The notes under the pieces are model-generated. The model saw only the letters and a list, made by a program, of their open reading frames with translations. It made no database searches and was not told the DNA's origin. From positions 24,512,065 through 24,576,064 of the forward strand of contig JAHRHZ010000267.1 in assembly GCA_024137785.1 (NCBI GenBank): 64,000 nt of DNA. Reading direction: 5' to 3'. Position numbers and translations under genes: made by a program. The stretch comes from Ginglymostoma cirratum. Its lineage: Eukaryota. Every line of letters starts with the position of its first letter. The first letter of the stretch is position 1. Of this stretch, positions 1 to 64,000 are shown piece by piece.

Positions 1-2505
1 GCAGAACATCTTCAGCTAAAGAAACAAGCCAAAAGCCTCCATTGCCTTTTCGATTGTGCTGACTCTTTCTTTCCATGAAGCGGAAAGCACATTTTCATAA
101 ATAGACCTTGGTGAAGTGATGACTATAAAAAATTAATGAAGTCTGAGTCCTGAGTGGAGCCTCGGGGCCATCGGAGAATAATTTAACCACTACATTATCA
201 TCGCTTTCTCTACAGCTCGGAACTGGACGCTTTGTGTCTTCGAATTAGGCACAAGCAGCTCATAACGTTCCAGCCGTGTTCTATCACAACAAAAAGAAAA
301 GATGAAAAAAAAACCTGGTGGAAAAGAAAAGAAAGTCGAAAAGATACCAACTGGTCACAGAAACACATGTAAAAGCCGGTCATATAGTTACTTTTAGAAG
401 TTTTAAATGCATCCAATGCAATATTAATCAACCGCGTTAATATAAGTTAAGGTTGTATTTTCTAGCACAGTCCCCACGCTGACAGTCGGAGTGCAGACTT
501 GCAATCTCCGGACTACTAGTCCCATTTGAAGAAAAGCGATCCCAAACCGATTGTGTAGCTTCATAACAAGGATACCAGGTAAGTAGTTAGTGTTTCATTC
601 ATTTTCCACACGTGACACATGGCTGCTGCGATCTCTTGGTTGGTACTAAAAGCTATTCGCGGCTTCAACCTGAGCATCTTTTGTGAAACGGCGAAACAAT
701 TAGCAGAGGAATAATATTATTATGCATCCTAGTATCTCGTGTGATTAGAACAATGTAATTAGCACATTATTCAGAGATAATAGTTTAATTGGCAACAACA
801 TTAAGCACAATAAATTAACCGTGCGCTAGAGACTCTTCAAGGCGAAAGCGATGGAACTTTAAGTCTGTCAGTTGGAAAACTGAACTGAAAAAATGACTAA
901 AATGTTGTCTTCTCATGCACTGCCCTCTGATCGAGATAGCAATGGGCCCCTTTAAAGGTTGTTAGGCACCATAATGCGAAGTGCAAAACGTAACATGCAC
1001 TTTACTTCCAATGTTATTCAACATGTTGCTCTTTTGAGGAGAGTGGAATGGTTCTGATAGAAAGCATCTTACAGATATTCAAGATCCCTTTCAGCAATTT
1101 GCTTCGTAAAGTTCTTCAGTTCACATGAAGACGTTTAGATGGAATCAGGGAGAAACCGTACGGCCCATCGATCTCTAGTCACCACAGAACCAATGGCTAA
1201 TTGGCAGCCCGCTTTGACGAAGAAAAGCTCATTGTTGCTTTTCCTTTGAAGGTGGAAGTTGCGCCGTTTATTTCCCGTTGTGTTTTCATGGTCCTGCCTG
1301 TGACCTCTGGTACTTAGAGCTTTAACCCATAAATAGTTGTGTTCGCTTGCATAAACATAACTTTCATCTTCTGTTCTTTGGGAAGTACTGTGCATCTTTA
1401 TTGTCGGAGTTCCCAACGCCACGAATCACCTCTTACTAAAGAAGAAAAGCGGGAAGATCGATAACCATTGATTAAATCACTTGTACGATTTCTATCTTGG
1501 TTAATACCTGAGATCCATTCAACTACATTCATATTTCAGTTAAATTATGTAAGATGATGAGATTCCATAATTAGCAAATTCCGGGCCAGCGCATAAGTTA
1601 AAAAAAACGCTTCCCTCGAAAAGTCCCAGTTTCTTGCTGGTGTGGTAAATATTCTTGTAACCATTCCCGCTCTGTGCAACTTTCCAACATGACCTATCAC
1701 CGTCAGAGTAATACAATTCCAGTCTATTTATACAACGAAATACAGATCCCATCCCTTCCACCTAATGTATTATTTATTCCTGAATTTATATTTAATCTGG
1801 ATGTCTTCAACTGATGATTCCTATAACATTGTAATTGCCGGAAAACCTCCATCATTATATATTCGGCGTGTTTTCATCTTTAACCTGTGATCGGGTTTGA
1901 TTTTAATCGTTCATTTGTTCGGATATAAGCACGGATCGTACACGACCACAGATGAAATAATTCATGAATTTACACGTGACCGAACGCCCTGTTGTTGTTG
2001 CAGGAAATCAAAAGCAATCGGACATATACAAAGTCGAATATATAGATAGACTTTTGCGCACACGCATATATAAAACGTGCAAGTTCGTGTTGTTTTTCAC
2101 CTGAATTTGTAATGAGACCCAGAACAGTGACATTTGTTTAATAAACGCCTCGTTCTCCAGATACAGGTTTCAGCTCATAATCAGCAACAGTACTTCACAA
2201 TTTATGCCAAAATATAGTTGCTGAGCATGATAATGCAAAGAATTATTAAGGCTGGAGTCTCGCATCTAGCCCGAGTAACACTGCTAAGGCGGTTAGTGAA
2301 ATCTGATCACCGAACATGTGCTTTTTGTGTGTGTCTCAGTAAAATAAAAAATGAATGAAACTGACTTTACGCCTTATAATGTGAAAATTTCAGGGTCGTA
2401 GATGATACAACTGATATCACTATGGTCACTAGCACATTTATCATGGCGATGAAGAATGTCATTGCAGTAATCAAGTTACAATAAGCCGTTCTACCTTTCC
2501 CATCC

Positions 2506-2520
2506 ACCCCGCCCTATAAA
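2506..2520 (+). promoter_or_regulatory. GC box immediately followed by a TATA box (candidate core promoter)
   Basis: ACCCCGCCC (2506-2514) abuts TATAAA (2515-2520) inside the CpG-rich domain. Motif match only. Confidence 0.3.
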
Positions 2521-2834
2521 TTCGTAAATTACGCTGTTCGTTGAGTGCCTATTAACACAGGCCGTATTGCAGTGCCCTAGGTAGTCAGTCATTGAAAGGA
2601 GAAAGCCAGTGTCGAGCGCGTTTAGTGCTTTGGAGAACCTATCGCTAAAGACAGCTGATAGTGTCAGGTGATGACCTCTAGCCAGCTACTGATCAAGAAG
2701 GGTCACGGTAGGCCAAAGCCAGTGATGTGGACAAGTCGCGAAGGGAAGGTTTGCAGTACATTACTGAAAAGCACATTGGTTAAAAGAAAATTGGTCCTCC
2801 AATCGTAGCGAGGTTCATGGACAAAGGCCTTCGA

Positions 2835-2855
2835 TTCAGGACCTTGGACAGCTCA
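2835..2855 (+). promoter_or_regulatory. RE1/NRSE-like REST binding site
   Basis: TTCAGGACCTTGGACAGCTCA versus consensus TTCAGCACCnnGGACAGCGCC. Both half-sites are present with the canonical 2-nt spacer. Confidence 0.6.
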
Positions 2856-4599
2856 TTGCCGGGAGAGATCCCGCCTCAGCTTTGTGGACCCAGGGTACAA
2901 ATTGTTGCCATGCATTTCAAAGTAGTCATTAGACATAAATAAAACGGTACTTCTCTGCATTTTTCTCCAGAGGCTTTATTAAAAGTTTTACAAGTCAGTT
3001 AAGGGATGCATTTTACAATACTGGGTGGGCCTTTATCGTTACTTCACTATGATTTAAACAAATTACTAAATTATTGCAACCAACTGTTTAGACTGTATCA
3101 AATTATCTGGCATAATGCAAAACTTCTTATTTTAATGCAGCAATATGACCAATCTGACCCTGTTTTAGCACGATTTATACAATGTCCACATATTTAATAC
3201 AGACTTTATAGTTTGCTTTCGCCGCTATCTGAAATAAGCAATTCTAACTGAGAGACGCCGCTCTGCTTCACTGGCAATGAATATCATGTGAAGAAATGTC
3301 AGGCATTAAATGTCACAGCAGATCCCCCAAATCCACAATCATTTCAATATCTTATTTACTCATCAAACTCCGGCGGTGGCGCCAATGTTGTTGACTTTCA
3401 TGCGGTCTGAGATTTTGTTGATTTAGCATAAAAAATTAATGGTGGAGTTTCGGGTCCTCTGGCATACTCATTTCTTAAATAAATCCACCATTTAGAAAGA
3501 TAAATATTCGGCTGCTTGAAGATGACCTCCTCTCAGCCGCTGGCTACAGGACTCCAGTCATTCCCGTCCTGGGCGATCAGGACAGACCGTGCTACTACGG
3601 AGAAGTACTCATTGCACTGCCTCTTACTTCACCCAGGACAGATTTCTGGCACTCCAATTGCATTTTAATTCATCACTGATTTACCACAGCTAAGGCAAAG
3701 GCTGGGACTAAATGGTGCTTCGGCTTCAGTTTCCTTTAATAGAAACACACGCATATATTCAGCCTTTAAAATAATGACTGACTGGTGTCCTTCTATTCTG
3801 ACCACAGAACCCCGTATTAAAAGGTGATGACACTCACACTGGTCCTCTCGAGTCACCCGTCGCCTCAAGTGTTGTATAACGGACTTTTTCTTTATAAAAA
3901 CAATTGTTTTAAACTAGTGATGAATCTGATTTGAGCACGAGAAGGTAGGACTTCCCCCCCTCACAGCTGCAGTGTAATCCACTCTTGTGATGGAAAATAA
4001 TTAAAAAGCAGGGAAAATATTGATTCCATTATTAACCTTTTTAACCTGCGCTGCGCATGCAGGAAGCTAAGTGAGCATTCTCATTTACAATTCTCATATT
4101 ATTTTAATATTCATTGGCGTGGAAGATAGCACCGAGATGGCTACTTTTTATTTACTAGTATCTGATGAAAACGACACTTTGCTACTTTGGCGGCAATGTT
4201 TGGAGTATATGATTAGACACTGTCTCTCGAAATTCAGCAGGACCCCAAATGACACAGTGATCTTTCATGTCATTAGTTTGTATGTCTGCAAGACGAAACG
4301 CCTGGTGTAGTGTTAGATTTAGGTTGCGGATCAATATTCATAAGGATACATTATTGTATGTTTGCTGCATTATGTTATTTTTTGCACCGTAAGTGCACGG
4401 CCCAATAAGATAACGACTCCGAACAGAACGCGGCGTTGAAGCATCAAATATTTCTTTATCTTCAGCATTCGAAGAAACCTTCTTATTATTTAACCCAAAC
4501 ATAGTCTTGAGGTTTCCGATGCTATGTTTAACCGAAAGCAATTCGCGCCCCCGAGGCTCTGACAACTAAATTACCTGGGTGTAGAATCAAGGAAGGCGC

Positions 4600-4790
4600 A
4601 CGGATGGATACCAGGTGAGTAGCTATCAACTCCTTTAATTCTTGGCCGGAAGGCAGGTTCCAACCCACAGCGTCCTGATCTCTATCCACAGGTAGGAAGA
4701 TCCCCAACCCACCCCAGCCGAAGCGGAGATAGAACCAGTGCTATTGACACCAACCTGATCCGCAATGGCCAATGCAACTATCCACTTCCC
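4600..4790 (-). mobile_element. Ancient tRNA-derived SINE relic (MER131-like as recalled)
   Basis: Minus strand reads ...ggccattgcggatcagg...GGTTCTATCTCC (B-box-like)...ggggatcttcctacctgtggatag...gacgctgtggg...ccttccggccaaga...tactcacctggtatcc. This resembles my recollection of the MER131 consensus; name unverified. Confidence 0.45.
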
Positions 4791-6537
4791 AACCCCAGTC
4801 CCAATTGGCGTGACCACTTAACACCTTTACCTGCCTGTTGTGGCCTGAAGCTATCGATAATGATGACAGAGGTTCCAAGTTTCTTTCCATCACAAGATTG
4901 ACCATGGGTGTCTTGATTTCAAGTACAGCAAGAATGACACGTGATTAATGGCCTCACGAGTGAAAAGCTTGAATTGGAGGGTCATTTACAAGCAAGGGGA
5001 GCTGGAAAGAATGTTTACATCTTCGGGCAATCTAAATTACTACACAGGCAACACTTGACTGTGAAAGTGTCGAAATTATTATCCTGGAGTTACCATTTCC
5101 GTACTGAAGTTTACGCAAATGGTCATAAAATTAAGGATCAGTTTTTCATCATGTTGGTTGAAGATTAATTGTAGGCATTGGACTCCTCGTTCTTTGACGA
5201 AAAAGGAAAGGAATGGGATGCTTTGCTTCCACCTGAACAAGCAGATGAGGGTTCACGTTGACGATTCATTCGGAATTAAACTAAACTGACCCATTTCTCT
5301 GTAAATTCAACGGCCCAGTGCCCGATGTTCAGATATTAATGAGCCCAGTTAGCCCTCAGTCTGGTGGGCACTAAGTTCTTTCACATTTTAAACCCGAAAC
5401 TCCTGGTTGGTGAGGGAAGGAATCGGCGCCGAGGACTTGGAACAAGAATTGATCCGTTTGTGACTGTTAATAGACGTGACGTCGGTTTGAGGCTCTCACT
5501 TCAAGATTGTCTTACCAGCTTCACACGGCAAAACCATAGCTTGAATTTACTTGTTGCTTATAAAGTAAGTTTGTCAAATTCAGTTCCCGGAATCTGGGGG
5601 GAGCAGGACAGCTCCTTCCAGCTGATATTTAAAAGGAACTGAATATCACTCGCCAGACCCCAGGCTCCGTTCAGATCTGGCCCGCTCCATTTTCTTGTGA
5701 GGACAGCTACAATACCAACGATAACCTAATCATGACTTCTTCTTCCTTATCTGAAATTGGCATCATGCAATTGTAAAATTCCAACACCGATGCCCCCCCA
5801 TGTCAGATGTCTCCAAGCGCCATCACATAGATCTCCCAAAACTTCTGGACCCTGAGCAATTTGTACGTTTCCTCTTAATTACGCTTAAAGTTTCCTGGAA
5901 ATGATTTTCATTCAATCCACTCCGGCATTCAATATGTTTACTTTTAGTTTCTGGGAAAGGGGAGAATACTTGAAAGACAAAAATGTGGTAGGTTGTGATC
6001 GGACTGTCTAAGCTTCATGTTAAAATAACTGATAGATTTCAGAAATGGAAGAACGCAGAAAAAATTACAACTATTTGATAAATTTGTTGTATGAATAGGA
6101 GAACCCTTTCCTAACCTATATTAATTTATTTTATTGCATTATCAAAAATATTTTGAATATTCCTTTCCATGTAATATCATGTCACCTAGACTTATCACTT
6201 TTGGACTTTAACAATATCCGTGATATTAAACGGGATTTGTGCAAGGGATTCTGTTCATATTTTCACGATTTTTCGTACATTTATCATACATCAACATTTA
6301 TTCAGCCTTGAACAGCCTGTGTCCTACCTGTTGAACAAAAGGAAATTTCATTTAATCTTTTAATGAAAAAAAGTTAAAAAAAAGCCTACATTCAATTAAT
6401 TTGGATATACAATTGAAACTAACTTGAATGCACCTGAACGTACGCATCTTTCTAGGGTCACCAAATTTACATGTTCTGGTTTGCATTAGTTTATTGATTG
6501 TCTGGAAATTTATGCAGGAGGAGTAAATGTATGTGTT

Positions 6538-6872
6538 CATAAAATCCTTACAACACAGAAAGAGGCCATTCAGCCCATGGAGTCAACACTGACCCTTCAA
6601 AGAGCATCTCACCTAGACCCACCTTATCCCTGTAACCCTGCATTTACCATGGCTAATCCACTTAGTCTTCACATCCCTGGACACTACATTACAATTTAGC
6701 ATGGCCAGTCCATCTAATCTACACACCTTTGAACTGTGGGGAGGAAATCAGAGCACCCAATGGAAAACCACACAGGCATGGGAACAATGTGCGAACTCCA
6801 CACAGTCAGTCACCGAAAGCTGGAATCAAACCCGTCTCCATGGTGCTTTAAGGCAGCTGTGCACCATTGTGC
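6538..6872 (-). mobile_element. HE1-type V-SINE (tRNA head, V domain, CR1/HER1-derived tail)
   Basis: Reverse-complement tail gaggccattcagccc..., V domain (tgtgggaggaaatcagagcaccc...aactccacacag) and tRNA head (ggaatcaaaccc...accattgtgc). Confidence 0.85.
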
Positions 6873-8184
6873 TAATACACTATACTGCTATACTAACAAG
6901 ATCTACAGGGGCTTTAAAGAGCAATTATTGAGCAGAATCAAGTTCTGAGTGGTGTGGACTATGGTGAGATGAATGATAGAACCATCTCTAGATGTTTTCT
7001 GAGTTCCATGCTGACGTTGAGCACATCTGGCTATGTAGTGCATTTTCTCAAATTGTGAGGAAAGATTGCTGGGCAGCAGTCAATTCTCAATTGATGCTTA
7101 TCATTGCTTGTTAAATGCCTTGTTAACAGACCAATTTGCCATGGGGTACCAAACTCACCATATAAATTAACCATCAGAAAAACTCAAAATGAAAACCAAG
7201 GTGTTTTCATGATGAGTTCTCATTGATTTTTAGAAGGTTCAGTTTGCTGCTTGCTCCAAAATAACCTCCATGTTGGACACTGAGCACAAACATCTCAGGC
7301 ATTCTCCATGCGCACCAGCCACATGGACCTCACGACCGCAGAAATTGGCATTGACATGTGCCAGCCTCTATGAAACATCATTGCCTATATTAGTTCCACT
7401 TGTAGGATACTTCTGCACTTCAGCATTGCACCTCAGGCTGCACAGGCAACTAATATTTAACTCTGTAGCAAGGACACTGAGCTCTCAGAGAGATACACCC
7501 GGGCCATGAACTAGACCAGGCTGCATCTCTGGGCTCTTCACTTGCTCTCATGGTGTTCAATCACTCTGAGCCTACCTGGATATTGGCAGCATCCCTACCT
7601 TGCAATATCGTGCATTGGTTTTTGCTCGTTACCCTCACAGCCAGAGACTCATATTACTGCTGTCTTGCTGTGCCATTTAGCACAGACACAAAACCAGGAA
7701 GCTTGACATGGAGGTCAAGAGACCTCAGTCCAGTCAAGAAGGAGAGCCCTCACTAGATGTTTCCTGTACAGTAAGTCAACTGCAGCCTCCAATACCAGTC
7801 TAGGCACTACTTATGGCAGTCAGTGTCGGATTCTCTGCTGATAAAGGGTGAGGATCAAAATACCTGGCAGCAAAATACCTGTCTTTTCTGCCCTACTGTG
7901 AACTGCTTTCCTCCAGGAATGAGGGAGAGGCAACTGTTACAGAAGAAGAAAGTGGGTGTCAAAGCTATTAATGTTGGTCCAGGTGGGAAGGTTTTCCAAG
8001 CAAGTGAGTAGGCTGCACAGATAGTGTACAAAGTGAATAGTGCTGCAGGCTGGAATAGGTGAGGACAAGTAGTTTAGATGTTACAGGCAGTAGTGAGATT
8101 AGCGGAACATGAGCCTTGGTTGACATAGGTCCATTAGCAGAGATGGAGTGTAAGATATTAGAGAGAGATGAGGGCACTGTTCTT

Positions 8185-9402
8185 GATGGCAAGGTTAGAT
8201 CAATGGAATGCAGGGATAACTAACCATTTGGATACAAAATTGGCTCGAACATTGGAGACAGAGGGCAGCGGTGGAGGGTTGCTTTTCAGACTGGAAGCCT
8301 ATGACCAGTGGTATTCAACAAGGATCGGTGCTGGGTTCACTGCTTTTTGGCATTTATATAAATGATTTGGATATGAATATAGGAGGTATAACTAATAAGT
8401 TTACAGATGACTGATTGAGTCAGATACTTTAGAGACTTTTAAGCGACTGTTGGATAGGCACATGGAGGAAAGTAAAATGTAGGGTATGCAGGATAGATTG
8501 GTCTTAGTAGGATAATAGGTCGGCACAACATCATGAGCCGAAGGGCCTGTACTGTGCTGTACTGTTCTATGTTCTATGTCCTATGTTCTATGACAGCAAA
8601 GTCAGTAGTGCAGTGGACAGCGAACAAGGCTACCTCAGAGTGCAATGGGACCGAGGAGTGACAGATCCAGACAAACGTGAGGTGCTACATTTAGTATGTC
8701 AAATCAGGGCAGGACTTATATACTTAGTGGTAAAGTCCTGAGAAGTGTTGTTGAACAAAGAAGCCTCATGGTCCCTTGAAAGTGGATCCACAGGTAGACA
8801 GGCTAGTGAAGAAGGCATTTGGCACACTTGACTTTATTGGTCACTGAATTCAGTATCAGAGTTGGGAGGTCATATTGCAGCTGTACAGGACATTGGTTAG
8901 GCCACTTTTGGAATACTGCATACAGTTCTGTTCTCCCTGCTATAGGAAAGATGTTGTGAAACTTGAAAGAGTTCAGAAAAGATTTACAAGAATGTTGCCA
9001 GTGTTAGAGCATTTGAGTTATAGGGAGAGGCTGAATAGACTAGGGCTATTTTCCCTGGAGCATTGGCTGCTTAGGGGTGCATAGACAAGCGTAAGGAAAC
9101 CAAAACTAGAGGGCGTAGATTTAAAGTGAAAGAAGAAAGATTTAAAAGGGGCCTGAAGGGCAACCTCTTCATGTAGAGGGTTGTACATATATGGAATGAA
9201 CCGCCTGAGGAAGTGGTGGAGGCAGGTACAATTACATCATTTAAAAGGCATCTGGATAGGTATACGAATAGGAATGGTTTAGAGGGATATGGCCAAATGC
9301 TGGCAAATGGGACTAGATTAATTTAGGCTATCTGGTCAGTATCTGGTCAGGGTGGACTGAAGAGTCTGTTTCCGAGCTGTAGATCTCTATGATTCTATGA
9401 CT
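8185..9402 (+). mobile_element. HER1/CR1 LINE, 5'-truncated, decayed RT and C-terminus
   Basis: ORF 8875-9084 LYRTLVRPLLEYCIQFCSPCYRKDVVKLERVQKRFTRMLP is the typical CR1 ORF2 C-terminal region. 3' tail gtctgtttcc...ctctatgattctatgac. Confidence 0.9.
8412..8589 (+). mobile_element. Short CR1 3' end nested inside the HER1 element
   Basis: ggtcggcacaacatc...gaagggcctgtactgtgctgtactgttctat(gttctat)n tail, flanked by ATGAC at 8407-8411 and 8590-8594. Confidence 0.85.
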
Positions 9403-10811
9403 GTATTCTGGCAGAGTAGAGGAGAACATTGACCTTCTTCCTAATGGCTACTCCTCCAGATGACTTAGACTGATCTAATCTCGGTGATAACGTCAGAGTA
9501 GATTGGCATGGTCTGGGACTTGGCCTCCACATCTGGTCCTGGGCAAGAGGAAGTTCTCCCTTGGCACCACTCGACCCAGGAGGAGCCCCGTGACCATGTT
9601 ATTCCTCCTATCTGCCAAATCCAGGGTTAATATCAGGAACTGTGCTAAGCGGGTCCAGACTGACAGTACTTACCAGGTTACACAATGGCCTTTAAAGTGT
9701 GGCCTGGTGCAGGGATGCCAGTCAATTTGGGAATACCCAGTAAGCGGTGAGTTGTTTGGGAAAGGTATCTAGTAATATGAAGTAGAAATTGGACACAGTA
9801 CTCTCCATTGTGCTGCAGCATCAATAATTGTTATGAGTTTGCTAGGATAATGTGATTAAACTCCCCAACCTTGCAACATGAATTTCTCCACCAAACTCAG
9901 AGTAACTCGCACTTAGCTAAAAAAACACATAAAATTCAGTTCAGTGTCTTCATAGTTAGAGAGATATGCTACATAGTAGAATATACACTTTGAGCAGCTT
10001 CAAGGATGCCAAATGAAGACTTACTGTCTGAGTATCCAAAAGCAACTGAAAGCTTTGCACTAGTCCCCAGGATTGGCAGGTAACCATTCACTCTCCCTTT
10101 GTATTACTCAATCTATTGTTAGCTGAGGTGATTGTGACACAATTAAATCTACCATTCAGTTGCCAAACATTTCCCACTATTCCTAATTTCATAGATAGGT
10201 GCACTTAATGCTCATTACTTAAGCCATCTATGTTGTAAGGATTAAGATGTGACTTATTGTAGTCTGCTTTCAGAGATAAAAGGAAGCAATGTATACCTGA
10301 CCAACTTGTGATAGAAACACTGCATATTTTTTCAGACAAGTTGGCACCTGGATCTTACAGCCCTCCTTAATATGAAATTGAGCACTCAAACTGTACTCCA
10401 TGGAGTCAAGTTCCTTTTCAATGCTTATGTGATCCATCTGCCAATTTCACAGGTTTGACCAAAGCCTCCATCTTTCAGAAACACGGAGGAAGCAACACAT
10501 AACAAGGGCAACTGCAAAGTCCCTCCAACCTGCTTGAACACTGATATGCATCAATCCCTGGACCATGGTTTTGCTACTATTCCCAGGTGAAAATGCTGTA
10601 GGTTAAAACACATTGTTCTCTTGAAGAATCCAGAAAAGGCAAGGTTAGATAATACATGTGCTTGTACAAACAGTATTTGAAAAGCACAACTGGGATATAT
10701 GTAACTGTTTAACATACAGATTAATGCATCTTCATCTCAGTCTCCTCTGACAATGGACCACTGTCAACCTCAGCTGAGAAAGAATCATGCCTATCACATT
10801 AATTATTTTGT

Positions 10812-11945
10812 ATGCATTCTTGGGATGTGGATATCAATGGCAAGGTCAACATATACTGCCAACTCCTACTTGTCCTGGAGAGGATGGTGGTGAGGGGTCT
10901 ATTGAACCACTGTAAGTCCTTGGCATGTAGGGATACCCCATTGTTATTAGGAAGTGAGTTCCAGGATTTTGACTAACTGACAGTGAAGAAACAGTGACAT
11001 TGTTACAAGTAGGGATGACATATCGCTTGAAGGGGAACTTGCAAGTGGTGATATTCCCATGCATCTGTTGTCCTCTTCCTTCGAGGTAGTAGAGATCATG
11101 GGTTTGGAAGGAGCTGCTGAAAGAGCCTTGTGTGTTACTGCCATGCACCTTGTGAACAATATGCACTGCTGCCACTATGCCACTTGGTGGTGAAGGGACC
11201 AAATATCAAAAGTGGTGGTTAGGATGCCAATCAAGTGGGATGCTTTGCCCTGGATGGTGTGAAGATTCTTGAGTGTTGTTGGAACTGCACACATCCAAGC
11301 AAGTGGAGAACATTCTAAAGCACATATAACTAGATAGTACACAAAAATTAGAAAGGTAATAAGTGAGTTACTCGCTTTCCTCAAATTCCTAGCCTCTGAC
11401 ATGCTGTTGTAGCAACAGTGTTTAAATGACTGATCCAGTTCAGTTTCTGGATAATGGTAAATTCCAGGGTGTTTCTACTGGGGATGCAGCAATGGAAATA
11501 CAATTGAACGTCAAGAGGCAATGGCTACATTGTATTTTGTCAGATGTGGTCATTGCCTGACACTTGTGCGGTACAAATGTTGTTTGCCAATTATCAGCCC
11601 AAGCCTGGCAACTGTTCATTTCTTGCTGTATAGGAACACAGACTGTTTCAGTCCCTGAGGAGTTGTGAATGGTGTGAATCTAGTACAATCATCAGCAAAC
11701 ATCTCTATTTGATATAAGGAAGGTCATTGATAAAGCAGCTGAAGATAGTTGCGCATATGGCACTTCTCCGAGAAACTCCTCCAGTGATGTCCTGTGGCTG
11801 AAATGACTGACCGCTGTAACTACCTTCCTTAATGCTAGGATGTCTCCAATGAGTGGAAAGTTTTCCTCAATTCTTATTGACTAGAGTTTTGCTGGGGCTC
11901 CTTGATGACATGTGCCTTAATGTCAAGGGCAGTAACTCTCAACTC
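10812..11945 (-). mobile_element. CR1/L2-group LINE (second family), decayed
   Basis: Minus ORF LECSPLAWMCAVPTTLKNLHTIQGKASHLIG; reverse-complement 3' tail gggatgtgg...gaaccactg. Confidence 0.8.
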
Positions 11946-12505
11946 ATTGCTAGAGTTTCAACTAATGATGTCTTCAATTTTATTCACAGAGTGGATTTCA
12001 TAATGAACATTGCTACATACAAACAAACAGGGCTAACAAAGTCAAATGTCATTCCCTCCAAGGAACTTGGGTTTTGCAATAATTGCCGTTATATTTTATT
12101 CACAGTTTATATTGCGTCTGACGCTGGTCCACAACAAGCAGACTAATACATGATTACTGTGATGTACGTTATGATTTGTAGTTTACACCTGAATATGTTT
12201 GTTGCTTTATCTACAACTTTGCCCATGCCCATACTTTGTCACTTTTAACAATCAAACAATTTTATTTACATTAGCTAAGCAATAAAACACATCTTTTAAT
12301 TATTCTGTGTTGTTTTACAGATGCATTCTTTCAGTTTTGATGTTAAACTATGAACTCTTCTCCATAGTGCAGGTTGCCAAAAATAATGAATGGCTCTAAT
12401 TGAAGAAATGGAGCGACTTCTAAATCATCTTTTTCTCATTCAACTACTACAACAATAACAACAAGCAAGGCCATCAAGAGTGGATTAACTGGTTATTTAT
12501 CTAAT

Positions 12506-12737
12506 GTACTCGTGGCTGTTTAGTTCGATTGGCTGGACTGCTGGTTTGTGATGTAGAATGATGGCTAACAGTATGGTCTCAATTCCCATACCAAATGGGG
12601 TTACCATGAAGGATTCTCCTTCTCAACCCCTCCCCTTGCCTGAGGTGTGATGATCCTCAGCTTAAGCCACCACCAGTTATCTCCCTTTAATAAGAGAACA
12701 GCTATATGGTCTGTTAAGATTATAGTGACTTTAATTC
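12506..12737 (+). mobile_element. tRNA-derived SINE
   Basis: tagttcgattggctggac (A-box-like), ggtctcaattccc (B-box-like) and body ttctcaacc...gcctgaggtgtg...ctcagcttaagccaccaccag. Possible TSD TATCTAAT at 12498-12505 and 12738-12745. The same family occurs inverted at 30868-31078. Confidence 0.75.
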
Positions 12738-13811
12738 TATCTAATTAATTACATGGATTTAGTGTTCAAAGCTGTAGTATTTTCCTAAGTGAGTGACATC
12801 ACTTCAGAAAGTAATTACTTATTTGTAAAGTGGTTTGAACCTTTAAATATACCTGCATCAAATGAACTGGAGTGATACAAGGTAACAATTCACTCCTAAT
12901 TCCCCACAGGCAATTTATTTAGAAAAATGTTTAAAAAGGTGGTGTTCACATTTTAGTCACTGGGGCAAAACTAAAAGTCCTGGAATACACTACAGGTTGG
13001 TTTTTGAGAAAGAAAAGGATTGATCTAGCAGCGACACACCTTCATCCAATCTTTTTGGCATTTAGTTCCTTTTCAAATTTTCAGCCCTGACCATTTTCTT
13101 TCCTACTCTCAGAAGAAAATGTTTCATTAGTTTCCAAGTGACCTGGCAGAGCATTCTGCCATGTTTTCTGTTTCTGGATGTCCTGCAGACTTCCTATAAT
13201 GAGCAATATTTCAGAACATTCCACATACTGCAAAGCAACCCCACCTAGATGCAATCATTTTCACATCTTGATTTCTATTACCCGTGCAGAAAACATCCTT
13301 AGAACTTGATAAGATACCTGTCACAAAAGTGGATATTGGAAATGAGCCATTTTGTCAACATTGTATCAACAACTGATTCCTTAATTGCTGATCGTAACAT
13401 ACACATAGAAGTAATTTCTTCTACCTGTTGTTGTAACTCGCACAAACATATACTATACCCTGGAATAAAAAAGGGGTCTCCTCAGATGCAGTATTTCTCA
13501 TAAACATTCTGGTACCTTTGTAGGCATCAATCTATTCAATTTCTTTCAACTTCAGAATTCTGTTGGGTAGACACAGATTTAGAGGTACATTTATACTGAG
13601 ATGGGGATTATTGTAATAGGCGTCCAATAATGTCAGTATGTTTAAATTACTACACTATTCAACTGAAACTTGTGACCTACAGAAGATCTAGTTTTGGTCT
13701 GTACTTGAGAACTGTAAATTGTGACTAAATCTAATTTACTTATAATAGATTCAGTTGTTTATGTGTTTTATTTTGACTTACTTTCAAAGACTTGTAAAGG
13801 GTATGATTGCA

Positions 13812-14343
13812 TCAGAGATAAAAGGTACTGCAGATGCTGGAGAATCCGAGATAACAAGCATGGGGCTGGATGAACACAGCAGGTCAAGCAGCATCANNNN
13901 NNNNNNNNNNNNNNNNNNNNNNNNNNNNNNNNNNNNNNNNNNNNNNNNNNNNNNNNNNNNNNNNNNNNNNNNNNNNNNNNNNNNNNNNNNNNNNNNNNNN
14001 NNNNNNNNNNNNNNNNNNNNNNNNNNNNNNNNNNNNNNNNNNNNNNNNNNNNNNNNNNNNNNNNNNNNNNNNNNNNNNNNNNNNNNNNNNNNNNNNNNNN
14101 NNNNNNNNNNNNNNNNNNNNNNNNNNNNNNNNNNNNNNNNNNNNNNNNNNNNNNNNNNNNNNNNNNNNNNNNNNNNNNNNNNNNNNNNNNNNNNNNNNNN
14201 NNNNNNNNNNNNNNNNNNNNNNNNNNNNNNNNNNNNNNNNNNNNNNNNNNNNNNNNNNNNNNNNNNNNNNNNNNNNNNNNNNNNNNNNNNNNNNNNTGAT
14301 GCTGCTTGACCTGCTGTGTTCATCCAGCCCCATGCTTGTTATC
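13812..14343. mobile_element. Young Penelope-like pLTR insertion with inverted arms spanning an assembly gap
   Basis: gataacaagcatggggctggatgaacacagcaggtcaagcagcatca and its exact reverse complement flank the N-run. 15-bp TSD AAGGGTATGATTGCA at 13797-13811 and 14344-14358. Confidence 0.85.
13897..14296. other. Assembly gap (400 N)
   Basis: Run of N. Confidence 1.
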
Positions 14344-15616
14344 AAGGGTATGATTGCAGTTGGCTTTATTTGATTGACAGTCCATCAGGAAGTTTGAGAG
14401 AGGAAGGAGACTGAGCTAGATGAAGTCTCATAATGTTACTTCAAACAAGAAGTATGTAATTGCTTTTCAACAATTAGTGTTACATTGAAGAATAGCACAA
14501 TAAAATATCATTTGTGAAACTTTTTCAGAAGTAAGTATTGAAAAATAAACGTACTATTGAATTGAATCATGTCCACTTACCTGTTTAATGTTAAATTAGT
14601 TTATTGCTTTGTGTTTCTGCATTAATTAAGACTGAACTTTGGTTTGACATAGTGAACACTCAACCAATCTGACCAAAAAAAGTGTTGATATCATTTGGCA
14701 GCATATTCTTCAAAGCTAGAATACGGAGACAGCTGTTTGCTGCTTCTTCTAGTGTCTTGCCACATTTAGTTAGATACTAGGAAGACAAGGTTAAACTTTG
14801 GTCCAGAGGGAATGACACTTATGGGAATAGAATATCTTATCTAAAAACAAAATAATCAAGCAGAAATGTGAATACTTCTGTCATTTCTTTCATACAGTGC
14901 ACATGAACATTTAAACCTAAAATCTGCACAGATGCATTCCTGTCAGTTCCTGAGGATTTTAGAAGTGCTCAGTAAGTATCAAACAGTCACGCAATCATAG
15001 GAAGTTTTTTTTTTGATGCTAGTTTGAGTGGCATAGGTTTAAAATTATTGACCAGCAGAAAATCTGGCCTGCATCATGTTTGCACCAGCAGCATCTAACG
15101 TTTGGTAGCATCACCTCTATTAATAGTGATGGAAGTGACAAAATTAGCCCATGGTGTTTAGTTTTTAATTCACTCATATAATTTCAATAAATATGATTAA
15201 TAATATGTTGACATTTTATGAAATTGTAGAGCAAGACAACCAATGTTTCAAGTGCATAGAAGCAGATAAAGACCCATACTTGAACATTATGCTTGCAAAG
15301 TCACTATGACTCAGGATAAAGAATGTGTGCTTTTGCAAATTTGAATGCTAAATATAGCGCATTTTACCATCACTGAGTGGAATCATGGATCTGAGAAACT
15401 GAGTCAAAAGATCTTGGATCACACTGACTGATTTGCCTAAAGTTTCTAATTTAACTGATAGGTGGCAATCTGCTGATATGTAGAGCAATTGTTGCTCAAA
15501 TGATAGAGATAACACAGTATGCAAGAAAGATTCAGCTATGCTCATACCAATAAAGTTATGACACTCCAAGCATATTTTTCCTACATTGTTCCTTTTCTAA
15601 ATGCATTTAGTTTTGT

Positions 15617-16075
15617 TCGTAGTAACAGAGGAACAGGAAGAGGCCATTCAGCCCCTCGCGCCTGCTCCGCCTTTCAATAAGATCATGGCTGATCTGTGGC
15701 CGAACTCCATATGCCTGTCTTGTACCCATAGCCCTTGATACCCTTGCTTAATAAAAGAATTATCTATCTAATTTAAGTTTAATAATTGAATTAGCATCTC
15801 TGATTAAGACAGTTCCAAACCTCCTCTTTGCATGTAGAAGTGCTTTCTAACATGTCTTCTGAGTGGCCTGGCCCTGCTTCTTAAACAATGCTCCCTAGTT
15901 CTAGAATCATCAGCCAGTGGAAATAGTTAACATTTATCTACCCTGTCTTTCTCTGTTAATATACTGAAGATCTCAATTACATCTCACCTTAACCTTCGAA
16001 ATTCTAGAGAGCAAAGGCCTAATTTGTCTAATCTCTCTGCTCAATTTAAACTCTGAAGTCCAGGTATCATGTCAT
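15617..16075 (-). mobile_element. CR1 LINE 3' end
   Basis: aggaacaggaagaggccattcagcccctcgcgcctgctccgcc...aagatcatggctgatc is the reverse complement of a CR1 3' tail. Confidence 0.85.
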
Positions 16076-16264
16076 TAAAATCTGCCTAACTTGAAGCCAA
16101 AATTCTAATATACAATCTTTGCTGTAAGATGTATAGAATTAAGACAATTATATTAAATAGTATAACTTTGACAACAGCATCATTATGAGATCCAAAGAGA
16201 AACTTTCATTTATACAGGGCCTTCCACAACCACATGATGTTCTAAAGCAGTTCACATCTTATGA

Positions 16265-16361
16265 TTTCTGAAGAAGGGTCCAGACCCGAAACGTCAGCTT
16301 TCCTGCTCCTCTGATGCTGCTTGGCCTGCTGTGTTCATCCAACTCCACACCTTGTTATCTG
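16265..16361 (+). mobile_element. Penelope-like pLTR micro-insertion carrying a hammerhead core
   Basis: 97-bp pLTR segment flanked by an 11-bp TSD ACATCTTATGA at 16254-16264 and 16362-16372. Confidence 0.85.
16268..16295 (+). ncRNA. Minimal type I hammerhead ribozyme motif (PLE-associated)
   Basis: CTGAAGA-A-GGGTC-CA-GACCC-GAAA-CGTC: CUGANGA and GAAA cores, complementary helix II arms, loopless palindromic helix III (ACGT) and a GUC cleavage triplet. Helix I is weak in this copy. Confidence 0.75.
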
Positions 16362-16561
16362 ACATCTTATGAAGTACTTTTAAAGTGTTGTAATGTAGAA
16401 ACACAGCAGCTTTTCTTTTCACAGCAAACTCCTGCAGACAGTAATGCATTCACGGCCAGATAATCTGTTTTTGTGATGTTGATTGAGGAATAAATATTGA
16501 CCAGAAATCTTCTTAAAATTACACTTTGGGGTCTTTTACATTCACTGGACAGGGTGGATAA

Positions 16562-17080
16562 GGGGCAGAATTTGGTGCCCCTCACCAGGTGAGTTCAGAG
16601 GTGGAAGGCCTGTTGTTCGGATAGAAGGATGAGTCCAGTGAATCCTCCCAACCTCCCACTTTCTTCAGCTTAAGTCCAGGGCAGGAGGGCTTTTGGGTTG
16701 CCTTCCCTCCTAGATGCCAATTGAGGTCCAAAAATAAGCAATGAATAAGTATTTACATTCCCGATACTTTCACTGCTGATATTGAACCAGTGACTGGCTG
16801 GGGCTACTGCACAATGAACCCAGTCAGGTTTTCTTCGTGCCCAGTGGGTAGATTCCTCATTCAAAGTTCTTTTCTGTCTGCTCAAAGGACCCAGTATTTA
16901 GATTGGGTGGAGGGAGGGGTCTTGCTGAGAGTCATCCTCTTGCCTTTTCCTCTCACCTTCCTCCCCTCTCCTTGGCAGCAGATCTCTAGCCTGCAATTCT
17001 CATTTTTTTCCCTCAAATACCAGCAGCAGTCACCACTCCTGATAGATGTTCAGCAACCTTCATTGAATTAAAGCCAACTT
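16562..17080. mobile_element. Non-autonomous DNA-transposon (Harbinger-like MITE) relic
   Basis: Begins gggcagaattt and contains cttaagt...ccaattgagg. Similar termini occur at ~35581 (gggctgaatttt), ~47539 (ggccagatttt) and ~59228. Confidence 0.4.
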
Positions 17081-19457
17081 CTCTGTTCAACAGATACCTC
17101 AGATTTCCATCATTTCAGAGGGTTGGCTGTGACTTTTGTTGGCAAGCTCTGGATTGAGTCTTGAATCCACAATCTTTTGATACATCACGTTACACTTAAT
17201 ACTTTAGCTCAACTTCCTTGAAGTATTTCATCTCCACCATCTTAGAGCCGTCCAAACATTTTATGAATCCCATTCCACAGTTGTGGCCTAACCTAACTGT
17301 GCTAGCATCACACTATGTCATCTCGCATAGTGCTACCCAACGCCAATATTTTTTGATCCACATTACAGCGATAACATAGTAATATTGTACTACTATGATC
17401 ATTAAACACTTTGATAAACAGCATACGGTGTGATAAACCACTCTACAAAGAACACATTATGTTGGTCCCACTGCTAGTTTAAACCACTGTGCCAACTGCA
17501 CACTATACTAGGTATGCCACCTCAAGCTACAATGCCATTTCCACATTATATAAACTAGAAAATACTAGCTCTAGGGTATGTTAACAAATTACTACCTTGT
17601 AGCAAGATAAATTTAAAGAAGGTCCTATCAATGTTAAACATATATTAAATTATACAATGCTACCCTGCAAAAAACAAGGAAAGTGTATGGTAGAGAGAAA
17701 GAGAAAGAACAAAGGAAGAGGAGTTAATCAACTGACTAATGAACGAATGCCAAATTAAGTTCGTACCCCCATGCCTCTATGTGACAGTTCTAATTAAACT
17801 AAAAACCACAGTATATGTTCTACAAGTGCAGTTGGCAAAAAAAAAAATTCAGCTTCTAAGTTTCTAAAATATAATCACATCTACTTATACTCTGGATATC
17901 TAAACTTCATGTCAGTAATGCTTTTGTTTCAATTCTGTCTCAGCAATGAAGAAATTCTTGCAGTGTTACACATGATATCATGTATTTAGTGCCATCAAAT
18001 TTCAATGTTCCTTAAGGTATTCAACGCCTGGCAGAGATCCATTCATAGAAGGTGGCATGCATTTTGGCAATGAACTGCCAATTTATGATCATCCCAAGTG
18101 CTTCATGGATATATTTGTGGAAAAGAAAAGGATTTGTATATCCACCAAGGAAGAACATAGACTGGCCATGGCATCCAAATACTTATGATGTGATTCTGTC
18201 TGATCTGTCGCCTGGAACTTATAAAAAGACCCTGCCAAACGTTAAAATTTCAATTGCAACATTGTAATCAAATATTTAATGAGAAGTAAGGTAAATGAGA
18301 ATATTAATTTAATCTATTTATGGGAATTTCTCAATAGGGTCAATTGACATGTCTTTGACTCCCAGCAACATGATATTTCAAGTAGTTTTCGTACAGTGAA
18401 CTGGTATAAAGTGAGAACATTTAGGCTACTTGTAGACATCTCAGACTTGCATTGTTTTAGTCCACTGACCCGTCACAACCTGCACATTAATGGAATGGAA
18501 TGGAAGTCTCATCTTTTCATGTCAAAAAAAACTATTTTGTTTTCCTAAGGGCCTTGATTGCCGCATACACAATATCAATAAGAAAAGTTTACCATCTTGT
18601 CAAAGTGCTTCTCTGGTATTGTTTCCTCCTTTCTATGGTGATAAAATAAGCACGTTTCCCTTACCAAAAAAGCTTTCTGACATATGGCTGGTAAGTTGGT
18701 GCAAAGAGGACAGATTGATGTTATAACTGGTGATAGTAATGGTTGGAACGAGAATGTAAAGATTGAATGCCAAGGTTTCTCTACAGCATTTGGTAGGACT
18801 TTCTGTGGTTAATCCTGTCTTGCAGTGGGTTCCAGAATATACTATTACTGTGACAAACCTAATCAAATATCAGTGATGAAGGTGGGTCTTCAGACTTAGT
18901 GAAGGGCTTGAAACTAGTAGACAATTGCAATCATGCCTATTTGGACCCCCTCTGCATATCAACAGTTACAACAATTTGCATTGAAAAGCAGCCTTAATGT
19001 GCTAAAGCATGCCAAGGCTCTTCCAGGGAAAGGCTAGGAAGGGGATTCCAAACAAAGGCATGACCACAAATGATGACTTAAAATCTGACCTGTGCAAGAG
19101 ACCAGAGTAAGAGAAATGCAGATACCTCAGAGTGTTGTCAGACTGAAGAAGACAACAGCGATATAAAGGAATGAGGTCTGGAGGAAGTTGAAAACAAAAG
19201 TGGTAGTCTTAAAACCTTCCACCTCTAACTCTAGCACCAGGATGGAATTATCAACAGAGCTCCAAGTTACATTGCAATTATGGCTAATGAAGAAATTCAG
19301 AGTAATTTTGAAAATCTAAATATGTGGCTGTATATATTGGCTACAATGCGATGAATTATTTGAATGGTGATTTCAAGTGATGTTTATAAAATGCTATACA
19401 TTACAGGATAATACTACTGCTGGTAGCACGTAGTTTAAATAAGTTTTAATTACAGAA

Positions 19458-21028
19458 TGGGCAATTAAGAATTAGGAATGGGTAATAAGTGCTGACCTGG
19501 CCAGTGACACCATCATCCCGAGGAAAAAGAAGCATGGTACAGAGGGGATGAGGCAACCATGGCTGACTAAGGAAGTCAGAAATAGCATAAAAGCAAAAGA
19601 AAAATCATATAATGTGGCAAAGGCAGTGGGAAATCAGAGGACTGGGAAGCTTACAAAGACCTACAAAGGGCAACAAAAAAAAATAAGGAGGAAGAAGATT
19701 AATATTTGGAAGTGTATAGTAAAATAGGGCAAAGTCAGCATAGTTTCATCAAGGGGAGGTCATGCCTGACAAATCATCTAGAATTCTTTGAGGAAGTAAT
19801 GAGCAGGGTAGACCAAGGAGAGCCAATGGATATTATCTACCTGGACTTCAAGAAGGCCTTTGATAAGGTGCCACACAGGAGGCTGCTGAGTGAGATAAGG
19901 GTCCATGGTGTTAGAGGCAAGGTGCTAGCATGGATAGAAGACTGGCTGTCTGGCAGAAAGCAGAGAGTGGGGATAAAGGGGTCTTTCTCTGGATGGCAGT
20001 CAGTGACAAGTGGTGTTCCGCAAGGGTCAGTGGGGCCACAACTTCTCACTTTGTACATTAATGATCTAGATGAAGGAACTATGGGCATTCTGGCTAAATT
20101 TGCAGACAATACAAAGATAGGAGGAGGGACAAATAGTATTGAGGAGGTGGCGAGGCTGCAGAAGGACTTGGATTAGGTTAGGAGCGTGGGAAAAGAAGTG
20201 GCAGATGGAGTACAACGTGGGAAAGTGTGAGGTCATGCACTTTGATAAGAATAAAAGCATGGACTATTTTCTAAATGGGGAGAAAATTCAGAGGTCTGAA
20301 GTACAAAGAGACTTGGGAGTTCTTATCCAGGATTCTCTCAAGGTAAACCTGCAGGTTGAGTCAGTGGTCAAGAAGGCAAATGCAATGTTGGCATTTCTTT
20401 TGAGAGGACTTGAATATGAAAGCAAGGATGTACTACTGAGGCTTTATAAGGCTCTGGTCAAGCCACATTTGGAGTATTGCATGCAGTTTTGGGCCCCATA
20501 TCTCAGGAAGGATGTACTGGCCCTGGAACTGGTTCAGAGGAGGTTCACGAGAATGGTCTCAGGAATGGAAAGATTAACATATGAGGAATGTTTGAGGATT
20601 CTGGGACTATACTCATTGGAATTTAGACGGATGAGGGGGGATCTAATTGAAACTTTCAGAATACTGAATGGCCTGGACAAAGTGGATGTTGGGAGGAGAG
20701 TCTAGGACCCGAGGGCACAGCCTTAGAATAAAGGGAAGACCTTTTAGAACGGAGATAAGGAGAAACTACTTCAGCCAGAGAGTGGTGAATCTATGGAGTT
20801 CACTGCCACAGAAGGCTCTGGAGGCCAGGTCGTTGAGAACATTTAAGACTGAGATAGATAGGTTCTTGATTATCAAGGGGATCAAGGGTTACAGGGAGAA
20901 AGCAGGAGAATGAGGTTGAAGAACTTATCAGCCATGATTGAATGGTGGGCTGAATGGCCTAATTTCTGCTCCTTTGTCTTATGGTCTTATCGTCTTTTGG
21001 TCTTATCCCATGAATGAATAAAAAAAAT
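19458..21028 (+). mobile_element. Retroposon 3' tail split by the CR1 insertion (pieces 19458-19519 and 21005-21028)
   Basis: gggtaataagtgctgacctggccagtgacaccatcatccc | atgaatgaataaaaaa rejoins into the tail of the family at 10812 and 47805. Confidence 0.75.
19520..21004 (+). mobile_element. Relatively young CR1 LINE with RT domain, internally deleted and frameshifted
   Basis: ORFs 19706-20176 (QHSFIKGRSCLTN...YLDFKKAFDKVPH...SGVPQGSV...YINDL...KFADNTK) and 20139-20705. (ggtcttat)n tail. TSD ATCCC at 19515-19519 and 21005-21009. Confidence 0.95.
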
Positions 21029-21051
21029 TACAGACATTATATAGTAATTAA

Positions 21052-21190
21052 AAGAAAATCAAAATACTTTGGATTCTGGAAACATTAAATTTGAAGAAAA
21101 GTCAAATTTGTTTTGAAACATTAATTCTTCTACTTAACTCTGCATGATGCTGCCAGGTTTGCATGCATCATTCCAGCACTTTCTGTTTTT
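21052..21190. mobile_element. Old Penelope-like pLTR relic
   Basis: aaaatactttggattctggaaa followed by ttgaagaaaagtc...gaaacattaa...gatgctgccagg...ttccagcactttctgtttt. Confidence 0.55.
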
Positions 21191-21194
21191 GTGT

Positions 21195-21850
21195 AGTGCG
21201 TAATAGTTACTAATTTAATCTCTGTTTATAGCATGCTGTGTTAATGAGTCAAGATATGTTTCAATTGTCTATAGCACTGAATCATTTTCTTCTTTTAATT
21301 GATGCTATTTAATGCTCAATAGGTAAGTAACATTGTGCATACTGAATGGGTTAATTCACATCAATCTTACACCATACTCAATTTGTTAATATACCTACAG
21401 ATAGTGTGCAGTATTGAACCGTTGTTATTTCCACTGATATCACACAGCACTCATTTGGTGAATATCTGTTTATAGTGTGTTGTATGCAATGGTTCATATA
21501 ATGTGTAGTATTTACTATGTTACTCATTGAACTGAAAATTTACCATACTCAATAAAGTAACATCTCAACTAACAGGAAGCAATACTTAATCTCTGTCAAC
21601 ATGCACTGCCCAGTAGGTTCATTTCACTGTCCATGATGTGCAGCACTAACTAGACTAATCTCTTTGTTGGATCTGTAACACTTAACTGGTTAATATCTCT
21701 GTTGATAGTCTGTAGCACTTGACTGACCAATTTTTCTTTAGTGGGTTACAAATATCGCTCACTATTCAATAAGTTAATCTTTGTCTTAACTGTATAGTAT
21801 TCAATAGGCTAAACTTTCCAACAGTAGTTCATCTCATTTTGATTAAGCAA
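21195..21850. repeat. Highly degenerate tandem array, ~36-bp period
   Basis: Recurring units such as agcactcatttggtgaatatctgtttatagtgtgt, aacacttaactggttaatatctctgttgatagtctgt and catactcaatttgttaatatacctacagatagtgtgc (35-37 bp). Confidence 0.55.
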
Positions 21851-22769
21851 TATGCTCAAAATGTTAACTTGTGACTTGTCTCCATAGAAGCTGGGACTGA
21901 TTTGTTGAATGCATACAGCATTTTTTTTTCTGATTCTGATAACCTGCAATACTTGGTTTACTGAATTTGTGGATATTATTTTTGCATCCTATGGTACACT
22001 GCAGTCAATCTTTAATCTCACAGCAGAAGGTCATCTCACCAGATTATGGTGATTGCAAAGTTGCTATGATGGCTGGCTGTTGAACAGTGAGGTGCAAGTG
22101 ATGTCAGTAATATTCTTGATGTGGCTCAGTACACTGAGTTGATGGGTTACAGCAGTAGAAAATATAAGCGATTATACGTAGCATATAAAATTTGGATTAG
22201 ATGTAATATTGTGACAATTCTATTTCATGTAACCATACAGTCTGCAGTTTCAGAAGAAAATTTCCTTTTGTGTGATGCTTTCAATTTTGGGTCATCACAT
22301 TGCACTGAATTTGGTGAAAGCTAAAAGTCTAATTGCATTTCACCTGGACATATTACTGGAAGAACCTCATTATCACCTCTGGTCAGAGTTTGAAACTGGA
22401 TTTCCAAAGGTCAAAGGATGCAGCCCCATCAAAAGAAAGAGACTTTCATCCTTTCTGTTTGGGATGATTCAAGTCCCCAGAGTCACCCCGATGGATACCA
22501 TCCAATATATTATGATATTAATGATGATACAGAATGAACCTGAAAGCTAGAAAGATAATCAAACTTGAGAAATAATCTTGACCATGGACAGATGAAAAAT
22601 CTTCAAGGTTTCAGTTTTAATACAATGTAGATAGGTAATTATTTGAAATGATAAATATTACTTTATTCACTATATCTTCCAAACACCTCATTGCCCTAGA
22701 AAAACAGCAGCAGACTACCGTCAAAAAACACAGAAATCCCAAGGTATAATAGGCATTTAAGGGATTTGG

Positions 22770-23060
22770 GTTATAGGAAAACTTATTCTCTAATCAACCT
22801 ACTGATATGTAAATTGGGTCTAATTAGTAGATTGTGTTAATATGTTGTCCCTTTTAGCCTAACAAATATACCCTCCCAGTTAAATAATAGTAATACTTTA
22901 AGTTTTAGAAGCTTATTATGAAATTAGCCAATTTGCAAATGCAAACAAAGTCTAATTACCATGATTTATTTTACTTAGAGCACTTAGAGACAGGAAGTTT
23001 CTGCCAGCATGGCAACGCAATGAGAATATGACATCATTAGGCAGTCTCACATTACAAACC
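22770..23060. promoter_or_regulatory. Candidate conserved enhancer (dense TF motif cluster)
   Basis: Within ~110 bp: ATTTGCAAATGCAAA (POU-like), AACAAAG (Sox), CTAATTA (homeodomain), TGATTTAT (Pbx-Hox), ACAGGAAGT (ETS), CATGGCAAC (RFX half-site) and TGACATCA (ATF/CRE-like). Repeat-free. Confidence 0.5.
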
Positions 23061-23067
23061 CAAACAT

Positions 23068-23310
23068 TGTGCTGTCCTCATTGGCTCAGTGGGTACGTCC
23101 AGTCTGCTTATGTAGTTAGCCACACAACAGACCCAGTGCATCCTAAATTTAACTCCTAGCCCTTGGTGCTGAATTAGTTATCTCTGGAGTGGCTGCTTTA
23201 GGGTTTAACAATAGGTCTCAGTATCAGCTGATGTTGCTAATCCTAATTCTTTGTACCTTTTTGGCCATAGGTAGATGATGAGTGAGGTCACAATTGGCCT
23301 TGGTGTCACC
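23068..23310 (+). mobile_element. Ancient tRNA SINE relic (AmnSINE2-like as recalled)
   Basis: ggctcagtgggta...agccacacaacagaccc...ggtgctgaattagttatctc...acaattggcc. Heavily diverged; name unverified. Confidence 0.4.
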
Positions 23311-24177
23311 ACCTTCATGATGAAATAGCCTGTACAGATTATTATCTTGAAGACTGCATGCTTTGCTAAAGCAAAGTAATCCTGCCTACACTCAGGCAAA
23401 ATAACGCTAAACAATTGTTTCAATTTTAGTGAGATGAAAATGGGAAAACATAGGTTTTAAACAATGGTTAATCTCCTGTATTATTGCAGCCAACACTGTT
23501 GAGAACATAATTACTTCCTTGCCTCTGATATTTTCATGTTGCTGTCTTTGCCAGTGAACTGGTGTTAGAAACTATCTGAGGAATATTACATTTTTAATTT
23601 CTACAGAAAGACCACTTGCAGGTCTTCATATATCGGTATAGAAATAACTTTATAGATTAAATATAGATTAATGTAAGTTGACAGTATTTTAATGCAGAAG
23701 CAATTCCTATAAAGACAGACTCTTAACAATATCAGCTGGAATAAAAAGCTGGAAATATGAAAGAGAAAGCACAGGAATAGAATGACTTATGAAGTGTTTG
23801 TTCATAGGCAGCATAATGAGAATAATCAAATAAATAAAAGGCATTTATAAGACACAGAATGTGCGAACAGTTGAACATGCTGGGGGCGAGACAAGTGGAC
23901 AGGTAATTATGAATAAACAGTCAGTGAAACAGGCTTGAATGACCAAGGAGCCTGGCAGAGGGAAAAGCACATTAACACCAAAGGTGCAGACTACATTGGG
24001 AATAAATTGTTCCATCAAAGGCTGCCTATCTCTAACATCAAACTTCCTCCCTGTTCTTCCCAGAACCATATTGCCAGCAGCACTCGCTGCTAAAGAGTAA
24101 GTGGGAGTTACTGTCCAAAGTTATTAAAGTTAATATTAACACCAGGTGGCTGCAGTGTGCCTAGTAGAAAGATATAA

Positions 24178-24340
24178 TGCTATTCCTCGGACTTGCATTT
24201 AGCTTTATTGGAACAATGTAAATGACTGAAAACTTAGAAGTCAGAATGGAAGTGGGCTGCCCAATTTAAGTGGCTAGAGTCAGATGGAGATATTCACCTT
24301 CACCTAATCTATGTTTGGTTTCCCCAGTGCAGTGTAGGCT
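24178..24340 (-). mobile_element. Penelope-like GIY-YIG region relic
   Basis: cctaatctatgtttggtttccccagtgcag read on the minus strand gives LHWGNQT/..GETK.RLG-like sequence, homologous to 58603-58830. Confidence 0.5.
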
Positions 24341-24609
24341 GGATCAATAAGGCCCTGATAAAAAGAGACAGTACAGTTTAACAGTGATATTTTGTGATAT
24401 GACTTGCTTCATAATTCGTGTAGTCTGTAGTGTATTGACCAATTTTTTAAAATACAAGTTTGAGTTTTAATGGGTAGCAAGCAGTTAGTAAAGAGAAAAT
24501 GGATGGTGCCTGTAATGATTCATCAAGGACACTGAATGTTCCTTCTGTTCAAGGGACCCAAGCATTCTTAATTCAATATTTGCACCAGCAGGGAAAACAG
24601 TGTCATCCT

Positions 24610-24742
24610 TACCTAGCAGCAACACCCAATGAACTACAGCAAGTCTAGAAGGCAGCTTCCTACCGCCTGCTCAAGGACAAGTTGGGATAGCAGCAGATGC
24701 TGGTCTTGCCAGTGACCCTTACAACCAATGAAAGAATGAACA
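24610..24742 (+). mobile_element. 3' end of the second CR1/L2-group family
   Basis: gaaggcagcttcctaccgcctgctcaaggac...gctggtcttgccagtgaccc...gaaagaatgaa. Confidence 0.6.
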
Positions 24743-27700
24743 CAAACATTATATTGGAGAATACAAGGAAATACTGTCTTATCTGGATACAAATTGGGGG
24801 CCCTAGACAATGGTATGTGAGAAAGTGAATGGATAGATGTTGCACCTCCAAGAACATTCAGCGGAAATGAGGAATGAGAGTAGCTGATGAGAGTAATTCG
24901 TTGGGCTAATGAAAGAGTGGATCAGTATGTCATAGAGGGAACAGATAACAAAAGATTCACATACAAAATATTAACTGTTCAATTCTGTGCTCAGCTGCTG
25001 CTGACCTGCTCACTGTGTTCAGCCTTTTGTTTTAATCTCCAACACTGACAGAATTTCTTGAAAGAATTTGTGTGTTATTTGTACAAATTTGCTTTACCTC
25101 TTACCTATAAACATGATAATCTAATTAGTGAATTATCTACTTCTTTCAGTTTAACAATGCTAATAGATTATCTTCATACTGGCAATACATGTGGTTAAAA
25201 GGAATTGGTAATTGGAATCAACGGCAAAGCAGAGGGGAACCCATCTTTTTTTATTTGATCTTCCATAAACATATTGGAGCCTTCAAAGCAAATCTGTATT
25301 TCATGGTCTTGTCAGGCATTGGTGATAAACATTGCTGTGGCCTCCCATGCAATCTGACTGTGCCTGAGGCTAGATTCCATGCAGCTTATTACTGTGATGT
25401 TTACTAACCAGTGAAAAAAGGAATAAACCCGAAAGCAGCCCTAATAAAAAGTCATCATTTGTCTGGCTTTGGCTTGTAGGTCCTGCTCTTCCTCAAATAT
25501 TCCGTTTTCAACAATCGAACACACAACATCCCCTTTTCAAACCTCTGTGAGTTATAAAATATAAATGATAGCACAACACCTCCAACATGCCTTTGTGCTT
25601 TGTAACATTCATGCACTATAGCAGTCTCATTCACTCAGAAGGACCAGATGTTTAGGAAAAATTTATAGGTTTTATTAGGGGCAAAGCACATGAGAGCTTT
25701 ATCTTATTGGCTATACATTTATTACATCTCTCTATCCCAGCATTACTATGCTCCTCTGAACACCCTTCCTGTTCCTCCGCATTTCCTAATACATTGTTTT
25801 GTATCTCCTCCTCCTTTATTGCCTGAAATTTAGATGTAATCAAATTCAATTTCTCCTGGAAGTTCAAAGGAATTGAATTTTACCTTTTCACTCCCTTCAC
25901 ATCTTTTAACCACCTGAACACTCTTAAATATTAGAGTAACAGCAACTAATACTTTCTGATTTCCTCTTCTTTTCAACTTTGGCAGTATCATCAGGCCATG
26001 TCAAGGTTATGGTTCTTTAATTTAAACTAAAATAGAATAAGTGGCTACATAATATGGGATTAACTTTCTTTTAATGAAAACAGTTACAATTTCAAGGCAA
26101 ATATTTTGGAAAACTTTAATTTCTTTAAATATCAACATGTTGACTTGGAGCTCCACATATTCAAATGATAATGACTGTCAACCATGGGCTCTGCATTTAG
26201 TCTTTTGGAGTAATGAAATGTGATGATATCTTATGAATAGAGTATTAGGATGTACAGTCACTCCTCCCTGCATCCAATACCATCCTTTGCTCTCAGATAA
26301 CAATCCTATGGCTGCTGATGCAGCCAACTCAGAACACTTCCCATTTCCAGACAGAAAATATGTACTGAAAGACATGAGAATAAACATTAACTATGGCCAA
26401 AACTCTGGATCAAAGCACATGCAAAAGAAAACAATATCACCTATGGAAAATCATCAAAAAACCAAGAACACTGCATTTTTTACCTAGCTGCCTCAAAATA
26501 GACAGCCACTGATTTAAGAAAGGTAAAATATAATTTGGGTAATAAGAGTAAGGATGAGGTCAAGAATGAATGAATATAACAGTACTATTAGTTTTACCAC
26601 AGTACCACATCTATCAGCCTTCATTCTGATAAACATCTTCCTAAAACAAAACAAAACAAATTATCTTTTGCATTTCTGTAGTTATTGATCAGGCACAAAT
26701 CTTGAGCAAGTTGAAGATAAATTTTTGAAGTCTGTCGAGCAAGGAGTGCTATTGATTCAAATAAGACATCTAAGGATCCCATTTGGAGAACTGTGTGGAT
26801 ATATCAGAGTGATTGACTCGTGTGTTGGCTACTTTTTTGCTTGTTTTCCTGGAACCAGAAGAGATTTTGACAAAACTATCAGAGGCAGGACTTAATTGAT
26901 TATCTGGGTTCATTTCATCTACCAGGAGGAAGAAAAACATGGCCTTGAATAAATCAAAAGGCAAATAGACACAGAAGAGATCAATCCAGGTAAACCAAAC
27001 ACTGACGAAGTTAGAGGTAAGTGTGTAAGCTGCATAAACACAAGGTGGTGGAACTCAGGTATAGATGAGGACTGAAAGGATTTCAATAACTCATTAAAAC
27101 TGAAATTGATTGCTTTATTCCACATTTAGCTCAAGATGGCTTATGGTTGTTTTCAAAGTTATCTTCAGTGTTGACTTTCTGTCTTACTGAATGTTTTTGC
27201 ATATATGCTGCTGTCTTAAAGTGGTACAATTATAATTCCAATTAGAGAAATTGTGCTGAGGTATATTGCATTTTATATGAATGGTGAAATTGATAAATGT
27301 CATATGTGCTTAAAAGCTGTTGATACCGTCTGGTTTGTTGAAAGCATGTGGACCTGTACCTCCAGCTATCCACAATTGCAGAGAATTATTGTTAATGTAT
27401 CGCAGTTTGTGGGATGGATTTGGAATTTACATTGATTGCATTTTTTTCTTGTCTCTTGGAATGTTTTGGCTAGACAAAGACTAATAAGGTGGGAAATTGG
27501 AGAGAATGTATCCAGTGAATGAAAGAAACAGGCTGTTAAGAAGACGACAGGCCAGTTGATTGGTGGTCTCTGACTACTTCCTGTACTACTTAGTATTCAA
27601 AGATGCTGGAGAACACACTCTTGATTTTCTCCATGCACTACTTATTTCCAGCCTCTGATATTTCCCTAATGAAATAGGATAGGACCCCACAGGCAAAATC

Positions 27701-27859
27701 AGGCGTGTTTATATAAAATTCATTTAACCATTTAGCCAACTGTTTAAAGTGCCTAAAGGCACATGCCCTCAAAATTTCTGATTGTAGAATTCTCTATATT
27801 ACATGTCACCTGTGGACCTGTTTGGCGATTGTAAAGGATATTTTGCAATGCTAATATTA

Positions 27860-29110
27860 GAAAAGTTACAGCACAGGAAGAGGCCATTCAGTCCATTGTG
27901 TCTGTGCTAGCTGAATAAACCAAGCTGCACATTTTAAATGCACTTTCCAGCACCCAGGTCTGTAGCCTTGCAGGGGACTGCACTTCAAGTGCAAATTCAA
28001 GTTCCTTTTAATTGAGTTGAAGATTTTCACCACAATCACCAAACCAGGTAGTCAAATCCAGACACCAATTACTGTCTGGGTAAACATGTTTTTCCTCAGT
28101 TCCCCACTAATCCTTCTACCAATTACCTTAAATGTGGAACCCTTGGTAAATGAACTTTCTGCTAGGGAAACAGATTTTCCCTGCGCACTGAATTCAAGCC
28201 ATTCATTGTTTTGTATGCTATGAGTAAATCACCCTTAGCCTCTACTGATGTGAGAAAAAATTACCCTATCCCATTCAATCTTTCCTCATAGCTGCAGTTT
28301 CAAGCCCTGGTAACATTTTTGTAAATCTCCTCTGTACCCAATTTAGAACAACACATCCTTTCTGTAATATATGACAAGAACTGTGCACAGGACATGCACC
28401 ATGGCCTAACCATTGCCTTGTACAATTCCAGTATTACACTGCTGATTCTATATTCAATACCTCCCCCAGTGAAACAAAGCATTGCATATGATTTATTTAT
28501 CCCATATCTACCTGTCCTTCCACCTTCAGTGATCTGTGAACATGCATTCCAAGATCTCACACTTCCTCTACATCTCTTGATACCCTTCCATTTATTGTGT
28601 AGCCTCTTGCTTTGTTTACCCTCACCAACTGAATAGCCTCATACACCTTTGGATTGAATTCCATTTGTCATTTTCCACCCATTCATGCCATGCTCTTCAC
28701 TATTGACACCTGGCCATTTTTTGTGTCATCTGCAAATTTCTCAATCGTGCCTCCTGCATTTGATTCTGAAATCATTAATATAAAGCAGAAACTATAAGAG
28801 TCCTAAAGCTAAGCCCAGTGGAACACCACCAGAAACTGCTTTCCAGTAAGAAAACCAGCTGTAGACTATTACCACTTGTTTCCTGTCAATGAGTCAACTT
28901 TCGATCCCACTCGGCACACTACCCCATGTTCCACAGGCTTTAATTTTCCTTAGCAATTTGCAATTCAGGACTTTGTCAAATGCCTTAGTAAAATCTACGT
29001 CAACAGCATCCATTGCACTACCCACATCAATCCTCATTATTATTTCTTCAGGAATATTCAAGTAAATTAGTGAGACAAAACCTTACCTTACTTAACGTAG
29101 CTGACTATCG
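27860..29110 (-). mobile_element. CR1 LINE, decayed RT to 3' end
   Basis: Reverse-complement tail acagcacaggaagaggccattcag. Minus ORF GIEYRISSVILELYKAMVRP. DAVDVDFTKAFDKV at ~28970-29011. Confidence 0.85.
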
Positions 29111-29299
29111 CAATCTGCTCAGTCTCTTGCCACTGACTACTTTTAATACTCCCCAACGAGCTTCCAGCTCAGAGGTGAGAGTGCTACTACTATATCATAT
29201 TTATAAACTTACTGTCATCCAGGATTGTACTAACCTTCCAAAAGAACATCATCACATTCTGCCTGTTTCATTCACACAAAGATTTTAAAATTTACAATG

Positions 29300-30270
29300 G
29301 GAAAGAAGGTTCTTGAACACATTCTGGTTGTTCTAGCTCTTTGTGAGACCAATCCAAAACTAACCTGAATATCCTATCCTCTATCCATAACTTTCTATGT
29401 TCTTCTGCTTCAAATATTTTTACAGTTTTATATTAAAAATAAGATGTATCTACCTGTAGCAAAGTGCTCCATCTTCCAACAAGAGCCAGAGAGAGGTATT
29501 AAATTTAGTTATCACTGAAGGAACAATTATGTTTTTTTGCATGAAGTAATTTCTGCAAACTAATCTTCTTTTCATGGTCAGAGGAAATAGATCTTCACTA
29601 TTAACCCTAAAAATATTCAAACATTAAGAATGTTAATTAAATTCCTTGTTAGTTTTTCCACTCTACTGGCACCAGTCCCAACATCACAAATGTGCTGTAA
29701 CTAAAATTTCCTTTTCCTATTATCATGGCAGTGGTTTAATGCTACCTACTCTCTATGACTTTAACATTCTTGATTTAATGAGATACTAAAAAGTACATTC
29801 AGAACTTTATCATTGCGTGTACAAACTTGTCTTATTCACTTTGGCCATATACACTGTGTCCATTTATTTAAAACTCAAAATAAATGTTGACTATTCACTT
29901 AAATTTGTATTTTCAAGGAATGTTATATTAAACTTCTAAATTGGTTGGTTCACCAACCTCATAATGTCTTTCCACTGAGTACCTATATTCTTTCCTTATT
30001 TTTCTCACAAAAAGTGTTATGGCATACACAGCTTAGTCATAGCACCATTTTGTTTTCTAGACCTAATAGAAGCAAAGAATCATAATTATTACTTGTGTAA
30101 TAATTAAACCAAAAAGACATCAAACTGCAGCTTTTCCCACAATGAAATTGCCTTGAAACAAATAAGGTCACTTCAAAAGACTCTTGCAAACACTTACTCT
30201 CATTTCTGCCAATCAGAATATTTAAATTCAACAAATTCGCAACACTTTTGCACAATACTACAAATGTTAG
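29300..30270 (-). mobile_element. Very old CR1 relic
   Basis: Decayed tail and body similarity to the adjacent CR1; AT-eroded. Confidence 0.4.
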
Positions 30271-30554
30271 CACTTGATACTTGCGCTAACATCTTGTAAA
30301 ACTACTTTCAAGTAAATCATTTATTGAAATAGAGACTTGAAGAATATTGAAAGAAACATGATATTGAGCACATCAGGATTATCAAAAATAACATTTAAAT
30401 GAGGCAAGGCATAAAGAATTGTGAAAATAGAAATGCTCATCCTAAACTTCAGGCAATTTGTGGAATAACTAAACAATTTTAAACAAATGTTCTGTTTTAC
30501 CTGCTGCCTCTTACAATGGGGTGTAAGAATTTCATTAAACAACCAGTTTAAAGA

Positions 30555-30830
30555 TTTTTTTTAAAGGGATGTGCATGTCATTTGCTGTCTATCCCTAATT
30601 GCCTTAAATTGTGTGCCTTGCTTAGCTATTTCAGATGCCAGTTAAAAGCCAACCGCATTGCTGTGTGCCTTGAGTCACATGTAGGCCAGACCAGGTAGAT
30701 TGCTTGGCTACCGAGGCTAGATTTATATTCCAGATTTCTAAACTGAATTTACATCTTACCAGATGCAGTGGTAGGATTTGAACCTGTGTTCATAGGACAT
30801 TAATCTGTACCTCTGGATAAATATGCCAAG
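30555..30830 (-). mobile_element. tRNA SINE sharing its tail with the second CR1/L2-group LINE
   Basis: ggatttgaacc (reverse-complement B box GGTTCAAATCC), body gagtcacatgtaggccagaccagg, reverse-complement tail gggatgtg...atccctaattgcc. Confidence 0.7.
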
Positions 30831-30867
30831 GGCATCTTTGTTCCAATTGTTGCTTCTCCATATGATC

Positions 30868-31078
30868 TCCATAGTCTTATTGGACCATAGGCCACTCCTT
30901 CACTAAAGGGAGACAACTGGTAGTAGCTTAACTTGAGGGTCATCGTATTTCTTGCAAGGGGAGAAGTTGAGAAAGAGAGTTCTTAATGGTAAACTTAACT
31001 GGTGCAGGAACTGAACCCACACTGTTAGCATAACTCTGTATTACAAACCAGGCATCCAGACAACTAAGCTAATCAGCT
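30868..31078 (-). mobile_element. tRNA SINE, same family as 12506-12737
   Basis: Colinear reverse complement of the 12506 element (caactgg..ag..ttaacttgagggtca...gttgagaa...ggaactgaaccc...caaaccag...caactaagcta). Confidence 0.75.
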
Positions 31079-31589
31079 CACCCCATTCATATTCAGTTTT
31101 CCAGTATATCACCTGTTGAATAGAAAATATTAAAGTCAGAGCAGGTACCTGGTGACTCCGTCATGCTGCCTGCTTCTCTGGCCTATTATCTTGGATGCAA
31201 CGAACATCACCCAGGACACACTGCACACAGCCTTCATCGATGAGTCCTCGCTTCAGACACTAACCAGCTTTACTGTATAGCATATTGCTGATCCATTTAC
31301 AACACACTTTTACACTTTACTGCCTCATTTTGAGGGCACTGGAGGCAACCAATGCATCCTCTGAGAGACCTGATGCTTCTTGCTCAGAAGTGGAGAAGGA
31401 GATATCTTGTGGGCTATCTCTTGAAAGCAGAGACTGTGCAGATTTTATTGATGTTGGCAGAAGACAAGAGACAATCACATGTGAAACAGGGGTCCAAGTT
31501 TGCGCATTCACTTGGGGTAATGGGAGAATAGTGTATTAATGGACAATGATTCTTACTTAATTGCTAGGACATAGAGGTTTTGGCATCAC

Positions 31590-32130
31590 CACAGGAAGAG
31601 ACAAGAGATATCACGAAAAAGGGCAAGGAGCCTCTCCTCAGAAGGGTTGAGATGCCAAATGTCACACACTCCACCTGGCTCTTTCCTCCCTATTGTGGGC
31701 CATTTTGCCCTGAAAATGATACAAAGGGAGGGAATGAGTGAGATGAAAACGGTTGGCATCACTGGTAATGTGGTCTGAGGTGGAGGAAAGGTAGTAATGT
31801 GCCCCAAGGGCTTGAATAAGCAGAGGAGAGTTAGTACAGGGTTAGTAGTATGGGGCTGGGGTGGGTGAAAGTGAATGAGGGAAGATGTCGTATATAACAG
31901 TGAGAATGGTAGACCATGAGTCTTGATAAAATGTTGCAATGTAGCAGAGAAAGTGAGAGGTAGCAAAGAGAAGATGGTACCACTTAGCCTTGCAGACTGC
32001 AAAAGGTCATTGTCCATTTTGCCGAACATTAGTGTTTACCTCCCGACCGTGGAAACAGCACTGTTTCGGATGGTAACATCGGCCAGGCTGGATCTTCTCT
32101 GCCACTCCTGATGAAAAGGATGACATTCCT
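31590..32130 (-). pseudogene. PIF/Harbinger Myb/SANT-like (NAIF1/MSANTD-type) ORF relic with an intron
   Basis: Exon ...KMDNDLLQSAR ends at 31988 with donor ctaagt (mutated gtaagt). Acceptor ttttcag at 31710 gives GKMAHNREERAR, then after a frameshift GGVCDIWHLNPSEERLLAL (the KTGGG-type segment). Confidence 0.65.
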
Positions 32131-33202
32131 TTTTACTATTCAATCCACCAGGGCTTCCAAATCCCTGTCACAAAGGCAAGGCCAATTTATCTTTGTCCTT
32201 ATATCCAGGGCAATTCAGAGGAACCATATAGGACTGTTATGGATGCTCAGTGCTTGACCTCGTGTACAAATATGGTGCCTGTGTCAGGAATCCTAGCAAG
32301 CCCTGGCAGATGCAGAACTTTTGCCTATAGGGCAAAAGGAGGGAGAGGAGGGATATGACAGGTTGGGCATCAGAGAACGGTGGTATATAGCTAATGAAGC
32401 AAGTTTTATGAAATAGCATGGGAAATCTCATAAAGAATCATGCAGGGAACTCCCCCACCCATGATTTTTTTCAAAATTGAGACCTAGCCAATTTCTGGTA
32501 AATATCAGCCCAATGATTGACTGAAATGACTGGTCTAGAATCTATTCATTTCTGTAGTTTATATTCAGAGTAGGCTGGCCCAGGATCTGCACTCCCCTGT
32601 ATATGCAACTCACAGAGAAAGTTCACTTTTTACCTTTCCCTCTATTCCATGGAAAAGGGTATACCAAGACCATTCTACAAACAGTACGCTAAACAAAAAA
32701 AATCTACAAAAGGTACAAAAACATGGAAATCACTGAGAGAAATTATGATATTGTTACAAATACACTTCATATTTACTATTTCATATTTCTTGGAGGACTT
32801 GATTTTTGAAAAATTGTGAAGAAAATTGTTTTGTTTCAAGTTTTCCCTGAGGTGGTGTCTTTATCAGAGGTCATTGAAAGAGCACTGCGGACATAGGAAT
32901 TTTATTTTTCACAAAACCTCCTAGAAATCACTTGACTAGCGATTGCTACTTTCTTTGCTGCAGACTCCTGCAACGGCTGTTTGAATGATGCTTTGTTGGA
33001 GAGTGATTTGGTATTTGGTCTTCATTGGAGGGACAGGAACTCTACGAAGAAGGGCTGCAGACTGATTTCTCACATTTATGAAAATAAGACCCATTTGCTA
33101 AATCCAGAGTGAAACTTGTTTGTTCTTCTGAAAGAATGAATTTCCAACATTGCATTTCATGAGCAAGATTTATCTGGAAGACTCCACAGCCATCTATGCG
33201 TA

Positions 33203-33300
33203 GTTCTGAGGAAGGGTCACTGGACCAGAAAAGTTAGCTCTGATTTTTTTCTCCACAGATGCTGCGAGATCTGCTGAGCTTTTCCAGCAACTTTGTTTAT
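33203..33300 (+). mobile_element. Penelope-like pLTR with a degenerate hammerhead core
   Basis: CTGAGGA-agggtc-actg-gacca-GAAA at 33206-33231, then ...cacagatgctgc...ctgctgagcttttccagcaa. Confidence 0.7.
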
Positions 33301-35339
33301 GTGTAATTGGTGATTTGATCACATGTGCCAAAACATCGGAGGGACACACTTTGGAACACTCTACATTTTATCCTTTTGCTTTCAAGAACAATTCATTGGT
33401 CAAAGTGTTTTTTTCACAGACAGCCAATCTCTGCAGAAAAATCCGTTTGTCCTTCACTTTTGCTGAAGAAGTGTTTATGTGTATCTGTGTGTTCTGGGGA
33501 CAATTGGATGGATGATCATTTATATTTCTGTATTACTGACTGTGATGATAACTAATTATTGCATCTTCATTTAAAGCTTTTGTTTTGTTAATGAACCAAT
33601 AATTATATTATTAATAAATTTGTTGATGGAATTTTTATTTAAAACTTTATACAGTCAAGACGTTTAATTGCCCATGTTGCTGGCTGAAATAGGTATTTTT
33701 GTTTTTTTATTCCAAACAATCAGATAGTGAGACCTTAACAACAGTCTGCTTATCCAGCCTCAGTTTTAATAAATTCCCTCTATTTTAATGTATTTAAGTA
33801 AATGTGTAAATACCTCAATTGAAATAACTCGAGATGAATTCGATACAAATGCATGTGATAATGTCGCCCTTGGTAAATTCGGATTTAAAGAATGCCACCT
33901 CTGATATGTTAAGCTGCGGGTAAATAACAATGTTGGTAACAATCAAAGTCAATCATGGTCCTGTATTAATTAATCTTTAGACCTAATTTTACAGACTTGT
34001 TTTTGTGAGATGTCAGTCACTGAATAAAGCAAAACTGTGATCAAAAAATATTCTGAACAATTCTTGCTTTTCTTATCTAAAGGGCCAATAAAAGTGCACA
34101 CTCTCGTCATTTACTCTATTAAAAAGTCAAATGCTAGTGATGTTAGGATATACAGTAAAATAGCAGATTGATTTACAATACGAGCAAACTACACAGAAAT
34201 CTTACAGCCAGAGATTCTATGTGGCCTATTATGATGATTATGCTACTAGAATTTACCTTGACCGCAACTGATTGCTGAGATCCCAACTATATTTGTTCCG
34301 ATTTCCTAAGATATAATGGACACTCAAATTTTAGCTGTAACTCATCTAACCTCCAGCCTCCCTAATACATTCACTCTTGCCACAATCTGTCTCCTAATAA
34401 CCTGTCAACACTGAAGTAGCACAAATGCTCTCACTTGACATAAAATCTGCTTGGCAAGGAAGAAAAGTCTTCCATGATGAAATCCTTTCAAAGTGAAACT
34501 AAAGCAGGGTCCCTTGAGCTTATGTCTGCAATGGCATTATCGGTTTATTGCTTTCAGAATCTCACCATTGCATTTTCCAAGCATGATGCAAATGAATTAG
34601 TGTTTAATAAAAAAATTCTTCTGGACTGACTTCATTCTGATATATATCTCTTCAGAACCAGCCCACTCTGTGGTGGGACAGATTAGTCATCAATCGCATT
34701 GCACCCTGACCAAAATCAGATGAAAGAGACAATCCTGATAAATAGCCCTGTGTCTGAATTCTTATTAATTAGTGCATCAGGATTCATTCTGGATGCATTG
34801 GTTCGAGTGAATTTTTTAAATTAAATATTTATCATGCAAAATTTTGTAAATGTAGCTGCTTATGAATATTTTATTTGTAATTATTCATTTTTGTGTATTG
34901 CCTCTACTTTGAGTATTCTGACAAAGCATTTAAACATTGTTGAGGTATGTAACATGTTACATGGAATTTTTTATGTTAGATATCCTTGTTAGAAAGAACT
35001 GGAAGGCAGATTAAAAGAAAACGATAAAGCGTGGTGAATCAGAATCAAATATACAGTGTTTTGAATTCTCCTCCCATTGATGGTGTTGTACCAGGGTGGT
35101 CCCCATGACTGTCACTGTAAAACAGCCACAAACCTAGCAGACTCTTCAATCCTCATTTCCTTTCCTTAGTATCCATGCAGCACAATTTGATGTCTAGAAA
35201 ACCGACTGTCACAATATGAAAATATAATTCTTGTGCAGCTGGTTAAAGGCACCATCATTTTCAACATGATAGTAGGAGGAGCAACAGTCTTACAAAAAGT
35301 GTTAATTTACGTTGTGACTTCCAAGAGCTTAAAAAATCT

Positions 35340-35580
35340 GTACGTGCTTTAATGCCAGGATAAGTACCTTTGAAGTGTAGCCACTAACGTAATAGAGAAA
35401 ATGTAGCAGCCAATATGGCACAGCAGAAACATCACAAATGTCTGCGATGTAATGTTGATCAAGGGTAAATACTGGCTGCAACACTGGAATTAACTCTCCT
35501 GTTCTTCAGTCTTGGAATCTTTTACATCCACTTCAGAGGGTAGATGGAAACTTGGTTTAATGTCTCACCTGAAAGACGGT
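35340..35580 (-). mobile_element. SacSINE1/DeuSINE-type SINE including part of the Deu domain
   Basis: gaagtgtagccact...gcagccaat...tcttttacatccac...ggtttaatgtctcacctgaaagacgg. Confidence 0.7.
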
Positions 35581-35763
35581 GGGCTGAATTTTCCAAATCC
35601 ACGCTAAGGACTTATAAGGCCAGGCAGGGGAATTTAATGGAGTGGGAGTCAAAATTTCTGTTTCCTGATATTAAATTGAATTTTTGCAATGAAGTTTTCA
35701 GAATGCTTCAGGTGGGTCAGTGTCAGTTTTGCTTTCACCAAATTGTCATGACTGCTCATTGAC

Positions 35764-35870
35764 AGGGGTTCTTGTGACATGTTGGTAGTGTCATTACTTC
35801 TGAGCAAGGAGGCCTGGGTTCAAGTCCCACTTGCTCCATTACTGGAAAGGTTGATTAGGAAAATACCTGA
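35764..35870 (+). mobile_element. Short tRNA-derived SINE
   Basis: A-box-like tgacatgttgg, B box GGTTCAAGTCC, tail ggttgattaggaaaatac. Confidence 0.65.
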
Positions 35871-36909
35871 ATACTCATCAACACCCAAATTTGCTGGAAC
35901 CACATTCACAGGCACAATTTTGTTAGCCAAAAATGGGAAACATATGTTCACAATCCTGACTAGATATACAACAGAGTATCTAGCAAGGTAGCCCATTTCC
36001 GCCCAGTACCAATGAGTAAGCCATGAACCTACTACTTTGTTTCTTCAGAAACAGGAGGTTTCATTATGAAAAAAGCCTCCTGTGTTAATGCTGAAGGGTC
36101 TCAATGTTCAACAGCTCATTAAAAAACGCACAAGCAAGGTCAGTCAGACTTCTTGCAACAGGATTATTCCACTATTAGGGCTGTAGGTAGATCAGACCAA
36201 TAGCCTGCCCGTGTAAGACAACCGAAGTGGCATATTAAAGTAAATCTGACCTGAGCACGCAAACATGACTAAACTTTAAAATGCGATTAAACTAAATTAA
36301 CCTAAATGGTTGTGCTACCTTAATGTGGCACCAGTAAAAGAATTCACAGAAGAGTAGACTGAATGCAAAAGAAGAGAAGGTAAAACAATATGAAGGATAT
36401 GAAAGTTGGAAGAATCCTGGGCAATGGAGGCAGCAAACTGGGATCGAAAGTCGGGGGTGGGGGGTGGGAAACGGTGTCAAAGTAATTGTAGCAGTGGGTA
36501 CAACAAAGGGTGGGAGCTGGAAAATAAGTGAGATACACACTGAGATTATGTAGTGTACTGGGGAGAAAGAAAGCTGTGAACTGAATAAGGGATGTTGTAA
36601 GGATGAAGCTGCTCATTGGCATCTCTGTGAGTGTGGGATCAGAAGGAAGAGCAGGAATACCATCTGAAATAGTAAGAGATACGCAGAGGGTGACTTCGAA
36701 GAAAGACAGAATTCAGGCCACCTGCAGTAATGGGGTCAAAATTGTGCTAAAAAGTGGAGAATAGTGGGGGGAAATAAACAAAAGTGAAGTTTACCACAAC
36801 TATGTTGTACAAAATTCAGTTCCAAAAACCTGAGTCTGAGAATGCACAGCACAAAAGGGAAGGTCCCAGAGGTGATTGCACATGAAGAAAGCAAACACAT
36901 TCTAAGAGA

Positions 36910-36981
36910 AACGAGATAACAGGTGTAGAGCTGGATGAACACAGCAAGCCGAGCAGCATCAGAGGAGCAGGAAAGCTGGCG
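36910..36981 (-). mobile_element. Penelope-like pLTR micro-insertion
   Basis: 72-bp pLTR segment with 7-bp TSD TAAGAGA at 36903-36909 and 36982-36988. Confidence 0.8.
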
Positions 36982-37049
36982 TAAGAGATGCCATACAAAC
37001 AGAAACTGGAAATATAGTTTGTGTCAGCTCTGTTTAAATGACAGAAACA

Positions 37050-37271
37050 AAACTAAGAACTGAATGCTGGAAATCTGAAACCAAAAATCAGAAATTGCTG
37101 GAGAAAATCAGCAAGTCTAGCAGTATTTGAGCAGAGAAAGCAGAGTTAACATTTCAACTTCAGTGATTCTTCTTCAGAACTAATATCATTGGACTCGAAA
37201 TGGTAACTCTGTTTTCTCTTCACAGATGCTGTCAGGCCTGCTGCATTTCTCCAGCAATTTCTGTTCTTGTT
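37050..37271. mobile_element. Older inverted pair of Penelope-like pLTRs (fold-back)
   Basis: cagaaattgctggagaaa...cagagttaacatttc versus gaaatggtaactctg...tttctccagcaatttctg. The minus arm carries a CTGAAGA...GAAA remnant at ~37152-37178. Confidence 0.75.
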
Positions 37272-37899
37272 ACTACCTTAACGACATTAAAGACAAAGAT
37301 AAGTTATAAAAATTACAAACCATTACTTCCCCACCTTATTCTGTCAATCAATAACCTTTCATAAGAAGTGAAGCTGAGATCCACTCTCAGTGATAATGGT
37401 TGTGTTAATGTACAGTCAGCCTTGCAGAACCAATCACACGTCCCTGCACGTGAAAGTTATTAACTTTGCAATGAAGCCGTTATGCTTTCTGATTCTTTCA
37501 AAGTGTAAGGGTCGCATCACAGAAGGTAATGAAGGACAAATAGCTTCACTTTGTGCTATTTCACACATGCATGCAAAGTAACATCAGGAACCTGAGAGTT
37601 GTGCAGAATGTGAGCACAAAATGGCACAAAATAGCACAAAGTAAGAACATAAATATCGTGCATGTACAGCATCAGGGAAAGGGAGAACCAGTCGTGGGTT
37701 CTGAAGATTGTACCTGACTCTGTACAGTAGGCATTTCAATGGGTTTTCACCCAGGATAAGAGCATCCTGATCACGGCTCTAAGTTATCGTGATGAGATGC
37801 CAAATGCAAGGCATTCATCTGATTCCTGCAATAATTCTCAGGTCAGTCATTCCACATCAGAAATGGAAACTACTGAACCCAGCAGATACCTTTACGCCC

Positions 37900-38380
37900 A
37901 GACAGCCAAATTGATGAGATATGTCACATGCAAGGAGCACTAAGAGCTCCATAGTATCAGCCAGTTAGATTCCTAACAATGAAGTGCTTTCACTCCTACA
38001 ATGTCCAGCTTGCTTGTGACCACAGGCAATAATTCCTGCAGATGTATACTCACTATCCAGGGAGCTGTCACAATGTTCACATTCTACACAACTTCCAGGT
38101 TCCTCAAATGTTATGCCTCCAATATCATCTCAAAATCTCGCCCATGGGTGGCAAGGGGTAGCCCCACAATCACAGCTGATGACCCCATTGTGCCACCGTC
38201 AGATCAATGGGAAACAGTGATACAATGCAGCACATGCTAGGGCCAGCATTGAACAGACAACTGGTCTTCGGAAGCTCCAATTCCATTGCCTAGGCCACTC
38301 AGGCGGAGCACTCTCGTATTTGCTGGACAGGATCTCTAGAACAGTCATTATTTGCTGCATGCCACATGGTTCATTGGTGG
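37900..38380 (+). pseudogene. PIF/Harbinger DDE transposase relic (HARBI1-like)
   Basis: From 37988: FHSYNVQLACDHRQ*FLQMYTHYPGSCHNVHIL; later G.KG..P, and ASIEQTTGLRKLQFHCLGHSGGAL...ICCM. Confidence 0.85.
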
Positions 38381-38441
38381 GATGAGAATTTAGAGGAGGG
38401 GTGGGATGGAGCAGCCAACTATCTCCTCAGATAAGCAAAGT

Positions 38442-39224
38442 TGTTGTCCATATTTTGTACACTTCCACGAGTTTATGTATTAAAAACACTTTACCCGTGC
38501 ACTTTTGTTAGTAAGGCTGACAAAGGGACCCAGAATTCAGTTTGCAGTTCAACTCGATTTTATTGACAAAACTTTCCTTATTGGAAACATCACGTGAGCA
38601 TTTCCCAAATTCCCACAATTATTCTCTATCTAGCTCTGTCCATCTGAGAAAAGGTATTAACTGCAATAATCCACATTTTTGAGCTGGACCATTAGAATCT
38701 CCTTCCCTTCTGATGTAAGCCTGACTCTCTTCCACAAAGGTGGGTCTCTCAGGTCAGGATGGGTCATATCCTGAGTCTTCTTGGTTTTCTCCCACGAGTC
38801 TTGCTGTGAGTCTTCACTGAGGTGGTGGCTTCCAGGCGAATGATTTTATCCTTCATACCCCAGACCTTTCAGAATGTTTTATGGCTTTGGTCAATGGGAT
38901 CATGAGTGGGGTTCAAGTATCAAATGGGGTCGCACCAATACCTTTCACCGTTGCCACACCGATGAGGTATAGGGTGCATGTCCTCTGGCGCTAGCTGGAA
39001 GTCAAAGTGCCTGGAAGTCTGATCAATACCTCTCTCAGGCTGTTTGTAAATTGTTACCCCTGAATCTTCGTAACTTCTTTAATCTCGGTTTCCACTATTC
39101 TCTGAAGCCGAAAGCTGCTGGCTGCTGTATAATTTAGTTTGGCCAGTGTTTTGTTAGGCTTAACTTCTCTGGCTATGTGTCAGTTCAAAATGTCCAATTT
39201 TTGGCCCATGGTCACTTGACCGCA
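38442..39224. mobile_element. Probable solo LTR inserted in the Harbinger relic
   Basis: TG...CA ends with an imperfect terminal IR (tgttgtcca / ttgaccgca). Flanks AAAGT and AAAGA. Minus-strand AATAAA at ~38559. Confidence 0.45.
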
Positions 39225-39347
39225 AAAGAATCTGGTGGGGATATTGATGTACCACATGCTGATACTGAGGAAAAAGTGAGACCAGGCAGATTGGCTCATG
39301 AGAACCTGATTATGGCAAGATTTGAGAACAAGTGAGATCCCCTGGAA

Positions 39348-39399
39348 CCATAGAATCCCTATGGTATGGAAAGAGACCATTCAGCCCATCAAATCTGCA
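39348..39399 (-). mobile_element. HE1/HER1 3' tail fragment
   Basis: catagaatccctatggtatggaaagagaccattcagccc. Confidence 0.6.
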
Positions 39400-41402
39400 T
39401 GAGCTACAAAGTGTTTTGGCTCCTTTTCTATTTTAATTGTGAATGCTTACAGAATGGAGAGAGGCAGGGGCACTATGCTTTAAGTAGTACAATGTGAGTT
39501 GGTACAATGAAATAACACATAGATTGCATACAATGGAAGTAATGCAGATGCCTGGCACCCAAACTTGTGTGTGACAATCCTGAGCTGTGGCAAGCTCACA
39601 GTGCCAATTCAATTGTAAGATATGAGACACTGAGTAGACTATGGCATTAAATTTGGAGATGTGAAAGACATCATTCAGCCACTTTCCAGTGTCTTCTGAT
39701 GCTCCCAAAGACACTGACCTCTGCAGCCAAAACAGTCCTGGTTGTCTTGGTGACTCAGGTTGGCCTCTTGTTACCACCTCTCGGAAACAGTACATCCTTT
39801 CTCTCTCTGATGCCCAGCAGGATACCCTCTCAGGGGGTGCGGTTGAAATTTGGTGCTGACTTTTGGCAAGTCTCCAACATCTCCAGCAAGATGAGCAGAT
39901 GTGGACTCGTGGCCCTGGGTTGCAGAGGGTGGAAGTGCTGTCCATTTGCCTTTTAACTATGGTGGTCTGAAGTTTGAACCTAGAAGATCCCAGATGGGTT
40001 TCAGAACTTCCAATACAATTTGGCATTTTATTCTCACCTGAACATGTTATTAGCTCAAAAGAATGGGAGCATTCAGGCAAACCTGCCCCATTCCTGAGTG
40101 AAAATTCTTCCATGCTTTTTGGCTTGTTCCACACTTAGTTCCAGAAATGAAAAATCGGCCCAACTCTTCTGACTGTGAAGTTCCCACCCAATACTGTCCT
40201 GCATCTTCGCACTCACATCCTGCACTGAGTCTTCCAGACACTAGACCATTACGTTAGTCTCAGTTTTTAGATCCTGGTTCTCAAGCTCTTTTCCTCAGTA
40301 ATGTTGGCCTGCAGGGATCCAAAAGTTAGCATAGGCTAATTAAGGACAATCAGCAAGAACTTGCTTGAAAGACATAAAATGATTTGAACACAATGAAAGC
40401 AAGGGAGTGAAAGGGAGAGCAGAACTTGTAGTGGGCACATTCTTGCAGGGTTTCCACCCTATTTTGATCATGTTATAATTTCTTCTTAGTGCCAGAATGG
40501 GGGCTTCTTCAGCCCACTATTTCAACAGTGCTGTCGTAAAAATTAAACTTGTATGGTAGCTTCCTCACTGAACGCACACATTACATTGACTCCCATCCAA
40601 TATTTTGAAACAAATTGTATGGCTCAAAAATTTGAAAACATTTGTTAATTAGCCTTTGTTATCTGCTCTCCTGATTCTTCAATAGCCTAGAGTAATTCAC
40701 TTGTATTGACAATTGCTAATTCCACTTACTAATTCCACTTTTCCACTTACATCTAACGATTATTTCATATCCTGCTCCCACACATTTACAGTTTCTTGCC
40801 CAGCATTTTTTTGCACAATCTAATGTGAAGTATTTACTTAATGATTGCAACATACTATCATTTTCCACTACTGGAGTTCCCTCCTCACCATTGAATAATA
40901 CACTACTCTCTTAAAATGAATTTTTTACTTTAATAGATCTTTCTATTCATTACTATATTCTTAGTTATACCTTTCTCAGGTAACTTTCAATTTCAATCTT
41001 CCATTTCACCTCTTTATGGCACTTTCAAACTTTCACTTGAATTTCTTTACTTTTGTCATGTCCCTCTATTTCAACCTTCAGTTAGGTATTCAGCTCCATT
41101 TATTAACTGATATCCTTGTTTTGATAGATACCCATTTTGATTAAACAGAATGCAATTTACCTTATCTTAATACATCTACGATTTGAAGATTATCCATAAC
41201 TGATTCACTGTTCCGCGTCTTAGCTTCACTGCCCAGTTTGTTTAGGTCAGTTTCTTTCCAAACTCATAGACTTTGCATTTTCTATGTGAGCACTTTTATC
41301 TTAGTTCTTTTTTATGGTTTCACATTGAAGACAATCTATGTTGTGAGAACTACTTTCAAACTGCTACATCAGAATCAAATTACTTAAATCAAATGATACA
41401 GT

Positions 41403-41563
41403 CATCACACAGTATCCAGTGTAATTCCATCGCATAATACCCAGGAAAATCCCAACAACAGCACCCAGTGTGATCCCATCACACAGTACCTTGTGTGATC
41501 CCAGCGTGAAGTACCCAGTGAAAGTCAATCACCTAGTATCCAGTGTAATTTAACCACCCAGTA
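41403..41563. repeat. Minisatellite, ~25-bp unit x ~6.5
   Basis: Consensus CATCACACAGTACCCAGTGTGATCC; example units catcacacagtatccagtgtaattc and catcacacagtaccttgtgtgatcc. Confidence 0.8.
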
Positions 41564-44299
41564 ATATCCAATTACATGCCATTCAAAAGATTCCCCTCAT
41601 ACAGTTTAACAGCATGACAGCTTGTGTAGGGCATACATTCCGTGACTTTTGGTGCATTCAAAGTATATATAATGAAAGTAAACACAATTTCAATTATTTG
41701 GAAATGTCACAATCTGGAGCTCTTCAAGGGACACTGCCTTTCCAAGAGAATTCAATTTAAATGTATTTCATTAAATGATAAATAATATTTTACATATTTA
41801 TGAATGCAAGTTTTTTGGCTTTTTTAACATCTATACTGCTTCAAATTGAGATACCCAGGTGTAAAGGCATTTTCTCAATAAATGGCGAATAACTACGATG
41901 AAATTTCCAATTCATCATCTTTAAACTAAGGTGTACCATTATATATAAAGAATGGGGTGTCTGTTCAAAGTATAGACCCTTGACATTCTGAGAAAACAGT
42001 AATAAATATATTTGTTTCCCATCATTAAAAGCTGGGAGGCATATGCCATGCAAGTCAGGCAGGTAACCCTTAATGAGTCAATGTAAGTTTGCTATGTGGA
42101 GGAATTTCTCATCCCAGAATTTTCTAATTCATGGAGGCCACCACTTTTGTCTTTCCCTGCTGCTTCCTGACTTGAATTAAACAAGGCTTTGAGCAGTGCG
42201 GAACTGCTCCAGTGACTGTTCTGGTCCACCACATAATGGATTGGCTTGTAAGGGGATCTGGAGACAACCAATCTTAGTAAGACAATGCATGTACCACTCA
42301 GCAGCATTGATTAAGCAGACCTGGATCAATTTCCAATTCAGTCATTCCTGCAGTGAATGGTGTTGTTTGGAGATGAGCACCGCCTCCCCCGTAACATGTA
42401 TCATGAAACAGCAGATGAGAAAAAGAGAACATAGAGAGCTGGCTTTTACACCACCCCCACTCATCCCTTCAATGGGCATGTTCTCATATCAGCAGGCAGG
42501 CAGGTTAAATACGAGGGGAGTCCAGTTCACCACCTTTACACCTACCCCCAGGGCTGTGTCACAAAACCAGAAGCCTGCCCACCACTTTTAAATGAATAAT
42601 TATCTGTCAATTGAGATTGTTACCAATCAATTGACCACAGTATTATAGCCCACATACACTGACAATGTACGTCCTTCTAGAAAAGTATAAGAACATATCT
42701 GGACAGGGTGAATTAAAATATCTACCACCCAATGTCTAATATGGTAGGCAGGAGTAAATGAATAACAATAGAAACATCAATTTACAGAAAAATGGAAAGG
42801 AAGTGGGAAAACGTCATTCAGGGAGTGCCTTAAGTGTTTCAGGGACTGCTCCCCAGGCTATGTTGACTTCGTACACAAAAAGGCCTTACCTACCTGGCTC
42901 CAACATCCATCTTTCCTTTTTTATGATCCTGCTTGTAGTCACTGTAGTTCTGATGTTTCTGGGATTGCTGGAGCTGCTGGTCACTCTCTTCTCATTTTGC
43001 TGCTAGAGCCACATGATAGTTATGGTATTGGCTTTTTCCAGGTGCTTCAGCTACTGTCCAACTTTGTTCCCCGGGAGGGGTTTGTTGGATAGGCCCAATT
43101 TTAAAAACTTCTTAAGTCAGGGTTAAAGAGATATACCACTTTCAAGGCTGTTGTGTCTCTGGGCTTCCCTTTGCAACAAGACTCATCAATGTCATGATCA
43201 TTTCAATGTTCTTTCATCAGAATTTTGATTTGTTTTGAATATAAGCTCTAAATATATAGAAATGGAAGGATTATCTTTGGACACTTGGAAGGATAAATTG
43301 ACTGTCATCAATTTGAAATAGTTTTAAGACGATTTCCAGGAGACATTAAACTTTTTAATTCCAAAATTTAGAGTGTTTACAGAGAAATAAGACTTCAGAG
43401 ACCTTCCTGGCTATCATTGACAATTTAACACAGGGTTTTATGAAAATTGTATAATTATTATTTATTTGTAAATTTATAGAAAAACAACAGAAATCATTTC
43501 ATAAAATCTAGTGTCCGCAAAATACTGCCTCTCTCACTTTTAATGTTGTGAAGGTGTTTTACTCTCATTCAGTGCAGGTCATTTTGGAGGACATGCTATT
43601 ACATGAGATCTTTATATTTTTAATAAGTGCTATTTTCATTGCATTATCTTAAGTCATAAGCTAAAATCTTCTCCAATTTTAGATACTGGGGTGCATGGAT
43701 TTACAGAAAAGATAGGATTTATGTTTGCCTGTAGAGTGTTTGCCACCAATGGATAGACTATTGTTGTGGCTATGGCCAAATGTAGGGTTGAAACCATTGA
43801 AGCTGATGGATCTTCTTATCTAATTCTCCTTTCCACATCCCACTTCATGTGATGGGTCTTTCTACAATCACTTCAAAGTTACAAGCTGTAGATGTTGTGA
43901 GATTGCTCCTCTTAATTCAGCACTTCGTTATCCTCTCACTATAACTCTATCATTGTGCTATTCTTTTTTCAGATACAGAAGATCAGCAACATCCTCAGGC
44001 ATGAGTGGAAGAATAGAAAGACAGTGATGAAGAAGACAAGTTAACACAACAGTCATCGGCTCAAATTGTAACATAGTTCTTAATTTAGAAAACACACAGT
44101 TTAGGCACTAAGCAAATGCACATGCACAATTAGTTTGCATGTGATGTGGCATGGTTTGTTTAGTAAATCTAGTTTGGAACATTTTATTTTGTATTGTGGC
44201 CAATTGGGGTAGTAACAGATGATTCGATGGGTGTGGGGCTGTTGGCTATTGGGTGAGTTGGAGTTACAAGCATTCGTACCACAGTCAGCTGAGTTGTTC

Positions 44300-45240
44300 A
44301 TGACAGCCTGGCCAGAAAGGGGATATGTTAGTTGCTGCCTTCCTTCCTCCTCCTGCTCTCCTTCCTCCTGATCCTCCTCCATCACTTTCCTTTCTGCCTC
44401 CTCCTGCTCTTCAGTAGGTAGCTATACAGCTGGAGGCAAGGGCTCTGCCTCATGGTGTTGAGGTTTTACAACATACAGCAGAGCATAAATCATTTCAACG
44501 TCTGCTCTGCCTAGTGATCAAAGCAATTGAAGCTTAATCAAAGCTTGCCAGTGATGTGCTCTATCACATTACCGATGGCAACATGGCTTTTGCAGTAAGC
44601 CTAGTGCCACTGTGGATATGTTGCATTCAAGAATAATGAGTCACATCACCCAAGGATAGTCCTGTCTTCCTGGAGCCACCCTCTAGTTTTATGTGGTGAC
44701 CTAAATGCAAATGACACCACAGACTGATACAGTAGGAAGTCATCACAGCTACTGATGACATGCAGACATTGGCTTGCATGATATGCTGTGTCACACGTCA
44801 GCTGGATGATGAGGAAGTGGAATCTGTTTCAGTATTGACACCTTAGGAATGGACAATTGCCACTTAGAACACAACACGCATAAAATCAATAGCGCTCTGC
44901 AACATAGTGGAAGCCTACAGTCCTTAGAAAACTGTGAGCTTGTTCAGTCCACTTCTCTCTGGCAATAGAACATAAAATATATTCCATTCTCTTGGAATAA
45001 TGAGCCTGAATTACTTTAAACATGCACCAGTGAATGACAAACTAGGATATTTGTGAATATTGCTAGTCCCAGCTTAGAAGGAGCCCAAAGAATAAAATTA
45101 TCTTCCCCATGATACCTACACAGCCACTGCAGTCATTCTTGCCCTGCTGTCTTCCTTATTAAAGCACAAACGCTTCATATAGCATTTTTCACTGAGGTCA
45201 GGTAGGTGAATTGAGTGGATATGGCCCCCTGCTGGTATCT
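44300..45240 (-). pseudogene. Second PIF/Harbinger transposase relic
   Basis: Minus strand gives FHFLIIQLTCD, SHVAIGNVIEHITG...FNCFDH, FMLCCML*NL...AEPLP and an acidic C-terminal tail (EEDQEEGEQEEE). Confidence 0.75.
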
Positions 45241-45267
45241 CTTCTCCCTCTTTTTTATTGTTTCTTC

Positions 45268-46050
45268 ACACAATCACAGTATCACAAAATTGTAACAATG
45301 TAGAGGGAGGCTGTTTGGCCCTTTGTGTCTGCACCTGCTCTTTCAGCATTTTGACTTAATGCCAATCTTCTGCCTTTTTCCTGTAACCCTGCATAAAGTT
45401 TCTATTTAAATAATTGTTCAATGCACTCTTTAATCCCTTCACGGCATTTCCAGGCAGGACATTCCAGATCCTAACTATTCACAGTGCGAAAATGTTCTCA
45501 CCTTGCATTTGCTTGTTTTGCAAAACACTTTAAAACTACCCTCTTTGGCTCTTGATACATTTACTAGCGGTGCTCAGACCTCTCATTATTTTGAAAACTT
45601 CTATCCAATCACTTCTTAGCTTTCTTCTCTCCAAGGGCAACACATCTAACTTCTTCAAACTTTCCTCCTGATTGAAGTGCGTCATTTCTGAAACCATTAT
45701 CATGAACCTCTTCTGCATTATCTCCAATGCATTCACAAACTTCCTATAGTGTGACACACAGAACTGTACAAAATACACACCTAAGGTAATAACCAGTGTG
45801 TCACATAAATTCATCATAATTTCCCTGGTCTTGTACCGATGCCCCTAATTATGAAGCCTAGAGTATTGTATGCTTTGTTAGCAGTACTTTCTAGGTGCTG
45901 TGCCACCTTTACTAATTTATGTACATGTCCTACACATTCTTTAGAATTGTACCCTTTGCTTTATACTGTGTCTCCACATTCCTTGTACCAATCTGCATCA
46001 CCTCACGATTCTTTGAATTGAACTTCATCTGCCAGTTTTTCATCCATTCC
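45268..46050 (-). mobile_element. CR1 LINE 3' portion
   Basis: Minus ORF YFVQFCVSHYRKFVNALEIMQKRFM...LERRKLRSDWIEVFKIMRGL; reverse-complement tail at 45268-45340. Confidence 0.85.
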
Positions 46051-47804
46051 ACTGATGGTGGCAATGCCCTTTCAAAATTCTAATCATACAAGGTCAAATT
46101 CTATTTCCATCAGCATCTCTATCTTGTTGTCACCTTTGTTCATTTTGCCTCTCAATCTGCAATCCACAAGGAATGCCTACTTTAGTGACTGTATTTGGAG
46201 GGTGATTTGTGGAGAATTCTGGAAGTTAATAAAATCTTCAACTTGTTCTACGTTAAAGATCTCTAGAAATCACCAAAAAGTTGTACAATCAAACAATAGC
46301 AGGCAGAAATCAATCAGCAATCAAACTAGAAGAACTATACGTTACACTAGTAGCTGGTGCTTTCTGCTGCTGAATGTGAGTTTTAAGACATGGCATTAAC
46401 TGGAGCATGGGGCTCAAAAATTGCTGCCATCAATTCTGTATTACATTTGGACTGACATCACAAGCTGCCTACTCTTCATACTTTTGGCGGATGTTCCCTG
46501 CAAGACTAAAATGGCCTATAGAACAGTTTACACCAGATGAATGCGGCTCTCCTAATAATGGAAAATCAGGCACGGAGGAGTCAAATTTTGCAACGAGCTG
46601 CTTATTTTTTTTAACCAGTGTCTTTGTCTCCTACATGCAGGTTGTCCATAATCATTTTATCTGCAGATTAAAAGGCCTCCATCATTATGCCAGTTCTCCC
46701 TTGTGTATATAAGTCTCACTGTTTCTAGAAGGCTCTGCTGCTCATGTGTCTCCCTTTTATCCTCTGGATACTGCTGTAATTAATTAATGCATAGAGCATT
46801 CTTGCGACTTATGACTATTTGAATATACAAGTTATTTTTATTTTGAAAATTGCACCTCCTAACTTTGCCTACTTGTGTATTCAGAACATTATAAGCATCT
46901 AATGTATGCAAACAAAGGTTTGCTACATACATTTGACTGTATAACAACACCAGAAGAGATCATTTGTATTGGTTGATGATGAACAATGTTTCAGAAGGGA
47001 CTAAACATTTATTTTATATTGCAAATTCTGCTTTTTTTTAGAAGGCAAAACCTATTCATTTAAGTCTCTGACCAGTAATAAAGTCTGGGTAAATTGTAAC
47101 TTACAATATTCATCAAAAAGAGATCTACTGCATCAGAAAAAGGCAAATAAGTTAAATTTCATGTAGTCCATCCCTAATAATTCCCTAAAATTGTATTTTA
47201 AATTCATAGTTGTAAGGATTTACAACTGTGTTAAAACCATACTTAAGAATACAAAGTGACGGTAATACAACCAAAATGGCCCTTCACACCCTAATTGTGT
47301 CTCCCAATCAGAAATAAAGGGGCTTTTACATTCAGTACAGTTAAACATGCATTTCAAGGGCTTTTACAAGGGCATATTTCAATAAAACCCTGATCCTTAT
47401 AAATGGAATCTCTCAATTCCTTATTGCTTGTGGACCATACATTCTAGGAAGATTAAAAAAAACTTGATCTTTGCTGTTTATTATTTTATATAAACTCCAT
47501 CACGGTGGAAGTTAAGAAAGTGCAGTCAGTTTCCACTAGGCCAGATTTTCAATGCAGGATGACTGGGATCCTGAAACTGGATGAATTTTGGGTCCTGACA
47601 CTATGCCTGAGCGGTCTCACTATTGAGACATGTTTATAAAATATAAGTCATCTAATAGGCCAGGTGGCAAGCTTGGCACCAAATAGGTGGGTGTTTCTGC
47701 CTGTTCAGCTCCAGCAACAAAGGCAATTGGCTGCTGATGCCTTTGCCAACTAGCTCCAGCAGTTCCTCAGAAATGGAAGAAGGGGGCAGCAACTTTGCAT
47801 GGCA

Positions 47805-48400
47805 TCATTTGTCATGGGATGTGAGCGTCTCTGGTTAGTCAAACCTTTATAGTTCATCACTAATTGCCCTGGAGAAGATGGTGGTGAGCTGTCTTCTTGA
47901 ACCGCTTTGGGGTATATAGACACCTACAGTGTTGTTAAGAAGAAAGTTGCAGGTCCTTGACCCGATGACGATGAAGGAACGGTGATATAGTTCCAAATCA
48001 AGATAGTGTGTATCTTGGATGGGTTTTGGTGAGTGGTGATGCTCTCATGTATTTGCTATACTTATCCTAGATGGTAGATGTTGTGAATTTGAAAGTGCTG
48101 TCGAAGACACTGTATGAGTTGTTACAGTGCATTTGGTAAATGGTACACAGTGCTGCCACTGTGCATCTCTTCTGGAGGTAGTGAATATTTAAGGTGGTGA
48201 ACGGAGTGGAAATCAAACAGATTGCTTTGTCTTGGATTGTGTTAAGCTTCATGACTATTGCTGGAGCTGCACTCATCCAGGTAAGTAGTCAGTACACCAT
48301 CAGACTCCTGACTTGTGCCTTTGTACATTGTGGGCAGGCTTTGTGGAGTCAGGAAGTGAGTTACTTGCTGCAGGATTCCTAGCCTCTGACCTCTCTTGTT
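47805..48400 (-). mobile_element. CR1/L2-group LINE (second family) 3' portion
   Basis: Minus ORF MSAAPAIVMKLNTIQDKAICLISTPFTTLNIHYL...VAALCTIYQMHC; homologous to 10812-11945. Confidence 0.85.
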
Positions 48401-48483
48401 AATACTACTTTTTATGATTGTAATTAAAATTTATGACAATAGCTCCAGTTTTGTGACACTTTAGTTATTTGGGATTGATTGAT

Positions 48484-48872
48484 GGATCTGGGTTTGTTCT
48501 CCTTAGAGAAGATAATGTTAAAAGAATATTTGACAGAATTATTCAAAATCATGAGATCTATACAGAGTAGATAGCTGATAAAACTGTTCCCATTGGCAAA
48601 CAGTCAAGAACCAGGGGACATTGACTTAAAATTGTTGTCAAAAAGAGCTAATGACAACCTGAGAGAAAAAAATGTTTCTTTCCAAGGAGTGGTTTTGGAT
48701 CTTGAATGCACTGAGAGTGCTCTGCATCCAGATTTAATCATGGATTTCAAGGAGAATTGAAGAATTAAATGAAGACAAAACAATAGCATGGCTACAAAGA
48801 AAGGGCAAGAGAGTGGGTCTAGCTGATTTGGTCTTTCATGGAGCTCAGACAGAACAACAGCCTTACTGTTCA
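48484..48872 (+). mobile_element. CR1 3' fragment
   Basis: ctgggtttgttctccttagag (LGLFSLE)...ttcaaaatcatg (FKIM)...actgttcccattggc. Confidence 0.7.
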
Positions 48873-50923
48873 ATGATGGTGTTTATAGTCCACATGACTT
48901 TTGTGCATCTAACCCTATCAGTGTGTCCTCATATGTTTTTCTCCCTTATGAACCTATAGCTTCCTCTTAAATGCATCTAGCAATTTACCTCAACTACTCT
49001 TTGTGGCAATAGGTTTCATACTGTAACCACTTTCTGAATAAAGAAGTTTATCTTAAATTTCTTTCTTTTAGTCGTGGCCATCTTATTTCTTATACATATG
49101 ACTTCTATTCTGGTATCTCCAACAATGTTTATCATAAAAATATTTATTCTTCCTTCCCAATTTTCTCTACTTCTACCAAGTTACCAATTCTTTTTGATGA
49201 GCGTGGGTATATGATAAAGAACGTACTTCAAATGAATTTAAAATTTCAAATTGTAATTGAGTGGGGTATGGCAGGGTGAAGGAAAGAAATGTTAAAACAA
49301 AAATCTTACTCAAAAGGTTAAACCATTAGCAGGATAAAATTTTTCTTCCCTCCCCAAAAACGACTTCAGGTGTTTGGCTGGCAAAATATGTTGGCTGGCA
49401 GCTCAGTGGTCCCAGTGGGAGCTACAATCTATTTTGAGGGTCAAGCCTCATTAGCATTAGGACACTGGGTTGCGGCCAATAATCGAATGCCCCAGGGCAG
49501 CTAATTACCAGGGGATGAGTGTCCCTGTCGAAAAATGTAACATGTAAGGCACACCATTGATCTGCGTGTGGAAAAAGCAGCATCACACTAACTATGAAAA
49601 GTGTACCAGTTATTCTGTCACATGAGTACCAGGTGTGAAAACGGTGATATTGCATTGATTTTGGATTTTTATCAGGTTAACTACATCCACGTTTGAACAT
49701 ATATTAAGATAAAAATACCTTTATGACAAGAGATTATTCATAAGATCCTGGAGTTTTTAATCTCAAATAAAAATGCAACCAATAGGATAACATTGTGAAC
49801 GCATTTCCTAAAAAGATCATTAGTGCTCAATGTCAGGATGCAGGAGGCCCATTAAGGTTTGCAATAAACATCCAGGGGCTTTATTTTATGTCCAAATAAT
49901 TAAATAATAAAGAACATTCTTAAGGCTTGTGTTAATGTCCATTGATCTGCCATGAATGCATTAACAGTGCCTCTAGGCTGTCCAAGACATCAATATTCTT
50001 TTATTTGTTAGCCATTCTGTTACATACTTCTCCACACTAGCACTTTTCAGGGTAACACCTCTTTCAAGGAGACTGTTCTTAAAGGGGAATGTTGAAAATT
50101 CCCTCAGAGCTGCTCCTGCATTCCTGTTGTAACATCACTGAGATGCAAAACTGAAAGCAGCTCTGAGAAAATCCTCACTAAGGAACTTAAACGTCTGAAA
50201 CGAAGATGGGTTGATTGTCAAATAAAGGTCACCCACTGAAAGTTACCACATGTGATGAAGTAGAGATTGATTTAAGCCTCAAATATGCCTCACATAATTC
50301 AAATTGTAAAAATAACAAGGGAAAGAAGACACTGGTGGAGAAGTCTATAGGCCTCCCAACAGTAACTATACTGTAGTAGACAGAATAAGTCAGAAGATAA
50401 TGAAGGAATATTAAAAAAAGGCAGTACATTAATCATAGATGACTTTAATCATCATACAGATTGGTAAAAGCAAACTGACAGAGGTAGCCATGAGGGGGAA
50501 TTCAAAGAATGTATTTGGGAAAGCTTAGTTGAATGAAATGTTGCGAATGCAACCAGAGATCAGGCTGTTTTAGATTTGATAATGTGGAATGAGGCAGATT
50601 TAATAAATTATTCCAGAGTAAAAGATTCCCTAGAAAATAACGACCATAATATGTTAGAATTTAGTATTCTTAATGGAAGTGAGAAACTTGGGTCAGGAAC
50701 AACTGTGCAAAATGTAAATAAGGATAATTACAGAGTTATCTGGAGTGGACAGGGAAAGGAGTTTAGCAGAAAAGACAGATTAGGAACAATGACTGATGCT
50801 TACAAAATAGTTCATGATTCATAACAAAGTTATAGCCCTGTGAGAAAGAAGGGTTTGAGGAAGGAGATAAGCTAACTATGGTTAACCAAGGAAGATAAGG
50901 ATAGCGTTAAATTGAAAGAAAAA

Positions 50924-51552
50924 TGGTGTATAGGAAGACATATGGCACACTTACCGTCATCAGTCAGGGCATAGAGCATAAAAATTGGAAAGTCACTTTG
51001 CAGCTCTGTAGAACTTTCGTTAAGCCACATTTGGAATATTGCATACAGTTCTGATTGCCACACTACCAAAAGAATGTGGAGACTTTGGAAAGGGTTCTGA
51101 AAAGATTTACCTGGATATTATCTGATTTGGTGGATATTAGCTCTGAAAAGATATTGGACAAACGTGGTCTGTTTTCACTTGAATGGCAGAGGCTAAGGGG
51201 CAACCTAAAAGAAGTTTACAAACTTATGAGAGGCATGGATATCAGAGTCTTTATCCCAGGGTAGAAGTGTCAATTACAAGGGAACGCAGACTTAAGGTTA
51301 GAGGGAAAGTTTAAAGGAGATTTGAGAAGCAAGATTTGTACACAGAGGGTGGTAAGTGCCTGGAATGTACTGCGAGAGGACATGGAAGAAGTTATAACAG
51401 CAATGTTTAAGAGACATCTTGACAGATACATGAATAGGCAGGAAATAGAGGGATATGAACCATGTAGAGGCAAAAGGTTTTTAGTTTAGAAAGGTGTCAT
51501 GTGTTGGCATAGGTTTGGTGGAGCAAAGGTCCTGTTCCTGTGCTGTGCTTTT
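50924..51552 (+). mobile_element. CR1 3' portion nested in the longer CR1
   Basis: PHYQKNVETLERVLKRFT...RGLFSLEWQRLRGNLKEVYKLMRG with its own tail cctgttcctgtgctgtgc. The host rejoins as ...aaattgaaagaaaaa|acatacaatgtg. Confidence 0.85.
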
Positions 51553-52454
51553 AAAAAACATACAATGTGACAAACATTAGTGATGAGTCAAAGGATTGGA
51601 ACAGTTTTAAAAGCCACCAATGAATGACCATAAAAAGATAAAGTGGGAGAAAATAAATTCTGAGGATAAACTAACAAAGCACCATCAAGGTGGTCAACAA
51701 GAGCTTATTTAAATACATACAAAGGAAGAAACAGGTCAAAGTGACCATAAATTTCGTACACAATGAAGCAGGTGAAATAATAATGGGGAACAATAAATGG
51801 CAGGGGAGTTGAATAAATAATTTGCATCAGTATTCATGGTAAAAAACATTAATAAAAGACTAACCAATCAAGGGGCAAAAGTGGGGAGAAAATAAATGCA
51901 ATAATTATCGCTAAAGAAAAGGTACTAGGGAAACTAGTGGAGCTAAGGACCTATACAATCATTGGACTTGATGGGTTGTATCCTAGGATTTTAAGAACAG
52001 AAATAACGAATGCACTGGCAGTAATCTTCTAAGCATCCTTCTGGAAAAGTCCCAGAAGAATGGAAAACTGCCAATATAAAACCCATATTCAAAAAAGGAA
52101 GGAGAGGAAAAAAGGCAACTGTAGGTCAGTTATCTTAACATCTGTTATTGGGAAATTGTTACACTTCATTATAAATGATGTAATAGGAAAGCATTTAAAA
52201 ATACAGAATATTATCAGGCAATTTCAGTATGGCTGCATGAAACGGAAAACATGTTTGACAAATTTGCAAGAAATCTTTGAGGAGGTACTATGTCAGATAG
52301 ATAAAAAGGAACTAGTAGATGTAATATATTTGAGTTTTCAGAAGGGTTTGATAAGGTTACATGTTAGGCTACGTAACAAGATAAGAGCCCATGGTGTTGA
52401 GAATGGTATATTCGCATGGATGAATGGTGGTGCCACAACGTACAATTATTTACT

Positions 52455-52504
52455 ATATATTATATATATGTATGTATATATATATATATTTTATATATAT
52501 ATAT
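52455..52504. repeat. (TA)n-like microsatellite within the CR1 RT
   Basis: tatatattatatatatgtatgtatatatatatatattttatatatatatat. Confidence 0.9.
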
Positions 52505-53469
52505 GGATGATGGAAGTGAATGTCCTTTCATCATGTTTGTGGATACACAAAAGTAGGTGGGAAGTCAAGTGGTGAGGATGAAACAAAAAGTCTACAGAGG
52601 GATACAGACAGGTTAAGTAAGTCAGCAGAAACTTTCCAGATGCAATAAAATGTGGGAAAAGGTGTGATCATGCACTTTAGCAGGAAGAATAAAGGAAATA
52701 ATGTTATTTAAATGGAGTAAAGTTACACAAGGCTGCAGTATAGAGGGGTTTCAAAAAGCTGGCATACAAATTCAGCAGGTAATAGGGAATGCAAGTGGAA
52801 TATTGGCCTTTATTTCAAGGCCATATAAATATAAATTGTCATATAAATGGAGAAAACTTCTTAAAACTATTCAAGATACTAGTAAGACCATGCCTAGAAT
52901 ATTGTGGTGAGTTTTGCTCCCTTTATCTAGCAAAGTATATATTGGCATTGAGGCAGTCTAGAGAAGGTTCATTTGATTCATTCTAGGTGTGATCGATTTT
53001 CTTATGTGGAGAGATTGAGTACATTGGGCTCATGCTCATTTGAGTTTAGAAGAATGAGAGGTGGTCTTATGTGTTTCAATAAGATTCCTAGGAGCTTGAC
53101 AAGATAGATTTACAAAATTGTTTCCCCTTGTAGGAGAGTTGACGACAAGAAAGCATCATCTCAGATGAAAGGGTCTCTCAATTAGGATAGACATAAATTG
53201 GAACTTATGCTCTCAAAGAATACTGAATCTGTGTAATTCATTACCATAAAAGGCTGCAGAGTCTGGGCCGCTAAGTATACTCAAGGCTGAGATAGATTTT
53301 TAATCAGTAAGTAAATAATAGTGATGAGGAAAAGGCAGCAAAGTGAGTTGCAGGTTATCAATCAGCCATAATGGCATTGAACGGTAGAACAGAATTGTTG
53401 GCTCAACTGGCCTACTTATGTTCCTATGTCTTGTGATCTTATGGATGCAATGGAAGACCACAAACTGCA

Positions 53470-53597
53470 AAATAAAAATCAAAAGAACTGCAGATACTGT
53501 GAATCAGAAACAAAAACAGAAATTGCTGGAAAAGCTCAGCAGGTCCGCAGTATCTGTGGAGAGAAATCGGAGTTAATGGTTCAGGTCCAGTGACCCT
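53470..53597 (-). mobile_element. Penelope-like pLTR
   Basis: aagaactgcagatactg...cagaaattgctggaaaagctcagcagg...gagttaatggttcaggtccagtgaccc; reverse complement of the 33203 family. Confidence 0.75.
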
Positions 53598-53619
53598 AAG
53601 TTCCTTGTCAAGTCACACA

Positions 53620-53822
53620 TTGTCCTGACTTATAGGCATATCACCGCGCCTTCATGGAGTTAAAATCCTGAAATTCCTTTCCTTACAACTCTCTATGTGG
53701 CCCTACACTCCAAGGGTTGTAATGATTCACAAAGGTCACTCACCATTCCCTTTTCTAGTGCAATCATGGATGGGTAATAGATGTCAACTTCGTTAGCAGC
53801 ACTCGTATCCCAAACAAATAAT
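53620..53822 (+). mobile_element. 3' end of the second CR1/L2-group family
   Basis: tcctgactt...aaaatcctgaaattcc...ctcacca...ggatgggtaatagatg...atccca. Confidence 0.6.
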
Positions 53823-54559
53823 AAATTACCATGTGGCAGAACTTGAGTGCCAAAATCTAGGTCATTGTTCATCCAAGACTGCTTCATTGTTAACAATCTT
53901 AAGGCACTATTTAAAGAAGAAAGTCTGTCATTTGTTTTTCCTATGAGATCTTTGAGTGCGAGAAAGGTGGATGACTCAGCATCAATGCAGGGGATTATGC
54001 ATTTCCTACATAAAGGTTGCATTGCTTGATCATTGATAATCATTTTAGGCTCAAGTTTGGATGAAGATCTACAAAATTAATTCCTCTGGGGTATGGTTGT
54101 AGAGTGGTTCAGTTGAAACTCTTCTCCTGTTATTCGTACCGAATGAGATCCTCAGCACCTATAAATCTTTCCTGCTATTTCACCATTTCACTGTGGTCAT
54201 CTGGGATTTGTTTTGATTATGTTGTGTATTTCCCCCTTAATCAGCCCTTCCCAGAAGACTTACTAGTGGGTAAGGGCACTGGGGATCGTGACGCAGATTG
54301 ACTGTTTGATGGAGCAGTTTGTCTTTTTCTAGTCCATTAGTTTGACATTCTTGTATGATGGAAAGATATCAGATTGCTAGGCTGGTTTGAGTAGCTATGC
54401 ACAACCACAAGTTGAGTATTTGAGTACACGGAAGACCATGCTACCAGATTTCCCTCATGTATTTAACTGTCACTTGCCGAAACTGACTGGACTCAAATCT
54501 AAACTCTTACTGTAAACTGTTGTACTAATAAACAGGGGACCAGACATAATTCAATGCTA

Positions 54560-55400
54560 CATGCTCATTTGTGTACCGGTCAGTAAGATCATGAAGGGGA
54601 TCCCTGACTGAGAGAAGACAGCATTGATTTTTATTTTAATGGGAAGATTGGGCAGATAAACAGAATGAACCGCATGACAGAGTTTGTAATTTCATTTATA
54701 TCATCATACATTGACTACAGTATGACCTAATTTGTGTCTCTCACTAATATGTTTCAACGAGCTCTAATATATTCATGAGTTATTATACATAATTATAAGG
54801 TACTGTCAGAGATACACAATTATTCTATCCATGCAAACTTTTCTTTCCCTCTTTGAAGACTGTTGATCTGATCCTATAGGAATATTCTCTTTAAAACTGA
54901 TGTATTCTCCTAGCTGTTGGAGACACCGCATTGATGTCATTATTATCAACGTGAATTCCGTTTTTCTGAAACTCTCAGGGGAATGTTAACCATGTCAGAC
55001 AAAACAAGGTGCCGAAACCAAATTAATCTCATCACTCTGACAGGAGGGAAGTTGGATTTAAAACAGTCCCATCTCTCTGAGAAACAAGCCTTCTTTTAGC
55101 TCAGCCACGTTTGAATAATTAATTACCAATATCATTATGTAGTCATTACATGTCATAACAATATATCTGAGAGGTGAAACTTAATATTCTGAACTGAGCA
55201 CGGAGGAAGGCTGCACAGAAAATGCCAATTAAATATTGATACAGACTAATTGGGCACAGGATTTATGACACATATTGCCTTTGTTCTGCTTTTCAATATG
55301 TGAACTCTTCAAAGTACAAAGTCCTCTCATATCAGCTCTCACAGACTCATCATGTTTGTACATTTAACCCTCAAAAATATGACAGGCAAGCGGAGTTTTA
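54560..55400. promoter_or_regulatory. Candidate conserved non-coding element cluster
   Basis: Repeat-free, with many TAAT/TAATTA, ATTTATGAC (Hox/Cdx-like) and TGACAG (Meis) motifs and some retained CpG. Confidence 0.4.
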
Positions 55401-56173
55401 AAAAGGTGAGCAGAAACTTGCTATAAATAAAGATTGACTGCTTTGTTTCTACTACCTTGTTGTAGCCCTCAGGACCAGGGACATTTAGAATGCTGGAGAC
55501 AGGTCAGGATTAGGGATTACATACCCTTAATTGCAGTCAATTTGCAAATTCATTGGCTATTCATGCACTTTGTGTCTGCTGTGTAAATGCACTTCCACGT
55601 CATAGTACGTTGATACTACACACAAAGCTAGAAAGCAATGTGATTACATACACACAGGGATCTATAAAGACAGCAAGGGGAAATAGACATCTCTGAACAA
55701 TAAATGTAATACATGAGTAAAATAGCAAAAGTATATCAATGCGAAACCTAAACTGTCTCAAACAGAATCAAGAATGTTTATTTGAATGGGGAAATTGAAA
55801 AGAAATACATTAGCATAGAATGAATACAATGAAAAGCAACAAAAATGTACAAAAGTGAAAAATTACAAACATTATGCAAATAGTTATGTTGTAGTTTCTG
55901 GAAAACAATACTGCATGTTAACCAGAAAAGTATAAGCCACTCAGAAGATAAGTGAAACTAAGTAACTGACAGGCCAATGAAAGTTTGTTCCATATTGCAA
56001 AGAGAAGCTGGCGCTATATCATTTGAGACATAAACCTGAGTAAGCATGAACATTTCCTGAAATACAGCTAGAAGAATGTACAGAATTTCAAAAGTTGGGT
56101 TTGGAAACCTTCATCTTATCAGAGGAGGGGTGGCAATTGAACATTATGCGACACAAAATGGACTTTTGTTCCT

Positions 56174-56300
56174 TGAATAAATAGGGAGAGAGGGGGAGTC
56201 AAGTTTTCTTGCTCCTATGATGCTGCTTGGCCTGCTGTGTTCATCCAGCCCCATGCCTTGTTATCTCGGATTCTCCAGCATCTGCAGTACCTTTTATCTC
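56174..56300 (+). mobile_element. Penelope-like pLTR insertion with an inverted 5' piece
   Basis: 14-bp TSD GGACTTTTGTTCCT at 56160-56173 and 56301-56314. The first ~24 nt (aataaatagggagagaggggga) match 63532-63553 in the opposite sense to the rest of the insert. Confidence 0.85.
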
Positions 56301-57049
56301 GGACTTTTGTTCCTGTGTTTTGGGTGCAAATTGGCCTCCTAACCCTTGAAAATGTTGCCTGAGATGTGCATTTCCAGTGGTAATGGGATATAACCACATG
56401 TGCCTAATGACTGCTGCAGTATGAACAGCAGGGAGATTATGATATAAATCTGGGTGCAAAGCTGATTTGGTGCCAGCACTGTCTTTTCAAATGCAGCCTA
56501 TGGTCTGCCTTAACCTCGTATAGCTGAGCACAAGGCTAAATGATGCAAAAGATGCCCACCAGCACTACTTAAAATTATCACAATCTACCCATAGGTTAGC
56601 CACTGGATTATTTCTTCTAGCAATCCTGTGTATTTTTGGAACTGTCCTATATTTGTCTAAAGTTTCAATGACCTACAGAGCGCGGCCTGACTGATACCAA
56701 AGGACTTTGTTGGTGAGTTAAAAGCTAGTGCTGAAAGTTGCTTCCACACATGTGTGACTTGACAGGTTTTCCTCTTGGCAATTAAGCATGACTGTGAGAA
56801 TGACCTGAAACAAGTTGCTAGAAGAGGGAGGAAGAGGGAGAAAATGGCACTCTGGAGAAGGTCACATCCGCTAGGATTTTAGGCAGCAATTCACTTATTT
56901 CAATTTCAGTATTAATCAAACATATTCAATTTATTTAAGAAACCATGACTAAAATCTGCCAACTACTGCAGCCACAACAGACAACAGATACCTCAAGGCA
57001 GAGCTTGGTCTACATTGCCTGCAGTAAGCCCGCACTATCCATTTAAGAT

Positions 57050-59225
57050 TTGGACCACAGAGAGGTGCTTCTTCATTTCCAGTTCTTTTCTGTTCCTTCC
57101 TTTTACAAGTGTCTTACCTTGCAAGAACAAGAAAAATGGGTTGGGGGTCTGATGTGGATATTTTATCAACATTACTTTCAGTTTCCAACCTTCTCTCATC
57201 CACACATTATCTATCTCTGTTTCTACCCTTTCTGTCATCTGCTTCTTAGCCTATCCTCGAACTGAAGACAATCAACGAATATTCACAGTAAGCACATTGT
57301 CACCCATAGCCATCTCTACTTCAATCCTTCACACCCTTTTCCCTTTAAGAACTCCATTTTAATCATCATTTCCCTCTATCATTTCTTTTCTGATGATGAA
57401 ACATTCCATATTGGTGCCTACTTTTTCCTCAACAGAGGACACCCCTAACCCGTCTGAAGAAGAGTCATATTGGACTCGTATTGTTTACCCTATTTCTTTC
57501 TCCATGTTTCCTTTGGCATTTTCTTTGATTGTTTCAGGCTTCCAGCATCCATAGAATTTTTTATTTGAGTGTGTAACTACCGCTTCTCTTCCTTGAAGAA
57601 ATTCTGCTCTTGTCTCCAATATGATTTCTCTTTCTTTCTTTTATCTTGTTCACCTTCATTGCTTTCTCTTTCCCTCAAGTGTTTGATAAAATGTTTGCCA
57701 AAACTCTCTTGCACAGCCACATCTCCCTTCTCAGTGACTGCCTCCAGCTCTGCATTGCCCCATTTGTATTCCAACTCAAGTTCAACCCTGCATGTTTTGA
57801 ATCCACCCGAGATTACAGTTATCTCTGGATCTGCAACACTCCTCAGGCAAGTGGTTCTGCTGCATCCTGAGATCCACTCTCAGTGCCCAGAGCTGCCACA
57901 TGCACACTCTCGAACTCTCTCTCCATCAGCACTGCTTCAAGAATCTCTTTGCTGTCCTGGTCTCCAGTCCCATTTCATTCATTGTCTCATTCAATGGCTT
58001 AAAATGAAACTTTTTCTTTTCCTTTCAGATGTAAAGGAACACAAGTTCCAAAAAGAAAAGTTACAAAGAAAGGTCATATCAGACTCAAAACATTAAGTGC
58101 TTTCTCTCACCACATTAGCCGCCAGACTTGCTGATGTTCTCCGGTTTCCGCTCTTTTCCCAGATTTTGAGCATTTGTAGTAAATCACTTTTATTCTCCAA
58201 CACTACGGTTAACATTCCATTTGCTGTACATTTGCATTGACATATTCTCCTTCCTGCCAGAACAATGATAGGGTTCCCCTTGCTCCCTTCCCCTTTCCCC
58301 TTCCACAGTACCCTAGCATACGCATACTCAAGTAATGATCCTTCACCATTTACACTACCTTCAGCACAATACAGCCATCAAACATACCATTCTGTCCCCT
58401 CACTTCATCGTTCTGAAGGAATTGCTTCCTCCGCAATACCCTGAGCTATTTCTCCTTGACCCTGAACAATGACATGCCTTCCCACAATGCCTTTCATCCG
58501 AGCATAGGAGATGCAACACCTACTTTTTTACCTCCTCTTTTCTCACTATTAAAGTCCAAACACTCCTTCGTGGTGAAATGGCTATTTATTTGTATGTCCT
58601 AGAATTTAATATTTTGTATTCACTGTTCACAATGTGGTCTGCTCTGCAACAGAGAGCTCAAATGCAGATTGGGCAACCACTTTGTAGAACATCTCAAGTT
58701 TAATTGATAACATGACCCTGAGCTCTGGTGACCTGTCATTACAATTCTCTCATTGGGGCACATGCTGACTTCCCTGTTTTCAGCCTCCTGTTGTGTTCCA
58801 ATAATCTAAATACAAGCTCAAGGAACAGCAGCTCTTCTCTCAAGTAAGCACTTCTGAGACCCCTTCTGCACCCAGGTTTCAGTTCAACAATTCTTTCTCC
58901 ATGGATGCTGTGATTTCCAGCAATTTTGGTTTCAACTCAAATTACAATATTTGCACATGCTTTGCTTCCTTTTAGCTTTGAAAGTTTTAGTTTTAACTCC
59001 TTTTCTCCTGTTTATACTTTTGAATGACTAATATTTATCAAATCACACCTCCTTTTCTGTATCTTTTATTGGCTTGTTCCTGCTTATTTTGGCCATACAC
59101 TATGAACCTTTATTGTTATTTAACATCACCTGTCTTCAATTCTATAGCAGACTTTCTCCTCCTGCTCTTTTTTGCATCCTTCTTATCTTTTACAAATTCT
59201 GATGGAAGGTCATCAACCTGAATGG
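57050..59225 (+). mobile_element. Decayed Penelope-like retroelement mosaic (RT, N-terminus, GIY-YIG, pLTRs)
   Basis: RT-like FINITFSFQPSL and STNIHSK...SH...NPSHP..FKNSI (57160-57360); N-terminal QVFDKMFAKTLLHSHISLLSDCL; GIY-YIG NLIFCIHCSQCGLLCNRELKCRLGNHFVEHL (58603-58695); hammerhead remnants at 57454 and 59199. Confidence 0.8.
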
Positions 59226-59599
59226 TTGGGCTGACCTTTACCAGCCCAAGTGGACTACAAGATAATGGGAAGTTTCCCAATGGTGAGCTACAGGGCAGAT
59301 TGGCAGCCTGCTTCATGGAGTTAATCTGTATAATCAAGGTCCCACTTAACAGCAACAATACCAGTCCTCTAGCAATTTGCCAATAGCAGGGGATCCTTGC
59401 CCCGTGCAGAGGCTGTGCATACTTCCTCAAATATGCCTTTTTGAGGCAGTCTAGGCCAAGTGCTGCCATTTGCCCCACAAATGGGCTGTAGGCACCAGAA
59501 GCTCAATGATCCACCCTGCAGGGGTTTATCCTGATACAGCACAACGTACTGGTCCTGAACATCCTGCATTTAATTTTTTTTTACCTGTGTGAGAACACT

Positions 59600-62460
59600 T
59601 CTATTTTCGGAAACACTGACCTTGTAAGGTGAATCCTCATTATGACTTATCCAGTAGATTCACTGGCCTCTCCTGTCTTTTCTCTCAAGGATCTGCAGGG
59701 CTTGTTTGGTCTAGTGCAGTAGAGGAAAATGACTTGTTAGTCCAACGAGAAGAGCATGTCATCTCAAACAAGATGTACTTTATGCGTGACGGTGACCAGG
59801 TTAATATGATAGACATCATTACATTGTGTATGAGGAACACCCAGATGGTATGCCTTACAAATTCAAGATCCTGATCTGTTTTACCACCAACTGTTTATAA
59901 TATCAAAATAGTGGGTGTGGTTTAAGGCATTAAAGCTTTCAGCCTGTTACATCTGTACATCCTCCTTCAATCTTTTTTCCAAAATATAAGTATTTATACA
60001 TTTGTATAAATAATCACTTTTACCACTAGCCCAACGTCCAGTAAGTCTCTCCTCCACAAATTCAGTGTCTGGAGGTTTCACATTTCTCTCAGAATCTATT
60101 CTGTTAAGACTTGGAAGATTGATAGGACATCTAATGGAAGACCATTTATTTTAATTCTGTTCCTGACAGTACAAGGTCCACAAGTCTTTTTAAACTGGAG
60201 GACATTCTACTGCTTGGATTTCCTTCACTGAGTATGTCTTTACTGCTAAAACAGGTAATTGCTTCATTATAATATCTGAAGGAGTTTTAATGTCATGAAT
60301 TTCCATTGAGGAGGCCTGCCCGCTTAAACAGACACTTTCTTGATACAGTAGCTTGGATCTCCAAACTAGGCAATTATGTTTGACTGTGTCCTAAATCTGT
60401 CAAGATTGGTTGTCCTGTCTCAGGTTGCCTTCCACGGGATTGTACACACCCAAACTGCAACCTGTATGACCAGAGTTCTTTTCTCAATCTGCTAGTAAAT
60501 CAATGTTGAAGAGTGTAGATCCTTTACTTCAATCTATTTACTAGGTTGGACAATTTCATTCGCCCTCAGTGGATGCATTACTGTAAATCCAACATGTCAC
60601 CTCCTCGGGTTTGTGATTTGAGGATTGTTTCTTGCTCTACGTAATCTCTGTCACTGTCATTATCATCGAGAATTCATTCTGTGAATGTAAAAAAAAAATT
60701 TACTTGGACTTTACTGGTTGCAACACCTGACATTAGACTCAAACCTGTCAACAGTGTTGCACTCTGAATTACATCATTTCAAGATAATCAAGGGGCCCAA
60801 GCAAAATATATTCCTAATTAGCTTTTGATTGCTTACATTCTATTGCTGATTCTTGCAATCTGACTCTTCAGTGTTGATTGCAATGGATAATATTTCTGCC
60901 AATCCTGCATAGTCAGGTTTCCACCTTGCTGACAGTTATGAGACAAATTTGCTGATGCCAATATAGTTAATCTCACTGGTATCAGTCTTTATTTGGGTTC
61001 CAGCATGAATCTCAGGAGCCTTACGTAATCGTCTAATGGCTGTCCTTTTGCAGGTTGCTCTATAACTTGCTCTTCAGTGACCAAATGATTTTTGATTTGT
61101 TTTGTTCCACGTTTGGCTATTCCTTGACCATTTGTCCCATGACTGGTTGTTCCTTAATCAGTGGTTTCTCAACTTCAACCATTTGGCTTCTTCCCCTATT
61201 TGAACAAGATTTACATTCAAAAACGCATTCATGCTTATGTGTGCTAGTTCTTGATTGTGAAGTATATATAAATTCTCTACCACATACCACTCCTTGTGCT
61301 GGTGTATTTCTAGCAACATATCTTTAACTGCTATACCTCTTGAATCATGTAGTTGCACTGTATCTAAGCTGTAAACAGTGTTTCTTCAATCATGCTACAC
61401 TGTCCTATAATATGATGATGCTTGCCCCTGTATAAAGTTTATAATTAATGAAAAGTCCATTGACATGAATATCCTCATCAAAAATATACAGTCTACGTTA
61501 TTTATTTCCATAGGTCTGCCTTTAGCTTTTCCTCTATTTTAGTCTGTTCTACTTCATGAATGTCTTTGTGTGAGTTGCTATTTGACTTCTTGTTGCTCTG
61601 TGGCTGCATCCTATTTTGACACATTTTCTGAAAATGACCTATTGCTTTACAGATAAATCACTATTTTTTAAAAATGGACACGGTTCATACCTGTGAGGTT
61701 TCCATGTTCCACAGGACTGATGCCTGTGCTCTTCACTGCACTATTTTTGCATGTATGTCTTCAGGGGTTGTGCACTTTAACCATTGAACTAATTCTTCTG
61801 ATTCCCAGTGATAAGGTTGATCTTCTTTTAGTTTGACCAGTGTTGTTTCTGATCCTCTGCTTCACTCACCATCGGTATTGTTTTCTCTGGAGTCACATCA
61901 TCTTTTAGCTGTATTAAATCTGACAAAGGCTCAGCAGCAATTCCAATAACAATCTGTCTCTTAGTATTCTAACTTTAAATCTCAACAAGCAGTTTTCCAC
62001 TAACCTTTAGAGATAATTCATTAAATTATCTGTGGATTCCCCTGCATATTGAACATTTAGAGTAAATATTTAAAGAATACTTTTTGTTCTGAGATTAAAA
62101 ATTGTTAAAGGGTTTACCAACTTCAGCAAATGCAGAGATAACAAGGTGTGGAGCTGGATGAACACAGCAGGCCAGCTCCACACCTTGTTATCTTGGATTC
62201 TCCAGCATCTGCAGTACCTATTATCTCAGCAAATGTAGCTTTTTTAAAAAGACACTGTATCCAGCTATAATGTCATCAGATGTCCTCCCAATTGTGTAGA
62301 AAAATGAACTTACTTGTTCAGCTGCTGACTTAGCACAGAATTTGGAAGCAATTCTGTATCTTAAGAATTATTTTTGTCAAAATGTCCAACACTGTTCTAG
62401 TTGCCCTTCCTCTGAATGGATATCTTCCTAGACATATTATTTACGCTACCATCTCTTGCC
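59600..62460 (-). mobile_element. Decayed Ty3/Gypsy gag-pol
   Basis: Gag FLRYRIASKFCAKSAAEQVSSFFYTIG (~62290-62370); zinc knuckle *FICKAIGHFQKMC (61618-61660); protease VNGLFINYKLYTGASII (DTGA to YTGA, 61414-61464); RT-connection INYIGISKFVS*LS; integrase ALMP*TTP. LTRs not identified. Confidence 0.8.
62133..62225. mobile_element. Penelope-like pLTR hairpin micro-insertion inside the Gypsy gag
   Basis: Perfect 22-bp inverted arms agataacaaggtgtggagctgg / ccagctccacaccttgttatct. 10-bp TSD TCAGCAAATG at 62123-62132 and 62226-62235. Confidence 0.85.
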
Positions 62461-63408
62461 AAAGTGATGAGTTAGTTTTCTTTCTTCAAATAATTTGAAT
62501 TCTGCAGGAAAGCAGTTTTGCTGTTGTGTACTGCTAAACTGGAAGTTTTTCCCAGGGTTTTATGGTCAAAACTGAGGATCCCTGTCTGCTTAAAATAGAA
62601 TGGATAATTCCTACCTTCTGTAAGTAAGCTTAATTATTGATTCTTTGGTGAGTAAAATAGAAGTTCCTGGCTTTTGTGCAGCTTTTCTTTGTGAATCCTA
62701 CTAGCTATGGCCTTAATAAGTGATTATGATTTTCTTAACAGCTTTACCAAATAAAGTCTGCTCTTTACGGCCCCAGAAGATGAATTCCATTCCTTTAATG
62801 CCTTTTCCTAGATAATTCCCACAGTCTACAGCATTTAATAATAATCCCCTTTCTCATTGTTTTTTCCCCTGGAGGAATCCCATTGCCTGCAGTTTAAATA
62901 GCCATAGTTTAAGTCATTTTCTGTAGCCTCAACAGACTCTTAACTTTCTTCATCCCTAAGGCTTCGTCTGTTTGGGCCTCTAAATTGCCATTTCACAGCT
63001 TTAACTTTGGCTTTATGGTATTCCTGGGTCTGTGATATCAGTTTAAACTGCTTCTGTGCTTCTTGCTTTTCCTTACTTTAGCTGTGCCTCATGGAGCTCA
63101 CTCGCTACAGAAGAGATGCTTGGTTTAAGCTGGAAGTACTTTGATTAATTTTACCTGTAAACTGCACCTTGTTTTAAGTACTGCCTCTGCTCACCAGAGA
63201 TTTCAACTTTATTCACACAGCCTCCAATGACCATTCACTCTCCAAATAAACATGCTCGAAATTGCTCCTACACTTCATTGGCACCTGATGAAATGGAACT
63301 GGGGACCAAGACACCTTAGAGACAGCGTGAGGCTTATGGAGAGAGAGGCCAAGAGTGTGCATGTGGCGGCGCATAGCACTAAGTATGAATCACAGGATGT
63401 GGAGAGAG

Positions 63409-63563
63409 CTAGGATAACAAGCGTGGGGCTGGATGAACACAGCAGGTCAAGCAGCATCATAGGAGCAGGAAAACTTGACGTTTCGGGCCTAGACCATTCA
63501 TCAGAAATGGGGGAGGGTAAGAGGGTTCTGAAATAAATAGGGAGAGAGGGGGAGGTGGATAGA
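63409..63563 (-). mobile_element. Young Penelope-like pLTR inserted in the older PLE
   Basis: Near-identical to the 13812 arm, with an upstream purine-rich segment. No clear TSD. Confidence 0.85.
63477..63504 (-). ncRNA. Minimal hammerhead ribozyme motif (PLE-associated)
   Basis: Minus strand: attt-CTGATGA-A-TGGTC-TA-GGCCC-GAAA-CGTC-aagt. Helix I ATTT/AAGT is possible; the first helix II pair is mismatched. Confidence 0.7.
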
Positions 63564-64000
63564 GGATTTTCTGAGGGTCTGAGGAGTGTTATATGTCTTT
63601 GAGATACCTGTAATCCTGGTTGCCTTCGAGACATGAAGGATGGACTTCAGTCAAAAGGAACGTGACTGAGGCAGAGCCAGAGACAGTCACTGAGCTAGAT
63701 CTAGCTGTGAAAACAAATTTTGGCAAATACTTTATCAAACACGAGGAGAAACACAGAAAGCAGCAAAGGTTAACAAGCTGAAAGATTCAAGTGGAAAGCC
63801 TATCAGAGAGAAGAGCAGAACTTCTTCAAGGTGGATATATCAAGAAGACAAGTGCTGCAAATTTAAAACTCAAATAAAAGCAAAATACTGCAAATGCTAG
63901 AGATTTTAAGTAAAACAGAAAATGGTAGAGAAGCCCAGCACACCTGGCATTACCTGTTGAGAGAGGAACAATGTTTTCTTAGCTGGACCAACATTTATTA

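Follow-up and report, generated by a model that had tools for sequence, protein, structure and literature searches.

The short pseudo-LTR (pLTR) inserts of Ginglymostoma cirratum are probably dead ends, run-off copies of the 97 or 130 nt at the 5' end of the capped RNA of an autonomous Penelope-like element (PLE). Because their ends are fixed, a tail occurs on only one end of two-armed copies, short and long copies are intermixed in a tree and fold-back seams are unique, they are read here as run-off leader cDNAs and not as a SINE- or retrozyme-like class.

pLTR inserts in the window

The window is the whole stretch of 64,000 nt that was analysed. Positions within the pLTR are numbered on the sense strand from +1, the C of the hammerhead CUGA box; the pLTR has a first 3' end at approximately +93 (site 1) and an optional tail to approximately +126 (tail site). 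The following features were recorded.

13797..13811, plus strand: left target-site duplication of copy 1, 15 bp (sequence)
13812..14343, no single strand: copy 1, two-armed head-to-head, young subfamily (sequence, alignment)
14344..14358, plus strand: right target-site duplication of copy 1 (sequence)
16254..16264, plus strand: left duplication of copy 2, 11 bp (sequence)
16265..16361, plus strand: copy 2, single arm, 97-nt run-off form, from the putative transcription start to reverse transcriptase (RT) start site 1
16268..16295, plus strand: minimal type I hammerhead core of copy 2 (motif read against PMC4209133)
16362..16372, plus strand: right duplication of copy 2 (sequence)
33202..33300, plus strand: member of a second and older pLTR family, starting at the initiator A of that family, which precedes its hammerhead core by 4 nt; used as a replicate
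36903..36988, minus strand: copy 3 with a 7-bp repeat on each side (insert 36910-36981), arm from about +25 to site 1
56160..56314, plus strand: copy 4 with its 14-bp duplication (insert 56174-56300; sequence)
62123..62235, no single strand: copy 5 with its 10-bp duplication (insert 62133-62225; sequence)
63413..63567, minus strand: sixth copy, putative promoter retained, spanning -62 to site 1
63504..63510, minus strand: initiator-like CCATTTC of the sixth copy, its A being the point at which 5' ends pile up
63533..63539, minus strand: TATA-like box TATTTAT of the sixth copy, first base 31 nt upstream of the putative start A at 63508

The five inserts of the preliminary description and their flanking direct repeats lie where they had been placed, with exact repeats of 15, 11, 7, 14 and 10 bp, and the lengths given for copies 2 to 5 (97, 72, 127 and 93 bp) hold. 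The sixth copy, which is without a clear duplication, had been overlooked, and what had been called one young family comprises two or more subfamilies, with identities of 88-98% to a young natural copy. Each copy had been credited with a distinct duplication. When left and right flanks from different elements were paired as a control (n = 150 pairs), a score of at least 10 was never obtained and a score of at least 7 was obtained 13 times; the duplications of 15, 11, 14 and 10 bp thus exceed chance, and only the 7-bp repeat of copy 3, which lies within it, is doubtful.

Window copies are structurally mixed. Copies 1 and 5 are two-armed fold-backs: the left arm of copy 1 (minus strand) stops at the tail site and the right arm at the no-tail site, around a centre of N whose content is unreadable, while the two arms of copy 5 are very short, one stopping at site 1 and the other at the tail site. 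Copy 4 begins with a 24-bp inverted piece of the TATA region upstream of the pLTR start (56174-56197), followed by an arm that spans +26 to the tail site (56198-56300). The terminal GA of the left duplication of copy 2 doubles as a G plus the putative first transcribed A.

Two copies were said to interrupt older elements. Copy 2 does lie within an older repeat, the flanks of which are joined at the same spacing and with no insert in three of 11 paralogues. The proposed Gypsy gag host was not confirmed: a Pfam scan of six of the 30 translated frames, beside copies 3 and 4, gave no match, and a genome search with the left flank of copy 3 recovered nothing but that flank. The host repeat of the sixth copy has an insert-free paralogue near 57591-57978. 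Reads of four runs compared with positions 45000-64000 of the window barely covered the single-copy flanks, and no empty allele appeared among them.

Anatomy of the pLTR and its autonomous partner

The pLTR contains what reads as a minimal type I hammerhead, a form described for PLEs (PMC4209133), with a predicted cleavage site after +28. In copy 2 its parts can be read from the sequence as CUGA..GA, stem II, GAAA, a palindromic ACGU and the GUC cut site. An Rfam scan of the window for the hammerhead gave no family match and only four matches at chance level. In longer copies the tail runs on into an open reading frame (ORF) with its ATG at +167.

A cognate partner carrying RT and a GIY-YIG endonuclease (EN), which the preliminary description had envisaged, was found in the form of open RT-to-endonuclease frames of more than 700 amino acids closed by the same pLTR. 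The short inserts have their sequence and both of their 3' ends in common with these long copies. Pfam recognised RVT_1 in both of the two RT-EN proteins scanned and GIY-YIG in one of them (E = 1.7e-4, slightly below the cut-off); a PDB sequence search with the RT-EN protein returned no matches. The linker between the two domains, CNRRKCYTC, fits the CX2-5CxxC motif that is reported between RT and EN in Neptune and Nematis and not in Penelope or Poseidon (PMC8557442). Judged by these motifs, the partner is an EN+ PLE of Neptune/Nematis type; an assignment to Poseidon was dropped, as the linker motif points to Neptune/Nematis. The hallmarks of EN+ PLEs are present, namely an optional one-end tail of 30-40 bp, an inverted 5' copy and target-site duplications of variable length, and the inserts stand as true insertions made by a PLE.

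Abundance and size classes in the genome

The genome was sampled as 160 separate 10-kb stretches at round-number positions of large contigs, 0.90 of 1.6 Mb being readable. Since 44% of the sampled bases are N, often within elements, the sample may be biased. It held 99 pLTR elements, of which 69 were complete and 30 touched N or an edge. Among the complete elements, 57 measured 270 bp or less and seven exceeded 1 kb; 51 were made only of sequence downstream of -8, and 30 had a duplication score of 10 or more, 25 of these between 13 and 17. These 99 elements in 0.90 Mb amount to approximately one per 9 kb, corresponding to some 4-5 x 10^5 copies genome-wide if the sample is typical.

A discrete 5' end behind promoter-like words

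The outcome fixed beforehand as contrary to the preliminary description, a smooth truncation curve, was not observed among the sampled elements, where discrete short forms exceed such a curve, because the 5' ends are themselves discrete: 41 of 97 readable arms begin within -4 to +5, where the hammerhead starts, and from the density over +6 to +40 only 6.6 would be expected (Poisson p about 1e-19). In all, 72 of the 97 arms never pass -8. The 5' ends pile up at the A of CCATTTC, a position that precedes the hammerhead core by 4 nt. This word matches the consensus YYANWYY and we take it to be initiator-like. A TATA-like box, TATTTA(T), has its first base 31 nt upstream of this A in 69 of 82 contiguous copies. 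TATTTAT is an imperfect TATA box.

The second, older pLTR family (copies at 33202, 37084 and 53506 of the window) has a different upstream sequence and breaks at the same place. It possesses a CATATAA-type box approximately 30 nt upstream in five of seven contiguous copies, the other variants lying at -32 and -33, and a TCAGTT initiator, with 21 of 29 junctions matching the template back to at least -2.

An extra G is a mark of cap copying in L1 (PMC11702581). Here, of 18 exact starts, 14 have a G immediately before the A; over all 36 junctions the count is 19, with 26% expected. The excess in the first family stems mainly from query-selected young loci, which contribute 15 of the 19 Gs (15 of 24 loci), against 3 of 11 in the sampled stretches; the second family is mixed, a preceding G occurring in 5 of 8 cases at -2 and 1 of 7 at -3. 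Several of the Gs can also be explained by microhomology with the joined partner. We infer from these sequence features that the RNA would start, capped, at -3, at an initiator A 31 nt behind a TATA-like box. The TATA-less internal promoter of the D. virilis element (PMC2377424) counts against this inference.

RNA reads on the pLTR-ORF junction displayed no start peak in the one informative, apparently unstranded run, 82% of them running on into other sequence. That run is swamped by copies within host transcripts, and a second consisted of 18 reads. The fold predicted for the leader RNA had no unusual stability (z = -0.22).

The 25 of 97 arms that continue upstream, by up to 2.4 kb, and the others that stop at +6 to +67 are in keeping with ordinary 5' truncation of a read-through RNA, the RT stopping strongly past the hammerhead or at a C-rich tract; heavy truncation is typical of PLEs (PMC8557442). 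This explanation is nonetheless unlikely. A structure should halt the enzyme on its 3' side, whereas only four of 97 arms begin at +26 to +32, near the ribozyme cut site; the second family has no C-tract there and yet shares the breakpoint, 30 nt downstream of a canonical box; and an excess of G would not be expected. Hammerhead cleavage as the origin of the 5' end was rejected on the same scarcity of arms near the cut site.

3' ends and the one-tail rule

At the other extremity, 113 of 121 ends cluster at two sites separated by 33 nt (50 at +87 to +101 and 63 at +122 to +128). In the Anolis element two internal RT start sites define the tail (PMC11167929), to which the two sites in the shark may correspond, the match being one of position.

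The sample contained 24 head-to-head pairs, reduced to 21 by omitting two with an end in N and one local duplicate. A tail was present on exactly one end of all 21 (chance at most 0.5^21); one of these was scored by the aligner at +107, the extra matches being its duplication, and in another a short arm ends at +64. Two further fold-backs that had been filtered out earlier, with arms ending at +31 and +39, likewise have one tail, and window copies 1 and 5 obey the same rule. In a wider set, four tail-tail pairs were internal pLTRs running on into the ORF. A tail on one of the inverted pLTRs has been described previously (PMC3846280).

Fold-back seams (n = 32) all differ except for two local duplicates, and spread of fold-back units as wholes was rejected for the sample on the uniqueness of these seams. 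Twin arms resemble each other more closely than random arms (median rank 0.18), with age as a confounder if this is read as origin from one RNA.

Joints between ORF fragments and pLTRs

In 15 of 30 loci an ORF fragment directly abuts a pLTR whose start coincides with the pile-up point; these loci were retrieved with the ORF start, so that the proportion is query-selected and gives no genome rate. The fragments end variably, from approximately +460 to +1350, and the 5' and 3' pLTRs of such products differ at 2-6 of about 90 sites. Joints of this kind are what a jump from the 5' end of the RNA to an internal position would leave.

A separate non-autonomous class and other explanations

The preliminary description had proposed a self-propagating SINE- or retrozyme-like class, made of pLTR only and mobilised in trans. 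The discrete excess of sizes speaks for it, both non-autonomous derivatives of PLEs and retrozymes in tandem have been described (PMC8557442; bioRxiv 10.64898/2026.07.22.740005), and short copies are plentiful in RNA, as passengers. In a tree built from 88 columns, with 57 short arms and 26 long ones, the label changed 22 times, against 22.1 after shuffling, and the between-minus-within distance of short versus long arms gave p = 0.8; short copies do not, therefore, cluster. Three sets of identical rows contained both short and long arms; one group of 13 short arms, unsupported or at best weakly supported, favours the class. Neither this tree nor the seams revealed an own SINE-like lineage with diagnostic changes and a fixed structure. 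No retrozyme-type head-to-tail array with at least two complete hammerheads was present in the window, and the short copies sampled are single or head-to-head. In short copies the TATA-like box on the upstream side and the ORF start on the downstream side are both missing, the latter being required for templating in the Anolis element (PMC11167929); a downstream promoter element may remain in them. With an intermixed tree, unique seams and non-tandem copies the proposal is unsupported, and such a class is very improbable.

It is harder still to credit that the 5' boundary is a splice acceptor and that the inserts copy a spliced RNA, as in the D. virilis Penelope, the intron of which ends at hammerhead helix I (PMC4209133): a CAG does stand just before the core in the second family, but the first has no AG at the boundary and no common upstream exon is seen across junctions of either family. 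That the inserts are remnants of longer elements shortened by later deletion is the least likely explanation, for although long copies exist, intact duplications hug 23 short-only elements and random deletion would not give a shared 5' position.

Proposed mechanism

According to the run-off explanation, RNA polymerase II would start at the initiator A, 4 nt before the hammerhead core. The protein would begin reverse transcription internally, at two positions close to the junction of pLTR and ORF, as is known in Anolis and matched here by position. Since RT would start near this junction, only a short leader would lie between the priming site and the cap. The endonuclease may make a staggered cut approximately 14-16 nt apart, and each target end could then prime, one at site 1 and the other at the tail site. 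Most cDNAs would end by run-off at the cap, or short of it, and become joined to the other target end or to the other cDNA, yielding single arms and fold-backs, while a minority might jump to another template and continue, giving rise to tandems. The short copies would presumably be unable to propagate further.

PMC2377424 reports no obvious mechanism for rebuilding the pseudo-LTR. Considerably more tentatively than the run-off origin of the inserts, PLEs might replicate by a strong-stop-and-jump cycle, starting about 100-130 nt from the cap, running off and jumping to copy the ORF. Landing on the 3' pLTR, possibly on a hammerhead-cut end, with a leader overlap of about 31 nt, would rebuild the pseudo-LTR, and a dimer would use a different one of the two start sites on each target strand. 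On this view the mini-inserts, several hundred thousand in number, would be failed strong-stop products, and the joints of ORF fragments to pLTRs misdirected jumps.

Comparison with known systems

LTR retroelements make minus-strand strong-stop DNA by priming near the 5' end of the RNA, running off at the cap and jumping to another template. The likeness is one of functional analogy and not of membership, as the shark inserts would be target-primed and involve no tRNA or integrase.

The closest resemblance in structure is to the EN+ PLEs Neptune and Nematis (PMC8557442, PMC3846280), with which the shark family shares a single frame of RT and C-terminal GIY-YIG, a Cys-rich linker, a minimal pLTR hammerhead, a 33-nt tail on one end, an inverted 5' copy and a variable duplication. 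In contrast to what is described for EN+ PLEs in those sources, approximately three quarters of the arms in the shark stop at or before one fixed point. A TATA box and initiator within the pLTR have been proposed for Adineta Pen2a, and the shark pLTR likewise appears to carry both.

The two 3' sites in the shark are paralleled in Poseidon of Anolis (PAc) by a pair of neighbouring internal RT start sites, by which the tail is defined (PMC11167929); in PAc both target strands are cut and extended and the protein is predicted to be a dimer. PAc belongs to another clade, and its ORF begins inside the hammerhead whereas that of the shark element begins at +167. PMC11167929 models a multi-copy read-through RNA and reports no difference between the strands, with no map of an RNA start site and no pairing of RT start site with strand.

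The non-LTR retrozymes (bioRxiv 10.64898/2026.07.22.740005) are, like the shark inserts, pLTR-derived, hammerhead-bearing and non-coding. As described there, they consist of head-to-tail units with at least two hammerheads, whereas the shark inserts are single or head-to-head, many are without a hammerhead, and as a group they do not constitute a separate lineage. In twin priming of L1 (PMC11702581) both target ends prime, as is proposed for the shark; the L1 arms copy adjacent segments, while both shark arms copy the same one.

PLE fragments that bear a hammerhead, both short and opposed ones, are already in the literature, as are tails and inverted pLTRs. A limited survey of the open-licence literature found no link of the 5' end of short copies to a capped start or to a strong-stop cycle. 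PMC2377424 and PMC11167929 leave open the regeneration of pseudo-LTRs and tandems, the one-end tail and the role of the hammerhead. The fixed ends described here lead to three predictions: transcripts capped at -3, a single start site for each target strand, and template jumps that depart from the 5' end of the RNA. The inserts belong to a known kind of PLE and constitute no new class, their value being as a mechanistic record, and such pLTR fragments should not be annotated as SINEs or retrozymes.

Fold-back structures and captured sequence

Pieces captured between the two head-to-head pLTR arms of fold-backs comprised ORF-start pieces, RT-region pieces or unrelated sequence (genome pieces L011, about 1600-1645; L078; L190:3685-3951), which suggests short template jumps preceding joining. 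Two fold-backs elsewhere in the genome (L147:8385-8544 and L156:4455-4678) were found with 17-bp duplications. The second arm of these stops not at site 1, the first 3' end near +93, but at +31 or +39, just past the hammerhead cut site. At L114:1303-3594 and L100:2491-3243 a segment had been duplicated locally with a fold-back insertion already inside, and one duplication or seam is present twice.

A short frame in the pLTR

A short upstream frame of about 28 codons (+46 to +129) was present in L019 and other young copies, extending across the pLTR. It stops at the end of the tail, ahead of the main ATG at +167, and the frame is disrupted by a one-base variant in some copies.

Further repeats in the window

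The sixth main-family copy retains a TATA-like box and lies in an older repeat, an inverted paralogue of which (57591-57978) has no insert. A second, older hammerhead pLTR family, with three copies listed below, was frequent across the sampled 10-kb stretches.

63413-63567, main-family pLTR, sixth copy
33202-33300, second-family pLTR
37084-37268, second-family pLTR fold-back, one arm tailed, the other without a tail
53506-53597, second-family pLTR
41403-41573, degenerate tandem array, 25-bp unit
19703-20705 and 52033-52575, RT frame fragments, presumably CR1/L2-type
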